Assembly: GCA_043816765.1 (NCBI GenBank) | Contig: JBDRHN010000023.1 | Span: 17,353 to 81,352, forward strand | Length of the DNA: 64,000 nt | DNA from: a bacterium | GTDB lineage: Bacteria; Patescibacteriota; Patescibacteriia; JBDRHN01 | Reading direction: 5' to 3' | The notes under the pieces: model-generated | Told to the model about the DNA's origin: nothing | The model's database searches: none | The model's input: only the letters and a program-made list of their open reading frames with translations | Shown: piece by piece, positions 1-64,000 of the stretch | Position numbering within the stretch: position 1 is the stretch's first letter | How the letters are laid out: each line of letters starts with the position of its first letter | Translations under genes and position numbers: made by a program

Positions 1-34
1 GCCTTGTTAGCATATCTGCAATTGGATCAGTCAT
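1..34 (-). CDS. rpsH: ribosomal protein S8, N-terminal fragment (gene runs off window start)
   Basis: minus-strand ATG at 32-34 translates MTDPIADMLTR, the canonical S8 N-terminus; position downstream of S14 fits spc operon order. Confidence 0.75.
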   Translation of the reverse strand, partial: MTDPIADMLTR

Positions 35-130
35 AAATTAGTTTAAAATTAAAAGTTAAAAGTTAAAAGTTATAACGTTCAAAGTTGTAAAGTAAAAAAC
101 TTTATAACTTTGAACTTTCAACTTCGCTTT

Positions 131-325
131 CTACCATGAACTCTTAGTAATGCCCGGTATCGCGCCCGTTGACGCCAATTCGCCAAAACATATTCTGCAT
201 AAATTAAATTTTCTCATATATCCGTGTTTTCTGCCGCAACGCCAACATCTTCTAACAATCCTGGAAGAAAATTTCGGTTTCTTTAACGATTTATTTGATT
301 TAACAATTTGTCCTTGTGTAGCCAT
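131..325 (-). CDS. rpsN: 30S ribosomal protein S14 type Z (zinc-binding)
   Basis: 64 aa, CxxC...CxxC motif (CWRCGRKHGYMRKFNLCRICF); operon position after L5. Confidence 0.92.
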   Translation of the reverse strand: MATQGQIVKSNKSLKKPKFSSRIVRRCWRCGRKHGYMRKFNLCRICFGELASTGAIPGITKSSW

Positions 326-340
326 ATTTAATTAAATAAT

Positions 341-955
341 TTATTTAGATGCGGATGTGTTGGGTTTAGCGCTTTGTTGAAATTTAGATTTAGCCTTTTT
401 TTCTTTTTTCAAATCTTTATTAAAAGGAAATCCCAATAACTCAAACAATAAATAACCATCATTTTTGTTCTTTGCGGTGCTTACAATCGTTACTTCCAAA
501 CCATGAATCCGCTCTACCTCATCAGAACTAATTTCAGGAAAAGACAAGTGCTCTTTAAAACCAATGTTTAAATTTCCATTAGAATCAACAACCGATGTGC
601 GCAGTCCGCGAAAATCTCTTACACGAGGCAATGTGGCATTAATTAACTTGTCAACAAAATCATACATTCGTTTATTTCGCAAAGTTACTTTCATACCGAC
701 AACTGCGCCTTTCCTTAATTTAAAATTAGAAATTGATTTTTTAGCTATAGTATTTAATGGCTTCTGTCCAGTAATTCGCGCTAGAGTATCAATAATTGCT
801 TCTTGGTATTTTGACTCTTTTGTTTTTGAGCCAAAACCAACATTTACTACCACTTTATCTAATCGCGGCGCCATTAAATTATTGCTATAATTCAACTCTT
901 TCTTTAATTTAGGCAAAATTTTTTCTTTATATTTATTTTGCAATCTTGGCATCAT
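341..955 (-). CDS. rplE: 50S ribosomal protein L5 with Lys-rich C-terminal tail
   Basis: 204 aa, L5 homology (KYKEKI...NYSNNLMAPRLDKVVVN); operon context. Confidence 0.93.
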   Translation of the reverse strand: MMPRLQNKYKEKILPKLKKELNYSNNLMAPRLDKVVVNVGFGSKTKESKYQEAIIDTLARITGQKPLNTIAKKSISNFKLRKGAVVGMKVTLRNKRMYDFVDKLINATLPRVRDFRGLRTSVVDSNGNLNIGFKEHLSFPEISSDEVERIHGLEVTIVSTAKNKNDGYLLFELLGFPFNKDLKKEKKAKSKFQQSAKPNTSASK

Positions 956-1011
956 ACTTTAAACTTTATAACTTTTTATAAACTTTTGACTTTATGGACT
1001 TTTGACTTATT

Positions 1012-1344
1012 TTATAATACTTCTTTGCATTTATTGCAAATTCTTACTTTTTGACTTTTTTCTTTTTCGTCTTTAGGCTCTAATATTTTATAATTTACTC
1101 TTGCTTCTTTGTTGCATTTCGGACAAATTAATTTAACATTAGACGCGTTTAACGGCGCTGAAAGCTCAATAATTTGACCTTTTTGCCCCTCTCCTCTTGA
1201 TTTAATATTCTTCTTCAGCAAATTAGCGCCATCAACAACAACCTTATTTTTATCTCCTTTGCAAAAAACCTGTATAACCTTTCCGGTTTTCCCCTTGTCT
1301 TTGCCTGACAATATTTTTACTTTATCATTTTTATGTATTTTCAT
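1012..1344 (-). CDS. rplX: 50S ribosomal protein L24 (KOW) with C-terminal CxxC..CxxC zinc-ribbon extension
   Basis: MKIHKNDKVKILSGKDKGKTGKV KOW motif; C-terminus CPKCNKEA...ICNKCKEV. Confidence 0.9.
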   Translation of the reverse strand: MKIHKNDKVKILSGKDKGKTGKVIQVFCKGDKNKVVVDGANLLKKNIKSRGEGQKGQIIELSAPLNASNVKLICPKCNKEARVNYKILEPKDEKEKSQKVRICNKCKEVL

Positions 1345-1371
1345 AATTTAATTTTACTAAATTTTAACATT

Positions 1372-1743
1372 CTATAACACTTCAGGCGCTAATGAAACTA
1401 TTTTTTGATATCCGCGCTCTCGCAATTCTTTTGGAATCGGACCAAAAATACGCGTCCCTTTTGGCATTTTATTTTTAGGATCAATCAAAACGCAAGCATT
1501 CTCTTCAAATTTTATATAAACTCCATTGCTTCTTCTTTTTTCCTTTACTTGGCGAACAACTACAGCATGATATATCTCCCCTTTTTTAACAGAACTGTGC
1601 GGCTGAGCCTCTATTACGCTCACTTTAATTACATCTCCAAGTTGCGCAAATCTTTTTTTGTAACCGCCAAAAATATGGAAACATCGTAATAATTTTGCTC
1701 CTGTGTTATCAGCTGATTTTAATATTGTGCATTCTTGAATCAT
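1372..1743 (-). CDS. rplN: 50S ribosomal protein L14
   Basis: MIQECTILKSADNTGAK... typical L14; ORF-track N-extension trimmed to internal ATG at 1743. Confidence 0.92.
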   Translation of the reverse strand: MIQECTILKSADNTGAKLLRCFHIFGGYKKRFAQLGDVIKVSVIEAQPHSSVKKGEIYHAVVVRQVKEKRRSNGVYIKFEENACVLIDPKNKMPKGTRIFGPIPKELRERGYQKIVSLAPEVL

Positions 1744-1784
1744 AATTTTATCTAATATTCTAAATTTTGCCGCTTTTAATTTTT

Positions 1785-2036
1785 TTAATAAATAACTTTC
1801 CATCTTTTGTCCTTGCTTAATGGACGGCATTCTATAAAATCCACCTTATCTTCTGCGTGAAATTTATTCTGCGAATCATGAACTTTGTAATTCTTGCTGG
1901 TTTTAAAATGCTTTTTATACAATGGATGAATTTTACTTGTCACAACTTTGACCGTAATAGTCTTATCCATCTTATCGCCGACAACTATTCCGCTAAAGGT
2001 TTTTTTTATTATTTTTTTTGTCTCTTTATCGCTCAT
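1785..2036 (-). CDS. rpsQ: 30S ribosomal protein S17
   Basis: 83 aa, S17 homology (TFSGIVVGDKMDKTITVKV); operon order. Confidence 0.92.
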   Translation of the reverse strand: MSDKETKKIIKKTFSGIVVGDKMDKTITVKVVTSKIHPLYKKHFKTSKNYKVHDSQNKFHAEDKVDFIECRPLSKDKRWKVIY

Positions 2037-2054
2037 ATATTTTAGTAATTACTA

Positions 2055-2240
2055 TTACTTATTACTGTTTACTAGAGTTAAAATTCTCGCAATCGTCTTT
2101 TTGGCTTCTCTTATCGCTTGAACATTCTTCAACTGTTTATTGGCGTCTTTAAAACGGATATCTCTTAATTTTTCCCGCGTAAGAGCCAATAGACGTTTCA
2201 ATTCCGCCTCCGGTTTATTTTTTAATTCTAAAATTTCCAT
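2055..2240 (-). CDS. rpmC: 50S ribosomal protein L29
   Basis: 61 aa helical, ELKNKPEAELKRLL..; between L16 and S17. Confidence 0.9.
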   Translation of the reverse strand: MEILELKNKPEAELKRLLALTREKLRDIRFKDANKQLKNVQAIREAKKTIARILTLVNSNK

Positions 2241-2244
2241 ATAT

Positions 2245-2658
2245 TTATTCTTTAATAATCACTCTAGTTCTAACGGGTAATTTGTGTCCTGCCAACGTCA
2301 AAGCCTCTTTAGCGATTTTTTCTTCAACGCCATCCATTTCAAATAAAATCGCGCCAGGCTTAACAACAGCAACATAATACTCAACAGAACCCTTGCCGCT
2401 TCCCATGGTTGACTGTTCACCCTTTTGCGTTATCGGTTTATCCGGAAAAATTCTAACCCAATACTTGCCGCCCTTTTTGGTATAACGGGTTATTACGCGC
2501 CTAGCAGCTTCAATTTGTCTTGAAGATACCCAATGGTGGCTAGTCGCTTTTAACCCATAATTTCCAAAAGCTAAATCCAACAATCTTGAAGACTGCCCAA
2601 GGTTTCGCCGCCTGCCTTTGTGCCACTTTCTGTGTTTTACTTTTTTAGGAATCAACAT
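2245..2658 (-). CDS. rplP: 50S ribosomal protein L16
   Basis: [16 protein letters not shown]... canonical L16 N-terminus. Confidence 0.95.
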
Positions 2659-2661
2659 AAA

Positions 2662-3318
2662 TTATTTAAATTTCTCTCCTTTATAAATCCATACTTTTAC
2701 GCCAATAGCTCCAAAAATAGTTCTTGCTGTTCCCTTCGCATAATCAATTTTCGCCCGTATTGTCTGCAAAGGCAACTTTCCCGAGCTCAAACTTTCGCTT
2801 CTTGCTATCTCTACTCCATTTAGCCTTCCTGAAACATTAATTTTTACGCCTTTCGCGCCAGCCTTTTCAACGCGACCGATAGATTGTTTCATTACTTTTC
2901 TAAATAACACCCTCTTTTCCAGCTCAGCTATAATTCCTTGCAACACAATATTCGCATCAAGACTTGGTTTATCCACCTCTTTAACATCAATATTCAATAT
3001 ATACTTTTGACCAGTCCTGCTGGTAAATTTTTCAATAAATTTATTATATAACTCTTTTTTCAAATCTTCTATTCCAGCTCCGCCGCGACCTATAATAAGA
3101 CCGGGTTTCGCGGAATAAATAATAATATTAATATTATTGCGAAGACGTTCAATGTCTATGGCAGACATTGCGGAGTTCTTAAACTTAATTTCAAGATGAT
3201 CTCTTAATTTTACGTCTTGCTCCAATAAGACACTATAATCTTTTTTTGAAAACCAACGAGAACTCCAATTCACTGAAGCGCCTATGCGAAATAATTTTGG
3301 ATTAACTTTTCTTCCCAT
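2662..3318 (-). CDS. rpsC: 30S ribosomal protein S3
   Basis: MGRKVNPKLFRIG... KH domain GRGGAGIE. Confidence 0.95.
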   Translation of the reverse strand: MGRKVNPKLFRIGASVNWSSRWFSKKDYSVLLEQDVKLRDHLEIKFKNSAMSAIDIERLRNNINIIIYSAKPGLIIGRGGAGIEDLKKELYNKFIEKFTSRTGQKYILNIDVKEVDKPSLDANIVLQGIIAELEKRVLFRKVMKQSIGRVEKAGAKGVKINVSGRLNGVEIARSESLSSGKLPLQTIRAKIDYAKGTARTIFGAIGVKVWIYKGEKFK

Positions 3319-3366
3319 ATAATAATCATTTAAAACTTTAAACTTTTGAAATTTGAACTTTATATC

Positions 3367-3906
3367 CTATCCTGATTTCCTCTGAAACACTTTCTTTTTA
3401 AAACCCTTGTTCGCCCAATGACCTTTTGATTCCCTGTCAAACAATTTTTTGTCTTTGGCAGAAGAAACAACAGACCCGCCTTCGCCTTTAATATCTTTTT
3501 CTTTTATTTCACTTGATTTTGGCGAATCAGTGGCAACTTTTTCAGCTTTTTTAATATTTTTTAATTTTGTTGGAACTTTTTCATCTAAAACCAAATTAAT
3601 ATGGCTTGCTTTTTTTCTAATCATTGCCGCCCGCCCGAAAGCTCTTTGCGTCCATCTTTTTATGGTAATGCCGCCGTCAACTCTAATTTCTTTAATAAAT
3701 AAATTACTTTTCTGCAGACCAAAATTATTTTCACCATTGGCAATAGCCGAATTTAATAACTTTAAAACATCTTTTGCTGATCTTTTATTTAAAAAACTTA
3801 GCTGTTTCTGAGCCTCTTGCGCGTCCATTCCTTTGACTAAATTAACCACCAGCCTTACTTTTTTTGGACTAATTCTTAAATTTTTTATACTTGCTTTTAC
3901 TTGCAT
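3367..3906 (-). CDS. rplV: 50S ribosomal protein L22 with long charged C-terminal extension
   Basis: MQVKASIKNLRISPKKVRLVVNLVKGM typical L22; start trimmed to internal ATG 3906; possible longer start at 3945. Confidence 0.9.
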   Translation of the reverse strand: MQVKASIKNLRISPKKVRLVVNLVKGMDAQEAQKQLSFLNKRSAKDVLKLLNSAIANGENNFGLQKSNLFIKEIRVDGGITIKRWTQRAFGRAAMIRKKASHINLVLDEKVPTKLKNIKKAEKVATDSPKSSEIKEKDIKGEGGSVVSSAKDKKLFDRESKGHWANKGFKKKVFQRKSG

Positions 3907-3977
3907 AACTTTATTGAACGGTTTGAAAAAGCCAAACTCCGTCAAACCTGCCTCTTTTTTACAAAATGCGCCTTAAT

Positions 3978-4265
3978 TTATTTTCCTTTTGCTTTTTCCG
4001 CTTTTGCCATTTTACCGCCATGTTTTATAAACTTGCGGGTAGGCGAAAATTCACCCAATTTATGACCAACCATATTTTCAGTAATACTAACAGAAATAAA
4101 TTCTTTCCCATTATGAACGGCAAAAACAAAGCCAACCATTTCGGGAGTGATACTGCAAGCGCGCGACCACGTCTTAATCGCTGTTTTGTCGCCCTGCTTT
4201 AGATTGCCAATCTTCTTTAAAATATTTGGATCAACGAAAGGACCCTTTTTAAGACTTCTAGACAT
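3978..4265 (-). CDS. rpsS: 30S ribosomal protein S19
   Basis: [18 protein letters not shown]... canonical S19. Confidence 0.95.
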
Positions 4266-4358
4266 AATATTTTAGTAATCGGCAACAAGTCCTTCGCAAC
4301 TATAATAATTTTAAATTTACTGATTACTGATTACTGATTACTTATTACTTATTACTTA

Positions 4359-5201
4359 TTACTTTCTCTTGCTTTTCCTTCGCGAAACAATCATCTTGCT
4401 GGAAAATTTTTTCTTTTTTCTGGTTTTAACGCCAAGCGCGCATTTTCCCCATGGTGTCTTTGGTCCTTTCAAGCCAATAGACGTATTTCCCTCTCCTCCG
4501 CCATGCGGATGATCGCATGGATTCATCGCTTTTCCTCTTACTGACGGCCTAAAACCCCTATGGCGCAATCTTCCCGCCTTGCCCCAACGAATATTTTTAT
4601 AATCAAGATTGCTAACTACTCCAACTGTGGCTAAACATTCTTTTGGTATCATGCGGATTTCGCTTGAAGGCAATTTAATGTGCGTATATTTTCCTTCTGT
4701 TCCCAGTACTTTTATGCTGGTTCCAGCCCCTCTCCCTAATTCGCCGCCCTTTCCTGAAATTAACTCAACATTATGAACAAACATTCCTGTCGGAATAAAT
4801 TCAATAGGCATTCTGTTGCCATTTTTAATTTCAATATCTTTTTTGGAAGAAATAACAACATCATTAATTTTCAAACCGTTGGTTGCTATAATATAACTTC
4901 TTTCTCCGTTTTTGTAAAGCAACCTTGCTATTCTTGCGTTTCTATTTGGATCATATTCAATCGTTTCAATTTTTGCTGGAATATCAAATATATCCTGCTT
5001 AAAATCAATTAAACGAATTCGTCTTTTCGCTCCGCCCCCGCGATGCCTGATTGTAATCTTTCCGCTTGAATTGCGACCAGCCTTTCTTTTCTTTGCTATA
5101 GTTAATTTTTTTAATGGCGAGGCAATTGTGATATCGCTAAAATCATCAACGTTTGAAATGCGACGACCTGGCGATGTTGGCTTGTATCTCTTAATTCCCA
5201 T
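4359..5201 (-). CDS. rplB: 50S ribosomal protein L2
   Basis: MGIKRYKPTSPGRR... and C-terminal GGGEGNTSIG; ORF-track N-extension trimmed. Confidence 0.93.
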   Translation of the reverse strand: MGIKRYKPTSPGRRISNVDDFSDITIASPLKKLTIAKKRKAGRNSSGKITIRHRGGGAKRRIRLIDFKQDIFDIPAKIETIEYDPNRNARIARLLYKNGERSYIIATNGLKINDVVISSKKDIEIKNGNRMPIEFIPTGMFVHNVELISGKGGELGRGAGTSIKVLGTEGKYTHIKLPSSEIRMIPKECLATVGVVSNLDYKNIRWGKAGRLRHRGFRPSVRGKAMNPCDHPHGGGEGNTSIGLKGPKTPWGKCALGVKTRKKKKFSSKMIVSRRKSKRK

Positions 5202-5206
5202 ATTTT

Positions 5207-5704
5207 TTATATCCCTTCGTAAATTTGTATACTTTTGCCTTTTGGTAGAGTAATAATAGCTTTTTTCCAATCTTTTCTTTTTCCATAAACTCTTCCGAAA
5301 CGAACTTTTTTACCTTGAGCATTGATTATATTAACTTTAATAGGTTTAATTCCATATACAGCTTCAATCGCTTTTTTAATCTCAGGCTTATTCGCTCTTT
5401 TGCTAACTATAAAAATATATTGATTCATCTTTCCCGCCTCTGCGGCTTTCTCGCTAATCAATGGTTTGATTAAAACTTTATAAGCATCTTTTGTGTTTTC
5501 TTTCAACTCTTTTTTTGATTCTTTCTTTGCTTCCTTGCTGCTGGATTCTTTTAACAATTCTTTCTTTGTCTCTTTTGCGCCATCTTTTGCTTTATCATCC
5601 TTTTTTGGCTCAACCTCAATAATAGAAGCCTTTTTTTTTGCCTCTTTTTCTTCATCTTTGCCTTTAAACTTTAACGATTTTAATGTTTTATTTAAAAAAC
5701 CCAT
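5207..5704 (-). CDS. rplW: 50S ribosomal protein L23 with Lys/Glu-rich N-terminal extension
   Basis: core YKVLIKPLISEKAAEAGKMNQYIFIV..; 70-aa KE-rich N-terminus; true start uncertain. Confidence 0.85.
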   Translation of the reverse strand: MGFLNKTLKSLKFKGKDEEKEAKKKASIIEVEPKKDDKAKDGAKETKKELLKESSSKEAKKESKKELKENTKDAYKVLIKPLISEKAAEAGKMNQYIFIVSKRANKPEIKKAIEAVYGIKPIKVNIINAQGKKVRFGRVYGKRKDWKKAIITLPKGKSIQIYEGI

Positions 5705-5785
5705 TTTTGAAATTGTTATATAATTATATTGCTAATTAATTTTAGGACTTCCGCGTTTTTTGTTAAAATTTCAGAAATCAACTCA

Positions 5786-6526
5786 TTATTTTGCCGCCGG
5801 CTTCAGATAAGTCTTTTCAATCACTTTTAAACTATCCAACGGCATAATTAAATATTTATATTTCAACACATCAACAACATTCAAACTATCTGCCTTAATA
5901 ATTTCTATGTTTTTTAAGTTTCGCGCTGACAAAAGAATCGGCTCCTGTTTTTGGGGAATTATTATCAAAGATTTGGCAATTTCTTTGATTTCCAACATAT
6001 TTTTCTCAGCTTGTTTATTATTTAATTTCTTGTCTTTGGCTTTATTTATCGGTTTGATTTTTTTAACTTTTGTTTCAAAAACTGGCAATTTTTTTAAAAT
6101 ATCAAGAAGTCTTCCTGTCTTAGCCTTGTCTATATCCAAATCTTTAAGCAAAATAATCCAACCGCTTTTAGCCTTGTCGCTTAAACACATAAACAGAGCT
6201 TTTTTCTTCATCTTCTTATTAATCTGTTTTGTAAAATTCCTTGTGTTGCGCGGTCCGAATGTGACCCCTCCGCCTACCCATAACGGCGAACGAATAGAAC
6301 CATGCCTTGCTCGCCCAGTCCCTTTTTGCTTCCAAGGTTTTTTACCTCCGCCGCGCACTTCTCCGCGATCTTTTGTGTGCGCTAATATCTGCCTGGCATT
6401 CGCCAATTGAGCCTCCGCCGCTTGATGAACTAATCCGATGTTTAATTCAATATCAAAAATATTCGGATTTAATTCTATATCCTCAACAACTTCGCCATTT
6501 ATATTGTAAACTTTTGTCTTATTCAT
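5786..6526 (-). CDS. rplD: 50S ribosomal protein L4
   Basis: GGGKKPWKQKGTGRARHGSIRSPLWVGGG motif; start trimmed to 6526. Confidence 0.92.
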   Translation of the reverse strand: MNKTKVYNINGEVVEDIELNPNIFDIELNIGLVHQAAEAQLANARQILAHTKDRGEVRGGGKKPWKQKGTGRARHGSIRSPLWVGGGVTFGPRNTRNFTKQINKKMKKKALFMCLSDKAKSGWIILLKDLDIDKAKTGRLLDILKKLPVFETKVKKIKPINKAKDKKLNNKQAEKNMLEIKEIAKSLIIIPQKQEPILLSARNLKNIEIIKADSLNVVDVLKYKYLIMPLDSLKVIEKTYLKPAAK

Positions 6527-6613
6527 AATAATTAGTCGAAAGTCTGTAAAGTTGAAGGTCAATAAAGTCCTTAATGTTCAAAAGCCAGTGACTTTTTATA
6601 GACTTTATAGACT

Positions 6614-7225
6614 CTATAAACTAATCTCCACCAGTCCATTCCTTGCGCCTGGAACTGCTCCTTTTATAAAAATTATATTTTTATCTTTATCTATTTCTAT
6701 TACTTTTAAATTTTTAACAGTAATACGTTTATCTCCCATATGCCCAGGCATTCTCATTCCCTTAAAAACTCGAGCGGGACCTGTGGCTCCTATGGAACCA
6801 GGCATTCTTAATTGATCTTTGTGTCCATGAGAAGCCGGACTTCCTGAAAATCCATGTCTTCTAACTACCCCCTGAAACCCCTTACCCTTAGAAATTCCTG
6901 ATACTTGAACCATATCGCCAATTTCAAAATTTTCAACACTAATTTTATCACCCCGTTTCAATCCTTCTTTGTTGTCAAAATTATCAATCCTAAATTCTCT
7001 CAAATATCTAAACTTATCCAAATCTTTTAAGTGCCCAGTTTCTGGTTTGTTCAACTTATTTTTAGTCAAAAAACCAATCTGAATAGCGTTGTAACCATCC
7101 TTTTTGGTTGTCCTTATTTGAGTAATAACACACGGACCGACCAATACCGCAGTCACAGGAACAACTGTTCCATCATCCACAAATTTCTGCGTCATCTCTA
7201 ATTTTTTACCTAAGATAAATTTCAT
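6614..7225 (-). CDS. rplC: 50S ribosomal protein L3
   Basis: MKFILGKKLEMTQKFVDDGTVVPVT... L3 homology. Confidence 0.94.
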   Translation of the reverse strand: MKFILGKKLEMTQKFVDDGTVVPVTAVLVGPCVITQIRTTKKDGYNAIQIGFLTKNKLNKPETGHLKDLDKFRYLREFRIDNFDNKEGLKRGDKISVENFEIGDMVQVSGISKGKGFQGVVRRHGFSGSPASHGHKDQLRMPGSIGATGPARVFKGMRMPGHMGDKRITVKNLKVIEIDKDKNIIFIKGAVPGARNGLVEISL

Positions 7226-7469
7226 AATTTAGAGTAAATTAAAAACCAGAAACTTGTTTATATTTTTTAATATAAACAAGTTTCCAGTCCTTAAAATTTT
7301 AAACATTCAAAACTGTCAAAAGTTTTATTTTAAGTTTTTGTCTGTTTTCAAAATCTCCTTATCCAATCTATCTCTAAACAAAGTTTTTCACTTTCATTTA
7401 CACTTCAATTGATCTAGTGACTTCTCTTTGTTTTTTAAAAGATTAGTTTTTATCAAATATATTTTAATT

Positions 7470-7814
7470 TTACATTTTTATCTCTACATCAACTCCGGCA
7501 GGTAAATTCAAACTCATTAAATTATCAACTGTTTGCGACGTCGGATCAATAATATCAATCAGTCTTTTGTGGATTCTCATTTCATACTGATCGCGCGCGT
7601 CTTTGTGCACAAATGTTGATCGCATAACTGTATATTTACGCTTTTTGGTCGGCAAAGGAATCGGACCGCAAACTTTTGCCGCCGTTCTTTTGGCTGTTTC
7701 AATAATCGTATTGGTAGATTGATCTATGATCTTATGATCATAAGCCTTAATTTTAATTCTAATCCTCTGGTGATTGTCTTCTGCGTTTTCTTGTTCTTGT
7801 TTATTGTCCGGCAT
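7470..7814 (-). CDS. rpsJ: 30S ribosomal protein S10
   Basis: [17 protein letters not shown]...S10 homology; first gene of S10 operon. Confidence 0.94.
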
Positions 7815-7894
7815 CTTTATTTGAGTAATCGCAATCAGTAACTAGTAATTTTAAAATTACCGTTTACTAGTTACTGATTACTGATTACTTAATT

Positions 7895-9085
7895 TTACTT
7901 CAAAATTTTAGTTACCGCGCCGGCGCCGACTGTGTGTCCGCCCTCGCGAATAGCAAATCTCATCTGCTCTTCCATCGCAACCGGAGCAATCAATTTAATA
8001 ACCAGATTAACAGTATCACCAGGCATAACCATTTCAGTGCCTTCAGGCAAAACAACTTCTCCTGTCACATCTGTTGTTCTTACATAAAATTGAGGTTTGT
8101 AGCCTTTAAAAAACGGTTTGTGACGTCCGCCTTCGTCTTTTGTTAAAACATAAACTTGCGCCTCAAATTCGGTATGCGGCGTAATTGATCCCGGTTTAGC
8201 CAAAACTTGTCCCCGTTCTACTTCATCTTTCTTTGTTCCGCGAAGCAATACTCCTGCGTTATCGCCAGCCCTTCCTTCATCCAAAGATTTGTTAAACATT
8301 TCAATGCCTATTACTGTTGTCTTTTGCGTATCGCGCAAACCGACAATTTCTACTTCGTTGTTTATATTGACAACCCCTCTTTCAATTCTTCCTGTCACAA
8401 CAGTGCCGCGGCCTTCAATCGAAAAAATATCTTCAATCGGCATCAAGAAATCTTTTTCAACATCGCGTTTTGGCTCTGGGATAAAAGTGTCTAGAGCATT
8501 CATTAAATCTAAAATTGGTTTAGATGCCGCGTCATCATCCGGACTTTCTAACGCTTTTAGCGCCGAACCTCTGATAAACGGAGTATCTTCCCTTAAAAGT
8601 TCATATTTTTTAAGCAAATCTTTAATTTCTTCTTCTACCAAATCAATTAATTCAGCATCCTGAACTTGATCAACTTTGTTGATAAAAACAACAATATAAG
8701 GCACTCCAACCTGTTTTGCGAGCAAAATATGCTCTCTTGTCTGAGGCATAGGTCCGTCAGTGGCTGAAACCACTAAAATTGCTCCATCCATTTGGGCAGC
8801 GCCTGTGATCATGTTTTTAACATAATCCGCGTGTCCTGGACAATCAACATGGGCATAGTGTCTGTTTGCCGTTTGATACTCAACATGAGATGTATTAATA
8901 GTAATACCGCGCTCCTTTTCTTCAGGAGCATTGTCAATTTGATCAACGCTTTTGTTTTGCGCTATAAATCCTTTTGCGGATAAAACCTTTAGAATAGCCG
9001 CCGTTAACGTTGTCTTGCCATGATCAACATGGCCGATTGTGCCCACATTAATATGCGGTTTGCTTCTGTCAAATTGTTCTGCCAT
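7895..9085 (-). CDS. tuf: elongation factor Tu
   Basis: [15 protein letters not shown]1 motif, full-length EF-Tu; AAAGGAGAT SD upstream of ATG at 9085. Confidence 0.97.
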
Positions 9086-9174
9086 TTTTTTATCTCCTTT
9101 GAGCGACACCCCATTTTTGGAGTTTTGTATCCAATCGCCTTTATTTAATTATTTAATAAAAAATATTAATTTTC

Positions 9175-9492
9175 TTACTCATCCTCATCATCAACCGGCT
9201 CAAAATAATATTCATCTTCTTCTTCTTCTGTTTCTCTGATATTGTGAACAAAATTATCGCCCGCAACATCACTTTCGCCATATTCTTGCATGCTTTTCCA
9301 AATAGCTATATCACGATTTATTTTAGTCAATAATTCCTCTTCTGTCAAACCTTTCACATCTTTGCCGCTATTTATAACCTTTTCATATTCAGACAAACCC
9401 ATAATAACAAATTGCGGATCGATCTGCTCGTTCACAACTATAATATTCTCTCCTCTTGATAATAACTTTGTAATTTTCGCTAAATTATTCAT
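9175..9492 (-). CDS. hypothetical protein, acidic C-terminal tail; weak Phd/YefM-like N-terminal segment
   Basis: 105 aa; NIIVVNEQIDPQFVIMGLSEYEKV resembles YefM core; EEEEDEYYFEPVDDEDE tail; no partner toxin. Confidence 0.5.
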   Translation of the reverse strand: MNNLAKITKLLSRGENIIVVNEQIDPQFVIMGLSEYEKVINSGKDVKGLTEEELLTKINRDIAIWKSMQEYGESDVAGDNFVHNIRETEEEEDEYYFEPVDDEDE

Positions 9493-9702
9493 AGCTGTAT
9501 TGTCTTAAAATAAATCAAAATTAAATATCAATTTTTTTATACCGCGATAAAACAATAAAGTGCGCATATTATATTACAACGATTTTAAAAAGTCAAATTA
9601 TTTAAACGCTTTTTCATGACTTATCCACAACCAAGGACTTGAGAGAAAATAACTTGTTCAAATTATTTTAAATATTTTATCCGCAATCAAAGCCTAAACT
9701 TT

Positions 9703-10806
9703 TTAACCAATTATAACCTTTTGCGCCAAACTTTGAAAAAAATGAAACTTGGCGGTAATCAAAAAAATAATAATCGCAACTGCCGCCAAACTTTGAAAAA
9801 TAACAGCCGGATGTTGAATTTGAATTTTTATTAAAATATTTAAAATCAAAATCAATGCTAAAAAACCCAAACCAAAAAACATAAAATAATCAAAATATTT
9901 TAAAACGACGTTAATTAAACTAGACTTAAAATTCAAAGCAGATTGCTTTACTTCAACTTCTTTAACTTTTGGCTCAATCGGATAATTCTCCCCAAGATCA
10001 ATCTCCTCGCCCATAACTTCAATAGGCAAATTGTTTTCTTGATTTTCTTTCAAACCATCCAAGCCCGCAACCCCCCTTATTGGCGGGACTTCCCCCGTCG
10101 CGGGGACAGGTTCGGCGACGCCGCCGAACCTGCCCCCGCTTGTTTTCTTGATTTCTTGATTAACGTCCCGTTCCTTTCCAAACATCTCAACCATAACCAT
10201 AGTTTTCTTGCCATTCATCTCTCCAATTAAAACAGCTACTCCGATATCATTAAATTTTGGGTTGACAATATTTTTTTTATGAGTCGCGCTTGCCAAAAGA
10301 GCTAAATGCGCCACTTCGGCAGAAGTGAAATTCATTGCTAAATTCTCGCCGGCATTCGTATAGTCATATTCCTTTTTGTCAATCCACTGCCACGGTTTTT
10401 TGCCGTCTGACGTATCATGCGCGAAATATTGATTAAGTAACATATCTTGAGCTTTATCTTTTGCGGCCTTTTCTAAAATTGGGTTAACTTTCAAGGGGGG
10501 GACACCCTCTTCAATTCTTGTTTTATTGGCAAGCTCAATGATTTGATGATAAATATCTGTTGAAAGATAAACAAAATTAGGATATATAATAAACAAAAAC
10601 AGAGTTATAAAAACTTTAAACATAATTAAAAGAGCGACAATCGCGCTCAATGATTTTGAATGCAAAATTTTTGGGCAATAATCATTTTCGGCTGTGGGAA
10701 TTAACCCGTCTTTTGCCTTTTTTCTGATAGAATTGTTTAAAAATTTCGGTTTTTGAACACTTTTTTTCATAGATATAACTATAACAATTTTTTTGAATTT
10801 TGTCAA
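9703..10806 (-). CDS. membrane-anchored CAP (SCP/PR-1-like) domain protein carrying an in-frame GC-rich palindromic insertion
   Basis: N-terminal TM helix, CAP-like region (NQYFAHDT...GENLAMNF), Gly/Pro linker encoded by palindrome 10079-10142, C-terminal TM helices. Confidence 0.7.
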   Translation of the reverse strand: MTKFKKIVIVISMKKSVQKPKFLNNSIRKKAKDGLIPTAENDYCPKILHSKSLSAIVALLIMFKVFITLFLFIIYPNFVYLSTDIYHQIIELANKTRIEEGVPPLKVNPILEKAAKDKAQDMLLNQYFAHDTSDGKKPWQWIDKKEYDYTNAGENLAMNFTSAEVAHLALLASATHKKNIVNPKFNDIGVAVLIGEMNGKKTMVMVEMFGKERDVNQEIKKTSGGRFGGVAEPVPATGEVPPIRGVAGLDGLKENQENNLPIEVMGEEIDLGENYPIEPKVKEVEVKQSALNFKSSLINVVLKYFDYFMFFGLGFLALILILNILIKIQIQHPAVIFQSLAAVAIIIFLITAKFHFFQSLAQKVIIG

Positions 10807-10818
10807 ATTTTCAAAAAA

Positions 10819-12036
10819 TCAATACTGCTCCTCCCAATACTCCACCGTAATCACGGGCGAAAAATCGCTGCCGCCCAAAGTGTCAATAATAACAGAATCA
10901 TCATAACTTATATCCACGCCATTATATAATAACGCGAAATCAACACTTCTCGCTATTATGCCGCCATTTAAAGTAAAGTCGCTTGATAAATTTGTCAAAG
11001 ACAATTCATTTCCTGCATATATCACGCCATTTACAGAAATATCATTAACGCATCGCAAAAACTCTATATTGCTTTTTGAAAACATCCCCGCTGGATATTC
11101 ATCAATATGGTTGATATTTAAAGTGGCGCTATAATCAGGGCAAACTTGCCACCATTTCTTATCGCGCCCAACAGTTATTTTTCCGCTTGTCGCCAAAACC
11201 CCGTTTACTGTTAAATCATGATTGTCTTCTATAATAATATTGCCAGAGACATAAACTGCCCCATCAAACGTGACAGGACCCGAATCCAATAAAACGTTAA
11301 ATTCCGCTTTTGAATAATACTGTCCGAGCAATTGCGCTTGCGACTTGAATGAATCCGGATCAAAAGAATCAAAATCAACAGCCGGTATATCTAAATATTC
11401 AGGAGCGGGAGGATTCACATTTGCAGAATGCATTTCAGCGGCATTTATAGTTGAAAAACCCAAAATAAAAATATCATCCGCGGCTTGCGCCTTGTCCTGC
11501 GCGTCAACAACACTGGCAAGGGTTGCCACTATATCATCATTCGCAAAAATGCTTCCATTGTCAATATCAATATCCGCCGCCGCAACATCAATATCTTGAT
11601 CTGCCAAAATCGCGTTATTATCAATCGCGCTCTCCCCCAACGCTTTAAAAATTTTCGTTTTTATCACTCGCTTGGATTGCTTGTTTCCAAAAGACATCGC
11701 GCTTGCCGCGGTAACATCCGCTTTCGCAAGATCATAATTTTGTATTAAAATATCAAAACTTCCATTGGCGAACAATTCAGAACCACCGCTATAGCTTTGC
11801 GTCCAATTTGAATCTGTTTCAAAATTATTTTCCCATGCAGGATCGTTTTTTAATTTCCAAATAACATATTCAATCCCGGATTCCGCCATATAATACGTCT
11901 GCTGAGATATGGAATAACTGTCTGAAATCCGTTTTTCGCTTAACGTCGAAGTTAAAAAAAAACAACCCATTGTTATCAACAAAGAAGTAAAAAGAATAGC
12001 CGGGATAAGAGCGAAACCGCTGGAATATTTATTCAT
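10819..12036 (-). CDS. large secreted pilus-associated protein with pilin-like N-terminal hydrophobic segment
   Basis: MNKYSSGFALIPAILF.. prepilin-like leader lacking Glu5; Asp-rich beta-type repeats; heads pilin cluster. Confidence 0.55.
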   Translation of the reverse strand: MNKYSSGFALIPAILFTSLLITMGCFFLTSTLSEKRISDSYSISQQTYYMAESGIEYVIWKLKNDPAWENNFETDSNWTQSYSGGSELFANGSFDILIQNYDLAKADVTAASAMSFGNKQSKRVIKTKIFKALGESAIDNNAILADQDIDVAAADIDIDNGSIFANDDIVATLASVVDAQDKAQAADDIFILGFSTINAAEMHSANVNPPAPEYLDIPAVDFDSFDPDSFKSQAQLLGQYYSKAEFNVLLDSGPVTFDGAVYVSGNIIIEDNHDLTVNGVLATSGKITVGRDKKWWQVCPDYSATLNINHIDEYPAGMFSKSNIEFLRCVNDISVNGVIYAGNELSLTNLSSDFTLNGGIIARSVDFALLYNGVDISYDDSVIIDTLGGSDFSPVITVEYWEEQY

Positions 12037-12049
12037 AAAATTTTTTGAA

Positions 12050-12607
12050 TTACAGATTACGACCAGCAACTTTTGTTGTTATATAATTATTCTCCCCGTT
12101 TTTTGAAAAATTAGCCTCAATGTTTATAAGATTTGAAGTTCCAAAAAAAGAGAGTGAATTAATATATTCGCCGATCAAATTATCGCTGTCTATAATTTCT
12201 GTCGGTTCGCCGAATTCATCGACCGCATTCCAACGCACATAATTTTCTGGATCAGAACCAAAACAATAATGAAGCTCCTGTCTCATTAAATTGGCGCCGT
12301 CTGCATAATATTTTATATACATCACATTCAAAACATTGTGTCCGTTTTGGAACATAATTTCCGAAGGCGCTCCCAAGGCAATTTCCGGCAAAATTGTCGC
12401 CACTTCAAATGTCTGCTTAAGTTCTCTGGTAATTTTATCTGTAAAAACGCGCGCGTTTTGGATAAGTTCATACCGTGTTTGACTTTTTTGAAAAGTATAC
12501 TGGCATAAGATATAAATAGTCGCAATAAGCGAAAAAACCAGCAAAGACATATTCAAAATTATAATAATTTCGCTTAAAGTAAAACCTGACTGATTATTAT
12601 GAAACAT
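12050..12607 (-). CDS. type IV pilin-like protein (prepilin N-terminal methylation motif)
   Basis: MFHNNQSG/FTLSEIIIIL class III signal GFTLxE; start trimmed to 12607. Confidence 0.8.
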   Translation of the reverse strand: MFHNNQSGFTLSEIIIILNMSLLVFSLIATIYILCQYTFQKSQTRYELIQNARVFTDKITRELKQTFEVATILPEIALGAPSEIMFQNGHNVLNVMYIKYYADGANLMRQELHYCFGSDPENYVRWNAVDEFGEPTEIIDSDNLIGEYINSLSFFGTSNLINIEANFSKNGENNYITTKVAGRNL

Positions 12608-12648
12608 TGATATGGGAGTTAAATATTTAGGGCTTGAGAGAAAATAAG

Positions 12649-13074
12649 TCATCTTCGGCTTATCAATCTTTTCAATAAAAAACTTTTTTCCGTTCCGTCG
12701 TTCACATTCCAAAAAACGGTTGTTTCAATTTTTTTCATTCCTGTATCCGACACTTGTTCGGCAAGGTCTCCATCAACATAGGCTGTGATTGTTTCACGAT
12801 AAAAATTATATTTGCCGCCGAACGATCCTTGTTGCACTTTATGTTTTTCCTCTATGGTTCCAACATTTATCCCGTCATATCCAAAAGCTATTAATTCTTC
12901 CATTTTGTCTTGAGCGAGTGTTGCCGCGATTGTTTTATATTCGGAAAAACTGCTGATATTCATGCCAAAAGAAAACATATTTGCAATCGTCAAAATTCCA
13001 ACAGTAAAAAAAGTTATCGCGACAAGTATTTCAATTATAGAGAAACCAAATTCTATGGTTTTTTTATTTTTCAT
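12649..13074 (-). CDS. type IV pilin / pseudopilin
   Basis: MKNKKTIEFG/FSIIEILVAI prepilin motif. Confidence 0.8.
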   Translation of the reverse strand: MKNKKTIEFGFSIIEILVAITFFTVGILTIANMFSFGMNISSFSEYKTIAATLAQDKMEELIAFGYDGINVGTIEEKHKVQQGSFGGKYNFYRETITAYVDGDLAEQVSDTGMKKIETTVFWNVNDGTEKSFLLKRLISRR

Positions 13075-13075
13075 T

Positions 13076-13522
13076 TTAGTTATAACGTATGTATCCGGCT
13101 GGTTTTATTTCTATGGAAGACATAGCATTGGTTGACGTATTCACAAAAATAATTGTTCCAGATTCAATAGCGGCGCCGAAATAATTAAATCTAGCCTCAT
13201 TGTCAGTTAAGCCGTTGATTGAATAAAAATTTATTTCTGGGGGCAAAATTTTTTCTTTTATTATAGTTTCTGTTGATTCTTCAATTATACGATATTTATT
13301 TTCCTCCATTATAAATTGCGCGTAATAAAAAGTTTGTTCTGAAATTGTCTGTTGTTGGGCATTTCGCAAATCAGTTGTTATTTCTTTGACAACATTTGCC
13401 AAAACAATGTTTGATATTGATATTCTTATATAAGGCATAGTTATTGACGCGATCAACCCCAAAATTCCAATTGAAACCAAAAGTTCTATAAGAAGGCTGC
13501 CTTTTTGAAAATTTTTATACAT
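13076..13522 (-). CDS. type IV pilin / pseudopilin
   Basis: MYKNFQKG/SLLIELLVSIGILG prepilin-type N-terminus. Confidence 0.78.
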   Translation of the reverse strand: MYKNFQKGSLLIELLVSIGILGLIASITMPYIRISISNIVLANVVKEITTDLRNAQQQTISEQTFYYAQFIMEENKYRIIEESTETIIKEKILPPEINFYSINGLTDNEARFNYFGAAIESGTIIFVNTSTNAMSSIEIKPAGYIRYN

Positions 13523-13784
13523 ATACTCTGAAAAAAATTTTATTTTCTGATAATTTTAAATATTTTTTTAATAAAACTCATATAATTTATATTAGACTTG
13601 CCACGTAATTGGTTGCGCGACAAATCTATTATACCAAATTTTTGTTTAATCCGCAATCTTAAAAAATTTGCAAATTATTTTATTTATTGTAAAATATAAA
13701 AATATAATCTTTTAATTCTTATCATCTAGGTTCATAAAGACTTTATGCCTTTAAAATCTTTATGAACTTTTGACTAATTGTTCT

Positions 13785-14840
13785 ATGATCAACCACTTCA
13801 AACTTTACACAGTAGAAAGCGTCACCTCTGGACACCCTGACAAAATTTGCGATCAAATATCAGACGCCATCTTAGACGAATGCTTAACCCAAGACCCAAA
13901 AAGCCGAGTCGCGGCAGAATGCCTTGGGAGCCATGGTCTTTTGGTTATTGGCGGTGAAATAACCTCAATAGCAAAAGTTGACTTTGAACAAGTGGCAAAA
14001 AAAATATATGCAGACATCGGATATGATGATGATTTAAAAATAATTACACACATAACTCAACAATCCCCCGATATTGCGCAAGGCGTCAATACTGGCGGCG
14101 CCGGAGATCAAGGAATTATGTATGGTTATGCTACCGACGAAACTCCAGAATTTCTACAAAAAGGGGTTGTCCTTGTGCACAAATTAACAAAAGGACTGGA
14201 AGATCTACGAAAAAGCAAAGAGCTCCAATGGCTGCGACCCGATGGAAAAGCGCAAATTACGATAAACGAAAAAACTATTAATACCATTCTAGTCAGCACG
14301 CAACACGACGAAAAAGTTTCACAAACGGAAATACGCGAAGCTTTAATTGAAAAACTCATCGCTCCCCTTATTGATGATATGGCGGGAGTAAAAATTTTAA
14401 CAAACCCGACAGGAAAATTTGTCCAAGGGGGATTTGAGGCCGACGCAGGACTCACTGGGCGAAAAATTATGGTTGATACATACGGCGGGCTTATTCCTCA
14501 CGGCGGAGGATGCTTCTCTGGAAAAGACGCGACCAAGGTTGATCGTTCCGGCGCGTATATGGCGCGCTTTGCCGCCAAAAATATAGTAGCGGCAGGTTTT
14601 GCAAAAAAATGCTTGGTTTCTGTTGCTTACGCTATCGGCCAAGCAGAACCTGTTATGATAGAAGCTGTCAATGAAAAAGAAGAAGATATAAGCTCAATAG
14701 TTCAAGAAAAATTTGATTTCCGCCCCCTAGCTATTATTGAACGTTTAGGTCTGCGACGTCCAATCTATAAACAGACCGCCGCTTACGGACACCTTGGAAA
14801 GGCTGGGTTGCCATGGGAAGAGATTATTAAAAATTTTTAA
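13785..14840 (+). CDS. metK: S-adenosylmethionine synthetase (short form)
   Basis: ESVTSGHPDKICDQISDAILD and GGGCFSGKD motifs; start moved to ATG 13785. Confidence 0.88.
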   Translation: MINHFKLYTVESVTSGHPDKICDQISDAILDECLTQDPKSRVAAECLGSHGLLVIGGEITSIAKVDFEQVAKKIYADIGYDDDLKIITHITQQSPDIAQGVNTGGAGDQGIMYGYATDETPEFLQKGVVLVHKLTKGLEDLRKSKELQWLRPDGKAQITINEKTINTILVSTQHDEKVSQTEIREALIEKLIAPLIDDMAGVKILTNPTGKFVQGGFEADAGLTGRKIMVDTYGGLIPHGGGCFSGKDATKVDRSGAYMARFAAKNIVAAGFAKKCLVSVAYAIGQAEPVMIEAVNEKEEDISSIVQEKFDFRPLAIIERLGLRRPIYKQTAAYGHLGKAGLPWEEIIKNF

Positions 14841-14897
14841 AATAAAAACGTAGAGACACGCCATTGGCGTGTCTCTACGTTTTTATTTTAAATATTC

Positions 14898-16763
<1,866 letters not shown>

Positions 16764-16807
16764 TTATTAAAGTCCTAGCGGAAATTTTAGAATAGAACCA
16801 CTTTCAA

Positions 16808-16836
16808 CTTAGACGAGGCAGTGCCTCGTCTCTACA
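16808..16836. repeat. 29-bp palindrome family A (GTAGAGACGAGGCA[C/G]TGCCTCGTCTCTAC), copy in groES-groEL spacer
   Basis: TTAGACGAGGCAGTGCCTCGTCTCTACA. Confidence 0.8.
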
Positions 16837-16849
16837 TTCAATCATCGCG

Positions 16850-17140
16850 CTATTCCAATATCGCCAATATATCCCCCTCTTCCAACACAAGCACTTTTTC
16901 CCCTTCAACCTTAATCTCATCCGGAGAATATTTTTTAAATAAAACTTTATCGCCGACTTTTACAGACATCTGCGCGCGCTCCCCGTTTTCTAAAAGTTTA
17001 CCCGACCCAACAGCAATAATTTCACCCTGCTCAGGCTTTTCGCCCTCAACAGTATCAGGTAAAATAATTCCTGATTTTGTCTGTTCGGTTTTGGCGATCG
17101 GTTTGATAATCACGCGATCGCCCAGTGGTTTAATTTTCAT
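16850..17140 (-). CDS. groS: co-chaperonin GroES
   Basis: MKIKPLGDRVIIKP... 96 aa. Confidence 0.96.
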   Translation of the reverse strand: MKIKPLGDRVIIKPIAKTEQTKSGIILPDTVEGEKPEQGEIIAVGSGKLLENGERAQMSVKVGDKVLFKKYSPDEIKVEGEKVLVLEEGDILAILE

Positions 17141-17272
17141 AATTTTGATTAGCTTTTGCGAATTGTTGCCGTTTTTATAAATTGAGATTACACAAAATTA
17201 TCACTTTTGTCATTCCGACCGAAACTGAAAAATTAAACAACTTTTCGCTAAAGTATAAATTATTAATTAGTT

Positions 17273-17299
17273 CTGGCACTCTAACTCAAAGAGTGCTAA
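17273..17299 (-). promoter_or_regulatory. CIRCE-like HrcA operator upstream of groES
   Basis: CTGGCACTC-N9-GAGTGCTAA matches TTAGCACTC-N9-GAGTGCTAA at 16/18, about 135 nt upstream of groES ATG. Confidence 0.7.
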
Positions 17300-17636
17300 T
17301 TATGAGATCATTTTAGTATAACTAAAATTTATTGTCAAGGAGCAACAGTAACTGCTCACTGACCCCCCCCATAAAAGTATAAGATTTCAAGAATAATTGT
17401 GTATTAAATTTCTTTTGACCACAATATATTGATTAGGTTACGGCGAATAAAAGCATAAATGGGGGGTCGGTGGGCAGTTACGAGCAACACTTTCTAATTG
17501 CGCCTTGCAAAACCCATCCATTTCAATTATAATAATTTTAAATTAAACTTTTAAACGACTAGAGCTTTCGCGTTTGCAGAACTCAGTGTCATTCCTATTG
17601 GAATGCCAAAACGCGAAAATCCTACAAACAACTACA

Positions 17637-19616
17637 ATGAAAAATCTACTCAAAAATATCCTTATAATCGTTCTTGTTTTCTTGATAATCGCAAGCGTTT
17701 TTAGCTTGTATAACGACAAAGAAACCGAACGGACAGAAGTTGGAATCGCGACAATCGCTGAAAAAGTTGAAAATGAAGAGGTGAAAAAAATCGCTGTTGT
17801 TGGCAACAAAATTGAAGTTGACTTAAAAAACGGTGAAGAATTAGTCAGTCAAAAAGAACCAAACGAATCATTCAGCCAAGCTATGGCAAATTATGGAGTT
17901 GACACTCAAAAATCAAGACAAATTCCTACCGACATCAAAGAAGAGACAGGAGCCGCTTTTTGGCTCGGCACAATGCTCCCTGTATTTCTGCCAATAATTT
18001 TTATATTCCTGCTGTTTTGGTTCGTTATGCGCGGAGTCCAAGGGGCGAATAACAGAGCCATTTCTTTTGGACACACGACAGCAAAAGAAAACAAGACGGA
18101 AAAAGATAAAAAACCTGAAGTAACTTTTAAAGATGTGGCAGGTGTAAAAGAGGCAAAAGCAGAACTTGAAGAGGTTGTTGAATTTTTAAAAACTCCTAAA
18201 AAGTTTTCTGACATGGGCGCTAAAATACCAAAAGGGGTTCTTTTGGTCGGCCCTCCCGGAACAGGTAAAACATTGCTTGCAAAAGCGGTTTCAGGAGAAG
18301 CGCAAGTTCCATTTTTTCATATATCGGGTTCGGAATTTGTGGAAATGTTTGTAGGTGTCGGGGCATCGCGCGCTCGCGACTTGTTTAAAAAAGCGAAAAA
18401 GAACGCGCCTTGTATTGTTTTCATTGACGAAATGGACGCCGTCGGACGACGGCGAGGAGCCGGACTTGGCGGCGGTCACGATGAGCGAGAGCAGACTCTT
18501 AACCAAATCTTGGTTGAAATGGACGGCTTTGAATTAAATTCCGGCGTCATAGTTTTGGCCGCGACCAACAGACCGGATGTTTTAGACCCGGCGCTTTTGC
18601 GTCCGGGAAGATTTGACCGCCAAGTAGTTCTTGACAATCCCGATATTAATGACAGAGAAAAAATTCTAGAAATTCACGCCAGAAAAAAACCTTTAGGCAA
18701 AGATGTTTCATTGCGTCAAATAGCCGAACGAACGCCCGGATTTTCCGGAGCTGACTTGGCTAACTTGCTAAACGAATCAGCAATACTGGCAACCAGAAGA
18801 AATAAAAAAGAGGTTGCCCAAGATGAGATTCTAGAAAGTATAGACAAAGTTCTGCTTGGACCACAAAGAAAAAGCCATATTCTTTCTGATAAAGAGAAAA
18901 AAATCACAGCCTGCCATGAAGCAGGTCATGCTCTTGTTTCTCACATATTGCCAAACGCCGACCCTGTGCATAAAGTTTCTATCATCTCGCGCGGACAAGC
19001 GGCTGGTTTTACAATGAATCTTCCGACAACAGATAAATATATGCACACAAAAACGGAATTCATAGATAATTTGGCTGTTCTTTTGGCTGGACACACAGCA
19101 GAACAAGAAACTTTTAACGATGTTACAACGGGCGCGTCAAACGATTTGAAAAGAGCGACGCAATTGGCAAGAAACTTGATTACGCAATGGGGAATGAGCG
19201 AAAAACTTGCGCCGCGAACTTATGGCGAGCAGGGTGATATGGTGTTTTTAGGAAAATCAATTCATGAACAGCGCGATTACAGTGAAAAAATCGCTGAAGA
19301 AATTGACACCGAAATCGCTGAGTTAATTATGCAAGCTGTAAATACCGCTAAAAAAATTATTCATGAAAATAAAGATACCCTTAAAAAAATAGCCGAGGAA
19401 CTTTTAAAGCACGAAACTTTGGAAAAAGAACACTTTGAAGCGATTTTTGATCCTGAAAAATTAAAGGCGTTTGAAGAGAAGCTGAAAAAAGCTGAAGAAG
19501 AAAAAAAGAAACAGGCGGAACTGGAAGCGAAAATTGCTTTGGAAAAAGAGGCGAAAGAAAAATTGGATGCGGCGAAGGATGGGGCGAAGGTTAAGAAAGG
19601 GAAAGAGGACATATGA
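17637..19616 (+). CDS. ftsH: ATP-dependent zinc metalloprotease FtsH with charged coiled C-terminal tail
   Basis: Walker [18 protein letters not shown] zinc motif; N-terminal TM; start at ATG 17637. Confidence 0.96.
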
Positions 19617-19654
19617 AAACCACATAAACGCGCCAACAACACCCCCAATAAAAA

Positions 19655-19692
19655 ACTTAGCTCAAATTTAAAAGCTAAGTTTTTTTATTTTT
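19655..19692 (+). terminator. Rho-independent terminator after ftsH (possibly bidirectional)
   Basis: ACTTAGCT-loop-AGCTAAGT hairpin followed by T8. Confidence 0.65.
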
Positions 19693-19712
19693 ATCTTTTT
19701 GTTGTTTTTACC

Positions 19713-20138
19713 TTAAACCGCGCCAGCCAATCTTTCTAGTCTTATAACTCTTTTTTCTATCCTCTCAACTTCTTCAACATCTACCTTGCGGCGAAGCATA
19801 CTTTTAACCTCAGTTAAATCATCTTTAATTACTTCTTGTCCTTTTTCAAGATTAGCTTGTCCTTTTCCGAGATTAATTATTTTATCTTTAATTGTTTCTT
19901 GTCCGCTTTCAAGATTAATTATTTTATCTTTAATCACCGCTTGCCCATCTTCAAGATTCGCCTGCCCCTTTTTAAGACCAACTATTTCTATTTTTATTGT
20001 ATCTATGATTTCACTCTGTTTTTTTTGTTCAATAGCGACAACTTCAGTAAAATCACGGTTCATTTTAATACCCTCGCAAACTATATCTAACTTACTTCGA
20101 AAATCTTCAATTAAAGCTCCTATTTTATAATCCTCCAT
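19713..20138 (-). CDS. hypothetical coiled-coil protein with four tandem 11-aa repeats
   Basis: GQANLEDGQAVIKDKIINLESGQETIKDKIINLGKGQANLEKGQEVIKDD; 33-nt DNA repeats 19830-19990. Confidence 0.6.
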   Translation of the reverse strand: MEDYKIGALIEDFRSKLDIVCEGIKMNRDFTEVVAIEQKKQSEIIDTIKIEIVGLKKGQANLEDGQAVIKDKIINLESGQETIKDKIINLGKGQANLEKGQEVIKDDLTEVKSMLRRKVDVEEVERIEKRVIRLERLAGAV

Positions 20139-20195
20139 AAAATTTTTATTAAGTTAATTATGTTTTTATTGTATTATAACAATCTAATGATGTCA

Positions 20196-20339
20196 ATTTT
20201 TTTCATCCTCCTTGCCGTCAATAATATTATCTAAAAATTTAATCGCGTCGTCTGCATTATCAAAAGAGTAATAATCGCCATTTTTTCTTTCTTCTTCTGA
20301 TTCTTTTAAAATTTTAATCAAATAATCTGTTGGTTCCAT
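20196..20339 (-). CDS. possible small acidic protein (48 aa)
   Basis: ATG..TGA ORF MEPTDYLIKILKESEEERKNGDYYSFDNADDAIKFLDNIIDGKEDEKN, same strand and upstream of repeat protein; below 60-aa track cutoff. Confidence 0.25.
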
Positions 20340-20377
20340 ATAACAATTTTTAAATTAAGTAAAATAGATTATTTCAC

Positions 20378-21511
20378 TCAAGTCAAAATCTCCCCCAACC
20401 TCCCGCTTTCAATCCCCTCTTTTATTTCCATTCCAATCCTCTGGCCATAACTGATTGAACTTCCATGCAAATAAGAAGTATATGGGGTGAAAATTGTTCC
20501 GGGAGAACCGGGGATTCGCATGCTAATGTCAAATATTACAATCTCTTCTTTTCCGTCTTGCGCCGCCACGGCACCCTGCAAAGCAAACGGACCAATAATT
20601 CCCGGCGCGCATTCTTGTTTTGAAACTTTAATAAACTTTTCTCCCAGTTCATACATCTTTTCAATAATAGACTCTTTAGTCGTGCACGCTATGTGTCCGG
20701 TTTCGATAAGTGTCGGTTTTACTTTCCCAGAATTTAAAAGTTCAGCCTGAATATCTGCTGGCAAGCGAAGCAAACCGTCAAGATTTGTCTGTCTACGAGT
20801 ATCTGTTCCCATTAATTCAAGCTCATCATTTAAGTTTGAATAGAAGAAGTTTAAATTCAACTGCGCGCCAATGATGTATTCTTCAATAACAGCTTTTAAT
20901 AAACTTTCATCATTAATTTTTCCTGATCTAATCAAATCCCCAGATACTGTTCTATAAGAATCAAAATCAGTGGCAAAGAAAAAAGAACGTTCATAACTTC
21001 GCTCTAATTCATTAACTTTTACAATCACCAGACGATCAATTTTTTTGGGATCATTAAAAATCTTAGGCATCCTGATCTTTGCTTTCTGCATTAAATAATA
21101 TTGATTCTTAGGAACATCACGCTCTTCAAGTTTCAACATTGAACGAGTTCCGTAAATCGGAACTAAAAAATCATTTTCAATTTTTTTAAAATCAAAATAA
21201 ACCCAAAAATAACGGTTGTGAATAAAAATTGTGTTCTTTTTAATTAGTTTATTTTGAACCTCTTTTTTTGTAATATCGCTGAATTTATCCAAAATTATAG
21301 TCTCATCAACGCAACCTTTCCCGTTTCGAGTTTTGTAATATTTATCATAAGTTTTCTCTCTCCCCTTTTGACAAACAACCAAAGTTTTAAACCCCAATTT
21401 TTTCGCCCCATTACAAACATCCAAAGCCGAGTGCCCACCCAAAACGCCAATGGTTATATTGTTGGCATCGTAATTTTTGATAATGTCTTTGATTTTATTT
21501 TGTGTTATCAT
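20378..21511 (-). CDS. PurP-like ATP-grasp (FAICAR synthetase family paralog, divergent)
   Basis: ITIGVLGGHSALDVCNGAKKLGFKTLVV and C-terminal PurP-like region; ORF-track N-terminus (MGWRRGSASSLQ) is translated palindrome, trimmed. Confidence 0.75.
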   Translation of the reverse strand: MITQNKIKDIIKNYDANNITIGVLGGHSALDVCNGAKKLGFKTLVVCQKGREKTYDKYYKTRNGKGCVDETIILDKFSDITKKEVQNKLIKKNTIFIHNRYFWVYFDFKKIENDFLVPIYGTRSMLKLEERDVPKNQYYLMQKAKIRMPKIFNDPKKIDRLVIVKVNELERSYERSFFFATDFDSYRTVSGDLIRSGKINDESLLKAVIEEYIIGAQLNLNFFYSNLNDELELMGTDTRRQTNLDGLLRLPADIQAELLNSGKVKPTLIETGHIACTTKESIIEKMYELGEKFIKVSKQECAPGIIGPFALQGAVAAQDGKEEIVIFDISMRIPGSPGTIFTPYTSYLHGSSISYGQRIGMEIKEGIESGRLGEILT

Positions 21512-21525
21512 AAAGTTAGTGTTTT

Positions 21526-21584
21526 GTAGAGACGAGGCACTGCCTCGTCTCCAGCCCAAGACGCGGCAGTGCCTCGTCTCTACA
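21526..21584. repeat. family A palindrome, two adjacent copies between the purP paralogs
   Basis: GTAGAGACGAGGCACTGCCTCGTCTC and AAGACGCGGCAGTGCCTCGTCTCTACA. Confidence 0.85.
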
Positions 21585-21586
21585 AA

Positions 21587-22603
21587 TCATCCTAAAACCT
21601 TCTCCAACTTATCCTGCTCAATCGCCATCTTAATATCTCTCGCTATACGTCGACCAGTACTCATCGGTTCATCATAACGAAGCCAAGTATAAGGAGAACC
21701 ATTTACAAAAGGATTCGTGCCAGCCACAATACGAGCTGAAATTTCAAAAATATAAAAATCTAAATTTGGATCAATTACTCCTTCCAAACAAAAAGGACCG
21801 AACAGTTCGCGACCAGTCAATTTTTTCGCAACTTTCACAACCGCTTCGCCCATTTCAAAAATTTTAGGTAAAAGAGACTCGCGCACAACAAGCGGAATGT
21901 TTCCCGTCACAGTATAGCTTGTGCGAATATCAGCGGTAAGTTGATCGCGAGCGGCGATACGTCCGATTGAATCAGCGTTTGACTCATAACGACTATCAAA
22001 ACCCATTACTTCCAATTCTTTGGTTAATGGGGAATAAAAGTAATGGACATAAATAGGAACTCCGACAATATATTCCTGCGTAGTTTGCCGCCGCCCTTTC
22101 GCGTATTGAGCAACCCCTTCGTTGAATTCGTCTTGATTGTTGGCGATAAAATATCCCTTTCCGCCCGATGCGCCGTCATATTTTACAATAACAGCGCGAT
22201 CAATATCTTTTGGATCTTTATAAATCTTGGGTAATTTTAATCCCGCCTTTTCAAGCCACTGCCGTTCTTTTGTTCTGTCTGACTCCCATTCTAAAATCTC
22301 TTTGTTGCCGTAATACATTGCTTTAACTTTCTTAACATTTTGAAATCCCAAGTATGCGACAAAAGAACCATGCGGAATAATAATAGAATTTGATTTGATA
22401 ATCTGTTTTTCAATATTAAAATAATCTTTAAAAGAGTCAACTTCTATAAATTCATCGGCAACCTTATAACTTTGATAAGGCTTCATCTTTCCTTTTTCCG
22501 CTATGCAAACAGTTGAAAAACCCTCATCCTTTGCCCCCTTTAAAATCTGTAGAGCGCTATGGCTGCCCAAAGTAGCAATTTTATAATTAGAGATCTTGCC
22601 CAT
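21587..22603 (-). CDS. purP: 5-formaminoimidazole-4-carboxamide ribonucleotide synthetase (archaeal-type PurP)
   Basis: IATLGSHSALQILKGAKDEGFSTVCIA...HGSFVAYLG...ILEWESDR... aligns along full length with Methanocaldococcus PurP as recalled. Confidence 0.8.
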   Translation of the reverse strand: MGKISNYKIATLGSHSALQILKGAKDEGFSTVCIAEKGKMKPYQSYKVADEFIEVDSFKDYFNIEKQIIKSNSIIIPHGSFVAYLGFQNVKKVKAMYYGNKEILEWESDRTKERQWLEKAGLKLPKIYKDPKDIDRAVIVKYDGASGGKGYFIANNQDEFNEGVAQYAKGRRQTTQEYIVGVPIYVHYFYSPLTKELEVMGFDSRYESNADSIGRIAARDQLTADIRTSYTVTGNIPLVVRESLLPKIFEMGEAVVKVAKKLTGRELFGPFCLEGVIDPNLDFYIFEISARIVAGTNPFVNGSPYTWLRYDEPMSTGRRIARDIKMAIEQDKLEKVLG

Positions 22604-22752
22604 ATTGACTTTGTTAATATTTTCAATATTATATATTTTTTTATAAAAAATGGCAAATCGTTTTTAAAAAAGTTGAACTTTTAAGAGCAAATGCTATACT
22701 AAAAGAGTCAAAAGTTAGCGACCTTAAGGACTTTATAGGCTTTTGACTTTTT

Positions 22753-24222
22753 ATGACCATTGACGATTTACTGGAAATTGTTAAAAAAAATATTCCAAAT
22801 GCCGATCTGAATATGATTAGGCTTGCTTATGATTTCGCGGAAGAAGCCCATCGCGGACAGAAAAGAGCGAGCGGGGAAGATTATATTCAGCACTCGCTTC
22901 ACACAGCCAAAAATTTGGCGAAACTTCATTTGGATGAAACAATGGTAATAGCGGGAATATTGCATGATGTTCCCGAAGACACATCAAGAACAATAAATGA
23001 TATTAAAAAAAATTTTGGCGATGATATAGCTAATTTGGTAAATGGAATAACCAAGCTTGGGACTATTAAATACCGAGGCATTGAACGTTATATAGAAAAT
23101 TTGCGCAAAATGTTTGTAGCGGTGGCGGCAGACATTAGGGTTATCTTGATAAAATTCGCCGATCGCATTCACAATCTGCAAACCCTTTACGCGCTTCCGC
23201 GCGATAAACAACTGCGCATCGCAAGCGAAGTAATGCAAATTTACGCTCCGATTGCTAATCGTTTGGGAATGTGGGAGCTAAAAGGTCAAATGGAAGATGA
23301 AGCGTTTAAATATCTTCACCCAAAAGAATACGCCAAAATTAAAGATATTATTGATCCATACTACCAAAAAAGCGTTGATATTTTAGAAGAAATCAGAACC
23401 AAAATAGGCGAGATAAGCAAAAAAAATAATATTGAAATAAAAATTATTCAGGGCAGAGCCAAGCATTTATATAAAATTTATAAAAAACTTCAAAAGCACG
23501 ATAACGATATTAATAAAATTTATGATTTAATCGCGAATAGAATAATTGTTAATAGCATTTCTGATTGCTACGCTGTTTTGGGATTAATTCACGAGCAATG
23601 GAAACCGCTTAAGGGAAGAATTAAAGATTATATATCACAGCCAAAACCAAACGGATACCAGTCGCTTCACACAACAGTTTTCGGACCGGGAGGGCGGCCG
23701 ATTGAATTTCAGATCAGGACAAAAGAGATGCATGAAGAAGCCGAATACGGCATAGCGGCGCACTGGCATTATGACGAAACCTTTCACTCGGAAGAAGGAA
23801 CAAAATTATCCAATAAAAAATTAAGCTGGGTTAAAGAATTAACAAAATGGAAAAAAAATCTTGATGATAATAAACATTTTTTAGAAGATCTTAAATTGGA
23901 TGTATTTCAAAATAGAATTTTTGTGTTCACGCCAAAGGGGGACATTATTGATCTTGCAGAAGAGAGTACTCCTGTTGATTTTGCTTATCATATACACACA
24001 GAGATAGGGAATGGTTGCGTCGGCGCTATGATAAATAATCACATGGCGAGTCTTGATACCAAATTAAAAAGCGGCGATATGGTGGAAATTATTGTTGATA
24101 AACACAGAAAAAAACCAAGCCGCGACTGGCTTAAATTCGTTAAAAGCAATGTGGCTAAAAATCACATAAAACAAGCGACAAGAATAAAAATACCGTTTAT
24201 GGGGAAAAGGTATTTAAACTAA
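22753..24222 (+). CDS. rel: short bifunctional (p)ppGpp synthetase/hydrolase (HD + synthetase + TGS, no ACT)
   Basis: HD motif ILHDVPED, synthetase region YQSLHTTV, TGS-like C-terminus; 489 aa. Confidence 0.88.
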   Translation: MTIDDLLEIVKKNIPNADLNMIRLAYDFAEEAHRGQKRASGEDYIQHSLHTAKNLAKLHLDETMVIAGILHDVPEDTSRTINDIKKNFGDDIANLVNGITKLGTIKYRGIERYIENLRKMFVAVAADIRVILIKFADRIHNLQTLYALPRDKQLRIASEVMQIYAPIANRLGMWELKGQMEDEAFKYLHPKEYAKIKDIIDPYYQKSVDILEEIRTKIGEISKKNNIEIKIIQGRAKHLYKIYKKLQKHDNDINKIYDLIANRIIVNSISDCYAVLGLIHEQWKPLKGRIKDYISQPKPNGYQSLHTTVFGPGGRPIEFQIRTKEMHEEAEYGIAAHWHYDETFHSEEGTKLSNKKLSWVKELTKWKKNLDDNKHFLEDLKLDVFQNRIFVFTPKGDIIDLAEESTPVDFAYHIHTEIGNGCVGAMINNHMASLDTKLKSGDMVEIIVDKHRKKPSRDWLKFVKSNVAKNHIKQATRIKIPFMGKRYLN

Positions 24223-24405
24223 TATAATCATTTATCTTAAATTTAATCTTGCAATAGAATACTAACTTTATAATTTCTAAATCACAAATTATAATTCCTA
24301 ATAAAATTAGGACTTCCGCATTTTTTGTTAAAATGCCAAATTATCCAAAAATTAGACATTGAACACTTGGATTTTTATTAGAAATTAGAAATTGTAATTT
24401 AGAAA

Positions 24406-25407
24406 TTATCTAAAGACCTCTTTTGCCGCTTCCCACATCGTATCATCCCCTTTCTCCTCTTTAAGCCATCCCCACCATTCAACGCCCCACAAATAAACTG
24501 AGGAAAAGCCTATTTTTCGCGCATAATTAATGTTATCTTCAAATTTTTCCAAATTCATGCTTTTAAATTGTTCTTCCATATTCATGGTTGCGGCATTTTC
24601 TTGGTTTGAATACCATGGTTCCGCTTGCAGTTCAGAGACTATCATTTTGTCCCATGAGCGAAAATTTAATCTTGATTTAAACCTATAAAAAGAGGCTGGA
24701 ATAAAAAAATAACTCCAATAGCCAATAGTCGGATTGTGCACTATGCGATAAACCGTTGTGCCTAAATAATCGCCCGATTTGGAACTTTTTAACCACAAAC
24801 TCAACTCGCCGCTATCTGTTATTAGAATCGGACGGCTGTCTAATGATTTTACAAGATCAATCTCTTTTTTTAATAATTTCGGATTAACTTTTTCGCACTC
24901 GCCAAACAGTTTTAAAAACGGTTCGTTTTCAACTTGCCACATAACAATATTTTCGTATTTGCTGTATCTTTTTACAACATCGTCAATCCATATTAAAAGT
25001 TCCGAATCTTGATCTTCTTGTTCCATTGAATTGAGCCATTGCGGGCGATGGCATTCCGGCCATCTTGGAAGTCTTTGCCCGACGACAAAAACCGCCTCAA
25101 CGCCCGCTTTTTGCGCTTGTTCCATCATCCAATCATAATCGTCAAAATTATAAATATCTTTTTCTTTCTCAACATCATCCCAATATATCGGCAAGCGAAC
25201 TGCTTTTACACCCAAATCGTTTATCATATCATTAAATAATTTCCGCCAATCCAAACCCAATTCAACGGCATAAGGCTTGCTAAAAGCGACTCCCCATTTT
25301 ATATTTTTTTTGCTATCATGGCCGATGCGAACAATTGGTTCGTATATAATCAAAATTATTACAACTGCGACGGCGATTATTTTATATAACTTTTTTTTGT
25401 TTGCCAT
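24406..25407 (-). CDS. membrane-anchored clan GH-A (GH5-like TIM-barrel) glycoside hydrolase
   Basis: N-terminal TM, WQVENEP acid/base motif, W-rich barrel segments; family assignment uncertain. Confidence 0.6.
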   Translation of the reverse strand: MANKKKLYKIIAVAVVIILIIYEPIVRIGHDSKKNIKWGVAFSKPYAVELGLDWRKLFNDMINDLGVKAVRLPIYWDDVEKEKDIYNFDDYDWMMEQAQKAGVEAVFVVGQRLPRWPECHRPQWLNSMEQEDQDSELLIWIDDVVKRYSKYENIVMWQVENEPFLKLFGECEKVNPKLLKKEIDLVKSLDSRPILITDSGELSLWLKSSKSGDYLGTTVYRIVHNPTIGYWSYFFIPASFYRFKSRLNFRSWDKMIVSELQAEPWYSNQENAATMNMEEQFKSMNLEKFEDNINYARKIGFSSVYLWGVEWWGWLKEEKGDDTMWEAAKEVFR

Positions 25408-25802
25408 ATATGAAATGCTTTGAATAATAATGGCGCATTGCGAAGATAAAAGGCTGGTTTGCTGGTGCTAACCGTTCAATGTCATTTTAACATTCTTACA
25501 ATGAAGTCTGTCCGTATTTTTCCACGACTTCCCACGCCATTTCAAACATTGCTTTTTGAATATTCGCAAAAAACTGGCTTGTGATCATAATGCCCATTCT
25601 GTTGGGCTTTTGTGGCAGGACTATTACTACTTTGTCTTCATAAATATTTATCTCGCAATTAAATAGATAATTAATTTTTTAAATCATCATCATTATACTC
25701 CAAACACCAATGTTTGGCAAAAAATCAACACTCTTGACATATTTTTTAGTTATGTTATCCTATACATATATGCACAAGATAAACAAACTAAATACTGATA
25801 AA

Positions 25803-26342
25803 ATGGCTAATATAGCCCAAATAGGTGAAATTATGTTTCATGCCAAAGATTTGGCTGGTTTGTGGCGAATAGAAAATACAAATACTTTATATAATACAAT
25901 AGCAAGGTATGTGAAAAAAGGGGCATTATTTAGAATTTACAAAGGATTTTATTCCATAAAACCTATTGATGAAATTGACCCTTTTGTACTGGGAACCAAA
26001 GCCATTCATAAATATTGCTATATAAGCGCGGAAACTGTTTTGACAAACAAAGGGATTATTCAACAAAATATTGATCAAATTACTTTTATGGCAAGCAAGA
26101 CAAAAAAATTAAAAATAGGCGATAATAATTATTATGTGAGACAGCTTGATGAAAAATATTTATATAACTCGGAGGGGATAAACGCTAAAGATAATTTCAA
26201 AATAGCTTCATTGGAGCGAGCTGTTGCTGATATGCTTTATTTTAATCCAAAAACTTTTTTTGATGCTAAGAATTTAATTAACTGGCAAAAAATGAGGGCT
26301 ATCCAAAAAAAAATCGGATACCCTTTGACCGATAGACAATAA
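25803..26342 (+). CDS. abiEi: AbiEi-family antitoxin / transcriptional regulator
   Basis: AbiEi_4-like wHTH N-domain; immediately upstream and co-oriented with AbiEii; start trimmed to 25803. Confidence 0.6.
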   Translation: MANIAQIGEIMFHAKDLAGLWRIENTNTLYNTIARYVKKGALFRIYKGFYSIKPIDEIDPFVLGTKAIHKYCYISAETVLTNKGIIQQNIDQITFMASKTKKLKIGDNNYYVRQLDEKYLYNSEGINAKDNFKIASLERAVADMLYFNPKTFFDAKNLINWQKMRAIQKKIGYPLTDRQ

Positions 26343-26347
26343 ATGAT

Positions 26348-27136
26348 ATGATTATATCAAACTCAAAAGATGCAATTCATAAAGCATGGCTTTTCCGCTT
26401 GCTTAACGCAATTTATGATAATGCGTTTTTAGCTAATAATTTATATTTTAAGGGCGGAACTTGCGCGGCTATGCTTGGATATTTAGATCGGTTTTCAATT
26501 GATTTGGATTTTGATTTGGCTGCTGAAAACAAATCCCCCCAACCCCCCTTTGCGAGAGGGGGAAATATTGAAAAAAATTTGGAAATAATATTTAAAAAAT
26601 TGGGGCTTTCTATCAAAGACAGAAGCCAAAAAGCGCCTCAATATTTTTTAAAATATCCAAGAAAAGAAAACGAGAGAAATACAATTAAAATAGATATTAC
26701 AACAGATGCGCCAAAATCCAATATTTATAAACCAATGATTTTTAAAGATATTGATAGAATTATAAATTGCCAAACCATAGAAACGATGTTTGCAAATAAA
26801 TTGGTTGCGCTTATTGATAGGTTTGAAAAAAATGGATCTATCGCAGGACGTGGTTTATATGATATTCATCATTTTTTTATCAAAGGTTTTAGATATAACA
26901 AAGAGGTAATTATTGAAAGAAGAAAAAAAGATTTGATTTCTTTTTTTGATGAGTTGATTTTATTTATAGAAAAAAATATAAATGAAACTGTTATAAATCA
27001 GGATTTGAATTATCTTTTGCCAAATGATAAATTTCAGGCGATACGAAAAGTTTTAAAAAATGAAACAAAAATGTTTTTAGAAGACGAGATGGGGATATGC
27101 GAAAAAAAATTAATACCAATGTCTAATGCGGCATAA
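26348..27136 (+). CDS. abiEii: AbiEii/AbiGii nucleotidyltransferase toxin with in-frame GC-palindrome insertion
   Basis: LYFKGGTCAAMLGYLDRFSIDLDFD signature; insertion KSPQPPFARGG at 26531-26566. Confidence 0.75.
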   Translation: MIISNSKDAIHKAWLFRLLNAIYDNAFLANNLYFKGGTCAAMLGYLDRFSIDLDFDLAAENKSPQPPFARGGNIEKNLEIIFKKLGLSIKDRSQKAPQYFLKYPRKENERNTIKIDITTDAPKSNIYKPMIFKDIDRIINCQTIETMFANKLVALIDRFEKNGSIAGRGLYDIHHFFIKGFRYNKEVIIERRKKDLISFFDELILFIEKNINETVINQDLNYLLPNDKFQAIRKVLKNETKMFLEDEMGICEKKLIPMSNAA

Positions 27137-27143
27137 TAAAAAT

Positions 27144-29990
27144 ATGAACAAATATCATTTCTCATACCTCGGCGCGCAGAGAAATTCTCGACGAAAAAGC
27201 CGCAAAAAAAGCCGCAACTGGCTAAAAACAATATTGCTGGGGTTTTTTGTTTTATTTGTTGCAGGGTTTACCATCGGCGGGACTGTTATTTTAATTATAT
27301 TTAACAATGTGGCAAAAGACATGCCAAACCCGGAGCAACTTTCTGTCCGCGAAGTGGCGCAAAGCACTAAAATTTATGACAGAACTGGAAAAAATTTGCT
27401 TTATGAAATTCACGGGGAAGAGAAAAGAACATTGATAAAAATTGAAGAGATTCCAAAAACAGTTATACTCGCAACTATCAGCGCGGAAGACAGAAGTTTT
27501 TATCAACATCAAGGAATTAATTTTCGCGGTTTATTGCGGGCTGTTTATAATGATATTTTTCATGGCAAATTTGAAGGCGGCTCAAGCATTACACAACAGC
27601 TGGTAACTAATACTTTGCTTTCGCGCGGCACAACTAGTTGGCAAAAAATACAAAGAAAATTCCGCGAATGGATTTTGGCTTATCAAATTGAACAAAAATA
27701 TTCAAAGGAAAAAATCCTGCAAATGTATCTGAATGAAATTCCTTTTGGCTCCAACGCTTACGGAATAGAGGCGGCGACTAGGACTTTTTTTGGAAAATCG
27801 GCTAAAGATGTAACGATTGCCGAAGCCGCCCTGCTCGCGGCTTTGCCGAATAAGCCAAGCCGATATTCTCCTTATGGGAGCTATCAAGACGAAATGTATG
27901 ACAGACAAAAATGGATACTTCAGGAGATGAGAGATCAAAAATATATTACGCAAGAAGAGTATGATCAGGCGATAAAGCAAGAATTGATTTTTCGCCCTAA
28001 TATAAGCAATATCACGGCTCCGCATTTTGTTATGTTTGTAAAAGAATATTTATCTCAAAAATACGGGGAGCAATTGCTTGAGCGCGGAGGATTAAAAATT
28101 ACAACTACATTAGACTTATATCAACAACAAATCGCGGAAAAAATAATTACTGAAAAAACTGAAAATTATCAAAAAAAATATAACGCGAGCAATGCGGCGC
28201 TCTTGGCTTTGGACACAAAAACAGGACAAATATTGGCGATGGTTGGGTCAAGGAATTATTATGATGATGACATTGACGGACAAGTTAATGTTACCTTGCG
28301 TCCGCGTCAGCCCGGTTCGTCTTTCAAACCGATTGTTTACGTCGCCGCTTTTCAAAAAGGCTATACTCCTGATACAACTCTTTTTGACGTTGTAACAACT
28401 TTTAAATCTTATCCAAAAGACTATACTCCGCATAACTATGACGGCGGCGAGCATGGACCCGTAACAATACGCAAGGCGTTGCAGGGATCTTTAAATATCC
28501 CCGCGGTGAAGGCTATTTATCTGACAGGAATTGATAAGGTTTTAGATTTTGCTGATACGTTGGAATATTCAACCCTGAAAGACCGCAGTCGTTTTGGTTT
28601 ATCGCTAGTGCTTGGCGGCGGCGAGGTTGAAATGATTGAACATCTGGATGCGTTCGCGACTTTCGCGCGCGAAGGAATTTGGAAACCTGTTGCTTCTATT
28701 TTGAAAGTGGAAGATGCGAATGGAAATATTTTAGAAGAGTTTCAACTAAAAGAAAAAAAGAAATTTGACGCGCAGATTGGCAGACTTATTAATGATGTTT
28801 TATCTGACAATAATGCTCGCGCTTACGTTTTTGGAGTTAATAATAATCTAAACTTGGGAGATAGACCTGTTTGCGCTAAAACTGGAACTACCAATGATTA
28901 CCGAGACGGATGGACGTTTGGATATACGCCGTCGCTGGCGGTGGGTGTGTGGGTTGGAAATAATGATTTCACGCCAATGAAAGATGGCGCGTCAGGCGGA
29001 ACAATAGCGGCGCCGATTTGGCGCGAATTTATGAAAACCGTTTTGGGAAATACTCCGATTGAAGTTTTCAAAAAACCGGATCCGATTGAAACAACAAAGC
29101 CGGTTTTGAATGGCGAATATAGAGTGCCTTATGTTGTAAAAATTAATAAACTATCCGGCAAATTGGCTGCTGAAAATACTCCTCCTGAATACGTTGAAGA
29201 AAAAACTTTTTATCAATTTCATAACATTTTATATTATCTTGACAAAGATGATCCGCGAGGCGATGGCAATAGCATAGCTGACGAACAGTTTACGAACTGG
29301 GAAAATGCCGTTCAGCAGTGGGTGAAAAAACAAGCGGAAAAAAACGTCAACGAAGACGAGGAGAATCCGTATATAATAGAACTCCCTCCGCAAGAACAGG
29401 ATAATACTCAAGCCGCAAAAAAACCGATTGTAAATTTTACTAGTCCGAACAATAATTCAACAATAACCGATAGAGATTTTAAAGCAAATATCAGCTATTC
29501 AATTTTCGTTGGGGAACAACCTAAAAAAGTGAGATATTACCTTGATGAAAAATTGCTTAAAATTATTACCATGCTTCCTTTTACTGATTTTGATTATAAT
29601 TTCGCTGAAACGACAAACGGATTTCATACGCTTCGGGTTGAACTTTACGATGAGGCGGGAAATTATGGCGAGGATGAAAGGACTTTAAATCTGCTTTTCA
29701 ATGCTGAGCCGATTAATGTGAGCTGGGTAAGCCCTCTTTCCAGCAGCTCTTTTCCGATTTCTAATTTACCGACTTCTTTGAATATTAAAATTTCAAATTA
29801 CAACCAAGCCAACAAGATTGAATTTTATTCTAACGAGAGGTTGGTTGAAACAATAACTGATATTACCTCTGAAGATATTTCTGTATCGTGGGAAGAGAGT
29901 GATGTGGGGTCGTATGAGCTTTATGTTAAGGTGTATGGTAAGCAGGGGGAAGTTTATGAGAGCGGAAAGGCGGGGATTGTGTTGAGGTAA
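27144..29990 (+). CDS. class A penicillin-binding protein (transglycosylase + transpeptidase) with ~300-aa C-terminal extension
   Basis: GT51 motifs EDRSFYQHQGIN, RGGSSITQQL; transpeptidase SSFKP, KTGT. Confidence 0.92.
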   Translation: MNKYHFSYLGAQRNSRRKSRKKSRNWLKTILLGFFVLFVAGFTIGGTVILIIFNNVAKDMPNPEQLSVREVAQSTKIYDRTGKNLLYEIHGEEKRTLIKIEEIPKTVILATISAEDRSFYQHQGINFRGLLRAVYNDIFHGKFEGGSSITQQLVTNTLLSRGTTSWQKIQRKFREWILAYQIEQKYSKEKILQMYLNEIPFGSNAYGIEAATRTFFGKSAKDVTIAEAALLAALPNKPSRYSPYGSYQDEMYDRQKWILQEMRDQKYITQEEYDQAIKQELIFRPNISNITAPHFVMFVKEYLSQKYGEQLLERGGLKITTTLDLYQQQIAEKIITEKTENYQKKYNASNAALLALDTKTGQILAMVGSRNYYDDDIDGQVNVTLRPRQPGSSFKPIVYVAAFQKGYTPDTTLFDVVTTFKSYPKDYTPHNYDGGEHGPVTIRKALQGSLNIPAVKAIYLTGIDKVLDFADTLEYSTLKDRSRFGLSLVLGGGEVEMIEHLDAFATFAREGIWKPVASILKVEDANGNILEEFQLKEKKKFDAQIGRLINDVLSDNNARAYVFGVNNNLNLGDRPVCAKTGTTNDYRDGWTFGYTPSLAVGVWVGNNDFTPMKDGASGGTIAAPIWREFMKTVLGNTPIEVFKKPDPIETTKPVLNGEYRVPYVVKINKLSGKLAAENTPPEYVEEKTFYQFHNILYYLDKDDPRGDGNSIADEQFTNWENAVQQWVKKQAEKNVNEDEENPYIIELPPQEQDNTQAAKKPIVNFTSPNNNSTITDRDFKANISYSIFVGEQPKKVRYYLDEKLLKIITMLPFTDFDYNFAETTNGFHTLRVELYDEAGNYGEDERTLNLLFNAEPINVSWVSPLSSSSFPISNLPTSLNIKISNYNQANKIEFYSNERLVETITDITSEDISVSWEESDVGSYELYVKVYGKQGEVYESGKAGIVLR

Positions 29991-30057
29991 AATTTTTTAG
30001 CTCCTCCTGAACTATTTTAGCCGCTTTAAGCATATTTATAATTTATAATTTAGAACT

Positions 30058-31230
30058 TCACCTCGTGTCCTCTATCCTCCCAACAACAAACAAACCCGCC
30101 AGCATAAAAATTCCCAAAAATAAAAATAAATATTGAAGGGGATAAAATGCTAAAACAATAGACGCGATGAGCGGGGTAATAATATATCCGATCGGGCGCA
30201 TAAGGCGAAAAAAATTAATCAGGTCAATATCCCGCGCGTCAATCTGTTTATAAAAATAGCTTTCATCCATAACTTGAATCAACGAAATTCCTATCCTGTT
30301 GGCAAATAAAGCGACCGCCCATATCCAAACAACCGCTGAATTAATAAAGAAAATCAAACATGTGGTAATTCCGGCGAGAAGAAAGCCGAGCATTAGAATC
30401 TCTTTTTCTCCGCATTTGTTATCAGCCAACCATCCGGCGGGGTATTGGAAGATTACAAACGCGCTAAGCATGATTGTAAAAACCAAACCGATTTGCGTCC
30501 AATCCATTCCAATTTGACGCAAGTAGAGCGGCATATAAATTATCATAAAAGCGAAAAATATTTCCAGCCAAAGACTGCCAAGTATTATTTGAGATAAATT
30601 TTTATCTCTTTTTATTTTTCTAAAACTTTCCAAAAATTTTATTTTAGAATGATCATGGTCATAGTCCCCTTTCAGCCTTAGAAATACAGCAAAAGAAATA
30701 AATACCAAAATTCCCGCTATTAAAAACAGCAGATTGAAACCATAAGCGGCAAGTAAATATCCCGCGATAATAGGCGCGGCAACCCAAGCTAAATTTCTGA
30801 CCGTGAGCTGTTTGCCTTTTATGCTTCCCGTAGATTCATCGCACGAAAAAGTTTCAGTAAAAATATCAATGCCTATATATATGATAAATAATGTAACGAT
30901 GTAAAATAAAAAAAATAAAATCGCCAACGCTTTTTGTTTTACTGTCGCCAGTCCGACCAAGCTCAAAAGATGGATTAAAAAGAAAACAAAAAACAGTTTA
31001 TATCGTCCGAATTTCGCAACCCACGTAGAAAGCTTGAATATTAATATCGCGGATATAATATTTCCAAATACAAAAATATATCCTAAATATCTTATATCTA
31101 TATATTGTTCCAAAAAAGATGACGTGATATAGGCGAGCAGAGCGGCTTCAAGCGCTATAAAAAATGCGATTGAAATTATTGTGTTTAGTTTTTGAGAGTT
31201 TAATTGTTCAAGGTGTTTCTTTTTGGGCAT
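30058..31230 (-). CDS. MFS transporter
   Basis: 12 predicted TM helices, MFS-like loops. Confidence 0.8.
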   Translation of the reverse strand: MPKKKHLEQLNSQKLNTIISIAFFIALEAALLAYITSSFLEQYIDIRYLGYIFVFGNIISAILIFKLSTWVAKFGRYKLFFVFFLIHLLSLVGLATVKQKALAILFFLFYIVTLFIIYIGIDIFTETFSCDESTGSIKGKQLTVRNLAWVAAPIIAGYLLAAYGFNLLFLIAGILVFISFAVFLRLKGDYDHDHSKIKFLESFRKIKRDKNLSQIILGSLWLEIFFAFMIIYMPLYLRQIGMDWTQIGLVFTIMLSAFVIFQYPAGWLADNKCGEKEILMLGFLLAGITTCLIFFINSAVVWIWAVALFANRIGISLIQVMDESYFYKQIDARDIDLINFFRLMRPIGYIITPLIASIVLAFYPLQYLFLFLGIFMLAGLFVVGRIEDTR

Positions 31231-31343
31231 GGAAAATTGGTGTTAGTTGTTAATTATTTTTTATTATAAAAACATGAATCAATCTAATTTTTGGCTTTAT
31301 AAATAATAAAAATTGTTAGTGTTAAGAATTGGTTTCGGTGTAT

Positions 31344-31877
31344 TTATTTAAAATAAACTCCTGCATACATTGCACTTTCCAAAATCATAATAACCAAATA
31401 ATACTTTTCCATTAACTCAAGGGATGAGACAATATGTTTATACTTTATGTCTTCGCTTAAAGAGTTTATGATTACCTTGGAAACCAAATGCTCTTCATCG
31501 CCTATTTTTTCAATTATTGCCTCGGAGGCAGTAAAAGCAAGCTTTATATAATAAACATCTTGACTTGGATATTTACAAAAACCGTTGCCAAAATAATATC
31601 CACTTTCTCTGGGGTTGCTGTTGAAAGAACTTATTCCTGAATCATACCTAAATGGACTAATTTTTTTATTAAAATTACCCATTATATCATCAATTTCAAA
31701 CTCAAAAGTCTTCATAAATTCACGAATTATCTCATCGTTTACCTTTAATTCAGCAAACAAAGAGACACATTGGGATATCCAATCAAGCAACTCCTTCTCC
31801 TGAAAAACTGTCTTATTGTCAATAAACTGTTTAAGTGCTTCTGCTCTTTTTTTGTACTCTTGTGATTTTAAATTCAT
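31344..31877 (-). CDS. hypothetical protein
   Basis: 177-aa ORF, no recognised motif. Confidence 0.5.
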   Translation of the reverse strand: MNLKSQEYKKRAEALKQFIDNKTVFQEKELLDWISQCVSLFAELKVNDEIIREFMKTFEFEIDDIMGNFNKKISPFRYDSGISSFNSNPRESGYYFGNGFCKYPSQDVYYIKLAFTASEAIIEKIGDEEHLVSKVIINSLSEDIKYKHIVSSLELMEKYYLVIMILESAMYAGVYFK

Positions 31878-31938
31878 ATTTTATTTTTATACTCTTCCTT
31901 CAAAATAGTAAATAGGAGAGGATGGGTGGTGAATTTTT

Positions 31939-31967
31939 TTGACAATGTGGATAAAATTTGCTATATT
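31939..31967 (+). promoter_or_regulatory. consensus sigma70-type promoter (TTGACA-N17-TATATT)
   Basis: TTGACAatgtggataaaatttgcTATATT; near-identical architecture at 37371. Confidence 0.6.
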
Positions 31968-31974
31968 AAAAATA

Positions 31975-32073
31975 CAAAAACCTGTATCCTGAACTGTCAC
32001 CGGATGGTGGCGTGGCTGGGACTCCCAGCATAGGGACGTGGTTGGGAAAAGCCCTTTTTTAGGGCGTTTTTTT
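31975..32073 (+). ncRNA. candidate small RNA (~100 nt) ending at intrinsic terminator
   Basis: no CDS; GC-rich structured core; terminator GCCCTTTTTTAGGGC + T7 at 32051-32073. Confidence 0.4.
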
Positions 32074-32162
32074 GCTATTTAAACGCCACTCATTTTCAAT
32101 GCGATTTTTAATAATTTCTTTGTAAATTTAGGACTTTCGCATTTGAATAAAAACATCACCAT

Positions 32163-32410
32163 CTGTCATTCCAGAAAATTTTTTCCCACGGCATTTAACA
32201 ATAGTATTTTGCTCTGCTTAGAATGATATTAACAAAAACTTGGTTAAACTCACTGAAAAAATTTATCTGGAATCCAGGAGGCATTGCAATAACTCCTGGA
32301 TTCCAAATAAATTTTTTAATCTTATTGTTCTGGCTATTATTAAATAAAAAATATTATTTTATTTTAATTTGTTTTAATCAGCGCCGTGGAAAAAATTTTT
32401 TGGAATGACA
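32163..32410. mobile_element. MITE-like element (~250 bp) with 27-bp terminal inverted repeats and central palindrome
   Basis: TIR GTCATTCCAGAAAATTTTTTCCCACGGC / GCCGTGGAAAAAATTTTTTGGAATGAC; central CTGGAATCCAGGAG..CTCCTGGATTCCA; related partial copy 54760-54920. Confidence 0.6.
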
Positions 32411-32442
32411 CCTTTTTATTCGCAAACGCAAAAATCCTAAAG

Positions 32443-33444
32443 CTATAACGTCGTAATCGGCCTTGACTGCGTGATATAAAATTTACCTTTTGAAAAAGCC
32501 CATTCAATGTCTTGCGGTTTTTTGTAATGCTTTTCAATTTGACAGCAAATTTTGGACAGTTCAATTATTTGCTTGTTATTTAATTTCTGTTTTTCTTGTT
32601 TTGATTTTGAAACAGGTTGCCACACAATTCCTGAACTGGTTGAATTTTTGCGAACCAACATTTTTTCTTGCTCTGCAATATTTATATCTAAAATTTCAAA
32701 TTCTCCATCGTAGAGACGAGGCACTGCCTCGTCTCTATACTTGTTCACAATATAACTGTCCGGCGTTATCTGTCCTGAAACTATCGCCTCTCCCAGTCCG
32801 TATCCGGCTTCAATGATCATCTGATTTTTATCTTTTGTGATGGGGTGAACAGTGAAACAGACCCCTGATATTTCTGACTGGATCATTTTCTGAACCACAA
32901 CGGCAACGCCGATTTTTTGGTCAACTAAATTTTTTTCATAACGGTAAAAAATCGCTCTTGAGGTATAAAGCGATGACCAGCATTTCTTAACGTTTTTTAA
33001 AAGCGTTTTTTTTGTTGTGTTTAAATATGTTTCCAGCTCCCCGGCCCATGACGCTACTATTGAATCTTCTGCTGTGGCTGAACTGCGCACCGCCACAGAT
33101 TTTGCTTTAAGTTTTTTAAATTCCGCGTTAATTTCGTTAATTAAAACTTTCTGAATTTTGGTGTCGTTTATAATATCGCGAATAATATTAGACGCGCGGT
33201 CAATGGAATTTATGTCATCAAAATTTATTTGAGATAATTGGGCTTTTATTTCCAGCCCGACTTCCGCTGTCTCCGCGCGCGATCTCGCGCTTAAAAAATA
33301 ATCAAATGCGTCGGCTAAAATAACAAAACCATTCGGAACCGGAATTTTTACGTTAATCATTTCTCCGAGCGACGCGCCTTTCCCGCCGGCGGTTTTAATG
33401 TCTCTTGCGGAGATTTTTGAGAATGGGGAGGTGAATTTTGGCAT
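32443..33444 (-). CDS. PPDK_N-type ATP-grasp protein (PEP synthase / rifampin phosphotransferase N-domain family), stand-alone, with in-frame palindrome insertion
   Basis: GGKGASLGEM motif, RSSATAEDS, DIEWA..QSRPIT; insertion YRDEAVPRLYDGE at 32710-32738. Confidence 0.8.
   Translation of the reverse strand: MPKFTSPFSKISARDIKTAGGKGASLGEMINVKIPVPNGFVILADAFDYFLSARSRAETAEVGLEIKAQLSQINFDDINSIDRASNIIRDIINDTKIQKVLINEINAEFKKLKAKSVAVRSSATAEDSIVASWAGELETYLNTTKKTLLKNVKKCWSSLYTSRAIFYRYEKNLVDQKIGVAVVVQKMIQSEISGVCFTVHPITKDKNQMIIEAGYGLGEAIVSGQITPDSYIVNKYRDEAVPRLYDGEFEILDINIAEQEKMLVRKNSTSSGIVWQPVSKSKQEKQKLNNKQIIELSKICCQIEKHYKKPQDIEWAFSKGKFYITQSRPITTL
32710..32738. repeat. family A palindrome inside PPDK_N CDS (in frame)
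   Basis: GTAGAGACGAGGCACTGCCTCGTCTCTAT. Confidence 0.85.
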
Positions 33445-33448
33445 AGTT

Positions 33449-34687
33449 TTATTTTAAAATTTTTATTATTCCTTTATCTGCGTCAACTTCAACTACATCT
33501 CCAGTTTTAATAATTTTCGTAACATCTTTTATAGCAATAATACATGGGGTGCCGAGTTCTCTGGAAATTACCGCCGCATGCGTTGTAATGCCTCCGGTTT
33601 CAGTTAAAACAGCCGCGGCTTTTTTCATGGCTGGCACATATCTGGTTGATGTATATGCGGCAACTAAAATATCTCCTTTTTTTATTGAAGCAAGCGCGTC
33701 ATCTTTTCCGTTTGTTACAACTGCCTTTCCTTTTGTCTTGCCTGGCGATGCGGGTTGTCCTTTAAGCACTTTTTGATTCCCAACAGGAAATACTTCGGTT
33801 AGTTTCCCTTTTTCAAGAAAACGTTCCGCTTCATTTCCTTGATAAATTTGTAATTTTTTTCCTTGATAAAAAAGTATAGTCAATTTTTTGCGTTCTGAAA
33901 TAAGTTTTGTGGGGGGCGTTTTTGTTGCTATCATTTGTCTAATTTCTTTTGGTAAAAGAAATAACGTATCTTTAGTGTCTGAGAGTTTAATCCTGTTCGC
34001 AATCTGCAGAAGAAGTTTATTCCAAAAAACAGCGCGTTCTTCTGTAAATAAGGCGGATCCATCAGCTCTAATATACGCTCCGGCGCGCAATATTGTGCTT
34101 AAATTTTCCTCTTTTTTGTTTAAACGAAAAGCTCCATTTAATTTAGGCATGAGTATCTTTACATAACGAGTTTCGCGGAGCGGTTGTGTGTAGTAAATTT
34201 TATTTTGATCAACTTCTTTTGCATTATCGCTATATTCTGATAATGCCTCAAATAAATCTTCTCCAGTGAGAGAACTAAACATATAAAGCATATTACTTAC
34301 TGCGGCTATGGGAACGCTTAGTTCAAACCCCGAAAGAAATAATCTGCAAAGTTCGGCATCCGAAATATTGTCAAATTTTACAGAATTATTTTCTTTTAAA
34401 AATTTTCTTAGTTTTATTTTTTCTGCTTCATAAAAATTTAATACGTTTTTAATCCATTTGGTATCGTTTAATTTATTGCGAAAACATTTTGAAAGATGAA
34501 TAACATCATCCTCAAGCCCATATTTTTTCTGCTCCCCGTTTTTAATAATTGATAACAATCTATAACGACAACCGCACAAATTTTCAAATATTTCAAAAAA
34601 TTCTTCGCCCGCAAAAGCAACAGCCTGAAGCGGCACAATATCAACACTAAAAAATAATTCGTATTTTTTGTTTTTAAATTTGATCAT
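33449..34687 (-). CDS. PEP-utilizing-enzyme mobile (phosphohistidine swivel) domain protein with ~260-aa unknown N-terminal domain
   Basis: C-terminal ETGGITTHAAVISRELGTPCIIA swivel signature; no PEP-binding TIM barrel. Confidence 0.75.
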   Translation of the reverse strand: MIKFKNKKYELFFSVDIVPLQAVAFAGEEFFEIFENLCGCRYRLLSIIKNGEQKKYGLEDDVIHLSKCFRNKLNDTKWIKNVLNFYEAEKIKLRKFLKENNSVKFDNISDAELCRLFLSGFELSVPIAAVSNMLYMFSSLTGEDLFEALSEYSDNAKEVDQNKIYYTQPLRETRYVKILMPKLNGAFRLNKKEENLSTILRAGAYIRADGSALFTEERAVFWNKLLLQIANRIKLSDTKDTLFLLPKEIRQMIATKTPPTKLISERKKLTILFYQGKKLQIYQGNEAERFLEKGKLTEVFPVGNQKVLKGQPASPGKTKGKAVVTNGKDDALASIKKGDILVAAYTSTRYVPAMKKAAAVLTETGGITTHAAVISRELGTPCIIAIKDVTKIIKTGDVVEVDADKGIIKILK

Positions 34688-34829
34688 TTTTTTTTATATT
34701 AATTTTTTAAAAAAATATTCCGCTTAATCAAGAAACCGCTCGATCTTTTTTGAAACATATTTCGTTAATTGGACAAATTTGTCCATATACTGAAATGGTA
34801 TATTTTATTTTAAAAACATTGCCAAATTT

Positions 34830-36215
34830 TTAACTTAAAATTTTTATAATCCAAATTGGAAAAATATTTCGTTGCGCGGAAAATTCCAGTTTATCTTTTG
34901 AAATTATTGTATAAACATCGCCGGCTTTTTGCGCCTTTCGCCTGATAAATGCCATATCGCCCTCTTTAATGCTTGAAGTATGCTTCACTTCAAAATAGCG
35001 ATAACTTTTTTTGTCCATCAAATCTTTGGCGGCAATAAAGTCAAATTCTTCTTTTCTGATCCGGCAAAAAGCAATATATTGATACTGCTCCCGCAATATG
35101 TTGTAGAAATAATTTTCCACCAAGAAACCTGCTGCAGGAGAATCAACCGCCAAATAATCAAGACCGCGAAAAGCGGCATAAAAATTAACGCTTTCCAAAT
35201 AAATTTTTCTTAACAGCCTTCTGGATTTGCGGAAAGATTTAGAAAAATTATACACAAAGTGAATTAAAAAACTGTTTTCAAAATAACGCAAGTACTTATT
35301 GACTGTCTCTTTATTTAATCCTGCTTCGCTTGCCAAATTTCCAATCTCTATAATTGAGCCGATTTCACTAACCGCTATTTGAAATAAAAATTTCAATTCT
35401 TCTATTTTTTCCGCGCCATATATTTTAGGAATATCATATTCCAAAGTTTTTTTATAAACCGCTTCAATTAAATATTTTTTGCGCGTTTCTATGTCAGGCT
35501 CATTAACCAAAACCGGAAACTGGCCAAAAAATAAATAATCGTAAAAATTTTTTTTCAACTCATTCCCCCATTGATAAACTAATTTTTCAATTCCGGACTT
35601 ATCAATCTCTTGTTGCCCTGGCGCGACGGCAAATTGCTGAAAATCAGCAAGCAATTCACTTTGCGCTCCTTTGATAATTAAGTATTCTTCAAAACTTAAA
35701 ACCGGCAATTTAAATTCATAAATCCGTCCGGCTAAACTCTCCGTAGCTTGTTTTTTTATAAACAAAGACGACGATCCGCTGATTACAAACTTCAAATTAG
35801 GCTCCGTATCATAATAGCGCTTAATAATATGCTGCCACTTTAATGCGTATTGCACCTCATCAATAAAAATATACCTCTTTTTGCCGGAAACGTTTGTTTC
35901 CAAAAAAATATTAATATAATCGGTTAAACTTACTTTACTGCCTATCAAATCTTCATCAAGAGTAAGAAAAAAAATATTTTCCGGTTTTGTTTCCTTGATT
36001 ATTTTTTGAATTAGCTGTTTCAAGAGAACGGTTTTTCCGGTTCGGCGCAAACCGATAATTGAAACGATTTCCCTTTTTTCTAAATAAGGAATAATTTTAT
36101 TTAGTAACGTTCTGCTATGCTTTATGGTTTTTAGGTCGGCAAAAAATAAATCAGCATCTTTCCAGTGTTTATTCTGACGATAAATTTCCGCTAATATTAT
36201 ATCTTTTTTGTTCAT
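34830..36215 (-). CDS. AAA+ ATPase, COG1373/DUF4143 family
   Basis: Walker A GLRRTGKT, Walker B IFIDEVQ; family architecture. Confidence 0.8.
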   Translation of the reverse strand: MNKKDIILAEIYRQNKHWKDADLFFADLKTIKHSRTLLNKIIPYLEKREIVSIIGLRRTGKTVLLKQLIQKIIKETKPENIFFLTLDEDLIGSKVSLTDYINIFLETNVSGKKRYIFIDEVQYALKWQHIIKRYYDTEPNLKFVISGSSSLFIKKQATESLAGRIYEFKLPVLSFEEYLIIKGAQSELLADFQQFAVAPGQQEIDKSGIEKLVYQWGNELKKNFYDYLFFGQFPVLVNEPDIETRKKYLIEAVYKKTLEYDIPKIYGAEKIEELKFLFQIAVSEIGSIIEIGNLASEAGLNKETVNKYLRYFENSFLIHFVYNFSKSFRKSRRLLRKIYLESVNFYAAFRGLDYLAVDSPAAGFLVENYFYNILREQYQYIAFCRIRKEEFDFIAAKDLMDKKSYRYFEVKHTSSIKEGDMAFIRRKAQKAGDVYTIISKDKLEFSAQRNIFPIWIIKILS

Positions 36216-36269
36216 ATTACATTTATGAGGGTTATAACAGCTATAATTGTATCATTTATGCTTGTGTTG

Positions 36270-37334
36270 TCAAGCTAATTTTACGATCCTCACAATCCCC
36301 TTTTCCACGTCAACTTCCACTTTGTCGCCGTCTTTTAAAACTTTCGTAGCGATTTTTGTTCCGATGATGCAGGGGATTTTCAGTTCGCGGGCAATTATTG
36401 CGGCGTGGCAAGTTATTCCGCCGTCGTCAGTTATGATGGCGGCGGCTTTTTTCATGCCAACAAGGTGTTCGGGGCGAGTCATTGGCGCGACTAAAATATC
36501 TCCTTTTTCCACCTTGCCGATATTTTGAGCTGTCATAATAATTTTAACTTTTCCTGTGGCTTTGCCTATGGATACCGCAATTCCGCTTATTTCATTTACG
36601 TCTCCAAAATCCAGCCTGTTGACTATATTTAAAAAATTCTTAGCCTCTTGTCCTGCGTAAATATTCGTTATCTTTCCATTTCTATAAATAAACAAGCTCG
36701 CTTTTCTTCTATTTTTTAATTCAGAAACATTAAATTTTTTCGCTAAAATATTTTTGAATTCCCCAGAACAAGAATATCGCAACAGTTCATGATCTATTCC
36801 TGTCCTTCTGCTAATTTCTTTTAAAATTTTATCAGCCAAAGCAATAAAAGCTAAAGTATACACTTTTCTTTGATCCTGCCATTTGATAAATATTTCAGTA
36901 AGCCTTGAAATCGCTTTAATTTCCGGAGTAAATTTGTATTTTCCAAACAATTTTTCTTTTTCCCGTTTATGTTTTTCTAAAATTTTATTTTGCTTATGTT
37001 TAAATATTCTTTTTATTTCGTCTTCCATTTCTTTAAAGCTATATTCTTTGTGCCCGACATAACTTGATTTTATCCATGAATATTTTATCAAATGCGATTC
37101 CGCCAAAATAGCCAAATCTTTTTTCTTGCTAAGAAATTTTTTTAAACTCCCATTCTTGAATCCCGATTTTTTTATTTTAACCGCGATTTTTCTTAAATCA
37201 TCATCCTCTTGGTTTATAAATGACGGATCAATCGGCGCGCTTAAAACGGAAAATATTTTGTGATAATTTTTTATTTTATTTTCTTCGCAATATTTCTTGG
37301 TCAAAAAATCAAATCTTTTATCAGCGTAAAACAT
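36270..37334 (-). CDS. paralogous swivel (phosphohistidine) domain protein with unknown N-terminal domain
   Basis: DDGGITCHAAIIARELKIPCIIG; C-terminal ~150 aa collinear with 33449..34687. Confidence 0.75.
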   Translation of the reverse strand: MFYADKRFDFLTKKYCEENKIKNYHKIFSVLSAPIDPSFINQEDDDLRKIAVKIKKSGFKNGSLKKFLSKKKDLAILAESHLIKYSWIKSSYVGHKEYSFKEMEDEIKRIFKHKQNKILEKHKREKEKLFGKYKFTPEIKAISRLTEIFIKWQDQRKVYTLAFIALADKILKEISRRTGIDHELLRYSCSGEFKNILAKKFNVSELKNRRKASLFIYRNGKITNIYAGQEAKNFLNIVNRLDFGDVNEISGIAVSIGKATGKVKIIMTAQNIGKVEKGDILVAPMTRPEHLVGMKKAAAIITDDGGITCHAAIIARELKIPCIIGTKIATKVLKDGDKVEVDVEKGIVRIVKLA

Positions 37335-37370
37335 GTAGCCATCAATTGTCGTTATTTTGATAAAAAAAAA

Positions 37371-37398
37371 TAGAAAAAATTTGACACGATGAATTAAA
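37371..37398 (+). promoter_or_regulatory. consensus sigma70-type promoter (TTGACA-N16-TATATT)
   Basis: TTGACAcgatgaattaaattgcTATATTaaaaat, nearly identical to the promoter at 31939. Confidence 0.6.
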
Positions 37399-37404
37399 TT
37401 GCTA

Positions 37405-37522
37405 TATTAAAAATGAACGGCAAGCCCTATATGTGTCGTTTGGGCGCTCCCCTCTGTGAGGCTATGAGCTCAAACATCACAAACCCATAAGGCTCGTTCC
37501 CCCGAAGGGGGTTTTTATTTTT
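37405..37522 (+). ncRNA. candidate small RNA (~118 nt) ending at intrinsic terminator
   Basis: transcript between two minus-strand genes; terminator TCCCCCGAAGGGGGT + T-run at 37499-37524. Confidence 0.4.
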
Positions 37523-37571
37523 CTATAAATACTGCTTATCATAAACAATCTTGTCCTGAAAGATATTCACC

Positions 37572-38783
37572 CTATTCCAAAAATCCAAACAAATACAAAG
37601 GCATCTGTTTGCCGCCGGAAATTAAAATATCGTCTTTAACTAAATAAGAATTTTTGACCTCTTTTATTTGCTTACCCTTTTTGCCGGCTCCGCCGATCTC
37701 TAATGTATATCCATCGCAGATAATATCACCTTGCTTAGAAAAAAATACATTATATCCGGCATTCATCAGATGGCTTACGACAAACAACTCCCTGGTTTGT
37801 CCAAGATCAATCGGTTTGCCGATTGAATTATTGATTGCGCAAAACAAGTTCGTATTATTCAGATAAACTTTTTCTGTATTTCTAATCAAGGCATGTCCTT
37901 GTTTGTTTATTAACAAAAAACGCAATAGTCCGCTTTCTCTCAACATTTCAATATAGTCAGCAATGGTTGTGTGGTCTTTGCCTAAACTTTTAGACAAATT
38001 ATTGACATTTAAACTTCCCGGCTTGCTGGTGGCGAAAAAATAAATAATTTTCCTAAAAACGTCCAGATTATTTGTTTTCAATGAATAAAAAGAGCTGATA
38101 TCCTCAAAAACTGTTTTATTTATAATGCCAAGCAAGGCGTCTTTATAGTCATCATAATTTTCTAACTCCATAAAAATAGGATAATAACCCTGCTTATAAT
38201 ACTCTTTTAAATAACCGATTAATTTTGAAATGTCTGATAATTCTTTTGATATTTTAGAGCCGTCATTGATAATATTTTTTAAAGTAAAAACAGGAAATTC
38301 TTTTTTTAGTTTAACCTCAAGAAATTCCCGGAAAGAAAAGCCGCTCATATATTTTAAATTTGCCCTGCGAGATAAATCATATCTGCCCTTGACAAGATCA
38401 AGACTGGAACTGCCCGAAAAAATAATTTTCATTTTCGGATAAGAATCATAAATATTTTTTAGTTCTTGATTCCAATTTTTATAACGATGAATTTCATCAA
38501 TGCAAATAATTTCGCCGTTATATTCTTTGTGAAATCTGTCGGCTAAATCAATCAAACTATTTTCGGAAAAATAAAGATTGTCGGCAGACACATAAATACC
38601 TTTATCTGTTTTTTGGTATTTCTGTTTAAGGTAATTAAGCAAAAAAATGGTTTTGCCAACGCCTCGCGCGCCAACAACGCCGGTAATTCTGTTGGTTAAT
38701 TTAAAATCAGAAAAAAATTTTCTTTGATAAATAGAATCTATTGATTTTAATAATCTATGATAAGTTTCAATTAAGCTTTGCAT
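37572..38783 (-). CDS. AAA+ ATPase, COG1373/DUF4143 family (second paralog)
   Basis: Walker A GARGVGKT, Walker B ICIDEIH. Confidence 0.8.
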   Translation of the reverse strand: MQSLIETYHRLLKSIDSIYQRKFFSDFKLTNRITGVVGARGVGKTIFLLNYLKQKYQKTDKGIYVSADNLYFSENSLIDLADRFHKEYNGEIICIDEIHRYKNWNQELKNIYDSYPKMKIIFSGSSSLDLVKGRYDLSRRANLKYMSGFSFREFLEVKLKKEFPVFTLKNIINDGSKISKELSDISKLIGYLKEYYKQGYYPIFMELENYDDYKDALLGIINKTVFEDISSFYSLKTNNLDVFRKIIYFFATSKPGSLNVNNLSKSLGKDHTTIADYIEMLRESGLLRFLLINKQGHALIRNTEKVYLNNTNLFCAINNSIGKPIDLGQTRELFVVSHLMNAGYNVFFSKQGDIICDGYTLEIGGAGKKGKQIKEVKNSYLVKDDILISGGKQMPLYLFGFLE

Positions 38784-38902
38784 ATAATTTAGCTAAATAA
38801 TTAGTTTGGATATACTCAAATAATTATATAGTATTTTTTGGGTGCAGTCAAATTTTTAAAAAAAATAGCGGCTTGTCTGCCGCTATGTTGAGAAAAAAAA
38901 TT

Positions 38903-38944
38903 TTCGGGTAGGTTCGGCGACGTCGCCGAACCTACCCGAAAATT
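38903..38944 (-). terminator. 42-bp perfect GC-rich palindrome acting as efp terminator
   Basis: TTTTCGGGTAGGTTCGGCGACGTCGCCGAACCTACCCGAAAA; core shared with 10109-10130; T-run follows on minus strand. Confidence 0.6.
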
Positions 38945-38950
38945 TTTTTC

Positions 38951-39511
38951 TTAAACTCTCTCCACATACTCCCCCGTCTCCGTATTCACTCTGACCATCT
39001 CATCCTGCTCCACAAAAATCGGAACATTGATAATCGCTCCGGTTTCCAGTTTTGCTTTTTTTGTTACCGAGCCTTGCGCCGTATCGCCTCGCGTCGCCGG
39101 TTCGGTTTCGGTTATTTTGAGTTCAACTTTTGTCGGTAATATAATGCTGATTGGCCTGCTTTCATACAATAAAACACTCACCTCTTCACCTTCTTTCAAA
39201 AAATTAATCTGTTCTTCAACAACATCAAGCGGCAAAGCAATTTGTTCGTAGCTTTTGCTGTCCATAAAACAAACCTCATTACCATCAGAATACAAAAAAC
39301 TCGCTTTTGATCTTTCCATGTCAGCCCCTTCAACCTTATCAGAGGCGTTGAAAGTTTTTTCTATAGTAGAACCCGTGATAAGATTTTTCAGCTTAGTTCG
39401 CACGCAGGCCTTGCTGCGGGCGGATTTTGAGTGTTGCGATTCAACAACGACATGGGGTTCGTTGTTGATTTTTATCACTGTTCCTATCCTTTTGAGATCA
39501 TTCATTTCCAT
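38951..39511 (-). CDS. efp: elongation factor P
   Basis: 186 aa, KPGKGxA-region and three OB-like segments typical of EF-P. Confidence 0.9.
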   Translation of the reverse strand: MEMNDLKRIGTVIKINNEPHVVVESQHSKSARSKACVRTKLKNLITGSTIEKTFNASDKVEGADMERSKASFLYSDGNEVCFMDSKSYEQIALPLDVVEEQINFLKEGEEVSVLLYESRPISIILPTKVELKITETEPATRGDTAQGSVTKKAKLETGAIINVPIFVEQDEMVRVNTETGEYVERV

Positions 39512-39629
39512 ACTTTTCTAAAGATACAAAGATACAAGATACAATAACCAAAAAATAATCAAACGTTCAGAATTTTTTTTACATCTTATATTCTTGTGTT
39601 TTTTATTTTAAAATTATTATTACTGACAT

Positions 39630-39690
39630 CAAACGAGGCAATGCCTCATCTCTACAATCTTGGCGTATCGCAATACGCCTCTACAATAAC
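39630..39690. repeat. family A variant palindrome plus GGCGTATCGCAATACGCC hairpin, upstream of efp
   Basis: CAAACGAGGCAATGCCTCATCTCTACA. Confidence 0.7.
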
Positions 39691-39750
39691 GACTTTCGAC
39701 TTTATAGACTTTACAGACTTTCGACTTATTGGACTTTATGGACTTTCAAC

Positions 39751-39990
39751 TTACTTCGTTGTTATCGGCAAAAGCGCCATGACGCGAGCGCGTTTTATGG
39801 CAGTTTTCAGTTTTCTTTGATGTTTAGCGCATACATTGCTCCTTCTCGGGGGAACAATTTTAGCGTAAGAAGAGATAAATCTTCGCAAAATTGTTGTGTC
39901 TTTGTAATCAATTTCATCAATTTGATTAACGCAAAAATAACAATATCTTTTTTTATCCAACGTATTATTTGTTTTATTGTTTTTATTCAT
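39751..39990 (-). CDS. rpsR: 30S ribosomal protein S18
   Basis: CYFCVNQIDEIDYKDTTILRRFIS... S18 signature. Confidence 0.93.
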   Translation of the reverse strand: MNKNNKTNNTLDKKRYCYFCVNQIDEIDYKDTTILRRFISSYAKIVPPRRSNVCAKHQRKLKTAIKRARVMALLPITTK

Positions 39991-40040
39991 AATAAGACAA
40001 CAAAATTTTTAATTTAAAAAATTAAAACATTAAAAATTGT

Positions 40041-40514
40041 TTAAAAGGGTATATTTTCTACCTGTATTTCTTCTGTGTTGTCGTTAGTTTCTTGTTGCGG
40101 AGCTGGCTGAAACTGCGGAGCCGGAGCGGCTTGCGCGGCACCTCCTTGATATTGCTGTCCTGCCGGCTGTCCTGCGTTTGCACCTGCTCTGTCAAGCATA
40201 ATCATATTTTCGACGTTTATTTCAGTGCGATAATGTTTTACTCCGTTTTGGTCGTCCCAACTGTTTGTCTGCAATCTGCCTTCAATGTAAACCTTGCTTC
40301 CCTTTTTTAAATATTGTCCGCAAATTTCTCCCAATCTTCTCCATGCCACAATATTATGATATTCTACTTGGGTTTTTTGCTCGCCGGTTTGAGAATCTTT
40401 CCATACAAAATTTGTGGCTATGCCAAATTTGGCAACTGTATGTCCTGATGGAATTGTTTTGACCTCTGGATCTCTTGTGAGATTTCCTATGATCATTGCT
40501 CGATTTAAGTTCAT
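40041..40514 (-). CDS. ssb: single-stranded DNA-binding protein
   Basis: OB-fold N-domain, Gly/Gln/Pro-rich linker, acidic tail ending IPF. Confidence 0.93.
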   Translation of the reverse strand: MNLNRAMIIGNLTRDPEVKTIPSGHTVAKFGIATNFVWKDSQTGEQKTQVEYHNIVAWRRLGEICGQYLKKGSKVYIEGRLQTNSWDDQNGVKHYRTEINVENMIMLDRAGANAGQPAGQQYQGGAAQAAPAPQFQPAPQQETNDNTEEIQVENIPF

Positions 40515-40535
40515 AGATTTTATTTATTTTTTTAA

Positions 40536-41138
40536 TTAAATAAGATTGTCGTTGATTATTGTATCAAGTTTTTCGTCCAAATCTTCTAATTTAATTTTCT
40601 TTTCTTCTTTTTTTCTAAAAAAGGCGAGTTTTTTAACCTCTGTTTCTTCCTTTTTTTCCTGTTCTGCTTCAATCTTTTCCTCATTTTGCTCTGTTTGCTT
40701 TTCGTTTTCTTCAATTTTTTTTGGTGTTTCTGTTTTGATATTGCTATCTTCTAACTGTTTTTCAATATCAAATTGTTCTGTCATTTTTATTTTTTTATAT
40801 TCTTTTCTCTCTCTTTTTTCTTTTGCCTTTTTCCGTTCTTCTTCTGTTATTTTTTTCTTTTTAAAAACTAAATGCCTGATAACTTCTGACATTAGTTTGA
40901 TTTTTTCGTTCACAGATTTAATTTTGTCTGATTCAATATCAAACTCATTAATAATATAAAATCCTTGCGAGTTGCGCTTGATCGCATAGCTGAATTTTTT
41001 CTTTCCTAAATTTTCTTCATAAGCAATCTGCCCGCCCTCTTTTTGAATTACTTCTTTGATTTTATTTTGAATTTTCTCAAATTCTTTTCCCGAAAATTTT
41101 ACAGGAATGATATAAATTAGTTCGTAATATTGCATCAT
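40536..41138 (-). CDS. rpsF: 30S ribosomal protein S6 with ~100-aa Lys/Glu-rich C-terminal extension
   Basis: MMQYYELIYII.. S6 N-domain; rpsF-ssb-rpsR order. Confidence 0.9.
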   Translation of the reverse strand: MMQYYELIYIIPVKFSGKEFEKIQNKIKEVIQKEGGQIAYEENLGKKKFSYAIKRNSQGFYIINEFDIESDKIKSVNEKIKLMSEVIRHLVFKKKKITEEERKKAKEKRERKEYKKIKMTEQFDIEKQLEDSNIKTETPKKIEENEKQTEQNEEKIEAEQEKKEETEVKKLAFFRKKEEKKIKLEDLDEKLDTIINDNLI

Positions 41139-41314
41139 AGTATTAATTTCCCGCTCGCGCGAATTGCCAAAAGGCTAAAGTTATTTAAAATTTCTCGCCA
41201 GACGGAGAGGTTCTTTTAAAAATAGTTTAACAGAAAGGATATTTTTGTCAATAGACAAATTTTTTTGCATATTTTAAACAAAAAAGATACAATAATTGAA
41301 CTTTAGAATAAATT

Positions 41315-42925
41315 ATGTCCCCAAAAAACAACCCAATAAAATACTTCTTTATTTTAGGCAACAACCCCGCTCTTTCGTTGGCTGAAATTTTCGGGTTGCT
41401 TAATTCTGGAGATAAAGACTTCCGCCTCGCGGGAGTCTCTCCGCAGAGGACTCCCGCGAGACAAGGTTGTCATACTCCCACGTCGGAGTCCCCCGCCTGC
41501 GGGCGGGGAGACTCCGACGGAGCACCGAGTCAAAATTTTAATTTACATAAAAATGCCAGAATAATAACTTTTTGTAAAGATTTTTTGATTATTGAATTAG
41601 ATAAAAAAATTGACGCGAATAAGTTGATGGGGGTTTTGGGCGGGACTATTAAAATAGGGATTATTTTAGAAAGCCAAAATGCAAATATTGAAACGCGCGA
41701 TTTGATTGAAAAAATTAATATTGATAAAAATAAAAAATTTTATTTTGGTTTTAGCGCTTATGGTAAAATTGGCGCGAATTTTAAACGGCTTGCAATGGAA
41801 ATAAAAAAAAAATTAAAGCAAGATGGGACATCTTCGCGCTGGGTAATCTCGCGCGAAAAGCAGTTGTCTTCTGTCGTTGTTAAAAAAAATAAATTAGTTG
41901 GTGAAAATGGAACGGAGTTTTGTGTTTTGAAAAATAAAGATAAAATTTTTTGGGGCAAGACTTTGGCTGTTCAGGAATTTGAAGATTATGGACAAAGAGA
42001 TTTTTATCGACCCGCAAGAGATCCGAAATCAGGGATGATTCCCCCAAAACTTGCGAATATGATGATCAATTTAGCGCGCGCTGAATTGGACTTTAAAACA
42101 AAAAACGGCATAACTCTTTTAGATCCGTTTTGCGGAAGCGGGACGATTTTGCAAGAAGCGGCGATTTTGGGGATTAATAAAATAATCGGGAGCGACTTGA
42201 GCGAAAAGGCGACGCGAGATTCGGAACAAAATTTGAAATGGCTGGAAGAACGTATTGACATTTCACCGCAGTCCGCTAACGGAAAAAGTGGTATTGCGCG
42301 GATAGATGCGACGACGTCGCCGCATGCGGGAAAGAGGCTGAACACCCCGCTGGACGTTCAGCGCCTAGGGCGCGAGGACTCCTGCGCAATTTCAATTTTT
42401 AATTCTGACGTCAGAAAAATAAGCGAACTAATTCCCGCCGGTTCTGTTGATTTAATAGTTGCCGAACCTTATCTGGGACCGCCTTTATCTGGGGGTGAAA
42501 ACGAAAATAGAATTAGCCAAATTGTTCAAGAGCTAAGCGAGTTATATTTATCAGCTTTTAAAGAGTTTAAAAAAATTCTAAAAAAAGACGGGTGTATTTG
42601 CATGGTCTGGCCGGTCTTTGCTATTTGCAAAAAAAATATATTTCTGCCGATTTTGGGTGAGGTAGAGAAACTGGGGTTTAGGCAGGTTAGGTTTGATAGC
42701 GGCAATTATGTTAATTTAATTTTTGATGGCGGTTGTAAAACGCAATTTGCCGCTCCCGCGCCGCAGTCCCCTGACGGGAGACTGCGGCGGAGCACAGGTA
42801 ATGATGGCGATGAATTAAAAAATTTTAAAAAAAATCTCGCTGATAATTTTAGCGAGCGTGGAAATATTGTTTACGGACGAGATAGGCAGATTGTCAAAAG
42901 AGAGATTGCGATTTTTAAAATATAA
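41315..42925 (+). CDS. THUMP-domain SAM-dependent RNA methyltransferase (UPF0020/Trm11-like) with three in-frame GC-rich palindromic insertions
   Basis: LLDPFCGSGTILQEAAILG SAM motif, DLIVAEPY; insertions at 41423-41528, 42300-42385, 42748-42810. Confidence 0.75.
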   Translation: MSPKNNPIKYFFILGNNPALSLAEIFGLLNSGDKDFRLAGVSPQRTPARQGCHTPTSESPACGRGDSDGAPSQNFNLHKNARIITFCKDFLIIELDKKIDANKLMGVLGGTIKIGIILESQNANIETRDLIEKINIDKNKKFYFGFSAYGKIGANFKRLAMEIKKKLKQDGTSSRWVISREKQLSSVVVKKNKLVGENGTEFCVLKNKDKIFWGKTLAVQEFEDYGQRDFYRPARDPKSGMIPPKLANMMINLARAELDFKTKNGITLLDPFCGSGTILQEAAILGINKIIGSDLSEKATRDSEQNLKWLEERIDISPQSANGKSGIARIDATTSPHAGKRLNTPLDVQRLGREDSCAISIFNSDVRKISELIPAGSVDLIVAEPYLGPPLSGGENENRISQIVQELSELYLSAFKEFKKILKKDGCICMVWPVFAICKKNIFLPILGEVEKLGFRQVRFDSGNYVNLIFDGGCKTQFAAPAPQSPDGRLRRSTGNDGDELKNFKKNLADNFSERGNIVYGRDRQIVKREIAIFKI

Positions 42926-42926
42926 A

Positions 42927-43385
42927 TCAGGTGGTAATATAAATTAAACAAATAATAATAACCAATTGCAACAATAAGCCCTGCTTGACTGTCATTTTTG
43001 AGGGTATATAATTATGAATATAGCCATGAAAACTGCTAAAAGGCTTTAAAAATTTGGGTTTAAAAATTTGATAATATATATTTAAAACATCTGGTAAAAT
43101 ACTGCCGAGAACAGCCCAAAAAATATGAGCTGATTTTGGAATTATTGTATATGTAAAAATATAAAGAAGATAAAAAATAGTAATGAAAGCGTCAAGAATG
43201 TTTAGACTCAAAATCAAATCTCTATTAATGCGGCGGCTAAACCAATGCATTAAATTTCCGTCTCCATGGGGGATGAAATCTAAAACAAAATGAGAAACGA
43301 CCGCTAAAAGAAAAATTCCAGTAGCTGATGTTGTTATGCTCTTGGCGATAATAACGCCGATGGCTGTGTGAACGGAGATTAACAT
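42927..43385 (-). CDS. membrane protein, YdjM/DUF457-like metal-dependent hydrolase (tentative)
   Basis: 4-5 TM helices, HFVLDFIPHGD motif. Confidence 0.45.
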   Translation of the reverse strand: MLISVHTAIGVIIAKSITTSATGIFLLAVVSHFVLDFIPHGDGNLMHWFSRRINRDLILSLNILDAFITIFYLLYIFTYTIIPKSAHIFWAVLGSILPDVLNIYYQIFKPKFLKPFSSFHGYIHNYIPSKMTVKQGLLLQLVIIICLIYITT

Positions 43386-43471
43386 AATTTAGTAATTAGT
43401 AACTAGTAATCAGTAACTAGTAAATTCCTATCCCTTATTACTGATTACTAGTTACTAATTACTAAAACATG

Positions 43472-43545
43472 TAGCAGGAGTGGGGCTTGAACCCACGACC
43501 TTGGCGTTATGAGTGCCACGCTCTAACCAGCTGAGCTATCCTGCC
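43472..43545 (-). tRNA. tRNA-Met (anticodon CAU; Ile-lysidine not excluded)
   Basis: manual cloverleaf: acceptor GGCAGGA/TCCTGCT, D-arm GCTC/GAGC, anticodon loop CTCATAA, T-arm GTGGG-TTCAAGC-CCCAC. Confidence 0.75.
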
Positions 43546-43769
43546 ATTTATGCTTTTAAGCAACATAGAATATAATAGCAAATAAGAAAAAAAATACAAT
43601 ACTAAACTTTATATAAAATAATTAACTGGACTTTGATTTGACAATATAAACAGCTTTATATATAATATAAACAACCACTTAAAAAATAGTGGTCTTTAAA
43701 AAAATAAGAAACCAAAACTTCTCAAAGACACTGTAAATATGGTGTTTTAGAAGTTCGGTCCACAAAGAA

Positions 43770-44102
43770 ATGGCAGAAAAATTTTCAGACCAAGAGTTTG
43801 TTGAGTACATCATCAAACAAATTGTCGGTCATCCAGAAGACGTGTCTACGCAAAGAATTGTAGACGAAAGAGGCGTACTTATCACACTTAACATCAACCT
43901 CGCAGACATGGGTTATGTAATCGGTCGGCAAGGTCAAACAGCAAGAGCTGTTCGCACTTTGCTAAAAATCGTAGGCGCTAAGAACAACGCTCGAGTTAAT
44001 TTAAAGATTAACGAGCCAGAAGGTTCAACGCGCATGCCTAGGGAATCATCACCAAGAAGAGAGCCGATTGACACAACAGTAGTAGATGATTTAAAAATAT
44101 AA
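43770..44102 (+). CDS. khpA: KH-domain RNA-binding protein (KhpA/YlqC-like) with C-terminal extension
   Basis: VIGRQGQTARAVRTLLKIVGAK KH_4 signature. Confidence 0.75.
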   Translation: MAEKFSDQEFVEYIIKQIVGHPEDVSTQRIVDERGVLITLNINLADMGYVIGRQGQTARAVRTLLKIVGAKNNARVNLKINEPEGSTRMPRESSPRREPIDTTVVDDLKI

Positions 44103-44121
44103 ATTAATCGCTCATACAAAC

Positions 44122-44148
44122 AACCCGCAATCAGCGGGTTGTTTTTTT
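44122..44148 (+). terminator. Rho-independent terminator
   Basis: AACCCGC-aatca-GCGGGTT + T7. Confidence 0.7.
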
Positions 44149-44203
44149 GATTTGCTATATTGTGGTATTGTTAGTAAAATAGGGTTATAATTTGTACGCG
44201 AAT

Positions 44204-44453
44204 TGTCATTCCGACCGGAGTTGAAAAAATTTAAAAACACAATGGTGCCCATTCAATATAACTACTAAATAAAAATACAAAAAAAATTTATATTACAATT
44301 TAGTTTCATAGTTCAATATTAAAAAAATATTTTCAATCAGTAGAATAGATTAGCTCAATCATCAAGGGATTCCTCCGCTCCGCAAATATTGAATAGAAAA
44401 TTTTATGTCTTCGACAAAAATTTTCTATTCAATATTTGCTCCGGTCGGAATGA
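44204..44453. mobile_element. MITE-like element with perfect 18-bp terminal inverted repeats TTGTCATTCCGACCGGAG
   Basis: TIRs at 44204-44221 and 44436-44453; internal palindrome AATATTGAATAGAAAATTTT..AAAATTTTCTATTCAATATT; solo terminus-like copy at 17205-17225. Confidence 0.6.
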
Positions 44454-44501
44454 CAGTGTTTTAAAATTTAAAATTTGTGTAATTTAAAATTTACCTAACA
44501 T

Positions 44502-46061
44502 ATGCCAAAAAAAACCAAAATACTATTTCTACTACTCCTCTGTCCTCTGCTCTTTGTGCAACCGATTTTTGCGCAAGAAAAAACGGAACAACAAAAAGAC
44601 GCGTCGGTTGAGTCTGAGGAATCTAAAGCCGAAGAAAACACTGAGGAAGAAAATCAAGAAATAGAACCCATAATAACTTCTGAGGGCGCTATTTTTGTGG
44701 AGAAAAAAATACTGTTTGACGCTTCTGATTCGGTTCTTTTGAATATTCCGGCGCAAGTCAGTTATATTTGGAAATTTGACGACGGAACTTCCGCGAACGG
44801 TAAAGAGGTTTTGCATAGTTTCAAAAAAACGGGAAAGCATAAGGTGGAACTTACAATACAACAAGGCGCGCAAATTAAAGCAGCCGAAAAAGAAATTTTT
44901 ATTTATGATAAAAAGGTTTTATTAATCACAGACAGCGACAAACAAAGCGGACTTGAATTGATTACGGAACAAGCGGCGGATAATGGGGTCTTTCTTAAAA
45001 TGATTTCTGTAACAGAAGAAGAAACCGGATTTTTAACTGAAGAAAAACTTGTCCAAATTATTAAAGAAAACAGCGAATTTATTAATACGGCGGATGTGCT
45101 GATTTTTCACACTAAAACATCTTTAGGGTTGCAATCGTTTACTCGATATTGGCAACTCGCTGAAACCAAACCTGATTTGAAAAATAAATTAGTCGTTAAA
45201 ATTAGCGATGAAAGCATGCTTGTGGCGTCAAAAATCGCGCAACAAAATTTTGATGTTATTACGCCTAATTATATTTTACTGACAAGAAAAGAGGCGTTAA
45301 ATCCTATTTTTGAAACGAAAGATTATACTAAAATCGTTGAAAATCTGAAAAGCAGAGGTATTGAATATCAAATTATTGATGAGAGAACCGAGAGATCAAG
45401 ATTTTTTATTTTATCAAACTGGATTACAAACTTTATCGCAAACGGAATTCCGGCCAATACGATTTATCTTATTTTAGCAATTCCGTTTATCACTTTTATT
45501 ATCGCTTTCGCGCGCCAAGTCGTGGGAATTTCAACTTTCGGGGTTTATACTCCCACGGTTCTCGCGCTTACTTTTTTAATCTTGGGGATATATTTTGGAT
45601 TGGGGGCTTTGCTGATTGTGGTTTTTGTAAGTTATATGCTGAGGCTGGTTTTGCAAAGAATAGAACTTTTGTATACTCCGCGTCTGAGTTTGGCTCTTTC
45701 AACCATCAGCCTTTCTCTGCTCGCCATTATTTGGTTTTTGATAAAATTTGGCAGTCCGATATCGATTCCTCTTGCGATTTTTCCTTTGATTGTTATGTCG
45801 ACAATGTCGGAAAAATTTACCGCGGCGCAGTCTGAAGAAGGTTTGCGCGGAGCTCTCTTTGGCGCTTTTCAAACCATTCTAGTTGCCGTTGCCGCTTATT
45901 ATCTGGTGATTTGGACAGCTTTTTCTAACCTTCTAATGTATCTTCCCGAGCTTATATTTGTTCCTCTTGCCGGAAATATTTTGTTGGGCAAATTTACAGG
46001 TCTGCGCTTGACGGAATATTTCAGGTTTCGCGCGCTGTTCAAGGAACATACTGAAGAATAG
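44502..46061 (+). CDS. secreted/membrane protein: signal peptide, PKD-like ectodomain, C-terminal multi-TM (7TM-like) domain
   Basis: signal peptide LLLLCPLLFVQPIFA; PKD-like YIWKFDDGTSANGKEVLHSFKKTGKHKVELTI; ~7 TM helices in C-terminal 230 aa. Confidence 0.75.
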   Translation: MPKKTKILFLLLLCPLLFVQPIFAQEKTEQQKDASVESEESKAEENTEEENQEIEPIITSEGAIFVEKKILFDASDSVLLNIPAQVSYIWKFDDGTSANGKEVLHSFKKTGKHKVELTIQQGAQIKAAEKEIFIYDKKVLLITDSDKQSGLELITEQAADNGVFLKMISVTEEETGFLTEEKLVQIIKENSEFINTADVLIFHTKTSLGLQSFTRYWQLAETKPDLKNKLVVKISDESMLVASKIAQQNFDVITPNYILLTRKEALNPIFETKDYTKIVENLKSRGIEYQIIDERTERSRFFILSNWITNFIANGIPANTIYLILAIPFITFIIAFARQVVGISTFGVYTPTVLALTFLILGIYFGLGALLIVVFVSYMLRLVLQRIELLYTPRLSLALSTISLSLLAIIWFLIKFGSPISIPLAIFPLIVMSTMSEKFTAAQSEEGLRGALFGAFQTILVAVAAYYLVIWTAFSNLLMYLPELIFVPLAGNILLGKFTGLRLTEYFRFRALFKEHTEE

Positions 46062-46064
46062 TTT

Positions 46065-46093
46065 GTAGAGACGAGGCACTGCCTCGTCTCTAC
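46065..46093. repeat. family A palindrome between 7TM gene and ATP-grasp gene
   Basis: GTAGAGACGAGGCACTGCCTCGTCTCTACA. Confidence 0.85.
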
Positions 46094-46109
46094 ATTATTT
46101 TATTAATTT

Positions 46110-48458
46110 ATGTCTTTTAGAAAAACAAAAAAAGAAATTTTAGGCATTAACGCGAGGAATTTGCTTTATATTTCCAAATATAATTCCAGAGCGGCCAAAA
46201 AATTTGCTGATGATAAAATTTATACAAAAAATTATCTGCAGTCCCGCGATATGCCCGCCGCGCGGTTGTATCAAGTTATTCGGTCTTATACTGAATTGGA
46301 TAATTTTAATCCAGAAAGTCTTCCCGGCAGTTTTGTGATAAAACCAAACAAGGGATATGGCGGCGAAGGGATTATTGTTGTTGTGGATAAAAAAAATGAT
46401 AAATACATATCAGTTGACGGCACTAAATACAGATGGGATGGCGAGCTGTATCGCCATTGCGAAAGTATCCTAAGCGGACGTTATTCAATTTCCGGATTGC
46501 ATGATCAGATTATCTTTGAAGAATATTTAATCCGTCATGATTATTTTGATAAATTCACAAGCAAGGGTCTGCCGGATGTTCGCATTATTGTTTTTAATCT
46601 GATTCCCGTGATGGCGATGCTCCGGCTTCCAACGGAAGAATCTAAAGGAAAAGCAAATGTTCATTTGGGCGGGATTGGTCTTGGTATTGATATGAAAAGC
46701 GGAAAAACAACTTATGGTGTTACGCAAAAAAGCGTTTACAAAAATGAATTTATAAAAATCTTGCCAAATGGGGATCCTACAAACAGTATAACAATCCCCT
46801 ATTGGGATGAGATATTGCTAATGTCAGCTAAAGCTCAGGCCGCGAGCAAAATTGGTTATTTGGCGGCTGATTTGGCGATTACAAAAACAGGTGTAAAAAT
46901 TTTAGAATTAAACGCGCGCGCGGGGCTGGCTCTGCAAATTGCCAACCTCTCCCCTCTTCGGGCGCGTTTGGATAAGATTGTTGATTTGAAAGTTCTTACT
47001 CCCGAGCAAGGGGTTGAGATAAGTAAAACATTATTTACCAAAACCGCTTTACCTGCAAAAAAGGATGAAAATAAAACAGAAAGTTCAAAGCAGATTATCG
47101 GACTATATGAAAAAATAGAGATTTTGAATACTAAACATAAATCTATTTTAGCAAAAATCGATCCATGGGCAAAAGAAAATATTATTGATCAAGACATGGA
47201 TATTGAAGGACAAGACAAAATAGCGACAATTAAACTTTTAAACAAAAGAGTTACTTTTCCCTTTGTGAAAAAAAAACTCGGAGACGTTAATTATAAAGTT
47301 GTTATCGCGGGAAAATATTTAACGGATTTTTTGATTGACGCTAGCATCAGCAAACCGCAAGAACGAAAGGGTAAAAGCAATGTTGAGCAGGATGAAAAAA
47401 TTGCCATCAATGTTGATAAAAAAATCTGCCAAATTGATGAGGCTGTTCATCTGTTATCGTATTTACGTCCTTTAAATTTAGACGAGGAAAAAACAGCTTT
47501 TTTTGAGCATGCTAATTACAACCCTAAATTCATTTACCGCAAAGTCGCTATTGATGTTGAGCAACTTAAAAAAGATTTAAAAAAAATCCCGACTAAATTC
47601 AAACATCCTTTGGCTCCACTTTTTGTAAATAAAATAAAAGAGGTTGATAATAAATTATCTTTGATTGAGTCGGTTGATACTCCGAAACTTCAATTTTTTT
47701 CAGAAAAGCTTTATAGCGGCGTTGATAAAAATTTATATGATCAGGCTGTTGAATATATAAAACAGAATCCTATTACCAAAGATGAGAGTAAGATTTTAAA
47801 TTTTAAGACGAGCATAAAAAAAATCGAAAAATCGTTGAAAGAAAATAAATTGCATGGCTGGAAAATAAAAATAGTTGAAGGGGTGGCTGTTGATATGCAG
47901 GTTAATAAATCGGGGACTATTTTTGTTAAAAAAGGAGCGGAATTTTCGGTCAACAGATTGGAAAGTTTGATAGCGCACGAAATTAAAACCCATATTTTTA
48001 GGTTGGAAAATGGACGTTTGCAAAAATATAGAATTTTTGAAAGGGGCACTGCTGAGTATCTGACAACGGAAGAGGGGTTATCTATTTACAACCAAAACGC
48101 TTTAGGGATTCATTTGGGAGACAAACAGATATGGCCGGCGTTAAATGTTATTGCGGTATATATGGGATCGAAAATGAGTTTTCGCGAGTTACATAATTAT
48201 TTGATGGAAAACTATTTTATCAGCGCTGAATCGGCATGGAAAACATGCGTTAAGGCGAAAAGGGGTTATACGGACACGGGAGAACATCTGGTTTTCGCCA
48301 AAGACCATATTTATTTTAAAGGTTTGATGATGGTTGAAAAATTTGTTAAAAATTATGGGAAAGAGAAGTTGAAAGATTTGTATATTGGTAAAATCGGGGT
48401 TAATGAATTGAAATATGTTAAAAATATAAAGGATTATAGGGTGAAGTATTTGCCTTGA
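46110..48458 (+). CDS. fusion protein: RimK/alpha-L-glutamate-ligase-like ATP-grasp (N) + DUF1704 (QEGLA/MATCAP-like putative metallopeptidase) (C)
   Basis: N-terminus ILGINARNLLYISKYNSRAAKKFADDKIYTK matches TIGR02291-type ATP-grasps; C-half has HEIKTH and TEEGLS (QEGLA-like) motifs. Confidence 0.65.
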   Translation: MSFRKTKKEILGINARNLLYISKYNSRAAKKFADDKIYTKNYLQSRDMPAARLYQVIRSYTELDNFNPESLPGSFVIKPNKGYGGEGIIVVVDKKNDKYISVDGTKYRWDGELYRHCESILSGRYSISGLHDQIIFEEYLIRHDYFDKFTSKGLPDVRIIVFNLIPVMAMLRLPTEESKGKANVHLGGIGLGIDMKSGKTTYGVTQKSVYKNEFIKILPNGDPTNSITIPYWDEILLMSAKAQAASKIGYLAADLAITKTGVKILELNARAGLALQIANLSPLRARLDKIVDLKVLTPEQGVEISKTLFTKTALPAKKDENKTESSKQIIGLYEKIEILNTKHKSILAKIDPWAKENIIDQDMDIEGQDKIATIKLLNKRVTFPFVKKKLGDVNYKVVIAGKYLTDFLIDASISKPQERKGKSNVEQDEKIAINVDKKICQIDEAVHLLSYLRPLNLDEEKTAFFEHANYNPKFIYRKVAIDVEQLKKDLKKIPTKFKHPLAPLFVNKIKEVDNKLSLIESVDTPKLQFFSEKLYSGVDKNLYDQAVEYIKQNPITKDESKILNFKTSIKKIEKSLKENKLHGWKIKIVEGVAVDMQVNKSGTIFVKKGAEFSVNRLESLIAHEIKTHIFRLENGRLQKYRIFERGTAEYLTTEEGLSIYNQNALGIHLGDKQIWPALNVIAVYMGSKMSFRELHNYLMENYFISAESAWKTCVKAKRGYTDTGEHLVFAKDHIYFKGLMMVEKFVKNYGKEKLKDLYIGKIGVNELKYVKNIKDYRVKYLP

Positions 48459-48511
48459 TTCTTTTTGTATAACAAGGTAATATAAACTAGGTATAAAAAG
48501 CTAAGATTATT

Positions 48512-49450
48512 ATGAAAAAAATAATTGCGATTTATTTTTCCGACCCTGAGCCAATGGGATATCCTTTTGGAAAATCTCAATATTTAGAAATATACAAAGA
48601 AATTATTAGCAAAATTGAAAGCCACGGAATTGATGTTTTTATTGTGCGAGGAGACAGCTATATTTCAGATGGGCGCTTTAAAAGGGCATGGCAATTTATA
48701 GACGGAAACTTAAAAGAATCTAAAGGAGAAATTCGCGCTGATCTTATTTTCAATAGAGATGATAAAAACACCATACCTCTTATCCATGATTGTAAAATCA
48801 TAAATAAGCCGGAATTTGATCAAATGTGTGTTGATAAAATAAAAACATTTGAAGCCTTTCCCGATATTTCTCCGAAAACCGCATATATACATTCTTATCA
48901 AGCATTTTTAGAACAAATTGGTGAATGGCAAATGGAACCTGAGGAAATGATTGTTTTGAAAAAAAATTTTGAAACAGAGGGGCGCGGTATTTTTATAGTT
49001 CCGGTTTCGAATGTAAAAAAAGAATTATACTCAGATTGGAATGATATAATAATTCAGGAATTTTTAGACAGCTCAATTGGCATTCCGAATATTACAAATG
49101 GTTTACATGATTTGCGCGTAACAGTAATTAATGGCAGGCCGATAAATTCATTTCTTCGTGTTCCAAAAGAAGGGAGTTATCTTGCAAATGTTTCTCAGGG
49201 CGGACAGGGCACATCAATTGATCTTGATAATGTTCCGAAGGATGTTATTGATCTTGTTTGTCGCATTGACGAAAAAGTAAAAAAATATTTCCCGGCAATT
49301 TATGCCGCGGATTTTATCAATTCACCTAAGGGATATAAACTTCTTGAGTTGAATTCTCGTCCGGGGGTACAGCATCCTGATTGGTCAAAAACTTATAAAA
49401 AATTTAATGATGCTATAATTGATATGCTTGCGGAAGCGATAAAAGAATAA
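48512..49450 (+). CDS. ATP-grasp ligase (RimK/GshB-like)
   Basis: HDLRVTVINGRPI, SQGGQGTSIDLD, YKLLELNSRPG ATP-grasp C-domain motifs. Confidence 0.7.
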   Translation: MKKIIAIYFSDPEPMGYPFGKSQYLEIYKEIISKIESHGIDVFIVRGDSYISDGRFKRAWQFIDGNLKESKGEIRADLIFNRDDKNTIPLIHDCKIINKPEFDQMCVDKIKTFEAFPDISPKTAYIHSYQAFLEQIGEWQMEPEEMIVLKKNFETEGRGIFIVPVSNVKKELYSDWNDIIIQEFLDSSIGIPNITNGLHDLRVTVINGRPINSFLRVPKEGSYLANVSQGGQGTSIDLDNVPKDVIDLVCRIDEKVKKYFPAIYAADFINSPKGYKLLELNSRPGVQHPDWSKTYKKFNDAIIDMLAEAIKE

Positions 49451-49462
49451 AATTAAAAATAT

Positions 49463-50647
49463 ATGCAACAAAAAGGAAAATTCGGACAATACGGCGGGGT
49501 GTTCTCGCCGGAAACATTGATGCCCGCTTTGGAAGAGCTTGAAGCGGCTTATTTTAATATTGTTAAAAAAGATAAAAAGTTTAATGCTGAATTAAATTAT
49601 TTATTGCAACAATACGCGGGCAGACCGACGCCGCTTTATTTTGCGGAGAATTTGTCAAAAAAATTGGGACGTAAAATTTATCTCAAACGAGAAGACTTGT
49701 TGCATGGCGGAGCGCATAAGACTAACAATGGTTTGGGGCAAGGTTTGCTTGCCAAATATATGGGAAAGAAAAGGATTATAGCGGAAACGGGGGCGGGGCA
49801 GCATGGGTTTGCCGTAGCGATGATTGGCGCGTTTTTGGGGATACAGACGGAAGTATATATGGGCGTGGAAGATATAGAAAGGCAAAGAATGAATGTTCTG
49901 CGAATGAGGATGTGCGGGGCGAAAATTAATCCGGTTGAAATTCGTCCGGGGGTTGGTTCCCTCAAAGACGCGACTAACGAGGCGATGCGCGACTGGATAA
50001 CAAATGTTCGCACTACTTATTATATAATCGGTTCAGCGGTCGGGCCTCATCCGTATCCAACTATGGTGGCGCAATTTCAGAGAGTTATCAGCAAAGAGAT
50101 AAAAAAGCAGAGCATAAAACAGATCGGTAAATTGCCTGATACTGTGATTGCTTGCGTTGGCGGAGGCAGTAACGCAATCGGCGCTTTTTATGAATTTATT
50201 AATGATAAAAAAGTAAAGTTAATAGGCGTTGAGCCTGCCGGTTTGGGTGTTAATACGACTAAAACCGGAGCGTCAATCGGCAAAGGACGAGATGGAATAT
50301 TGCACGGTTCGCTGTCTAAAGTTCTTCAAGATAAAGACGGGCAAATTAAAGAGGCGTATAGCGTTTCCGCGGGGCTTGATTATCCGGGGGTTGGTCCGCA
50401 ACATGCTCATCTCGCAAAAACAGGGCGCGCGAAATACGAGGCTGTTACCGACAAAGAGGCGTTGGACGCGTTTGAATTGTTGTCAAAGTGCGAAGGAATC
50501 ATTCCCGCGCTTGAATCGGCTCATGCTGTTGCTTATGCTGTGAAATATGCTAAAATATGTCGGAAGGATGAGGTTGTGGTGGTTAATTTGTCGGGGCGGG
50601 GAGATAAAGATATGGAACATGTGAGCTCTCTAATAGGACACAGATAA
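49463..50647 (+). CDS. trpB: tryptophan synthase beta chain
   Basis: full-length TrpB (PLP Lys region [17 protein letters not shown]). Confidence 0.96.
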
Positions 50648-50740
50648 ACACAGACTAAAGCGCAGATAAACACAGATAAAATTATAAAAAATCAGTGTTC
50701 ATCTGCGCCCGAATGGTCAGTGTTTATTTGTGTGCTATTA
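50638..50740 (+). repeat. ~100-bp CAGATAAACACAG-family repeat, copy 1 (overlaps trpB stop)
   Basis: near-identical to 51138-51240; internal imperfect palindrome GCGCAGATAAACAC...GTGTTCATCTGCGC. Confidence 0.85.
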
Positions 50741-50747
50741 TATAAAT

Positions 50748-51155
50748 ATGCAAAATTATCAACACTCAGAATTGACCAAAAAAATTATTTCCTGTTTTTA
50801 TCAAGTCTACAATACTCTCGGTTATGGGTTTTTAGAAAAGGTCTATGAAAATTCTTTAATAAAAGAGTTGAATAAAAATGGATTAAAACCAGTTCAACAA
50901 ATGCCGATTAAGGTTTATTATGAAGGTGAATTGGTTGGTGATTATTTTGCAGATATTGTTGTTGAAAATTTGGTGATATTAGAACTAAAAGCGCAGGAAC
51001 TTCTATGCCCTGAGAACGAAGCTCAGCTATTGAACTATTTAAAAGCAACGAAGTATGAGATTGGTTTATTGTTAAATTTTGGAACAAAGCCAGAGATAAG
51101 GCGAAAAATATATAGCAATAATTTAAAGAATTCAACACAGATAAACACAGACTAA
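50748..51155 (+). CDS. GxxExxY protein (predicted PD-(D/E)xK nuclease fold)
   Basis: LGYGFLEKVYENSL motif plus DIVVEN..LELK; flanked by direct repeats; start at ATG 50748. Confidence 0.75.
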   Translation: MQNYQHSELTKKIISCFYQVYNTLGYGFLEKVYENSLIKELNKNGLKPVQQMPIKVYYEGELVGDYFADIVVENLVILELKAQELLCPENEAQLLNYLKATKYEIGLLLNFGTKPEIRRKIYSNNLKNSTQINTD

Positions 51156-51240
51156 AGCGCAGATAAACACAGATAAAATTATAAAAAATCAGTGTTCATC
51201 TGCGCCCGAAGGGTCAGTGTTTATTTGTGTGCTATTTAAA
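51138..51240 (+). repeat. ~100-bp repeat, copy 2 (direct repeat of copy 1)
   Basis: approximately one mismatch over ~100 bp relative to copy 1. Confidence 0.85.
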
Positions 51241-51243
51241 GAT

Positions 51244-52041
51244 ATGTCATTGATAGATAAAAAATTCAAACCAAACCAAGGAACGCTTGCCATTGGTACT
51301 GTTCCCGGATATCCCGACATGGAAACGAGTTTTGAAATCGTTAAGGCTATTGTTTCCGGCGGGGCGGATATTTTGGAGATGTCTTCTTCTTTTTCTGATC
51401 CTATTGCTGATGGTCCGACACTGCAACAAGCGCACGCGCAAATTTTAAAACATGGCGTTACAAAAGCGCAAGTGTTTAATTTTTATAAAAAAATAAAAAA
51501 AAATTATCCTGAAATTCCAATATTTGTGATTGAGTATTCTAATATTGTTTATACCAACGGCATTGATAATTATTATAAAAAATTAAAAGAGGGCGGGGTT
51601 GATTTGCTTTTAATTCCGGATGTTCCGCTTGAGGAGCTAAAGCCCTACAGCGCGGCGGCTAAAACATACGGAATCGGCCAGTCTTATATAGCGGCGCCGA
51701 CAACGGATAATGAAAGGCTGAAAAAAATTATTCCAAATGTTAACGGTTTTATATATGTGGCAACGGTAACAGGGATTACCGGCGCGAGAAAAAATGTTGA
51801 GGATGAGACTAAAAAGCTTTTGCGAAGAATTAAAACACAGACAAAAATTCCATTGGTCGCGGGGTTTGGAATCAGTAAGCCGGAACACGTAAAAACAGCT
51901 TTGAAATCTGGCGCAGATGGGGTTGTGATCTGTTCGCAGATTATTAATATTATTAATAAAAATTTGAAAAATAAGAAGAAGATGTTGAGTGAGGTTGAGG
52001 GGTTTGTGAAGGAAATGAAAAAAGCCTGCAGTCATTACTAA
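51244..52041 (+). CDS. trpA: tryptophan synthase alpha chain
   Basis: TrpA TIM barrel; start at ATG 51244, because the ORF-track N-terminus lies in the repeat. Confidence 0.92.
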   Translation: MSLIDKKFKPNQGTLAIGTVPGYPDMETSFEIVKAIVSGGADILEMSSSFSDPIADGPTLQQAHAQILKHGVTKAQVFNFYKKIKKNYPEIPIFVIEYSNIVYTNGIDNYYKKLKEGGVDLLLIPDVPLEELKPYSAAAKTYGIGQSYIAAPTTDNERLKKIIPNVNGFIYVATVTGITGARKNVEDETKKLLRRIKTQTKIPLVAGFGISKPEHVKTALKSGADGVVICSQIINIINKNLKNKKKMLSEVEGFVKEMKKACSHY

Positions 52042-52079
52042 GATGTAAAAACGACGATGCAGGCTCTTTCTTATTTTTT
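52024..52079 (+). terminator. hairpin + T-tract downstream of trpA, convergent with small minus-strand ORF
   Basis: GCCTGCA ...TGCAGGC stem with long loop, then CTTTCTTATTTTTT. Confidence 0.4.
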
Positions 52080-52166
52080 GTCTTGAGATGTTGCAACCTC
52101 AGACAAAAAATAAAAAATCTTTATCGCCACACCTGTGGCGATAAAATATAAAAATATTTTTTCCAT
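52072..52166 (-). CDS. small hydrophobic peptide (31 aa) with consensus SD
   Basis: AAAGGAGGTGAAAGAAATG; MEKIFLYFIATGVAIKIFYFLSEVATSQDKK; putative TTGACA promoter upstream. Confidence 0.5.
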
Positions 52167-52337
52167 TTCTTTCACCTCCTTTCAATGGAAAAATATTTAA
52201 TCACAAATTAAATTATATTATGATTTTTGTCAAGAGAAAATAAAACACCTGTCATTCTGAGCGACTTTTACCGCGAACTTGAAGAAATAAAAAAATTTAA
52301 TAATTGCATAAAATTGAAAAACAATCAGAATTAAGCG

Positions 52338-52495
52338 AAGAATCCCGCGGTTGTTGCAGGAACAACGAGATTCTACTCGTCGGCTCCATAGTCCCGAACG
52401 AAGTGAGGGCTATGGAGCCGATATGCGCGCGATAGCAAAACATGCCGGCTCCATAGCCCCCGCTGGCGCGGGGGACTATGGAGCCAACGCGTATT
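52338..52495. repeat. GC-rich palindrome cluster (GGCTCCATAG..CTATGGAGCC hairpins x2 and others)
   Basis: hairpins at 52383-52420 and 52447-52485; partial copy 62137-62150. Confidence 0.8.
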
Positions 52496-52627
52496 AAATC
52501 TAAAATAAATACCAAGCAAGGTGCTGGACACCCAAGGGGGTGTTTGGTTGGCGGTTGAAAAATTTATAAAATAAATAAAGCCCCCGCAAGCTTGAAGTGA
52601 AAATAAGACATTGCGGGGGGGGGGCGG

Positions 52628-52753
52628 TCAACAGCTCAGCATGCCTACTACGCATGCTATGGCGGTTAAACCGCCCGCCATTTCGGATTGAGTCAACAAA
52701 AAAAATAAAAACCCAATCCCGACTAAAAAATAAAAAAAATAAAATCTTCCCAT
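52628..52753 (-). CDS. small hydrophobic peptide (41 aa) with consensus SD, paralog of 52072..52166
   Basis: AGAAAGGAGGTGAGAAAAATG; MGRFYFFYFLVGIGFLFFLLTQSEMAGGLTAIACVVGMLSC; 3' half overlaps GC palindromes. Confidence 0.45.
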   Translation of the reverse strand: MGRFYFFYFLVGIGFLFFLLTQSEMAGGLTAIACVVGMLSC

Positions 52754-52813
52754 TTTTCTCACCTCCTTTCTGGAAAAGACTTAAAAGATCAATATAATTT
52801 TATACATTAAATT

Positions 52814-54040
52814 ATGCCTTTTGTCAAGAAAAAAAATAAAAAATTTTTCCACGCACTTCTATTGCTCTGCGCTTTTTTAATTCTTCTGCCATCAGCAATA
52901 CTAGCCGAATACAAGACTCCCCTATCCGTATTTGTCCGCGAAGGATGCGGGCATTGCTCCCATGAAGAAGAATTTATAACCGAACTCCAAAACAAACGTT
53001 CTGATTTTGAGGTTTTTTATTATGATATCAATACCGAAACCGGCCGTGAAAAATTTTTAGAAATTACAAAGCTTGAAAATCTGCAACAAGGCACGCCGAT
53101 TGCTTTAGTCGGGAACACAATAGTTCAGGGATTTGGGACAGCTGAAACAACAGGGAAAGAGATTGAAGAATTATTAGATTTAAGTTGCGGAAAACAGACT
53201 TTAAATTTTGAAGAATATTTGTCAAAAGGAGGATCAAAAGGCGGGGTAAAGCCGATTGAAAGCGAGAACCAAGAAGAATGCGACGCCAATTCAAATAAAT
53301 TTTTGGTAGATGTTCCTTTTTACGGAGTCGTAAATTTAAAATCATTTTCACTCCCCATGATTGCCACTATTTTAGGCTTTGTTGATGGGTTCAATCCATG
53401 CGCGATGTGGGTTTTAATAACTTTCTTGCTTGTGCTGATGCAAATTGGCGACAAAAAAAGGATGTGGCAAATCGCGGGACTGTTTATTGCCGCTGAAACA
53501 ATAATGTATTTTTTGATTTTGAATCTATGGTTCACGACATGGAATTTTATCGGACTTGATCGTATTGTTACTCCCATCATAGGGATTGTGGCAATCGGCG
53601 GAGGAATTTTCTTTTTGTGGGAAGCGAAAAAAAATGATGGCACTTGCCATGTTACAAATCCGGAACAGCGGAAAAAAACTCATAATAAAATAAAAGATCT
53701 CGCGGCTCGTCCGATGACTATTGCAACAGCCATCGGCGTTATCGGTCTTGCGCTTTCGGTAAATATTATTGAATTTGCCTGTTCAATAGGAATCCCTCAG
53801 GCTTTTACTAAAATTTTAGAAATCAACCGTTTGTCTTGGGGAGCTAATCAAGGATTAATATTGCTATATACTCTCTTCTATATGATTGATGATATCATTG
53901 TTTTCGGGCTTGCGCTTTGGAGCTTTGAACATCTTCATTTAACTCAAAAATACGCAAGATGGTGCAATATCATCGGCGGGATTTTGATGATAATTTTGGG
54001 ACTTCTCTTAATATTTAATCCGGCGATGTTGAGATTTTGA
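52814..54040 (+). CDS. thioredoxin-like (CGHC) periplasmic domain fused to CcdA/DsbD-type transmembrane thiol-disulfide transporter
   Basis: signal peptide, CGHC redox motif, TM domain with NPC (GFNPCAMW) and second Cys (EFACSIG). Confidence 0.8.
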   Translation: MPFVKKKNKKFFHALLLLCAFLILLPSAILAEYKTPLSVFVREGCGHCSHEEEFITELQNKRSDFEVFYYDINTETGREKFLEITKLENLQQGTPIALVGNTIVQGFGTAETTGKEIEELLDLSCGKQTLNFEEYLSKGGSKGGVKPIESENQEECDANSNKFLVDVPFYGVVNLKSFSLPMIATILGFVDGFNPCAMWVLITFLLVLMQIGDKKRMWQIAGLFIAAETIMYFLILNLWFTTWNFIGLDRIVTPIIGIVAIGGGIFFLWEAKKNDGTCHVTNPEQRKKTHNKIKDLAARPMTIATAIGVIGLALSVNIIEFACSIGIPQAFTKILEINRLSWGANQGLILLYTLFYMIDDIIVFGLALWSFEHLHLTQKYARWCNIIGGILMIILGLLLIFNPAMLRF

Positions 54041-54045
54041 TTTGT

Positions 54046-54150
54046 TGAATAGCACACAGATGAACACTGACCCTGCGGGCGCAGATTAACACTAATTTTT
54101 TATAATTTTAAATCTGTGTTTATCTGCGCTTTAGTCTGTGTTAATCTGTG
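54046..54150 (-). repeat. ~100-bp CAGATAAACACAG-family repeat, copy 3 (inverted orientation)
   Basis: ATCTGTGTTTATCTGCGCTTTAGTCTGTGTTAATCTG is the reverse complement of copy-1 5' part. Confidence 0.8.
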
Positions 54151-54166
54151 TCCTATTTTTTTAATT

Positions 54167-54703
54167 ATGTATTTTGTAAAATTAAAAACCAAAAAAGATA
54201 CTGTTGGTTTTGCTAATCAAATAGCTAATATTTGCAACAATCAAACCCCCCAACCCCCCTTGTCAGGGGGGCTATATGTTGTTGCCCTCATTGGCGAGCT
54301 TGGGGTTGGGAAGACTTTTTTTACGAAAGCTTTGGGAAAGGCGCTTGGGGTTAAAGAAACGATTAAAAGTCCGAGTTTTAATTTGATGAAAGTTTATGAA
54401 ATACCGGGCAGACGAACCGTAGAGACGAGGCAGTGCCTCGTCTCTACACAAATCAAAACGTTAGTTCATGTTGATTGTTATCGTTTGAATAGTGCTGAGG
54501 AGTTAATTGATATTGGGCTTTTGGATTATTTTGGATATAATAATACTCTTATTGTTATTGAGTGGGCTGATAAAATAAAAAAAATCTTGCCGAAAGATGC
54601 AGTTTGGGTAAAATTTAAAATGGGAAAAGATGGGGTGAGAATGGCGGCGGTGAATTTAAAACCAATGTCATTCCAAAAAATTTTTTCCATCAATATTAGT
54701 TAA
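54167..54703 (+). CDS. tsaE: tRNA t6A biosynthesis ATPase TsaE with two in-frame palindromic insertions
   Basis: Walker A GELGVGKT; SPSFNLMKVYE...LVHVDCYRL TsaE signature interrupted by RRTVETRQCLVST (54419-54448); QTPQPPLSGG insertion at 54243-54272; start at ATG 54167. Confidence 0.78.
   Translation: MYFVKLKTKKDTVGFANQIANICNNQTPQPPLSGGLYVVALIGELGVGKTFFTKALGKALGVKETIKSPSFNLMKVYEIPGRRTVETRQCLVSTQIKTLVHVDCYRLNSAEELIDIGLLDYFGYNNTLIVIEWADKIKKILPKDAVWVKFKMGKDGVRMAAVNLKPMSFQKIFSINIS
54419..54448. repeat. family A palindrome inside tsaE (in frame)
   Basis: GTAGAGACGAGGCAGTGCCTCGTCTCTACA. Confidence 0.85.
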
Positions 54704-54759
54704 CGTAAACCAAAATAGAATAATATTACTTTAGTAAAAATCTATATTAATGAGATTAA

Positions 54760-54920
54760 AAAATTTATTTGGAATCCAGGAGGAATTGCACAAACCCCTG
54801 GATTCCAGATAAATTTTTTCAGTGCATTAATTAATTTTTTGTTAATATTAGATTTTAATCAAAGTAAAAATGTTTGCTTAAGGGCGATGGAAAAAATTTT
54901 CTGGAATGACAGGCTTTGGT
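54760..54920. mobile_element. partial MITE-like element (central palindrome + right TIR), related to 32163-32410
   Basis: TTTGGAATCCAGGAGG..CCCTGGATTCCAGA and GCGATGGAAAAAATTTTCTGGAATGACAGG. Confidence 0.5.
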
Positions 54921-54960
54921 TATTTTTAATTGTTCGTGCCATATTAGAATTTAATAACTT

Positions 54961-55878
54961 ATGTATAACAAATCAAAAACAGAAACAATCGGCATTATTC
55001 TGGTTTTAACTGGTGCGGCATTATGGGGAATGTTCCCTGTGTTTGTTAATAGGGGCGCGAAAATTATTCCGCCGCTAATATTTGCGGCTTGTTCTGCAAT
55101 GATAGCGGCGATTGGGTCTTTTGTGTACTTAATAAAACAAGGAAAATTATTTGAACTTAAAAAAAGAGAATCGTATTTTTCATTAGCAATGATAACACTT
55201 TGCATTGTTGTTATACCATATAGTCTGTTTTTCATCGGCGCGAGCAAAACCTCGGGGGTTAACAGCTCAATGCTTCTTTTGGCTGAAATTATATTTACTC
55301 TTATTTTCACCCCTTTCATTGGTGAAAAAAATACAAAATATAAAATTCTTGGGGCTGGCGGAATTTTTGCTGGAGCGTGTTTTATTATGTATAATGGAAC
55401 ATTTACTTTGAACACTGGCGATATATTGATTATTCTAAGTACTATTACATATCCAATAGGAAATTTTTACGGAAAAAAAGTTTTAAACTTAATTTCCCCG
55501 TCAGTTATTTTGTTTGTTCGTTTTTTCTTTGGCGGATTGTTTATTCTAACATTTTCTTTAATGGCTGAAAGAGGAATAAATATTGGACAGATTATTTATA
55601 ATAACTGGCCTTTATTTATTTTTAACGGTCTTGTTTTGCTTGGCATTTCTAAGATTTTATGGTATGAGTCGTTAAAAAGAATTGATATATCAAAAGCTGT
55701 TTCTTTGGGGATGACCTTTCCGCTATTTAGCTTAATAATCTTGATTGTCTATTTTAATGAAAAAATTTCAGTTTATCAAGGAATTGGGGTTGCAATTATG
55801 ATAATCGGAGTATATTATTCTATTCGGCGGTCATCAGTGGATCCAAAACTAACCAAGTATTCTCCTTGCAAAACCTAA
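54961..55878 (+). CDS. EamA/DMT-family transporter
   Basis: 10 TM helices, two EamA-like repeats. Confidence 0.8.
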   Translation: MYNKSKTETIGIILVLTGAALWGMFPVFVNRGAKIIPPLIFAACSAMIAAIGSFVYLIKQGKLFELKKRESYFSLAMITLCIVVIPYSLFFIGASKTSGVNSSMLLLAEIIFTLIFTPFIGEKNTKYKILGAGGIFAGACFIMYNGTFTLNTGDILIILSTITYPIGNFYGKKVLNLISPSVILFVRFFFGGLFILTFSLMAERGINIGQIIYNNWPLFIFNGLVLLGISKILWYESLKRIDISKAVSLGMTFPLFSLIILIVYFNEKISVYQGIGVAIMIIGVYYSIRRSSVDPKLTKYSPCKT

Positions 55879-55939
55879 AAAAAAGTGTTAAATTATTTGC
55901 AACGTAATTAATGTGTGGAAATTGGATTTTCACGCTTAC

Positions 55940-56012
55940 GCACCAATAACTCAGTGGTGAGAGTGCCACCCTTATAAGGTGGAAGTCGATGGTTCAAATC
56001 CATCTTGGTGCA
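55940..56012 (+). tRNA. tRNA-Ile (anticodon UAU)
   Basis: acceptor GCACCAA/TTGGTGC, D-arm ACTC-AGTGGTGA-GAGT, anticodon stem CCACC/GGTGG loop CTTATAA, T-arm GATGG-TTCAAAT-CCATC. Confidence 0.8.
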
Positions 56013-56093
56013 CAATATTGAACTTCTCTTTATGAAAAACGCCGAGGATTTTGGCGTTGGTTTAGATTATCTAACATTACATCCCCACTGGCA

Positions 56094-56330
56094 ATGTCAG
56101 GCAAAGCTCATTTCGGCAGTATGGCTTTAAGATTATTTATAGAAAAATATCAGCCTTATGCAACTCTGCATGGTCATATTCACGAAACGGTTGATATGTC
56201 TGGAGAATTTAAACAAAAAATCGGCGATACTTTATGTTTGGCGTCGGGCAATAATAATGTTGGCGACAATTTGACGGTGTTGGTTTTTGAGATAGATAAA
56301 ATACAGGACGCGAGAAGAATTATTGTTTAA
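56094..56330 (+). pseudogene. C-terminal fragment of a calcineurin-like metallophosphoesterase
   Basis: 78-aa ORF with ATLHGHIHETVD (GHxH) motif only; sits beside tRNA. Confidence 0.45.
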
Positions 56331-56449
56331 AAATTGTTGCTGAAATTTTGTAAGTTTGGTAGTATTGTATTAAATATTCAAAAAAATCAATAAATTAGAC
56401 GCTAACGCGCGCATTGTCTAGAGGAAAAGCAGGTTTGTGGAAACTTATT

Positions 56450-57496
56450 ATGAAAAAAGATAATCAAAAATCTCAAATTATTATTTATAAAACAGAGGAT
56501 GGGCGGACTAAAATTGATGTTCGCTTTGAGGATGAAACTGTTTGGCTTACGCAAAACACGCTGGCGGAACTTTTTCAGACTACAAAACAAAATATAAGCC
56601 AACATATAAAGAATATCTTTGAAGAGGGCGAACTTAAGCCAAATTCAGTTGTAAAGGATTTCTTGACAACTGCCGCTGACGGTAAAAATTATACAACAAA
56701 CTATTATAATTTAGATCTTATTATTTCTGTCGGCTATCGCGTTAAAAGCGGTATTGCCACAGCTTTTCGCCAGTGGGCGACCGAACATTTAAGAGAATAT
56801 ATTATAAAAGGTTTTGTATTGGATGACGAACGTTTGAAAAATCCCGATTTGCCTTTTGATTATTTTGAAAATTTAACGCGCCGTATTGCGGACATTCGCA
56901 CCTCTGAAAAAAGATTTTATAGAAAAATTACTGATATTTACGCTACCAGCGTTGATTATGATCCGACAGATGAGCAAAGCATTTTATTTTTTCAAACGGT
57001 TCAAAATAAAGTTCACTACGCCGTAACAGGAAATACCGCGGCAGAAATAATCGCAAATAGAGCCGACGGCGACAAGCCGAATGCCGGTCTTACATATTTC
57101 CGCGGGACAAAACCGACAAAAGAAGAGGCGCTGATAGCTAAAAATTATTTAAGCGAACAGGAACTTCTTGTTTTAAATAATATTGTTGAGCAGTATCTTG
57201 TATTTGCCGAAGGGCAAGCGATGCAAAGAATTCCAATGTATATGAAAGATTGGATTGATAAGCTGCATAGTTTTTTGCAGATTAATAATAAGGAAATTCT
57301 AAAAGACGCGGGAAAAATTTCGCATGATTTGGCGGTGGAAATAGCTGAAAAAAAACTTGCGGAGTATAAAAAAATTGAATCAAAAAAAATAGATGGTGAT
57401 TTTGATGTTTTTGCGAATAAGGCGATTAAGCTGGTTGGCGGGAATAAAATTTTGTCAATCTATTTTACAAACCATTTGACAAATATTTTTACATAA
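56450..57496 (+). CDS. RhuM-family (virulence-associated) protein
   Basis: IIIYKTEDGRTKIDVRFEDETVWLTQNTLAELFQ typical RhuM N-terminus. Confidence 0.7.
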   Translation: MKKDNQKSQIIIYKTEDGRTKIDVRFEDETVWLTQNTLAELFQTTKQNISQHIKNIFEEGELKPNSVVKDFLTTAADGKNYTTNYYNLDLIISVGYRVKSGIATAFRQWATEHLREYIIKGFVLDDERLKNPDLPFDYFENLTRRIADIRTSEKRFYRKITDIYATSVDYDPTDEQSILFFQTVQNKVHYAVTGNTAAEIIANRADGDKPNAGLTYFRGTKPTKEEALIAKNYLSEQELLVLNNIVEQYLVFAEGQAMQRIPMYMKDWIDKLHSFLQINNKEILKDAGKISHDLAVEIAEKKLAEYKKIESKKIDGDFDVFANKAIKLVGGNKILSIYFTNHLTNIFT

Positions 57497-57498
57497 AT

Positions 57499-57527
57499 TA
57501 TACTACCAATAAGGTAGTATTTTTTAT
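57499..57527 (+). terminator. Rho-independent terminator after RhuM gene
   Basis: ATACTACC-aat-AAGGTAGTAT + T6. Confidence 0.6.
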
Positions 57528-57537
57528 ACATTTATAT

Positions 57538-57592
57538 GGGTAGATGGAAGCCCTCGCTTCCACCGGCGCGAGCGAGGGCTCGCGCCTACCCG
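57538..57592. repeat. GC-rich palindromic element (GGGTAG...CTACCCG family)
   Basis: outer arms shared with 38903-38944 element; inner GCGAGCGAGGGCTCGCGC. Confidence 0.7.
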
Positions 57593-57617
57593 GATAAAAA
57601 TTTCTCTGCAAAAATTT

Positions 57618-58400
57618 ATGCTCTCAAAATTCATCCAACAACAACGAAAAAAGAATAATCTAACCCAAGAATTTTTGGCGACAAAGATTGGGGTGTCCCG
57701 CCCTACATATATGCAGATAGAACAAGGCGGACGGGATTTGACTGTTACAGAAGCGAAGAAGCTCGCGGATATTTTTGGCATCTCATTTGAAGATTTTGTG
57801 CAGGAAAAGGAGGAATCAACTCCTGTTGTTGAAATTCAAAAAAGCAAAATGAAAAAAATAATAAAAAAAGAAGAGATTCGCATTCACGTTCCGCAAGAAA
57901 AAGCGGAAAAATTTGAGCAAACCTTTTTGCATATTTTAGCAAAAATAGGCAGCAAACAAAATATCGGGCAAACTGTGCTTTATAAACTGCTATATTTTAT
58001 TGATTTTGATTATTATGAAAAATACGAAGAGCAATTAATTGGCGCAAAATATATTAAAAACATGTATGGACCAACTCCTCTGATGTTCGCAAAAATTATT
58101 GATAAACTTGAAAGAGAGGGAAAAATAGAAAAGATAAAAAGCAAATTTTACACGCGAGAGCAAACAAAATATCTAATAAATCCATCAAATACTCAAGATG
58201 TTTCTGCTCTCTCATCTCAGGAGCTCGCTCATATTGATTGGGAAATAGATCGGCTTGGCGGTATGACGGCGGTGCAAATTTCAGCATTGTCTCATCTTGA
58301 TACTCCTTGGGTTGTGGCCAAGGAAAAAGAACTGCTAGAGTATGAACATGTATTTTATAGGCCGGATGAAACTTCGGTAAGACAATATGAGGAACTTTGA
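57618..58400 (+). CDS. HTH (XRE-family) + DUF4065/Panacea-domain protein, putative antitoxin
   Basis: N-terminal LTQEFLATKIGVSRPTYMQIEQG HTH; LYKLLYFIDFDYY...MYGPTP Panacea-like core; 14-nt overlap with next gene. Confidence 0.6.
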   Translation: MLSKFIQQQRKKNNLTQEFLATKIGVSRPTYMQIEQGGRDLTVTEAKKLADIFGISFEDFVQEKEESTPVVEIQKSKMKKIIKKEEIRIHVPQEKAEKFEQTFLHILAKIGSKQNIGQTVLYKLLYFIDFDYYEKYEEQLIGAKYIKNMYGPTPLMFAKIIDKLEREGKIEKIKSKFYTREQTKYLINPSNTQDVSALSSQELAHIDWEIDRLGGMTAVQISALSHLDTPWVVAKEKELLEYEHVFYRPDETSVRQYEEL

Positions 58401-58728
58401 TTCTCTACAAGAATTTGAAAAGGAGTTTAAGCGACTTTTCAAAAAATACAAAACACTGCGTGATGATTTGGAAAAGTTTAAAAATGTGCTCGAAAGTTGC
58501 CCTGCTGGCGTTGGAAAAAATTTTGTTATTATTCATTCAACTGAGACTATAAAAATAGTAAAAGCGCGCATGTCATGCCGCGCGCTTTGCGATAGATCTC
58601 TCCGTGTGATATATGGATATTTTCAACGAGAAGAAAAAATTATTTTCATTGAGATATATTTCAAGGGTGAGAAAGAAAACGAAAACCGCAAAAGAATTAA
58701 AGAGTATTTAAAAAACTCGCTAAACTGA
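58387..58728 (+). CDS. RelE/ParE-superfamily toxin (putative)
   Basis: RSLRVIYGYFQREEKIIFIEIYFKG C-terminal beta-sheet pattern of RelE/ParE/YafQ-like toxins. Confidence 0.55.
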   Translation: MRNFDSLQEFEKEFKRLFKKYKTLRDDLEKFKNVLESCPAGVGKNFVIIHSTETIKIVKARMSCRALCDRSLRVIYGYFQREEKIIFIEIYFKGEKENENRKRIKEYLKNSLN

Positions 58729-59010
58729 ATTTAACCATTTCACATATTCCCTACTCCCCTCGGCTTCAATTTTAATAACGCACGGAGTTTCATAACTAAT
58801 TAGTTATTGTGTAAAAACTCGTTTTTAACGTAAAATTAAGTTTGGGGCTTTGCTAATGTTAGCATCATTACGCAGAACTAAGCAGAATTTGACGCAGAAA
58901 AACGCAGAAATTACACAGGAACTAATTAGCAAAAATGGACAAATTGTCATTCTGATTGACAATTTGTCCATTTTTCTATAAACTTAAAATATAATAAATA
59001 ATAAAAAAAT

Positions 59011-60174
59011 ATGTATATAGATAGAACACTGGAGAAAAAAATCAAACAATTAGCTAAAACTTATCCCGTTGTTGCGTTAACCGGACCCAGACAATCTGGA
59101 AAAACAACAATGGTTAAAAAAATATTTTCTGGAAAAAAATATATATCATTGGAAAATTTAGACAACAGAGCCTTTGCCAAAAATGATCCCAGGGGATTTT
59201 TAAAAACTTATAAAAATGGAGCAGTCATAGACGAAGCGCAAAATGTTCCTGAATTATTTTCTTACATTCAGGAAATTGTAGACACAAACAAAAAACCAGG
59301 GGAATTTATTTTGACGGGTTCGCAAAATTTTTTATTGATGGAAAAAATTAATCAAAGTCTGGCGGGCAGAATAGCTATAACCACCCTTCTGCCTCTTAGT
59401 ATGGAAGAAATCAGTAAAAAGACAAAAAAATTACAGCTAAATCAATTAATGCTTAATGGACAATATCCGATTATTTATGAAAAAAAAATAGACGCAAATG
59501 AATGGTATCAAAATTATATTAAAACATATATTGAAAGGGATGTCAGACTAATGAAAAATATAACTGACTTAAATTTATTCCAAAAATTCGTTAAACTATG
59601 CGCGGGGCGAATTGGACAAATTTTGAACCTAACTTCAATCGCAAATGATTGCGGGGTAAGCCATAATGTTATCAGGGGATGGATATCTATCTTGGAAGCA
59701 AGTTATATAATTTTTCTCTTGCACCCCTATTATGAAAATTTTAACAAACGTCTTATCAAAATGCCAAAAATATATTTTTATGACACAGGGCTTGCGGCAT
59801 CATTGCTTGGCATAGAAGATAAAGACAAGTTTGATATTAATCCGTTTAAAGGGGGTCTGTTTGAATCATTTGTTATTTCAGAAATTATGAAAAAAGAATA
59901 TAACAAAGGCAGAACTCCAAACATATATTTTTGGAGGGATAAAACCGGGCATGAAATAGATTGTTTATATGAAAATAAAAGAAAAAAATACGCGATAGAA
60001 ATAAAATCAGCGAAAACGATAAACAGTGATTTTTTTGACAACTTAAATTATCTGCAAAAAATTTCAAAAAATAATTTTACGAATTCTGTTTTAATTTACG
60101 GTGGAAACGAAAAACAGAACAGAAATGACGCAACTGTCTTGGGCTGGAACAACTTTGTTTCCAAATTGAATTAG
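59011..60174 (+). CDS. AAA+ ATPase, COG1373/DUF4143 family (third paralog)
   Basis: Walker A GPRQSGKT, Walker B VIDEAQ. Confidence 0.8.
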   Translation: MYIDRTLEKKIKQLAKTYPVVALTGPRQSGKTTMVKKIFSGKKYISLENLDNRAFAKNDPRGFLKTYKNGAVIDEAQNVPELFSYIQEIVDTNKKPGEFILTGSQNFLLMEKINQSLAGRIAITTLLPLSMEEISKKTKKLQLNQLMLNGQYPIIYEKKIDANEWYQNYIKTYIERDVRLMKNITDLNLFQKFVKLCAGRIGQILNLTSIANDCGVSHNVIRGWISILEASYIIFLLHPYYENFNKRLIKMPKIYFYDTGLAASLLGIEDKDKFDINPFKGGLFESFVISEIMKKEYNKGRTPNIYFWRDKTGHEIDCLYENKRKKYAIEIKSAKTINSDFFDNLNYLQKISKNNFTNSVLIYGGNEKQNRNDATVLGWNNFVSKLN

Positions 60175-62072
60175 ACTTGTATAATCACCGGCAACACCAT
60201 CGGGCGACGTTTTGTTTTTGAGAACAGGAATTGCCCGATGTCGTTTCTTATTTTATCTTTTGTGTATGCTTCAAAAGTCGGGGATTTTTTATCGCTGTCT
60301 TGAAGAATTTTTTTCGCTTTTTTTCTGGTCTGTTCTATCAGCTCTTTGCTCTCTTTCATATAAACAAACCCGCGGGAAATGATGTCGGGGTTGCCGACTA
60401 ATTCCCCTGTTTTATGCCGCAATGTGGCGATAATAACAACCATTCCGTCTTCCGACATCATTCGTCGGTCTCGCAGAACGATATTAGAAACATCGCCGAC
60501 GCCAAGTCCGTCAACCATCACATAATCGGTCGGCACTTTTTTATTTGTCAATTTTCCGATCGTTTCATCGCCCTGTTTATAAAATTCCATTATCTGCCCA
60601 TTGTCCGCAACCATAATATTGGAACGCGGGATGCCAATGCTGTGGGCGTGATCGGCGTGAATGCGCAACATATAGTGATACGCCTCTATCGGAATAAAAT
60701 ATTTAGGCTTTATCAAATTTATCATCAATTTTGCATCTTCTGCCTTTGCGTGTCCTCCCGCGTGAACGTCCATCATTTGATAATTTATAACTTTCGCCCC
60801 CTTGCGATAAAAAGTATCGTTTAACGCCTGAATTGTTCTTTCATTGCCGGGAATTACTGAAGATGAAAAAACGACTAGGTCGCTGGGGGCTACTGCTAAA
60901 AATCTATGGTCGCCGGATGCGAAACGGGTTAAAAACGCGTTCTGCTGTCCTTGCGCTCCTGTTCCCACGACAACAACTTTGTTGTCCGGCAAGCTTTTAA
61001 CTTCTTCATAACTATTGATTAGAGTATTTGGTCTGAATTTTAAATAGCCAAGTTTGTGAGCGATTTCTACATTGTCTTTCATGCTGCGGCCTTCCAGTAA
61101 AATCCTGCGGCCATGTTTTTCCGCAATATCAACAATCAGTTGAATTCTGGAAATCATGCTCGCAAATGTGCCGATTATAATTCTCCCTTCGGCCATTTCA
61201 AATATTTTATCAATATCAATACCAATGTCTTTTTCTGAAAGCTGGTGTCCCGGGTGTTCGGCGTTTGTGCTGTCAGACATTAAAGCTAATACGCCGCTGG
61301 ATCCATACTGCGCTATTTTTGAAAGATCAGCCGGAGTGTCATTGACAGGAGTATGATCAAATTTATAATCGCCGGTGTGAATAATTTGCCCCACTGGGGT
61401 TTTAATCGCCAGCCCAAAACTGTCGGGGATGCTGTGATTAATTTTGAAAAATTCCACCTGAAAACTATTTCCCATGCGCGCGCGATAGCCGTCTAAAACT
61501 ATTTGGATATTTAATTTCGGCGCGTCGCGGTATTCTTCCTGACGTTTATTCATGAGTCCTGCGGATAATCTGCCGGCATACATAAGCGGGTTGCCGAGTT
61601 TTGGCATCAGGTGCGGCACGGCGCCGATGTGATCCATATGTCCATGGGTAATAATCACACCTTTGATATTTTTTTCTTTTCCTTTTAGGTAACTAATATT
61701 AGGAATTACATAATCAATTCCAGGCATATCTTCATCCGGAAACTGCATCCCCATGTCAATGATAATTATATCGTCATTGAATTCCATGACTGTCATATTG
61801 CGTCCGACTTCTTCCAGTCCGCCTAAAACTATTACTTTTAATCTGTTTCTCGCGTCATTTTCAACATGACTGCTAAATTGTTCTATGTCTTGTCTTGATT
61901 CAACTTTTTGATCAACATGCGGTCGGCGATTTATAATATTAAATTTCCTCCGATCACCAGTTCCCCTTTTCACGTCAACCGCGGCGGATGCTTGATCTGC
62001 TGTTTTTCTTTCTGTTTTTGTTTTGGACAAATTTGGCAAAACTTTTCTTGCCCATGTTGTTTTTGTTTCCAT
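60171..62072 (-). CDS. rnj: ribonuclease J
   Basis: metallo-beta-lactamase HGHMDHIG, beta-CASP region, ~630 aa. Confidence 0.9.
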   Translation of the reverse strand: METKTTWARKVLPNLSKTKTERKTADQASAAVDVKRGTGDRRKFNIINRRPHVDQKVESRQDIEQFSSHVENDARNRLKVIVLGGLEEVGRNMTVMEFNDDIIIIDMGMQFPDEDMPGIDYVIPNISYLKGKEKNIKGVIITHGHMDHIGAVPHLMPKLGNPLMYAGRLSAGLMNKRQEEYRDAPKLNIQIVLDGYRARMGNSFQVEFFKINHSIPDSFGLAIKTPVGQIIHTGDYKFDHTPVNDTPADLSKIAQYGSSGVLALMSDSTNAEHPGHQLSEKDIGIDIDKIFEMAEGRIIIGTFASMISRIQLIVDIAEKHGRRILLEGRSMKDNVEIAHKLGYLKFRPNTLINSYEEVKSLPDNKVVVVGTGAQGQQNAFLTRFASGDHRFLAVAPSDLVVFSSSVIPGNERTIQALNDTFYRKGAKVINYQMMDVHAGGHAKAEDAKLMINLIKPKYFIPIEAYHYMLRIHADHAHSIGIPRSNIMVADNGQIMEFYKQGDETIGKLTNKKVPTDYVMVDGLGVGDVSNIVLRDRRMMSEDGMVVIIATLRHKTGELVGNPDIISRGFVYMKESKELIEQTRKKAKKILQDSDKKSPTFEAYTKDKIRNDIGQFLFSKTKRRPMVLPVIIQV

Positions 62073-62287
62073 AATTTTGTAATGCTAAAAATAGACAATT
62101 TGCGGAAAAAAATATTTCGCGCGTTCCCCCTCCCGCAGATGGGGCTATGGAGATGGTTTTGGTTGTCGTGTAATTAACAAGAGTTCTTTTTTTCCCGTCC
62201 GCAAGTTTGCGGAATGGATTAATTGTTATTTAAGTTGTTAAAATTTATTTTGAGGTAATTGGGATTAAATATATTCAGTGCCAAATG

Positions 62288-62410
62288 CAGACTATCTAAA
62301 AATCATATCTGTGTTAATCTTCGCTTTAGTCTGTGTTCATCTGTGTCCTATTTTCAATCAACCCAAGCTAAAAAATAATTAGACGCAGATTAACACTGAC
62401 CCTTCGGGCG
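62288..62410 (-). repeat. CAGATAAACACAG-family repeat, copy 4 (rearranged, inverted)
   Basis: ATCTGTGTTAATCTTCGCTTTAGTCTGTGTTCATCTGTG ... AGACGCAGATTAACACTGACCCTTCGGGCG. Confidence 0.7.
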
Positions 62411-62818
62411 CTGAAAAACACAGATTTTAGATAAAAACTTTTTTAATTCAGGAACAATATCATCTATGTTCTCGTATTCAATCACAATATCGGTAATACC
62501 TTTTGCGGTATCTTTCAATAAAACTCCGCGCTTCACAAGAACTATTATTTTTTTATTCATTGCATAAGCAATTCCCGCTTCTATGGCGCGCCCTGTTGAC
62601 TTATGCGTGAGATCAATCAATAGCGCGTCGCATGATTTAATCTCCTGTTTTGTTATTGCCATCATTTCCAACGGATTATCAAAAAAATTTTGATAATTTT
62701 CTATATCACGAATAAAACAAAAATCATTAAATCCTGCTTGCTTTGCAATATTGCAAAGATGTTCTATCTCGGATTGGTTTTCACCGTGCTTAAAAGTGGC
62801 TGTAATAAATAACTTCAT
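62390..62818 (-). CDS. nucleoside 2-deoxyribosyltransferase-like protein
   Basis: HKSTGRAIEAGIAYAMNKKIIVL resembles the NDT-family active-site region; C-terminus overlaps the repeat. Confidence 0.5.
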   Translation of the reverse strand: MKLFITATFKHGENQSEIEHLCNIAKQAGFNDFCFIRDIENYQNFFDNPLEMMAITKQEIKSCDALLIDLTHKSTGRAIEAGIAYAMNKKIIVLVKRGVLLKDTAKGITDIVIEYENIDDIVPELKKFLSKICVFQRPKGQC

Positions 62819-62860
62819 CGTGTTTCCAAATGTTAATAAAATAACCTAACGACGCATTTT

Positions 62861-62888
62861 GTAGAGACGCATTGCAATGCGTCTCTAC
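62861..62888. repeat. family A variant palindrome (GTAGAGACGCATTGCAATGCGTCTCTAC)
   Basis: perfect 14-bp arms with altered core. Confidence 0.75.
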
Positions 62889-62942
62889 ATTGGACGCTCG
62901 GTTTTCACGAACCGTTCAATGTTAAAATTCCTTTGCAACAAA

Positions 62943-64000
62943 TTATCTATAAATCATCTGCCCCCTGTTCATTCCAACTCCGATAAAATTGATCGGCGTT
63001 CCGAGCAGGTCTTCCAGTTTTAAAATATAATTTTGAGCGTTTAATGGCAGGTCGCTAAAATTTTTAGCATTAGTAATATCGTCATTCCAACCCGGCATTT
63101 CTATGTATTCAACTTCAACTTTTCCAAAATCTTTAAGAGACGCAGGGACAAATTGTATCGGCTCGCCGTTTAGTTTGTAACCTGTTCCGATTTTTATTGT
63201 TTCAAATCCTGTTAAAACATCCAGCTTTGTTAAATTCAAGCTATTGATTCCGTTAATCGCGATGGCATTTTTAACTAAAACAGTATCAAACCATCCGCAA
63301 CGACGCGGTCTTCCTGTTGTCGCGCCAAATTCTCCGCCGGCTTTTCGCAATTCTTCTCCGGTTTCGTCAATCAATTCTGTTGGAAACGGTCCCTCTCCTA
63401 CTCTGGTTGTGTATGCTTTTACTATTCCTACAATGGAATTAATTTTGTTTGGCGGAAAACCAAGTCCGCTTGAGGCTCCCGCGCTTGTTGTATTTGAAGA
63501 TGTTACAAAAGGGTAAGTTCCGATATCAATATCAAGATGCGTTCCTTGCGCGCCTTCAATTAAAATTGTTTTTTTATTGTTATATTCATTATATAAATAC
63601 TCTGTTGTATTTGTGATATAATCTTTAATTTTTTTAATCGCTTCGCGGTGGGTTTCAATCTCTTTTTCAACATCAAAAGAAAATCCGTAAGTTTTGATAT
63701 GCTTTTCGGCGTTGCTTTTTAATTTTTTAAAAAATTCTTCAAAATCTAATAGGTCGCCCACCCTCAAACCTATTCGGTTTATTTTGTCCGCGTAAGCGGG
63801 TCCGATGCCGCGTTTTGTTGTTCCGACTTTTGCGTCGGCTTTTGAATATTCTTGAATCCCGTCAATTATTTTATGATATTCAAAAATCAGGTGCGCGCGG
63901 TCGCTTATTTTCAGTTTATCCGCAATTTCAATCCCCTGCTTTTTAAGGCTTTCAATCTCTTCAAGCAATGTTGGAAGATGTATAACCGTGCCGTTTCCGA
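62943..64000 (-). CDS. purA: adenylosuccinate synthetase, partial (N-terminus beyond window end)
   Basis: GNGTVIHLPTLLEEIE..., TTKRGIGPAYADK, GTTGRPRRCGW motifs. Confidence 0.9.
   Translation of the reverse strand, partial: GNGTVIHLPTLLEEIESLKKQGIEIADKLKISDRAHLIFEYHKIIDGIQEYSKADAKVGTTKRGIGPAYADKINRIGLRVGDLLDFEEFFKKLKSNAEKHIKTYGFSFDVEKEIETHREAIKKIKDYITNTTEYLYNEYNNKKTILIEGAQGTHLDIDIGTYPFVTSSNTTSAGASSGLGFPPNKINSIVGIVKAYTTRVGEGPFPTELIDETGEELRKAGGEFGATTGRPRRCGWFDTVLVKNAIAINGINSLNLTKLDVLTGFETIKIGTGYKLNGEPIQFVPASLKDFGKVEVEYIEMPGWNDDITNAKNFSDLPLNAQNYILKLEDLLGTPINFIGVGMNRGQMIYR

Follow-up and report, generated by a model that had tools for sequence, protein, structure and literature searches.

The window analysed here is a 64,000-nucleotide (64-kb) stretch of a Patescibacteria MAG. 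It contains eight exact copies of a 9-base tip, TGTCATTCC, against 0.40 expected, a count reached in none of 100 shuffles; the repeats in the window are real. Six of the eight copies are the outward-facing tips of three elements, at 32164-32410, 44204-44455 and 54666-54911. The remaining two are a solo tip and a mini-hairpin, the latter overlooked in the preliminary description of this DNA. Each of the eight copies reads Y/A-TGTC-ATTCC. GGAATCC occurs seven times in the window, and five of these are accounted for by the tails of the hairpin units that make up the elements.

Element 1 (family A; 32164..32410, plus strand, 247 bp) was delimited by sequence, tips and fold as a pair of hairpin units with giant loops, joined tail to tail, with exact tips at 32164-32172 and 32402-32410. 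As single-stranded DNA it folds at -53.3 kcal/mol (z -10.3). Its left unit (32164..32278, plus strand; composite pattern match) reads TGTC-ATTCCAGA...(90 nt)...TCTGGAAT-CCAGG and, folded alone, forms a basal stem ATTCCAGA/TCTGGAAT with a 1-nt bulge. The right unit (32295..32410; composite pattern and fold) is its counterpart on the minus strand. The two tails are separated by a 12-nt spacer, GCATTGCAATAA (32281..32292). A central palindrome with 14-bp arms had been described here, but the arms are 25 nt long and include a 13-nt perfect core (32268-32280 / 32293-32305) on either side of the spacer. The inverted repeat extends outward to a second motif, TAGGACTTTCGCATTT, whose arms bracket the element at 32129..32144 (plus strand) and, as an inverted copy found by motif search, at 32424..32439 (minus strand); the two arms pair. 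This motif has six matches in the window against 0.61 expected. The ORF at 32223..32408 is rightly regarded as spurious: it encodes 61 aa, and nothing like it is present in element 3, whose longest ORF over the corresponding stretch is 21 aa.

Element 3 (family A; 54666..54911, minus strand, 246 bp; alignment and fold) had been taken for a partial copy at 54760-54920. It is instead a complete copy in the opposite orientation to element 1, to which it is identical at 201 of 247 positions (81%), with units at 54666-54780 (+) and 54797-54911 (-) by the composite pattern and a single-stranded fold of -49.6 kcal/mol (z -8.6). Its first 38 nt provide the final 12 codons and the stop of the tsaE ORF in its present reading; element 3 is not purely intergenic. 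The four family-A half-units in the window all match GTCATTCCARA-N(80-100)-TYTGGAATCCAGG, a pattern with no match in 100 shuffles, and all four have the tail GGAAT-CCAG. Tips and tails are perfectly conserved across the four, in contrast to their diverged interiors. No exact match to the 23-nt end of family A is present anywhere in the metagenome collection.

Element 2 (family B; 44204..44455, plus strand, 252 bp; sequence, self-comparison and fold) has 17-bp perfect terminal inverted repeats (TIRs), TGTCATTCCGACCGGAG, at 44204-44220 and 44439-44455. The repeats had been given as 18 bp and the end as 44453, but the next flanking bases are T and C and the element ends at 44455. It folds at -53.8 kcal/mol (z -10.6); in the whole-element folds of all three elements, tip-to-tip pairing competes with the unit fold. 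Element 2 holds one complete unit on the minus strand (44364..44455; sequence and fold), TGTC-ATTCC-GACCGGAGC(56-nt hairpin)GGAGCGGA-GGAAT-CCC, which alone folds at -28.2 kcal/mol (z -8.5) and matches the TGTCATTCCGAC...GGAGGAATC units of other phyla. The tail of this unit is GGAAT-CCCT, and no such tail is present at the left tip. The internal palindrome reported for the element is indeed there, nested in the unit loop (44382..44439; 59 nt, 91.5% self-complementary; sequence and fold). The element starts 23 nt past a promoter-like TTGCTA-17-TAAAAT that is conserved in a relative (L122), and ends 46 nt upstream of the next ATG.

The solo family-B tip, TTGTCATTCCGACCGAAAC, lies on the plus strand at 17207..17225 (sequence and tip search), in agreement with the lone terminus noted near 17205-17225; it is 84% identical over 32 nt to the end of element 2 and lacks a partner tail. 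The mini-hairpin (17587..17608, plus strand; tip search and fold) reads TGTCATTCC-tatt-GGAATGcCA, ends in GGAATG-C and precedes the ftsH ATG by about 28 nt. Around it is an outer stem (17560..17624, with arms 17560-17575 / 17609-17624; motif search) formed by TAGAGCTTTCGCGTTT and inverted TAGGATTTTCGCGTTT, which folds at -13.6 kcal/mol (z -4.3) and whose motif is the one that also brackets element 1. A separate family in the window, GTAGAGACGAGGC..., is a REP candidate.

A MITE duplicates its target site on insertion and has the same ends as an IS that encodes a transposase. The preliminary description had read the repeats as MITE-like elements mobilised through their common tip by a common transposase. 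They are indeed short, non-coding, bounded by TIRs and of more than one family, but the transposase part of that reading is not supported, and the ends do not resemble those of classical transposons. No target-site duplication is present at the three window elements, and among 149 tip-flanked elements of about 250 bp elsewhere, 124 have none and the longest is 3 nt. When the boundary was left free, flank overlap for these 149 and the window copies equalled that of shuffled-flank controls. The window contains neither a transposase nor an IS bearing such termini, and no Y1 (HUH) transposase was noticed in its ORF list or in a Pfam scan of some of its ORFs. Tip-rich loci totalling 886 kb contain no transposase between tips, and their long-range tip pairs are only tandem arrays, with no IS of matching TIRs among them. 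These results, together with the GIY-YIG genes found between tips, speak against a classical transposase-moved MITE. With no target-site duplications, and with neither a transposase nor an ssn gene in the window, "MITE-like" fits the architecture, but the partner is likely an Ssn-type nuclease cassette instead of a transposase.

The tip TGTCATTCC is not specific to this genome. A scan with a tip-pair pattern gave more than 120 genome loci among the matches listed, where we estimate about 17 by chance, and these loci are spread over many bacterial phyla. There it forms the 5' flank of a hairpin with the layout YGTC-ATTCC...GGAAT-C. Among the 682 tips in the listed loci, the preceding base is C or T in 84% and a GGAAT lies within 60 nt in 72%; about 89% of these GGAAT copies have C as the next base. 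Across phyla the motif is found in all orientations and all contexts. A tip common to both families does suggest a single recognising protein. The tip is the conserved 5' flank of a hairpin repeat widespread among bacteria. With the family-A central palindrome alone as query, four GC-rich contigs were recovered, each with a compact doublet, and GTCATTCC tips stand at the expected place in all four although the query did not contain them. One compact unit (L125) shares with the window units an 8-bp basal stem, a 1-nt bulge at the identical position and an upper stem. In five related Patescibacteria loci (107.7 kb) the tips are absent, which points to a fairly recent lineage-specific gain and not to old debris.

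The YGTC-ATTCC...GGAAT-C hairpin matches the Neisseria Transformation Sequence (NTS, containing dRS3), generalised as "Ssn-related motifs" (SRM), which small GIY-YIG nucleases bind and cut as single-stranded DNA (PMC11893778). The documented partner, Ssn, is a GIY-YIG ssDNA endonuclease of about 95 aa; SsnA binds and cuts NTS only as ssDNA, cuts 5' of the motif, and depends critically for binding on the C right after the palindrome (PMC11893778). Annealing split NTS halves in trans still gives a substrate that is cut, which makes the loop dispensable (PMC11893778) and a giant loop tolerable in principle. SRMs are 20-50 nt long, and an IS-like repeat-ssn-repeat arrangement has been published (PMC11893778). 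The flanks of NTS, CGTC-ATTCC...GGGAAT-CYRG, are the flanks of the window half-units. The (H)GTC 5' flank, seen in NTS as CGTCATTCC..., is present at the window tips, and the C 3' of the palindrome is found in the family-A units, where Y-R-G follows it (GGAAT-CCAG), and in the element 2 unit (GGAAT-CCCT); a tail is missing from the solo tip at 17207 and from the left tip of element 2. Window units measure 92-115 nt with large loops, against the 20-50 nt SRM semi-palindrome, and the stem forms. The published pattern HGTCWYN(0-2)YYVSBRHN(0-5)WNVSBRGN(0-2)RNCYNB has no match in the window. Its yield is also low elsewhere, with 28 sites in the 873 kb that carry the 682 tips and none in the compact doublets L124-L127. 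As a definition it is operational and narrow.

Eight ORFs of 88-110 aa with a GIY-YIG motif lie between or beside tips in the listed tip-rich loci. A Pfam scan of three of the eight gave PF01541 in each (E 6e-13 to 8e-18); PDB and NCBIfam gave no specific link of the sampled proteins to Neisseria SsnA, and the proteins are assigned by motif or PF01541. The loci present a series of forms: cassettes of about 450 bp, elements of about 250 bp with an internally deleted gene, and doublets of about 100 bp. L022 is a tip-hairpin-ssn-hairpin-tip cassette of about 446 bp, and in L095 an ssn gene has a tail-to-tail doublet of about 100 bp on each side. In two 250-bp tip-flanked elements from other phyla (L039:565 and L091:1562) the GIY-YIG ORF is reduced to N- and C-terminal pieces. 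The compact ~100-bp doublets of GC-rich bacteria flank small GIY-YIG genes or hold them in the spacer. Regex and tblastn searches found no GIY-YIG/ssn gene in the 64-kb window, and among the matches listed no Patescibacteria genome has tips and ssn together. Because the genes between tips are GIY-YIG genes, the logic that derives a MITE from an IS holds in outline, with an ssn cassette as the parent.

The window repeats probably represent an AT-rich version, with giant loops, of a repeat type already known. We consider it probable that they are composite palindromic repeats assembled from hairpin units of the NTS/dRS3 (SRM) superfamily, and that the 9-base tip is common to the three elements because these are built of inverted copies of a hairpin motif. 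A unit would consist of Y-GTC, a stem beginning ATTCC, the returning stem ending GGAAT, and C-C-A-G. Family A would then be two units set tail to tail around a 12-nt spacer, the same doublet that is seen compact (~100 bp) in other bacteria, with each unit carrying some 90 nt of AT-rich sequence above the conserved 8-bp basal stem. Family B, represented by element 2, would be one complete unit, with a further hairpin of 56 nt nested in its loop, accompanied by a solo tip in inverted orientation. The gene-less doublets may be MITE-like derivatives of an ssn cassette with its ~95-aa GIY-YIG gene. By analogy with the published enzyme, the unit stem would form when DNA is single-stranded during replication, repair or DNA uptake, and an Ssn-type nuclease would bind the stem and the 3' C and nick a few nucleotides 5' of GTC. 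The repeats would in this way spread without target-site duplication and favour hairpin-prone intergenic spots beside gene ends. Tentatively, the tip-hairpin-ssn-hairpin-tip cassettes might form a class of transposase-free mobile element that relies on a ~95-aa GIY-YIG ssDNA nuclease and host repair, the window being a recent gene-less expansion whose units grow by nesting palindromes in their loops. Since Patescibacteria are believed to rely on DNA uptake, such a system could also control which of the incoming single strands take part in recombination, a role that SsnA has in Neisseria.

A rather unlikely alternative is that the elements are orphan relics, descendants of SRM doublets whose nuclease was lost or never encoded, now inert palindromes that are occasionally duplicated or shrunk by host recombination and replication slippage. 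The missing ssn gene, the 81% identity between elements 1 and 3, the solo end at 17207, the hairpin collapsed to bare tips at 17587, the swelling of units far past 20-50 nt and the unmatched 23-nt end would all suit such relics. Against them, the tips and tails relevant to Ssn are perfectly kept in four family-A units with diverged interiors, and the tip-free relatives suit a fairly recent gain. Very improbable, in our view, is a role purely at the RNA level, in which transcribed palindromes act as 5'-UTR or 3'-end hairpins (stabilisers, attenuators, terminators) or small RNA genes. The folds are very stable, element 2 sits between a promoter-like sequence and an ATG, the mini-hairpin lies just ahead of ftsH and element 3 follows the end of tsaE; yet no Rfam family matches, either strand of this palindromic DNA folds as well as the other, the motif occurs in all orientations and contexts, and interiors drift while the nuclease-relevant flanks are fixed. 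An RNA effect would be a side consequence, as for REP sequences, and would leave the common tip unexplained.

Both transposase-based readings are weaker still. TG...CA ends are typical of many DDE elements, and the repeats have them, along with TIRs of 17-27 bp, a length near 250 bp, no coding capacity and one tip common to two families. These features suit the common transposase first proposed: the elements would be remnants, shortened by deletion, of an IS with a DDE transposase that binds the inverted repeats (TGTCATTCC) and mobilises the elements by cut-and-paste. We nevertheless give this very little credence: duplications are missing at all copies even with free boundaries, no transposase lies between tips in the tip-rich loci, the genes that do are GIY-YIG, and the inverted repeat is more than a simple end, being a hairpin unit that has an orientation and a tail. 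Least probable of all is movement of REP/REPIN-type elements by a RAYT, an IS200/IS605-like HUH Y1 transposase. Inverted doublets of imperfect hairpins that form a larger hairpin (elements 1 and 3 and the compact doublets), without target-site duplication and intergenic beside gene ends, do resemble the REPINs reportedly described by Bertels and Rainey in 2011. However, the 5' tetranucleotide is TGTC and not the GTAG/GTGG of REPs, no Y1 transposase was noticed in the window's ORF list or among those of its ORFs scanned against Pfam, the gene in or beside doublets elsewhere is GIY-YIG and not HUH, and the GTAGAGACGAGGC... family is the better REP candidate.

Reading the repeats as SRM-type units replaces a plausible but wrong label, the transposase MITE, by a specific and testable one, the Ssn-type hairpin repeat. 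It would link a Patescibacteria genome to a repeat-nuclease system so far characterised only in Neisseria and Wolbachia. Full ssn cassettes, cassettes whose gene is internally deleted and gene-less doublets are all bounded by the tips described here, the pattern expected if the cassette is an autonomous transposase-less mobile element. There are also local effects in the genome: one repeat rewrites the TsaE C-terminus and one lies within the 5' leader of a 7TM gene.

The repeats can be compared with several known systems. The Correia elements of Neisseria, which are MITEs, are similar in size, TIRs, lack of coding capacity, occurrence in several copies and proximity to genes, whereas the window repeats have neither target-site duplications nor an IS sharing their ends. 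REPIN/RAYT systems share the inverted hairpin doublet, the absence of target-site duplication, a single small repeat-flanked gene and large lineage-specific expansions. They differ in having GTAG in place of TGTC and an HUH Y1 transposase in place of a GIY-YIG nuclease, which is not known to have strand-transfer activity. NIMEs are reportedly 50-150-bp RS blocks bounded by dRS3 inverted repeats in Neisseria (Parkhill and colleagues, 2000). The window elements are likewise non-coding blocks of 100-250 bp between genes, bounded by an ATTCC...GGAAT-type repeat; in NIMEs, however, the block border carries an entire small dRS3 palindrome, whereas here some 90 nt separate the two halves of a unit, and the units are paired face to face. 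From NTS/SRM the window units differ in size (92-115 nt against 20-50 nt), with AT-rich stems and loops of about 65 nt, in having no ssn gene in the window, in not matching the published degenerate pattern, and in their host, a Patescibacteria MAG, a group absent from PMC11893778. They share with it YGTC before an ATTCC stem and GGAAT followed by C-Y-R-G (CCAG in the window), an oriented hairpin core, an intergenic location with clustering near gene ends, and occurrence in inverted pairs, and the repeat-ssn-repeat arrangement is reproduced in the sampled loci.

The 64-kb window has a G+C content of about 35%, and its genes include those for ribosomal proteins, EF-Tu, GroES/EL, FtsH and tRNAs. 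Relatives of the 7TM protein adjoining element 2 (45-80% identity) carry the names Patescibacteria, Kerfeldbacteria, Peregrinibacteria and Magasanikbacteria, which places the host among the Patescibacteria (CPR). The 9-base tip TGTCATTCC occurs exactly eight times in the window against 0.40 expected, a number that no shuffle attains, and the repeats named in the preliminary description are real, although several details need correction. Three elements account, with their outward tips, for six of the eight copies: elements 1 (32164-32410) and 3 (54666-54911), which make up family A, and element 2 (44204-44455), which represents family B. Element 3 lies inverted with respect to element 1 and, once turned, agrees with it at 201 of 247 positions; it is a full copy, not the partial one previously placed at 54760-54920. 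The ends and the central 62 nt of the two are almost identical and the intervening stretches have diverged. The ends of element 2 are indeed perfect, at 17 rather than 18 bp, and the element stops at 44455 instead of 44453. The solo terminus noted near 17205-17225 is a 32-nt fragment of an element-2 end at 17207, and the eighth tip, overlooked earlier, forms part of a mini-hairpin, TGTCATTCC-tatt-GGAATGcCA (17587-17608). No further copies of the elements were found in the window. The MITE-like architecture holds, and the 61-aa ORF of element 1 has no conserved counterpart in element 3, in agreement with its having been dismissed as spurious. Folded as single-stranded DNA, elements 1-3 are predicted to be very stable (z-scores -8.6 to -10.6); Rfam holds no family for them or for the 17.2-17.6 kb region.

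The outer stem around the mini-hairpin contains a motif, TAGGAYTTYCGCRTTT, that also flanks element 1 (at 32129 and 32424) and has six matches in the window against 0.61 expected. Solo copies of TAGGACTTCCGC(G/A)TTT, the outer-stem motif of element 1 and the mini-hairpin, lie at 5743-5758 and 24308-24323, both embedded in a 48-nt repeat whose two copies share 83% identity. The DNA upstream of ftsH that separates the solo tip from the mini-hairpin contains a large GC-rich inverted repeat, GGAGCAACAGTAACTGCTCACTGACCCCCCCC ... GGGGGGTCGGTGGGCAGTTACGAGCAAC (17341-17495), with no ORF and no credible Rfam match.

The tip also occurs in other genomes. A scan of one genome per bacterial species with the pattern TGTCATTCCRR-N(210-240)-YYGGAATGACA returned at least 120 loci, compared with an estimated 17 or so expected by chance (596 Gb x 31 spacings / (4^18 x 16)). 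They come from Dehalococcoidia, Longimicrobium, Acidobacteriota, Verrucomicrobiota, Bacteroidota, Cloacimonadota, Planctomycetota, Alpha-, Gamma- and Deltaproteobacteria, Wolbachia and other Rickettsiales, among others. In these loci the tip opens a short hairpin, e.g., TGTCATTCCGAGCGAAGCGAGGAATC or TGTCATTCCGGCGAAGGCCGGAATCCAG; among their 682 tips, C or T precedes 84%, and 72% have a GGAAT no more than 60 nt away, with C as the next base in about 89% of these. One Dehalococcoidia locus (L034:2846-3850, OZ244885) is an array in which Ssn-type units recur every 75 bp, first five in forward and then nine in reverse orientation, and a Longimicrobium locus (L018:1855-3053) has four tip-flanked elements of about 250 bp in tandem; the onion-like nesting of these arrays suggests repeated insertion at the dyad centre. 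In a viral scan, a shorter family-A end recovered two isolated tips without partners, which were taken as chance matches, and a literature text search for the literal tip sequence returned primer lists only.

The closest published counterpart of these hairpins is the NTS of Neisseria, CGTCATTCCCGCGMAVGCGGGAATCYRG, which includes the long-known dRS3 repeat and has been generalised as the Ssn-related motif, or SRM (PMC11893778). SsnA, a single-domain GIY-YIG nuclease of 94 aa, binds NTS and SRM and cuts them, in both cases exclusively in single-stranded DNA and on one strand; the cut falls a few nucleotides 5' of the motif and depends on the three bases before the palindrome, binding depends on the C after it, and motif halves annealed in trans are still cut (PMC11893778). 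The repeats typically flank ssn genes, an arrangement that the authors consider IS-like (PMC11893778). That Ssn may move the repeats is a proposal only.

In elements 1 and 3 each half has the sequence GTC-ATTCCARA ... TYTGGAAT-CCAGG (four matches, none in shuffles), that is, NTS flanks enclosing an 8-bp basal stem whose arms are about 90 nt apart, and the two halves stand tail to tail, separated by a spacer of 12 nt. Element 2, read on the minus strand, terminates in TGTC-ATTCC-GAC CGGAGC [56-nt hairpin] GGAGC GGA-GGAAT-CCC, which is the TGTCATTCCGAC...GGAGGAATC unit seen in other phyla, here with a nested palindrome in the loop. When the central palindrome of family A alone was used as a query in a metagenome scan, it matched four GC-rich contigs, all of which carry a compact doublet of about 100 bp, GTCATTCCAGA-[short GC hairpin]-TCTGGAATCCAGGGGC-N16-GCCCCTGGATTCCAGA-[hairpin]-TCTGGAATGAC. 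The tips of these doublets stand at the predicted places although they were outside the query, and the compact unit has the same basal stem as the window units, with a one-base bulge at the corresponding position. A separate metagenome scan gave no match to the exact 23-nt end of family A; the published degenerate SRM pattern has none in the window and also misses 96% of control-locus tips. We lean towards regarding the elements as AT-rich, giant-loop variants of Ssn-type hairpin-repeat doublets.

Since no tips are present in five related Patescibacteria loci (107.7 kb in total, one of them syntenic with about 80% protein identity), the repeats were acquired or amplified within this lineage. 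TsaE of the syntenic relative has the C-terminus ...VIVN-stop; in the window TTA replaces that stop codon and the ORF extends by 15 codons, of which element 3 supplies the final 12 and the stop. The window and its closest relative (80% amino-acid identity) have in common a terminator and a promoter-like TTGCTA-17-TAAAAT ahead of the 7TM gene, and beyond this block the leader of the relative cannot be aligned with the window. Element 2 starts 23 nt past the promoter-like site and ends 46 nt before the 7TM ATG; it would lie inside the 7TM leader if the candidate promoter, a consensus match only, is real.

The window also holds other repeats and small genes. A second palindromic family, GTAGAGACGAGGCACTGCCTCGTCTCTAC, has eight copies (14849-14880, 16806-16837, 21525-21585, 32709-32740, 39626-39657, 46064-46095 and 54418-54449) and, like REP sequences, begins with GTAG and ends with CTAC; its 8-mer is absent or nearly so in five related loci. 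Two copies lie in frame within ORFs, at 32709 (PEP-utilising enzyme) and 54418 (tsaE), and resemble the known in-frame palindromic insertions of Rickettsia; the tsaE copy inserts '...GRRTVETRQCLVST...', missing from the orthologue in the syntenic relative (L122). Between trpB and trpA is a PD-(D/E)XK nuclease gene (50730-51155; PF13366, E 1.6e-40) flanked by ACACAGATAAACACAGA-rich 102-nt direct repeats that are 99% identical (50638-51236), with related, inverted copies at two other sites (54040-54170 and 62300-62434). The same junction in L122 holds a different small gene, PF05635 (23S rRNA-intervening-sequence protein). The arrangement suggests another small mobile cassette and a hot spot for insertion. 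An apparently complete small-RNA gene (31939-32075) lies about 116 nt from element 1 and consists of a promoter-like TTGACA-17-TATATT (31939-31967, 11 of 12 matches), a match to DUF3800-IX RNA (31979-32047; Rfam RF02968, 52.9 bits, E 1.4e-08) and a hairpin and T run resembling a terminator (32051-32075). Short tandem and palindromic repeats of the TTACTGATTACTGATTAC type occupy three intergenic sites (4303-4365, 7843-7891 and 43382-43472), one directly abutting the tRNA gene at 43472-43545.

The common transposase to which mobilisation had been attributed is unsupported: none was found in the window, and the genes between tips elsewhere are of the GIY-YIG type. In 886 kb of tip-rich loci, the long-range tip pairs that might have enclosed a transposase proved to be tandem arrays of units only. 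Target-site duplications are lacking at the three window copies and at 124 of 149 elements elsewhere, the longest being 3 nt; with free boundaries, the longest word common to both flanks is distributed as in randomly paired flanks. The left flank is often an inverted repeat of the right one, as at element 1 (AATAAAAA / TTTTTATT, plus outer TAGGAC arms) and element 3 (AACCAA / TTGGTT), and Dehalococcoidia have nested arrays with several units forward and then several reverse. Such flanks and arrays fit insertion into, or growth from, hairpin-prone sites and are at odds with the staggered cuts of a DDE enzyme.

In 886 kb of tip-rich loci there are eight ORFs of 88-110 aa with a GIY-YIG motif, all between or beside tips; all three that were scanned match Pfam PF01541 (E 6e-13 to 8e-18). 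Their size, domain and flanking repeats suggest that the proteins are Ssn homologues; searches of PDB and NCBIfam did not tie them specifically to SsnA. No named Patescibacteria appear among the best 120 of 8000 homologues of one such protein, the window has no ssn gene, and tblastn found no ssn remnants inside elements 1-3 or 17208-17608. That the elements are by now orphan relics seems unlikely to us. An Ignavibacteria locus has two closely similar small GIY-YIG genes 2.3 kb apart among tips (L086:3560-3848 and 5899-6187), so that the cassette is present more than once in a single genome. One locus (L022) has a cassette of about 446 bp in the order tip-hairpin-gene-hairpin-tip, and another (L095) has a tail-to-tail doublet of about 100 bp on both sides of the gene. 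Two tip-flanked elements of about 250 bp (L039:565-821 and L091:1562-1813) retain no more of the gene than its first ~19 and its last ~14-27 codons, joined in frame in L039. A series thus runs from full cassettes through internally deleted ones to gene-less doublets, like that from IS elements to MITEs, with the difference that the gene encodes a nuclease and not a transposase.

Follow-up and report, generated by a model that had tools for sequence, protein, structure and literature searches.

Two-component small-molecule dikinases

Several dikinases are divided between an ATP-grasp subunit and a second subunit that combines substrate binding with a swivel; PpsAB (phenylphosphate synthase), CreHI, AcvAB and PasAB are characterised split enzymes of this kind, and HpeHI has been explicitly presented as a two-component homologue of the rifamycin phosphotransferase RPH (PMC12167813). 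The name 'two-component small-molecule dikinases' dates from 2025 and covers PpsAB, CreHI, AcvAB and HpeHI; the characterised relatives of the enzyme described here act on phenolics. RPH is a single polypeptide consisting of an ATP-grasp domain, a RIF-binding domain and a swivel, in which Arg666 and Glu667 are essential for the second phosphotransfer.

The locus and its domain content

The window, by which we mean the whole 64 kb stretch of DNA that was analysed, comes from an ultra-small bacterium of the Patescibacteria (CPR) and contains a locus of five ORFs, all on the minus strand and with coordinates that agree with a preliminary description of this DNA:

32443..33444, minus strand, ATP-grasp (PPDK_N) subunit, 333 aa (Pfam PPDK_N)
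33449..34687, minus strand, intact specificity and phosphocarrier subunit, 412 aa (PEP-utilizers swivel)
34830..36215, minus strand, AAA_14 + DUF4143 ATPase gene, 461 aa (Pfam, PADLOC PDC-S01)
36270..37346 (ORF 36270-37334), minus strand, 5'-truncated second specificity and swivel paralogue, 354 aa (tblastn with P0121)
37572..38783, minus strand, second AAA_14 + DUF4143 ATPase gene, 403 aa (Pfam, PADLOC PDC-S01)

It is considered likely that this locus encodes a two-component RPH-type small-molecule dikinase accompanied by debris, namely a truncated second specificity subunit and invading AAA_14/DUF4143 genes. The preliminary description had recognised the domain content of RPH in split form, which stands, the split falling where the ATP-grasp meets the substrate-binding domain; its view that such a split layout is undescribed is overturned by PpsAB, CreHI, AcvAB, PasAB and HpeHI. 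The absence of a PEP/pyruvate TIM barrel, also part of that description, was borne out: when the whole 64 kb was translated in six frames, an HMM of 15 classical PEP synthases detected no PEP-utilizers_C TIM barrel, and in control loci the same model gave 47 matching ORFs. No aromatic-catabolic partner genes, such as carboxylases, were found at the locus.

The ATP-grasp subunit

The 333-aa protein matches PPDK_N over model positions 3-311 of 328 (E 2.5e-93) and has no other Pfam domain, in agreement with its first reading as an ATP-grasp only; the GGKGASLGEM motif quoted for it is present. Only the N-terminal ~315-337 positions of the NCBIfam PEP synthase and RPH models align to the protein, and the best-scoring models are those of PEP synthase (NF005057, 328 bits). 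Standalone homologues of 312-333 aa, 60-73% identical, occur across many Patescibacteria/CPR lineages, a conservation that spans more than 100 cluster representatives; in 30 sequences neither K22 (GGKGA) nor R120 (VRSSATAED) varies. By these alignments the protein is predicted to be the ATP-binding 'charging' component, equivalent to PpsB, CreI, AcvB and HpeI and to residues 1-314 of RPH.

The intact specificity and swivel subunit

The 412-aa gene lies directly upstream of the ATP-grasp gene, and its stop codon is separated from the ATP-grasp start codon by 4 nt; this gap suggests co-expression, and the two genes are probably translationally coupled. In the 412-aa protein, residues ~1-300 make up an RPH-like substrate-binding domain and residues ~305-412 a His-swivel at the C-terminus, with the Pfam PEP-utilizers swivel at residues 335-406 (E 6e-23) and the catalytic His370 of the GGITTH motif encoded at 33578-33580. 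The order of N-terminal domain then swivel, proposed earlier for both swivel proteins, is supported by Pfam, which finds a C-terminal swivel in each.

The two subunits resemble PpsAB, CreHI, AcvAB, HpeHI and PasAB in several respects: a ~35-40 kDa PPDK_N subunit stands alone, without swivel or TIM barrel; the second subunit places its His-swivel C-terminal to an RPH-like substrate-binding domain, and the catalytic His is ~40 residues (within ~50) from the C-terminus; and the two subunit genes are adjacent. However, the CPR second subunit is much smaller (412-490 aa compared to the 71 kDa of HpeH), and sequence kinship with PpsA, CreH and HpeH, which are ~45% identical mutually, fails, as the PRK08296-type (PpsA-like) NCBIfam models reach only the swivel (residues ~303-412). 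The residue at His-2 is Thr in the window swivels (GGITTH, GGITCH) and Met in both the HpeH/PpsA/CreH group and RPH-type proteins; since Thr at this position is of the PEP-synthase type, the family is no simple member of either group. The hosts, being CPR/DPANN symbionts, are unlike those of the HpeHI/PpsAB group, and related CPR loci differ from that group in having up to ~10 second subunits for no more than one ATP-grasp gene in view.

In sequence, the ATP-grasp domain and swivel are closest to PEP synthase, down to the GGxT[S/C]H motif, and PDB 8a8e (PEP synthase) scores 85-91 bits on the swivel, which is more PEP-synthase-like than that of RPH. The window enzyme nevertheless lacks the PEP/pyruvate-binding TIM barrel of PEP synthase and PPDK and has an extra RPH-like domain before a C-terminal swivel, so that the domain order differs. 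The closest solved structure is RPH (e.g. Listeria 5HV1/5FBS). By hhalign, Q291-D292-x-R294-K295 lands on the R-E-x-x-K helix of RPH, with the acid and Lys aligned and the Arg off by three positions; within this Q-D-x-R-K motif (D292, R294, K295) R294 and K295 are invariant in 99 sequences, and in the subfamily of the 412-aa protein only the acid-x-Arg of the catalytic helix ([D/E]-x-R) is conserved, the Lys not.

The likeness to RPH, together with NCBIfam RPH models that match both subunits and a resistome survey that counted 'rph' genes in CPR genomes (PMC8651080), could suggest a split rifamycin phosphotransferase, a genuine resistance enzyme that shields the CPR cell from community-made rifamycins. 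This is considered very unlikely; the RPH-model scores of 260 and 77 bits are far under the NF041857 cut-off of 999, the enzyme is in two polypeptides, its substrate domain falls ~130 aa short of the RIF-binding domain, with which it shares just 15-22% identity, and no conservation of rifampin-contacting residues was found in a comparison made without structure coordinates. The occurrence of up to ~10 paralogues per array, with substrate domains ~25% identical, argues for many substrates rather than one antibiotic; moreover, relatives with known activity phosphorylate phenolics, and by NCBIfam names the family also holds the prodigiosin ligases PigC and RedH.

The PigC/RedH models cover the same regions as the RPH models (RedH 645-879 compared to residues 117-352 of the truncated paralogue), and genes for His_Phos_1-like, HAD and 2H-phosphoesterase proteins recur in or beside related arrays; the enzyme may then be no simple kinase, but a PigC/RedH-like ATP-dependent ligase, or a phosphorelay to a protein or nucleic-acid end, where the phosphatase-family enzymes of related arrays would act on what is formed. 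This reading is unlikely, as the window contains no partner biosynthetic genes and has PBP1A, MFS, EF-P, SSB and S6 as flanks, and the fold and motifs support only phosphotransfer to a ligand in an RPH-like cleft, with no sign of a macromolecular acceptor.

The truncated paralogue

The 354-aa protein has its swivel at residues 276-346 (E 7.8e-26, Pfam), and retains both His310 of the GGITCH motif (codon 36405-36407) and the WQDQRK helix (36864-36881). By tblastn, residues 135-490 of its 490-aa orthologue P0121 align to 37346..36279 with 89% identity; residues 1-134 have no counterpart anywhere in the window, and the missing ~134 residues correspond to an N-terminal β-sheet and three helices. 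Homology to the full-length orthologue starts at 37346 and the ORF at 37334, where the start ATG corresponds to a Met inside the ancestral protein (IDGYMFYAD). The minus strand from 37335 to 37571 yielded no sigma-70-like promoter. The gene is probably a non-functional remnant of a specificity subunit, and the earlier proposal of two alternative specificity and swivel subunits fails with this truncation. The paralogy of the two swivel genes, proposed at the same time, holds from end to end at the profile level only (hhalign probability 100, E 1.6e-64); by BLASTP their similarity (36% identity) is confined to the last ~200 aa.

As the truncation is genuine in one of the two swivel genes, the ATP-grasp and swivel score best on PEP synthase models, and the swivel motif GGxT[C/T]H resembles that of PEP synthase, the genes could be taken for fragments of a decaying classical ppsA or PPDK, pseudogene pieces without a function of their own. 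This explanation is effectively refuted by the conserved standalone ATP-grasp, the lack of a TIM barrel anywhere in the window and the N-domains, which are a distinct RPH-like fold that is not found in PEP synthase; the preliminary description had itself raised the case that they are merely the C-terminal half of PPDK_N, and this falls with the fold and its wide conservation. The substrate-binding domain alone forms at least 507 clusters (50% identity) of consistent length in CPR bacteria and DPANN archaea, and the GGxxxH catalytic motif is retained in 25/25 modules from split loci; the dN/dS between the truncated paralogue and its orthologue is 0.148, a value that mostly reflects pre-truncation history.

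The interleaved AAA_14/DUF4143 genes

The two AAA+ genes of the locus, first described as COG1373/DUF4143 and interleaved, both contain AAA_14 and DUF4143 by Pfam (E 8e-34 and 2.5e-18 for 34830..36215; E 1.6e-26 and 4e-07 for 37572..38783). The window has a third copy, 20 kb from these and without a dikinase gene in its vicinity; all three match PADLOC PDC-S01 models (196.6, 106.7 and 359.4 bits, respectively) and have the AAA_14 + DUF4143 architecture in common with them. PDC-S01 is a widespread, stand-alone candidate defence family whose defence activity is unvalidated (PMC12988326); the window copies differ in lying within a metabolic gene array.

The alternation of these genes with swivel genes, and the position of an AAA_14 gene in a syntenic locus (L005), where it immediately follows the orthologous swivel gene, could be taken to mean that the ATPases are dikinase partners, for example phosphorylation-controlled regulators or effectors, and that the five genes form one system. 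This is considered highly improbable: besides the PDC-S01 matches and the distant third copy, the two interleaved copies share only 27% identity, and each has its own promoter-like site (36273-36246 for 34830..36215; 38851-38823 for 37572..38783, which a strong terminator at 38899-38944 divides from EF-P). No AAA_14/DUF4143 gene is present in arrays L001, L003, L006, L007 and L008. The AAA_14 gene of L005 is an extra inserted cassette, followed by the start of a 34830..36215 orthologue and bracketed by an 82-nt repeat that is the duplicated 3' end of the swivel gene. In the place of 37572..38783, L005 contains an unannotated ORF of 321 aa along with three additional swivel genes, genes for a HAD hydrolase and a 2H phosphoesterase, and the 5' end of the paralogue that is truncated in the window; one window copy sits exactly at the site of lost array genes.

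The preliminary description had embedded the AAA+ ATPases in the system; as PDC-S01 matches that are multi-copy, variably inserted and absent from most related arrays, they are instead PDC-S01-type candidate defence or selfish genes, separate from the dikinase. They would have invaded an originally larger array and deleted part of it, and by comparison with its relatives the window locus is a reduced form of such an array.

The wider family in CPR and DPANN genomes

Related loci contain 4-10 divergent specificity and swivel genes but no more than one ATP-grasp gene, as counted on partial contigs; L003 has at least nine swivel genes to one PPDK_N gene and L006 has five to one. Median identity falls stepwise from the ATP-grasp (67%) through the swivel (55%) to the substrate-binding domain (25%). 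PPDK_N and module are also fused in CPR genomes as single proteins of ~810-836 aa (L009, L013, L014 and L015), and the L013 fusion is 39-40% identical over 375 aa to the family of the truncated paralogue; such fusions indicate that ATP-grasp and module work together, and some contain two to three modules behind one ATP-grasp. It is therefore probable that, across the family, several divergent specificity subunits are served by a single, highly conserved ATP-grasp subunit. No paper on the wider family was found in the literature searched, relative to which the new features are the restriction of the family to CPR/DPANN and loci that combine several to ~10 specificity subunits with no more than one ATP-grasp gene in view.

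Proposed mechanism

The sequence analysis shows the domain content and fold homology, the conservation of the catalytic motifs, the truncation, the synteny and how the arrays are built; from these we infer the chemistry, the sharing of subunits and the small-molecule nature of the substrate. By homology with PpsAB, HpeHI and RPH, the swivel His370 would dock on the ATP-grasp subunit and attack the β-phosphate of ATP; AMP would be released and the γ-phosphate hydrolysed, leaving His~P. The His domain would then swing back to its own substrate-binding domain, where the phosphoryl group may move to a hydroxyl (or amine) of the bound small molecule with the assistance of the conserved acid/Arg(/Lys) helix; the predicted net reaction is X-OH + ATP + H2O -> X-O-P + AMP + Pi.

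Implications for CPR and DPANN biology

CPR bacteria and DPANN archaea obtain most building blocks from their hosts, and a large share of their genes has yet to be assigned a function. The family is large, and many such genomes conserve it in the form of arrays, of which the window is a modest, partly degraded example, and the current labels of its members ('PEP synthase', 'PEP-utilizing enzyme', 'phenylphosphate synthase' and 'rph') are misleading. Assignment as modular RPH-type dikinases gives them a concrete predicted chemistry (X-OH + ATP -> X-P + AMP + Pi), and corrects metabolic reconstructions in which they count as gluconeogenic PEP synthase or are placed under phenol degradation or rifampin resistance.

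It also raises the possibility of one ATP-grasp for many specificity subunits, which is unreported for this enzyme class in the literature searched. A tentative extension, which we hold to be conceivable but doubtful, is a hub-and-spoke arrangement in CPR/DPANN cells where one highly conserved ATP-grasp charges the swivel histidines of up to ~10 divergent specificity subunits, and every subunit phosphorylates its own scavenged metabolite or xenobiotic; the scheme would parallel, in soluble and ATP-driven form, the EI-to-many-EII logic of the PTS. If true, the window would represent one working pair and one dead spoke, and the arrangement would suit the trapping of diffusible compounds in cells with minimal metabolism.

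Predicted dikinase genes of the window

All five open reading frames that a preliminary description had assigned to a split system resembling rifampin phosphotransferase (RPH) were recovered on the minus strand with the same coordinates. The sequence motifs quoted there were likewise confirmed, with the catalytic residues being His370 in the 412-aa protein and His310 in the 354-aa protein.

Genes of the dikinase locus, with Pfam domain matches
32443-33444, minus strand: ATP-grasp gene, 333 aa; PPDK_N only, E 2.5e-93, model positions 3-311 of 328
33449-34687, minus strand: specificity+swivel gene, 412 aa; PEP-utilizers swivel domain at residues 335-406, E 6e-23
34830-36215, minus strand: AAA_14 + DUF4143 gene
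36270-37334, minus strand: second swivel gene, 354 aa; swivel domain at residues 276-346, E 7.8e-26
37572-38783, minus strand: AAA_14 + DUF4143 gene

Only 4 nt lie between the 412-aa and 333-aa genes. The flanking genes are of housekeeping type (class A PBP, MFS transporter, EF-P, SSB and S6); the window has a low GC content, and its closest homologues are found in Patescibacteria (CPR), both of which indicate a bacterium of that group. The NCBI protein records MFH1564447.1 and MFH1564448.1 belong to the same genome. The PEP/pyruvate TIM barrel had been reported as absent, and an HMM of the C-terminal domains of 15 classical PEP synthases indeed had no match in the six-frame translation of the whole 64-kb window, while the same HMM matched 47 ORFs in control loci that served as the positive control. 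No PEP-utilizers_C domain was found across the window by this search, and a three-piece PEP synthase is made unlikely by the lack of a TIM barrel within these 64 kb.

The N-terminal substrate-binding domain

BLASTP similarity between the 412-aa and 354-aa proteins is limited to the last ~200 residues (36% identity), but profile-profile comparison of their families with hhalign aligns them over nearly their full length (probability 100, E 1.6e-64). AlphaFold models of the 412-aa protein and of P0121, a full-length orthologue of the 354-aa gene product, have pLDDT values of 87.9 and 95, respectively. The swivel-family profile aligns with RPH-type proteins from Firmicutes and other phyla (probability 99.7), and this alignment places the conserved Q-D-x-R-K motif of the family on the R-E-x-x-K helix of RPH; that helix carries Arg666 and Glu667, both of which RPH needs for the second phosphotransfer (PMC4844700). 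R294 and K295 of the motif are invariant (n=99 sequences), and the 412-aa subfamily retains [D/E]-x-R at this position. A reading of the N-terminal domains as merely the C-terminal half of PPDK_N is ruled out, as the ATP-grasp gene already spans almost the entire PPDK_N model and the predicted fold of the N-terminal domain is a different, RPH-like helical one. Profile, predicted fold and motif together support a division of the RPH domain content into subunits; this part of the preliminary interpretation stands, while the novelty of the split, the intactness of the second paralogue and the involvement of the AAA+ ATPases do not.

Truncation of the second paralogue

The 354-aa gene, taken earlier for one of two alternative specificity subunits, is a 5'-truncated remnant. 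Its nearest homologues are ~490 aa in length; the alignment with P0121, which is 89% identical, begins only at P0121 residue 135, and residues 1-134 are not encoded anywhere in the window. The ATG of the ORF corresponds to a Met inside the ancestral sequence. The gene order in L005, a locus syntenic with the window, is EF-P, 321-aa ORF, swivel-496, HAD, 2H phosphoesterase, swivel-729, swivel-476, P0121, AAA_14 and further genes. In the window, the whole stretch from the EF-P terminator to codon 135 is replaced by the AAA_14 gene 37572-38783 and an unrelated 225-nt spacer, which precedes the truncated gene and shows no similarity to L005. The truncated copy is probably non-functional, because the lost part includes a predicted N-terminal β-sheet subdomain; the dN/dS of 0.15 for this gene is considered to reflect mainly the history preceding the deletion.

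EF-P and 147 nt downstream are conserved with L005 (89%) as far as a near-perfect palindrome at 38899-38944; this element, located between EF-P and the AAA_14 gene, has a 20-bp stem with T-runs on either side and resembles a bidirectional terminator.

AAA_14/DUF4143 genes

The AAA+ ATPases had been proposed as parts of the system; they are bystanders to the dikinase, as all three AAA_14/DUF4143 genes of the window match the PADLOC family PDC-S01, the third is unlinked, none occurs in five related arrays (L001, L003, L006, L007 and L008), and each interleaved copy has its own promoter-like site. PDC-S01 is a very common, unvalidated single-gene defence candidate in which an ATPase is joined to a PD-(D/E)XK domain (PMC12988326). 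The two interleaved copies share only 27% identity with each other; inverted repeats and target duplications, as marks of transposon-like boundaries, were searched for around both, with nothing convincing found.

Third AAA_14/DUF4143 gene of the window
59011-60174, plus strand: AAA_14 + DUF4143 gene, 387 aa; best PDC-S01 match of the three, 359 bits

This copy has no dikinase gene nearby, and three copies are present in 64 kb of a small genome.

In L005 an AAA_14 cassette of ~1.4 kb has on each side a copy of an 82-nt direct repeat that corresponds to the swivel gene 3' end (89% identical; copies at L005 9402-9483 and 10816-10897, the second more like the window sequence), and the orthologue of window gene 34830-36215 starts directly after the second copy. 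This layout shows that an array rich in repeats has undergone insertion or recombination; the conserved 3' ends of swivel genes may serve as sites for such events and so reshuffle cassettes within arrays.

Other features of the window

Small RNA, methyltransferase and tRNA features
31979-32047, plus strand: DUF3800-IX sRNA (Rfam RF02968), full-length match, 52.9 bits against a gathering threshold of 36.8, E 2e-9
37414-37500, plus strand: DUF3800-V RNA, sub-threshold match, 23.5 bits against 37.4, E 0.41
41315-42925, plus strand: methyltransferase-like ORF (UPF0020 / N6_N4_Mtase), 536 aa
55940-56013, plus strand: tRNA-Ile, anticodon TAT (UAU)

Downstream of the ATP-grasp gene there is a gap of 566 nt, and the DUF3800-IX match sits in it, just after a sigma-70-like promoter (31939-31967; 11/12, with TG) and just before a terminator-like hairpin (32051-32065). 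The spacer that separates the AAA_14 gene from the truncated swivel gene is richer in GC and contains the DUF3800-V match, which is flanked by a promoter-like site at 37381-37408 and a terminator hairpin at 37496-37512; the match may mark another small RNA gene, brought in by the insertion. The methyltransferase-like ORF contains three short GC-rich islands (~41400-41550, ~42250-42400 and ~42700-42800; 54-60% GC against 21-37% around them), which encode Arg/Pro/Gly-rich stretches and look like in-frame insertions; the 17-nt motif CCGCAGTCC[G/C]CT[A/G]ACGG is common to two of them. A UAU anticodon in tRNA-Ile is an uncommon bacterial means of reading AUA codons.

Arrays and fused forms in related genomes

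Homologues whose sole Pfam match is the swivel occur widely among Patescibacteria and DPANN archaea. An exhaustive search (E <= 1e-3) with the 245-aa substrate-binding part of the truncated paralogue, swivel excluded, returned 507 cluster representatives, most of them 470-525 aa; among the top 150 of the 507 matches, 11 are at least 790 aa, and some carry 2-3 tandem modules and reach 1836 aa. A survey of gene neighbourhoods, as the preliminary description had advised, shows that several related loci carry arrays of specificity+swivel genes with at most one PPDK_N gene on the stretch covered.

Dikinase gene content of homologue loci
L003: a run of at least nine specificity+swivel genes, then one 321-aa PPDK_N gene
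L006 (Buchananbacteria): five specificity+swivel genes and one PPDK_N gene
L007, L008: one pair each
L001, L005: four specificity+swivel genes each; PPDK_N gene absent from the sequence stretch covered
L009, L013, L014, L015: module fused to PPDK_N in single proteins of ~810-836 aa
L010 384-4319 (1311 aa), L011 9869-13570 (1233 aa): one PPDK_N followed by two modules

The homologues P0366 (1836 aa) and P0441 (1341 aa) have one PPDK_N and, behind it, two tandem substrate-binding+swivel modules (as many as three, judged by match count); such giant fused proteins amount to covalently linked arrays. Within arrays the substrate-binding domains are ~25% identical and the swivel domains ~55%, ATP-grasp subunits are ~67% identical across genomes, and GGxxxH is kept in all 25 modules. 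The 412-aa type recurs in L001 (56%), L003 (42%) and the archaeal locus L004 (41%); since distinct orthologous groups recur across genomes, the paralogues are old and presumably differ in specificity. The fused forms support ATP-grasp and module working together, and gene counts, the conservation gradient and multi-module fusions suggest that one ATP-grasp may serve many specificity subunits.

Among unannotated array neighbours screened for a recurrent partner, only a ~275-aa protein with weak similarity to histidine phosphatases (His_Phos_1) recurs, at three unrelated loci.

Other cargo of the homologue arrays
L003 191-1006; L010 4920-5747; L013 12383-13210: His_Phos_1-like genes, ~271-275 aa
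L001 6769-7775 and 10559-11174: nucleotidyltransferase + HEPN/HepT-like pairs (toxin-antitoxin type) among swivel genes
L008 13283-14237: nucleotidyltransferase gene, then an unannotated 135-aa ORF

The His_Phos_1-like genes lie within arrays or shortly downstream, directly after the dikinase gene in L013 and ~600 nt after it in L010; L003 has a second such ORF of ~274 aa (9377-10201). The protein is a possible partner, for example a phosphatase of the phospho-product or of phospho-His, and the recurrence of His_Phos_1-like, HAD and 2H-phosphoesterase genes in related arrays hints at phosphorylation-dephosphorylation chemistry; none of the three types is present in the window. In general, small selfish or defence cassettes seem to use these arrays as landing sites.

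Proposed mechanism and relation to known dikinases

By homology with PpsAB, HpeHI and RPH, the ATP-grasp subunit would bind ATP and His370 of the 412-aa subunit would attack its β-phosphate; AMP would then depart and the γ-phosphate be hydrolysed. The phospho-His domain would return to its own substrate-binding domain, where the phosphate would move to the small molecule held there.

The arrangement had been regarded as undescribed; however, pairs of an ATP-grasp subunit and a substrate-binding/His subunit have been characterised, namely phenylphosphate synthase PpsAB, CreHI, AcvAB, phenylphosphoamidate synthase PasAB, and orf9/orf10 of the 3-hydroxypyridine cluster. For the two-component RPH homologue HpeHI, the structure of HpeI has been solved and HpeH modelled (Dexter et al. 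2025). The second subunit of the window type is 412-490 aa, whereas HpeH is 71 kDa; PpsA-like models (NCBIfam PRK08296) match only the swivel in the window proteins, and Thr, the PEP synthase residue, occupies the position two before the catalytic His, where HpeH, PpsA, CreH and RPH have Met. DPANN genes of this type have been annotated as "phenylphosphate synthase", without a carboxylase (PMC8091004), and a CPR resistome survey counted "rph" genes (PMC8651080); no paper describing the array with one ATP-grasp was found in the literature searched. The locus belongs to the known two-component RPH-type dikinases, within a branch specific to CPR and DPANN; it is a reduced and partly degraded member, and PDC-S01-type genes have invaded it. 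The two-subunit split was already known, and the interesting part is the array organisation, in which one hub is accompanied by many spokes.

Follow-up and report, generated by a model that had tools for sequence, protein, structure and literature searches.

Among the closest described systems are the Rickettsia palindromic elements RPE-1 to RPE-10 (Ogata et al. 2000, as relayed in PMC10969869 and PMC3733652), the GTAG- and CGTC-tagged REP superfamilies (PMC3733652) and the REPINs (PMC3116915). Insertions of REP and RPE that keep the reading frame, some as dimers and some with several copies in one gene, are on record for Rickettsia conorii and Opitutus terrae (PMC3733652, PMC10969869). MITEs such as Correia, QMITE and ERIC originate from insertion sequences, mostly exceed 100 bp and show defined duplications of the target site (PMC10969869). 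In the searchable literature, no report of in-frame REP- or RPE-like palindromes in Patescibacteria was found. The GC clusters and byps of yeast mitochondria, which are organellar elements, are short, apparently mobile GC-rich palindromes of a very AT-rich genome and can lie in coding regions; ribosomes pass over byps, which do not have to keep the frame.

The window analysed here (the whole 64-kb stretch of DNA) has a GC content of 35.8% and contains 38 GC islands, among which are three blocks within the gene of a Trm11-like RNA methyltransferase. Probably, REP/RPE-like non-autonomous palindromic elements colonised this gene three separate times and are translated through and tolerated. The gene and its inserts, together with related palindromes elsewhere in the window, are as follows (bit scores from covariance model R1).

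41315-42925, plus strand: host coding sequence, Trm11-like (UPF0020) RNA methyltransferase, an intact open reading frame of 536 aa
41414-41530, plus strand: insert 1, 117 nt or 39 codons (aa 34-72), an inverted doublet of two family-1 hairpins and a spacer
41422-41464, minus strand: family-1 copy A, stem CGCGGGAGTC/GACTCCCGCG (57.1 bits, E 9e-12)
41475-41525, plus strand: family-1 copy B, stem CGTCGGAGTC/GACTCCGACG (50.4 bits, E 4e-10)
~42263-42391, plus strand: insert 2, a composite of ~38 extra codons relative to orthologues P0004 and P0006, with approximate boundaries
42728-42808, plus strand: insert 3 (GGCKTQFAAPAPQSPDGRLRRSTGNDG), 27 codons (aa 472-498)
42753-42795, plus strand: family-1 copy C, stem CGCCGCAGTC/GACTGCGGCG, with a GAGC tail (62.4 bits, E 4e-13)
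16583-16626, minus strand: family-1 palindrome with an AT-decayed interior (38.7 bits, E 3e-7)
16670-16701, unstranded: family-2 palindrome GGTGCTGGACACCC-agcg-GGGTGTCCAGCACC, an intact relative of the palindrome in insert 2
16709-16750, minus strand: family-1 palindrome in the groES-groEL spacer, with arms as in copy C (62.3 bits)

The host enzyme is predicted to be of the Trm11/UPF0020 type, comprising a Rossmann SAM-binding domain and an N-terminal THUMP-like domain, with an activity that is likewise predicted. A sequence-only reading of the same DNA had called it a THUMP-type methyltransferase. Pfam alone gives UPF0020 (aa 238-431, E 8e-11) and detects no THUMP domain in the 536-aa protein; the fold bears out the assignment, as the best PDB matches obtained with Foldseek are archaeal Trm11 structures (m2G10 methyltransferases; E ~4e-19, TM 0.76-0.78 on the target), and the model can be aligned with them from end to end. 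Motif I and motif IV of the Rossmann SAM-binding domain, DPFCGSGT and EPYLG, are invariant in the orthologue alignment, and DPFCGSGT is intact at aa 270-277. The protein has 536 aa, compared with ~400-410 aa in most orthologues (among the 120 matches listed of 1836 homologues). As had been read from the sequence, the frame stays open and in register through all three blocks; this preservation suggests that the inserts are translated, and the enzyme would retain its activity with them in place.

All of the GC-rich palindromic blocks named in that reading are present: the arms CGCGGGAGTC..GACTCCCGCG at 41428-41458 and CGTCGGAGTC..GACTCCGACG at 41481-41519, GCGACGACGTCGC at 42310-42322, CTGAAC..GTTCAG and GCGCCtagGGCGC at 42337-42374, and CGCCGCAGTC..GACTGCGGCG at 42759-42789. 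Their division into three blocks stands, with limits revised to those listed above for inserts 1 and 3 and with insert 2 beginning before the block drawn for it. Copy A reaches only 33 bits when scored on the opposite strand, as against 57.1 on the minus strand. Copy B has an extended inner stem and a GAGC tail, and its 44-nt hairpin folds at -37.3 kcal/mol. The second block had been described as a mosaic; it instead combines a degraded family-1 copy (~42265-42322) with a family-2-like palindrome (~42333-42366), whose arms and encoded 10-residue peptide match those at 16670-16701. At the orthologous position in contig L001 (2526-2568) the family-1 copy is intact (46 bits). Insert 3 is flanked by an 8-nt direct repeat, TGATGGCG, at 42724-42731 and 42802-42809, which measures ~12 nt in L004 (range 8-13 nt). 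In the DNA alignment no convincing target-site duplication was seen at insert 1, and none is consistent across the inserts. RNA folding gives -76.6 kcal/mol for insert 1 (z -7.7) and z -3.7 for insert 3; block 2 has a z of only -1.7, consistent with decay.

At the protein level, the insert-1 peptide (39 aa), searched with HMMER against 1.84 billion representatives, matched nothing beyond the orthologue P0002 and a single spurious repeat protein (P0121), which led us to reject the peptide as a widespread protein module. A word-index search with the concatenated element-encoded peptides matched only two Pth proteins; such a search finds little because short peptides cannot reach significance in so large a database.

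Family 1 has a 13-bp stem, a bulged A and an AGTC/GACT core. Twenty-two copies, from the window and 13 loci, were aligned, and neither the core (G.AGTC / GAGACT.C) nor the bulged A varies among them. The stems covary: 99.3% of stem cells pair, 7 of the 13 pairs show compensatory changes and none of 500 shuffles attains these values, although the outer six pairs belonged to the criterion by which copies were selected, so that unbiased covariation comes from the inner pairs only. One compensatory change lies in the L003 counterpart of copy C. Single hairpins fold at -29 to -37 kcal/mol per 44 nt. The tail is GAGC, CG(C/T)C forms part of the stem, and the 22-copy alignment shows neither GTAG nor CGTC as an unpaired tag. 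The commonest arrangement is an inverted doublet, minus then plus, with the GAGC tails pointing outward (insert 1, L001, L124, L125, L126, L130, L134 and L135). Relative to transcription, the copies within the methyltransferase gene run minus, plus, plus.

Model R1, which was built without the copy at 16583-16626, finds exactly five family-1 copies in the 64 kb, at two loci (three in the methyltransferase gene and two in the groES-groEL spacer). A 17-mer tail motif is present 4 times where 0.09 copies would be expected. With the GC islands and the folding z-scores, these counts show that the palindromes are not a chance pattern. As a search pattern for genome contigs, the 17-mer GGAGACTSCGNCGGAGC was discarded as too unspecific, giving only single chance matches in GC-rich genomes. 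A left flank, GGTTGT...CTCCCRCG, was also considered as part of the element and rejected, being common to the methyltransferase copies only and not to other loci; it may be a decayed partner copy.

The families recur in other contexts and in other genes. The element at 42759 had been equated with one near 16716; the arms agree, and the spacer element is at 16715-16744, one position away from the earlier coordinate and in the opposite orientation. The decayed spacer copy lies 11 nt before the start codon of groEL. Relatives of the family-2 palindrome are present in L001 and L003. A separate family of the window, GTAGAGAC...GTCTCTAC, begins with GTAG, but this GTAG pairs with CTAC. The TsaE gene of the window carries two in-frame elements of other families, one of which is an 18-mer identical to part of the methyltransferase insert of P0003. 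Such palindromes were also noted in two further ORFs of the window. In relatives, family 1 is found in frame in RuvC (L133), Pth (L130) and a GlgA-like gene (L134), often as inverted doublets; the Pth insert amounts to 36 aa relative to solved Pth structures. Every in-gene copy examined (the three methyltransferase sites, TsaE, RuvC, Pth and GlgA-like) keeps the frame and is free of stop codons. A rule of a single reading frame for genic copies was rejected, as the frame of the Pth doublet differs from that of the methyltransferase and RuvC copies.

The inserts are polymorphic among orthologues. Most of the 119 orthologues in the protein comparison set lack the three GC-rich blocks, which are patchily present in differing subsets of the closest relatives and hence point to separate insertion events, as had been proposed. 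Insert 3 is present in P0002, P0003 and P0006 and absent in P0004 and P0005; inserts 1 and 2 are common only to P0002. At the DNA level insert 1 occurs in L001 and not in L002 or L003, and alignment reveals empty sites in close relatives. Site 2 is occupied in P0003 by unrelated palindromes and in P0005, as seen at the protein level only, by an unrelated insert too. The three sites measure 53, 50 and 52 aa, compared with medians of 6, 12 and 13 aa across the 119 orthologues, and site 2 is a recurrent length hot spot (15 of 119). Sharing of the segments by orthologues, which the sequence-only reading took to speak against insertion, is found in the nearest relatives only and is absent in most, as inheritance of recent insertions predicts. 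That reading had also offered two accounts, that the gene is a preferred target or that the inserts are tolerated; clustering is seen (five family-1 copies in two loci, and the hot spot at site 2), the two accounts not being separable here. Contig L001 ends within a repeat.

In the AlphaFold model all three inserts are placed in low-confidence loops, in agreement with their proposed disorder. Values of pLDDT below 50 are confined to segments at the inserts (aa 36-78 for insert 1, aa 317-353 for insert 2 and aa 472-481 for insert 3, where low values extend from aa 472 to ~500) and are partly an artefact, since the inserts are absent from the alignment; the segments surrounding each insert score close to 90 or higher. 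A location in the linker between the THUMP and methyltransferase domains, as once suggested, does not hold: all three lie within domains. Site 1 (aa 34-72) falls in the N-terminal domain; site 2 (aa ~317-359) belongs to the Rossmann domain, where it separates helix 297-313 from strand 358-363; and site 3 (aa 472-498) is close to the C-terminus.

Selection is split between the enzyme, the insert peptides and the hairpins. Relative to P0002, the closest orthologue, dN/dS is 0.18 for the enzyme core and 1.03 for the insert peptides, so the core is under purifying selection and the insert peptides drift neutrally, with no selection on the peptide encoded. Differences per site number 2/98 in stems, 52/207 in non-stem insert positions and 97/397 at codon position 3 (Fisher p ~1e-8). 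No bases of the gene are better conserved than those of the hairpin stems, whose divergence is 2.0% compared with 13.3% and 11.8% at core codon positions 1 and 2 and 24% at third positions, a pattern that suggests maintenance of the hairpin at the nucleic-acid level. A function for the host might also account for the conservation of the stems.

We consider it unlikely that the hairpins are host-selected functional elements of the coding region (acting in translation pausing or mRNA stability, or as DNA or RNA binding sites) that are kept and not merely tolerated. Such a role would accord with stems less diverged than the first two core codon positions, with the invariance of the core motif and bulged A in 22 of 22 copies, with the high stability of the hairpins and with the persistence of GC-rich sequence in a 36% GC genome. 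However, most orthologues do without the inserts, among them close relatives such as P0004, which function all the same; the copies in this one gene differ in orientation to transcription; family-1 copies at 42265-42322 and 16583-16626 have decayed; and several unrelated families occupy one site in different lineages. REPINs elsewhere are also reported to be conserved over long periods with no host function demonstrated.

The inserts could alternatively be left untranslated, through translational bypassing of the kind known from yeast mitochondrial byps and T4 gene 60 or through excision at the RNA level. The high stability of the hairpins and the resemblance of GC-rich palindromes in an AT-rich genome to mitochondrial GC clusters and byps are in its favour, and we nevertheless judge it very improbable. 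All in-gene copies examined are in frame and stop-free, which bypass or excision would not need, an argument that is partly circular because copies were recognised as genic by their intact ORFs. Neither a take-off/landing codon pair nor a stop codon after a take-off site was seen, and Rfam searched with permissive thresholds over the methyltransferase gene gave chance-level matches only, with no ribozyme or intron. Less probable still is that the inserts are assembly artefacts, or loop expansions or low-complexity indels of an ordinary, lineage-specific kind that contain palindromes by chance. The variable length of site 2 in 15 of 119 orthologues is what such indels might produce, but these explanations are already contradicted by the same nucleotide elements in intergenic DNA and unrelated genes, by the significant covariation, by folding z-scores down to -7.7 and by the recurrence of the elements in independent NCBI, Logan and JGI assemblies.

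Colonisation by non-autonomous palindromes would have proceeded as follows. Short GC-rich imperfect palindromes, dispersed through an AT-rich Patescibacteria-like genome and its relatives and behaving as repeats of the REP/REPIN or Rickettsia-palindromic-element type, would land in intergenic DNA and in genes, and would have entered this gene three times. In needed genes, the survivors would be those that add whole codons, without a stop codon, in a permissive surface loop; these copies would then be transcribed and translated into disordered loops that the enzyme tolerates. What is observed is phylogenetic presence and absence, from which we infer mobility. The leading candidate for the mobilising enzyme is a RAYT-like transposase of the HUH/Y1 type that would act on hairpins in single-stranded form, and template switching at hairpins is an alternative route of spread. 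No RAYT-like ORF occurs in the 64-kb window; a crude regular expression for RAYT HUH/Y motifs also found nothing, its pattern being too strict. In L127, phmmer with E. coli RayT identified a RAYT-like gene (NCBIfam REP_Tyr_transpos, E 3e-20, below the curated cut-off) 5.5 kb from a family-1 copy, and homologues are annotated from Patescibacteria. The HUH motif reads HLN in most members of this family inspected. RAYT-like genes of relatives are flanked by GC-rich palindromes of the GAAGGCGA type and others; no family-1 copy lies beside the L127 gene or the homologues examined, and family 1 was accordingly rejected as their flanking palindrome.

These observations extend in-frame palindrome colonisation of essential genes beyond Rickettsia and a few Proteobacteria and Verrucomicrobia to a streamlined, AT-rich Patescibacteria-like genome, in which it is frequent (at least two genes in the 64-kb window, methyltransferase and TsaE). 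Such inserts inflate protein lengths, break assemblies (as in the L001 contig) and can lead to errors when domains are annotated or structures predicted for proteins of candidate phyla. Neutral peptides set against highly conserved stems also provide a clean natural system for asking what maintains REP-like hairpins. A broader proposal, which we regard as rather unlikely, is that Patescibacteria possess their own GC-rich REP-like class, with an AGTC/GACT core and bulged A, that routinely colonises housekeeping coding sequences and has stems more constrained than enzyme codons. If true, it would imply a dedicated hairpin-recognising enzyme, for which the RAYT-like family with the HLN motif would be one candidate, or a host function for mRNA hairpins in minimal genomes.

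Compared with known systems, the elements share with MITEs a small, non-autonomous nature and an ability to create in-frame fusions; unlike MITEs, they show no consistent duplication overall and no parent insertion sequence. The doublet has inverted ends, insert 3 has direct repeats at its flanks and insert 1 shows no clear duplication. They differ from GC clusters and byps in that the family copies keep the frame in every case. With REP, BIME and REPIN sequences, family 1 has in common a repeated imperfect palindrome (20-40 nt) whose core is conserved and which has a bulge, a short tail and compensatory stem variants, as well as frequent inverted dimers, and in-frame intragenic copies that include dimers and several per gene; palindrome-flanked RAYT-like genes occur in related contigs. 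Unlike REP sequences, family 1 lacks the unpaired GTAG/CGTC tag, no RAYT gene was found adjoining its copies, and a large share of these copies is genic. Relative to Rickettsia palindromic elements, as far as the available accounts describe them, the units here are shorter (31-43 nt for a single unit and 117 nt for the doublet, against ~100-150 bp for RPE-1) and strongly GC-rich versus the genome. The likeness is functional only, probably with no sequence relationship; membership by descent is not expected, since the host is Patescibacteria-like and not an alphaproteobacterium. In both, as far as those same accounts go, several palindromic families are inserted in frame in unrelated housekeeping genes (here methyltransferase, TsaE, RuvC, Pth and GlgA-like) that remain undisrupted, more than one copy per gene is possible, the encoded peptides fit the host fold, and the host genome is reduced and AT-rich.

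The methyltransferase gene that carries the three GC-rich blocks stands in a window of 35.8% GC.

41315-42925, plus strand: Trm11-like methyltransferase ORF, open over 536 amino acids

A Pfam search of the host protein places a UPF0020 methyltransferase domain at residues 238-431. The AlphaFold model (mean pLDDT 80.9, pTM 0.83) matches the archaeal Trm11 m2G10 tRNA methyltransferases 6zxv and 5e71 over the full target length (E ~4e-19; target-normalised TM 0.76-0.78), which makes the label 'THUMP/UPF0020' from the sequence-only reading reasonable. Homologues are abundant, the majority of the 120 listed having approximately 400-410 residues; they are named Trm11, tRNA G10 methylase or RsmD-like in the sources and originate mainly from Patescibacteria, Parcubacteria and Falkowbacteria. 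The frame is maintained, as had been noted, and the DPFCGSGT motif (motif I) is intact, showing no variation, like the EPYLG motif, across an 18-sequence alignment. Because non-insert codons have a dN/dS of 0.18 relative to the closest orthologue, P0002, the gene is judged to be under purifying selection and is not a pseudogene.

The three palindromic blocks are present in the ORF, with the listed palindromes within one base of their first placement. Measured between conserved anchors and compared with 119 orthologues, sites 1, 2 and 3 span 53, 50 and 52 amino acids versus orthologue medians of 6, 12 and 13; two control intervals measure 30 and 19 amino acids, with medians of 30 and 19. Inserts 1 and 3 were located by DNA alignment of the window with the contigs encoding the four closest relatives.

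41414-41530, plus strand: insert 1, exactly 117 nt; among the aligned relatives carried only by the window and L001, the contig encoding P0002
42728-42808, plus strand: insert 3, common to the orthologues P0002, P0003 and P0006

Orthologues share these segments only as far as the nearest relatives, insert 2 being common to the window and P0002. The DNA alignment shows a clean empty site 1 in L002 and L003 (encoding P0004 and P0003, respectively), insert 3 is absent from P0004 and P0005 (the latter compared at the protein level only), and site 2 is empty in P0004 and P0006. At site 2, P0003 carries an unrelated palindrome pair, CCCCCCTTGTCAGGGGGG and its inverse, and P0005 an unrelated insert (protein alignment only). 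This site is longer by more than 10 residues in 15 of the 119 orthologues, which makes it a recurrent permissive spot. The differing phyletic patterns imply at least three separate insertion events, in agreement with the independence proposed earlier. An 8-nt direct repeat, TGATGGCG, flanks insert 3 in the window (approximately 12 nt in L004, another close-relative contig); comparison of the window with close-relative DNA revealed no convincing flanking duplication for insert 1. At 2990-3106, L001 runs into the insert-3 unit (host flank and element) a second time in tandem, and the contig ends inside this copy; the unit has thus been duplicated locally, and the assembly breaks where it repeats.

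The inserts are not peculiar to this gene and belong to dispersed repeat families found in other genes and in the groES-groEL spacer. For the principal family (family 1), 22 copies were gathered from the window, the orthologue loci and nine AT-rich metagenome contigs (34-40% GC) retrieved with the pattern CCGCAGTC N8-24 GACTGCGGCGGAGC. Four further pattern matches were rejected as GC-rich chance occurrences, and were later scored at ≤22 bits by the covariance model. The consensus of the co-oriented copies, CG-N-CG-S-AGTC-C-YY...RR-G-A-GACT-S-CG-N-CG-GAGC, comprises a 10-bp outer stem, one bulged A, an inner stem of at least 3 bp and a GAGC tail. Pairing holds in 99.3% of alignment cells, 7 of the 13 stem pairs show compensatory double changes, none of 500 shuffles attains the observed values, and the signal is abolished when partners are slid by 1-3 columns. 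The outer six pairs are biased because they were part of the copy-selection rule; the inner pair 18-37, which lay outside the rule, is CG in 12 copies, UA in 7 and GC in 1. The G.AGTC / GAGACT.C core and the bulged A are invariant, which gives them the look of a protein recognition site.

In the window, the tail motif GGAGACTSCGNCGGAGC is found at four places, where chance would give 0.09, and a covariance-model scan of the 64-kb window found exactly five family-1 copies.

41422-41464, minus strand: family-1 copy in insert 1
41475-41525, plus strand: family-1 copy in insert 1
42753-42795, plus strand: family-1 copy in insert 3
16709-16750, minus strand: family-1 copy in the groES-groEL spacer
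16583-16626, minus strand: family-1 copy in the groES-groEL spacer (E 3e-7, outside the training set)

The third and fourth of these bear out the earlier equation of the insert-3 element with one near 16716-16745. Family 1 is strongly clustered in the window, its five copies being confined to two loci that together make up ~1.9 kb of 64 kb. Many copies take the form of minus-then-plus doublets with the tails outward. Relative to shuffled sequence, insert 1 folds with z = -7.7 (-76.6 kcal/mol), insert 3 with z = -3.7 and block 2 with only z = -1.7. On the contigs L124 (1973-2650) and L125 (reverse complement, 2750-3141), family-1 doublets lie amid dense clusters of a different repeat with TGTCATTGCGAG and GACGTGGCAATCT, across which all three forward frames are open for ~90 codons.

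Block 2, previously read as a mosaic, is better described as a decayed composite of a family-1 copy and a second palindrome (family 2). At the orthologous position, L001 (2526-2568) holds an intact family-1 copy scoring 46 bits. In the window the right arm is broken by ~19 extra bases and by substitutions, which is why the model misses this copy and the earlier reading saw GCGACGaCGTCGC. The downstream CTGAAC...GTTCAG is family 2.

16670-16701: intact form of family 2, GGTGCTGGACACCC-agcg-GGGTGTCCAGCACC, in the groES-groEL spacer

The peptide encoded by family 2, LDTPLGVQ(R/H)L, is the same in P0002 and in the groEL ORF, where it falls in a spurious extension at the N-terminus.

In the AlphaFold model, pLDDT falls below 50 only at the three inserts (residues 36-78, 317-353 and 472-481, with reduced confidence on to ~500), as expected of disordered loops, although, with no alignment depth there, some of this drop is to be expected; the 10-residue blocks beside each insert have pLDDT near or above 90. 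The model places all three sites in intradomain loops and none where the N-terminal domain meets the methyltransferase domain, contrary to the suggested linker location. Insert codons have a dN/dS of 1.03, versus 0.18 for the core (window versus P0002), and the same pairwise comparison separates the site classes.

Divergence between the window and P0002 by site class
Hairpin stems: 2/98 differ (2.0%)
Insert, non-stem: 52/207 differ (25.1%)
Core codon position 3: 97/397 differ (24.4%)
Core codon position 1: 53/398 differ (13.3%)
Core codon position 2: 47/399 differ (11.8%)

Stems differ from position 3 with p = 1.4e-8 and from position 1 with p = 5e-4 (Fisher's test). Because non-stem insert divergence equals that of neutral sites, the inserts date back to the split between the window and P0002 genomes, with the stems kept constant since. 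In L003 a compensatory stem pair, CGACGC/GCGTCG, replaces CGCCGC/GCGGCG. Preservation of these elements works on DNA or RNA structure and not on the peptide, and could come about by selection, by gene conversion between one copy and another or by the palindrome correcting itself. Every genic copy is in-frame and without stop codons, suggesting that the inserts are translated through, an argument that is partly circular because genic copies were recognised by their intact ORFs.

On related contigs, family-1 copies also lie in-frame in RuvC (L133), in a GlgA-like glycosyltransferase with four elements (L134) and in peptidyl-tRNA hydrolase (Pth, L130), where a doublet, accompanied by a palindrome of another family, forms a clean 36-residue insertion relative to solved Pth structures. 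Within the window, coding sequence also holds palindromes of other families.

54167-54703, plus strand: tsaE gene with two in-frame palindromes of families other than family 1

One is the 18-mer CCCCCCTTGTCAGGGGGG (54254-54271), identical to part of the P0003 methyltransferase insert; the other, GTAGAGAC...GTCTCTAC (GTAGAGACGAGGCAGTGCCTCGTCTCTAC; 54419-54447), adds ~13 residues relative to solved TsaE. The latter belongs to a superfamily with a variable core (14843-14886, 21526-21554, 32710-32738, 46065-46093, 54419-54447 and 62847-62890), whose members lie mainly just past genes in terminator-like positions, two being within ORFs (TsaE and, as a GTAG palindrome at 32710-32738, the PPDK_N gene). 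A GGTTCGGCGAC-centred palindrome (-36 to -37 kcal/mol) has two copies, one in-frame in a CAP-domain membrane protein (10097-10140; ORF 9703-10806, minus strand), downstream of the CAP domain, and an intergenic sibling at 38901-38944. In-frame colonisation by palindromes is a general phenomenon of the lineage. The 277-nt groES-groEL spacer (16573-16849) holds four GC-rich palindromes, two of family 1, one of family 2 and one GTAG-type (~16805-16835); the proximal of the two family-1 copies has its GGAGC tail ~17 nt upstream of the ATG that starts groEL.

Further GC-rich palindromes, such as GGCTCCATAGCCCCCGC...GCGGGGGACTATGGAGCC and AGCCCTCGCT/GGCGCGAGC, are intergenic at 52297-52515 and 57531-57598. 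Long AT-rich inverted repeats unrelated to the GC-rich families, such as ACATAATTTAGTAATTAGTAACTAGTAATCAGTAA and its complement, are intergenic at 43382-43472 and 53-124. The window also encodes a PD-(D/E)XK nuclease-superfamily protein (50730-51155, plus strand; Pfam PDDEXK_3, E 2e-40), between trpB-like (49463-50647) and trpA-like (51217-52041) ORFs named by eye, and an AbiEii-type nucleotidyltransferase toxin (25710-27136, plus strand; Pfam E 4e-21) preceded by a 210-residue ORF, a possible antitoxin partner.

In its anatomy, family 1 matches the REP/REPIN type: it shares the short imperfect palindrome, the invariant core with a bulge, the asymmetric tail, the compensatory stem variants and the inverted doublets. 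RAYT (HUH/Y1) transposases are considered to be what moves REP/REPIN elements, and a RAYT-type enzyme may likewise mobilise family 1. The 64-kb window contains no RAYT-like ORF. A RAYT-like gene occurs on one contig with family 1, L127 (5753-6379, minus strand); its protein matches E. coli RayT (phmmer E 9e-8), NCBIfam REP_Tyr_transpos (E 2.8e-20, below the curated cut-off) and Pfam Y1_Tnp (23.3 bits), and has 140 homologues, several annotated from Patescibacteria, Parcubacteria and Peregrinibacteria. The RAYT-like genes examined are flanked by other GC-rich palindromes and by no family-1 copies. In this protein family (L127 and homologues P0124-P0163, on Patescibacteria-type contigs), the HUH motif is H-L-N (YDHLNLLIHP) in 5 of the 6 members inspected, L127 included, and H-V-H in P0163. 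The L127 gene has its own in-frame palindrome with 21-bp arms and GACACYCRGTGT-type hairpins on both sides.

Full-text searches on Patescibacteria, the candidate phyla radiation and Parcubacteria, within the journals covered, turned up no description of such in-frame palindromes. Elsewhere, Di Nocera et al. reported intragenic GTAG- and CGTC-tagged REPs, with dimers encoding 20-30 residues, clusters up to 82 residues and certain genes hit twice, and the highest numbers in Rickettsia conorii (RPE-4, RPE-6) and Opitutus terrae (PMC3733652); in-frame RPE insertions are summarised in a MITE review (PMC10969869). The present inserts behave in the same way. Family 1 has neither GTAG nor CGTC as an unpaired tag and thus falls outside those superfamilies as defined; the GTAG end of the GTAGAGAC...GTCTCTAC superfamily resembles that of GTAG-tagged REPs but is paired with CTAC. 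Relative to these systems, the present case adds a new phylum and unusually clean evidence that maintenance concerns the hairpin and not the peptide.

Follow-up and report, generated by a model that had tools for sequence, protein, structure and literature searches.

The window analyzed here is a stretch of 64,000 nucleotides of bacterial DNA (GCA_043816765.1, JBDRHN010000023.1:17353-81352), in which trpB and trpA are parted by a small cassette. The trpB gene (49463..50647, plus strand) encodes 394 aa with a match to PF00291 (PALP, 2.1e-41) and is syntenic with trpB in two related genomes, L002 and L004; trpA (51244..52041, plus strand) encodes 265 aa with a match to PF00290 (Trp_syntA, 5.6e-75). 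The spacing between the two genes is 596 nt, which confirms the insert of approximately 600 bp described in an earlier note on this DNA. The insert holds, on the plus strand, palindrome A (50632..50739), a GxxExxY/PDDEXK_3 gene (50748..51155) and palindrome B (51129..51236), the latter in direct orientation relative to A. The near-identical direct repeats of about 100 bp that the note had placed around the gene are borne out, as positions 50638-50739 and 51135-51236 (102 nt, 497 nt apart) agree at 101 of 102 positions (99%), the lone mismatch being T/G (CCCGAATGG versus CCCGAAGGG). Some boundaries required correction. Copy A overlaps the end of trpB as claimed, but it begins at 50632 with AATAGGAC, and the last four codons and stop of trpB (ATA GGA CAC AGA TAA) lie within the palindrome. 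Copy B ends at 51236, leaving a gap of 7 nt, not 4 nt, to the trpA ATG at 51244, and the protein has 135 aa instead of 136 when read from the ATG at 50748, a start common to its homologues. The 3′ end of the GxxExxY gene runs into copy B with its last eight codons and stop, and the C-terminal residues NSTQINTD of the protein are therefore translated repeat. The left tip of palindrome B reads AATTCA, where palindrome A has AATAGG.

Each of these repeats is a near-perfect palindrome of approximately 108 nt that forms a hairpin of about 50 bp, in the order AATAGGACAC..., arm H1, a 13-nt A/T loop, arm H2, ...GTGTGCTATT; in palindrome A, arm H1 spans 50632-50677 and arm H2 approximately 50691-50739. 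Both arms contain four CACWGAT-type heptamers apiece, spaced by 10, 12 and 10 nt. Folding predictions gave a ΔG of -50.5 kcal/mol (z -11.5) for the palindrome as RNA and -27.7 (z -9.4) as DNA. With up to two mismatches allowed, the window contains 19 occurrences of the 14-mer CAGATAAACACWGA, where 0.78 would be expected, a count reached in none of 100 shuffles, and 16 of the 19 matches fall within copies A and B and two further copies. The latter are the gene-less copies mentioned in the earlier note, both of which stand with revised coordinates. Copy C (54048-54157, minus strand) is a complete solo palindrome in the opposite orientation, 85-88% identical, located between the gene for a 408-aa membrane protein and tsaE. 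Copy D (62307-62425, minus strand) is rearranged, with its halves swapped into an H2-spacer-H1 order (H2 arm, 62377-62425; 24-nt spacer; H1 arm, 62307-62352), and L008 shows the same type of junction, as do the tandem palindromes of L019 where they adjoin.

When every H1 arm was aligned with its partner arm in reverse complement, the central W of the heptamer proved the same at 15 paired positions and different at 16, whereas the CAC.GA flanks were conserved; the spacers between heptamers are also unlike in the two arms (TAAAG versus CCCGAAGGG). The absence of co-variation at the central W, with the CAC.GA flanks kept, implies that the constraint is on the motif and not on base pairing. Given the one-turn spacing, this conservation of the motif makes the arms resemble arrays of protein-binding sites, and the sequence pattern points to the heptamer arrays as putative sites of this kind. 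There was no Rfam match at the gathering threshold and no terminator within the cassette, and no rRNA within the window. A promoter scan gave one promoter-like site (50714-50741), made by the end of arm H2, and promoter-like sites were not enriched over shuffled sequences. An interpretation of the palindromes as integron attC sites was rejected on reading of the tips (AATAGG/AATTCR...GCTATT), which lack the GTTRRRY core.

Regarding the protein, matches above the cutoffs were obtained with the models TIGR04256 (GxxExxY; 4e-39, 133.6 bits, cutoff 35) and PF13366 (PDDEXK_3; 1.4e-40, 138.7 bits, cutoff 22), the latter being its sole Pfam match, and the assignment to the GxxExxY, PD-(D/E)xK-like proteins made in the earlier note is upheld. 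The motif G27-F-L-E30-K-V-Y33 is present together with D69 and E79-L-K81, giving an intact E30...D69...E79-x-K81 set; across 41 sequences the motif, D69 and E79 do not vary, and K81 hardly does. An AF2 model (pLDDT 89) shows a canonical PD-(D/E)xK core with a restriction-endonuclease-like fold, and the folds nearest to the model are nucleases. The GxxExxY protein is confidently modelled with a nuclease fold and has an intact putative active site. A sequence search of the PDB found no relative, PADLOC and PHROGs gave no match, and Pfam detected no DDE, HUH or serine/tyrosine recombinase domain in the protein. The family comprises 15,280 clusters at 50% identity in a representative search with E up to 1e-3, and the only functional entry found for it reads “Unknown” (PMC3424549). 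A typical member has approximately 125 aa, and the family includes two-domain fusions of approximately 260 aa. Several homologues carry N- or C-terminal extensions that are translated repeat (e.g., NSTQI..., MNTD... and ...HRCTQMDAD). The viral collection contained only two homologues, both distant.

Comparison with relatives revealed that occupancy of the junction varies. Three close relatives of the window TrpA were found by BLASTP (85, 81 and 71% identity), followed by Patescibacteria at approximately 55%, and no record contains the exact TrpA of the window. The relative at 81% (L002) has the same gene order as the window, 7TM_transglut, ATP-grasp, MATCAP, trpB, X, trpA, membrane protein and tsaE, in which X encodes a 130-aa PF05635 (23S_rRNA_IVP) protein within 54-nt inverted repeats of tandem heptamers. 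At 71%, L004 has a gene-free trpB|trpA junction of 89 nt. As the junction is empty in one relative and holds another cassette in the other, it is variably occupied. The sequence of the relative at 85% (L003) begins 108 nt upstream of trpA, and its start carries a terminus resembling a third repeat family of the window. The junction between the membrane protein gene and tsaE, where copy C is located, measures 13 nt and is empty in L002, and neither C nor D carries a gene as cargo. Two situations named in the earlier note as contrary to its reading, a gene fixed in relatives with the repeat confined to it and a protein outside the GxxExxY family, were thus not encountered: the gene is not fixed, the repeat is present elsewhere, and the family match holds. 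PF05635 cassettes are also present in L011 and L019.

Searches for further copies of the element gave few matches. In genome contigs, the repeat pattern CAGATNAACACAGACTAAAGCG was found at only two loci, L005 and L006; the match in L005 looks like chance, and the element in L006 is the same as that in L007 and L010. In four metagenome contigs the pattern is present in copies that are solo or permuted, and none of these contigs adds a further copy with the gene. The exact GxxExxY protein occurs in only one other record, a metagenome contig of 566 nt (L001), which breaks off within the repeat, shows a circular permutation with a period of 497 and has the same gene-palindrome junctions as the window. 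This permutation is compatible with a circle, a tandem copy or a collapse of the assembly graph.

The linkage of gene and arrays extends across phyla. Fourteen other GxxExxY loci at 13 distinct sites were examined, spanning Patescibacteria, Cloacimonetes, Ignavibacteria, Bacteroidota, Treponema, a viral contig and others. Inverted arms of heptamer arrays enclose the gene at 10 of the 14, the commonest layout in other genomes, and eight of these lie far above shuffled controls (inverted-repeat scores of 33-75 versus shuffle maxima of 20-30); the other four have arrays in other layouts (three loci) or a different inverted repeat (one). The order H1, gene, H2 is found between ruvA and femAB in L011 and between the carbonic anhydrase gene and pgk in L014 (H1, 2947-2993; H2, 3381-3427), in which the arms have 47 nt and are 91% complementary. 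At the carbonic anhydrase|pgk site of L015, the order is H1, gene, H1-H2. In Cloacimonetes (L019), the arrangement is palindrome-gene-palindrome-palindrome, the same layout as in the window. Inverted arms are likewise present in Ignavibacteria (L021), in a GC-rich genome where they are still AT-rich (L025, CACWGATAAACAC), in a viral contig with the heptamer CACGGAT (L017), in Bacteroides finegoldii with three units of CACAGAGGA (L028) and in Bernardetia with CACAGAGA (L030), and the Treponema locus (L029) has a short inverted repeat with one CACGGAT. In L034, direct arms of the H1 type are accompanied by a fragment of H2 on the upstream side and by a complete palindrome on the downstream side, the Fusobacteria locus (L027) has direct repeats, only an upstream CGCGAAG array was seen in Sphingomonas (L031), and the distant viral homologue (L018) lies within a different inverted repeat.

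The closest homologues of the window protein (75-79% identity) belong to other Patescibacteria and are located at unrelated sites, and all of them are flanked by the same heptamer arrays. The occurrence of the same arrays around homologous genes at independent sites indicates that gene and arms form one unit. In the window, the arms are doubled to give what had been described as direct repeats, and the solo copies represent derivatives without the gene; the identity of the repeats holds, and their description as generic direct repeats gives way to palindromic doublets of the terminal arrays of the element itself. The repeat motif shifts with the protein subfamily (CACAGAT, CACAGAG, CACGGAT and CGCGAAG), as would be expected for co-evolving recognition. 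The position of the gene relative to the arms varies among H1-gene-H2, H2-gene-H1, H1-gene-H1-H2 and the direct repeats of L027, implying that a single fixed geometry of homing or transposition is insufficient.

The gene is co-oriented with both neighbours at all 10 distinct sites (12 loci) having gene calls on both sides, for which the probability by chance is (1/2)^10, approximately 1e-3, if the neighbours are taken as co-directional. Spacers to the neighbours are usually short, and the sites are often tight operons (trpB|trpA, fabD|fabG, ruvA|femAB, radA|FAD and ade|manC). The gene neighbourhood is not conserved, with unrelated housekeeping genes on either side in every genome. As the gene is co-oriented within host operons and has no terminator in or beside it, it is probably expressed by read-through transcription, the simplest reading of the sequence.

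At the carbonic anhydrase|pgk site, the dS of the cassette gene between L014 and L015 is 1.03, and that of the flanking genes is 0.64 and 1.14. This comparable dS implies a long vertical residence of the cassette at that site. In the same comparison, dN/dS amounts to 0.05 in the cassette gene, while the two flanking genes have values of 0.24 and 0.20. The GxxExxY gene is under very strong purifying selection and is more constrained than its housekeeping neighbours, a constraint that could reflect usefulness to the host. Synonymous sites are saturated between the copy in the window and the others (pS of approximately 0.8), and the 77-79% protein identity therefore reflects constraint and not recent transfer. 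Recent horizontal transfer, which might be read from 79% protein identity versus 53% TrpA identity, was rejected on the basis of this saturation and the dN/dS of 0.05. The earlier note had regarded the insert as a selfish or mobile cassette that landed in an operon. This reading is supported, with mobility itself suggested by the comparative evidence, but “selfish and recently landed” is too simple for the family because of its long vertical inheritance under purifying selection at another site.

The near-identity of copies A and B requires a separate explanation. The three palindromes of L019 have a mean column identity of only 77%, and a systematic duplication of the palindrome as a long target-site duplication was rejected on this ground. 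The 99% identity of the flanking doublets suggests a recent local duplication or gene conversion, and it appears to be a recent and local feature particular to the lineage of the window. The present form may have arisen when a gene-plus-palindrome unit recombined into a resident solo palindrome, or by gene conversion.

The insert is probably, with modest confidence, one copy of a compact mobile nuclease-plus-array system resembling a REPIN/RAYT system or a MITE pair. This reading builds on the anatomy of the locus, the gene-repeat linkage across phyla, the polymorphism of the insertion sites, the preserved active site and purifying selection, and we infer from them the DNA binding, the cleavage and the route of mobility. 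The element would consist of a PD-(D/E)xK nuclease-fold GxxExxY/PDDEXK_3 protein of approximately 125 aa and of helically phased heptamer arrays (CACWGAT in this lineage) bracketing its gene; these arrays also occur as hairpin-forming doublets of approximately 105 nt, beside the gene or alone in intergenic sites. The gene would be transcribed via read-through from the host operon, and its product, presumably as an oligomer, would bind the phased heptamers and nick or cleave in or close to the array or palindrome, perhaps once this has been extruded as a hairpin or cruciform. Cleavage might then drive copying or relocation of the arrays with or without the gene, so that gene-bearing copies would represent the autonomous or master form and solo palindromes their non-autonomous progeny. 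Several observations stand against this mobile element model. The ends of copies A, B and C, like those of L011, L014 and L015, show no duplicated target sequence, and none was apparent for copy C versus L002, the only empty site close enough for a base-level comparison. The arm geometry is variable, and the purifying selection is very strong. We know of no PD-(D/E)xK protein that acts alone as a transposase. The broader proposal that GxxExxY genes and their arms constitute an unrecognized, widespread class of minimal mobile elements, in which one nuclease of approximately 125 aa, their sole encoded protein, moves itself and its REPIN-like gene-less palindromes and is expressed by read-through inside host operons, and S23p/IVS cassettes form a sister class that competes with them for junctions, is tentative and should be regarded as doubtful.

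An alternative at the RNA level, in which the insert is an IVS-type cassette whose arms pair in the transcript, across the gene or as local hairpins, and are cut by RNase III or a GxxExxY endoribonuclease, is unlikely. The trpB, cassette and trpA messages would thereby be separated, the protein would serve RNA processing or self-maintenance, and spread at the DNA level would be rare and due to ordinary recombination. The very stable RNA hairpins of the arms agree with such a role, as does the strict co-orientation with host genes, which fits a dependence on transcripts, and in L002 a 23S_rRNA_IVP gene enclosed by inverted repeats occupies the corresponding junction. An IVS with an ORF of the 23S_rRNA_IVP family is excised from 23S rRNA by RNase III, and tandem GACAGAT heptamers lie upstream of the ORF in the Coxiella IVS, which also counts for this alternative (PMC4990558). 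However, pairing is not the conserved feature of the arms, as judged from the central heptamer position (15 versus 16) and the different spacers, and direct orders of the arms are found besides inverted ones (L015, L027 and L034). Solo palindromes at polymorphic sites require spread at the DNA level, and there is no obvious gain in severing trpB from trpA in the trp message.

Quite unlikely as well is a host-beneficial small nuclease or DNA-binding protein with a role in repair, defence or regulation, for which the arrays would be operators and the solo arrays regulatory sites. The dN/dS of 0.05, the long vertical residence of the gene at one of its sites, the size and high conservation of the family, and the resemblance of the arrays to phased protein-binding sites would all suit such a protein. 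Against it, presence and absence vary at the same junction among close relatives, the solo array at 54 kb is missing from the orthologous site in L002, and neither a conserved gene neighbourhood nor a match in PADLOC or PHROGs was found; moreover, ORFs running into the arms and tandem fused copies look like careless insertion instead of designed regulation. A coincidence, in which a GxxExxY gene already in place was hit independently on either side by an unrelated palindromic MITE, or an assembly artefact is highly improbable. The palindrome does exist without the gene as solo copies, and the break and permutation of L001 indicate that the region is hard to assemble; but repeats of one family surround homologous genes in several phyla and at numerous unrelated sites, the gene order around the locus agrees with L002, and an independent metagenome contains the same gene-palindrome junctions.

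The mobile nuclease-plus-array reading can be compared with several known systems. In REPIN/RAYT systems, short genes are flanked by hairpin doublets of their own type, and the type of the gene is paired with that of the repeat (PMC3337134). The window cassette shares with them a short gene (approximately 0.4-0.5 kb) between own-type hairpin doublets of approximately 90-110 nt, the pairing of gene type and repeat type, dispersed intergenic doublets and long vertical persistence under purifying selection. It differs in that RAYT is an HUH/Y1 (IS200-like) transposase, whereas the window protein belongs to the PD-(D/E)xK fold, and in that the arms are phased heptamer arrays in contrast to the short GTAG-headed palindromes of REP. 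Furthermore, the GxxExxY gene is present at many sites and inside operons, and appears to move with its arms.

The 23S rRNA IVS with its S23p or four-helix-bundle ORF (PF05635) is likewise a unit of approximately 0.4-0.5 kb with a small ORF between inverted arms of short tandem repeats, relies on host transcription and runs in its direction, and is patchily distributed; a PF05635 cassette occupies the very same trpB|trpA junction in L002. An ORF within an inverted-repeat stem, as in the IVS, is seen in L011, L014, L021, L025, L028 and L030, whereas the arms in the window are doubled into two palindromes. The ORF belongs to another family, the site is an operon junction in an mRNA and not an rRNA helix, and pairing of the arms is not a conserved feature here, excision by RNase III being a feature of the IVS. 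In the IVS literature, the ORF of this sister cassette in rRNA has been speculated to serve mobility (PMC4990558).

Pairs of MITEs and autonomous elements resemble the present system in that terminal arrays are common to gene-bearing and gene-less copies and that the solo copies, of approximately 105 nt, are polymorphic between relatives. Occupied and empty sites, as for TIR transposons, were also observed (trpB|trpA is empty in L004, and the copy C site in L002); in contrast to these elements, no target-site duplication was found, the protein lies outside the known transposase classes, and the order of the arms is variable. Homing endonuclease genes can be free-standing or of the PD-(D/E)xK type, for example, I-Ssp6803I and the phage seg/mob genes. 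As with these, a small gene with a nuclease fold lies squeezed between conserved genes and is found in some close relatives but not in others, and different selfish genes are seen at one and the same junction. Neither a close relationship to PD-(D/E)xK homing endonucleases of the I-Ssp6803I type nor an intron or intein host site was found.

A search of the literature on GxxExxY, PDDEXK_3, PF13366 and TIGR04256, with subscription journals outside its scope, gave no account of a gene-palindrome element. The annotation of the family and the IVS sister cassette are already known; the recognition of the gene with its own arrays as a unit appears to be new here. Through three findings, namely subfamily-specific arrays tied to the gene across phyla, solo hairpin doublets and a polymorphic unit in operons (trpBA and fabDG), the anonymous annotation of a very large family is turned into a testable element. 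If the nuclease acts on the arms, it would add a new class of enzyme serving repeats of the REPIN or MITE kind, would account for one type of intergenic palindrome seen in Patescibacteria and in further phyla, and would provide a link to the long-standing question of the nature of IVS-type cassettes. For annotation, the consequence is that ORFs are read into the arms and that contigs break at them.

In the trpB-trpA junctions of close relatives, other kinds of insert are found or suggested. In L002, a contig of one such relative, positions 5553-6000 hold a gene for a four-helix-bundle protein of 130 aa belonging to PF05635 (23S_rRNA_IVP), the ORF family of 23S rRNA intervening sequences, and this gene is enclosed by 54-nt inverted repeats built of the tandem heptamers CTCAAAT, GCCAAAT, CTCAAAA and GTCAAAA. 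Similar PF05635-type cassettes are located at 5679-6032 of L011 and 4738-5136 of L019 (Cloacimonetes), and the genomes of both loci carry GxxExxY cassettes alongside them. The contig of another relative, L003, whose TrpA is 85% identical, starts immediately upstream of trpA with a terminus (positions 1-125), GTCGTTCAGAATGACAGG, that is similar to the third palindromic family of the window, suggesting that yet another element occupies this junction.

With regard to the surrounding genes, no other trp genes lie beside trpB and trpA in the window; in L004, from a further relative, trpE/G and trpD are located downstream. The region 5′ of trpB (46110-49450) encodes a 782-aa fusion of ATPgrasp_ST and MATCAP (tyrosine-carboxypeptidase-like) domains and a RimK-like ATP-grasp protein, and these genes are preceded by that of a 7TM_transglut protein.

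The sole other record of the identical GxxExxY protein is a metagenome contig of 566 nt (L001; ENA ERZ27247128 k141_62882), in which the initial 69 nt recur at the contig end and the gene is followed by the palindrome and then by the gene start, the period being 497. This permuted layout could reflect a circle, a tandem copy, or an assembly loop. GxxExxY proteins of ~250-275 aa containing two full domains (P0241-P0245, P0252, and P0299) were also observed, and these could be either read-through fusions of tandem cassettes or true single-chain dimers. GxxExxY cassettes are present in cultured organisms as well, namely Sphingomonas parapaucimobilis (L031, 1471-1899) and Bacteroides finegoldii (L028, 1483-1857), within the fabD-fabG and radA-FAD-protein junctions; these hosts would suit experiments on the cassettes.

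The window contains further repeat families. The second is a perfect palindrome of 30 nt, GTAGAGACGAGGCACTGCCTCGTCTCTAC, present in 8 copies, mainly at gene ends (14849-14880, 16806-16837, 21525-21585, 32709-32740, 39626-39657, 46064-46095, and 54418-54449), and is a REP-like family with the head GTAG. Tandem and inverted repeats of the TTACTGATTACTGATTACT type occur in three places (4302-4365, 7843-7891, and 43382-43472), one set immediately bordering a tRNA (43472-43545). The third palindromic family, whose elements end in ...TTTTTTGGAATGACAG, occurs twice (32163-32410 and 54749-54912). The palindromic element at 32.2 kb is adjoined by a match to the Rfam DUF3800-IX RNA (31979-32047; 52.9 bits against a gathering score of 36.8).
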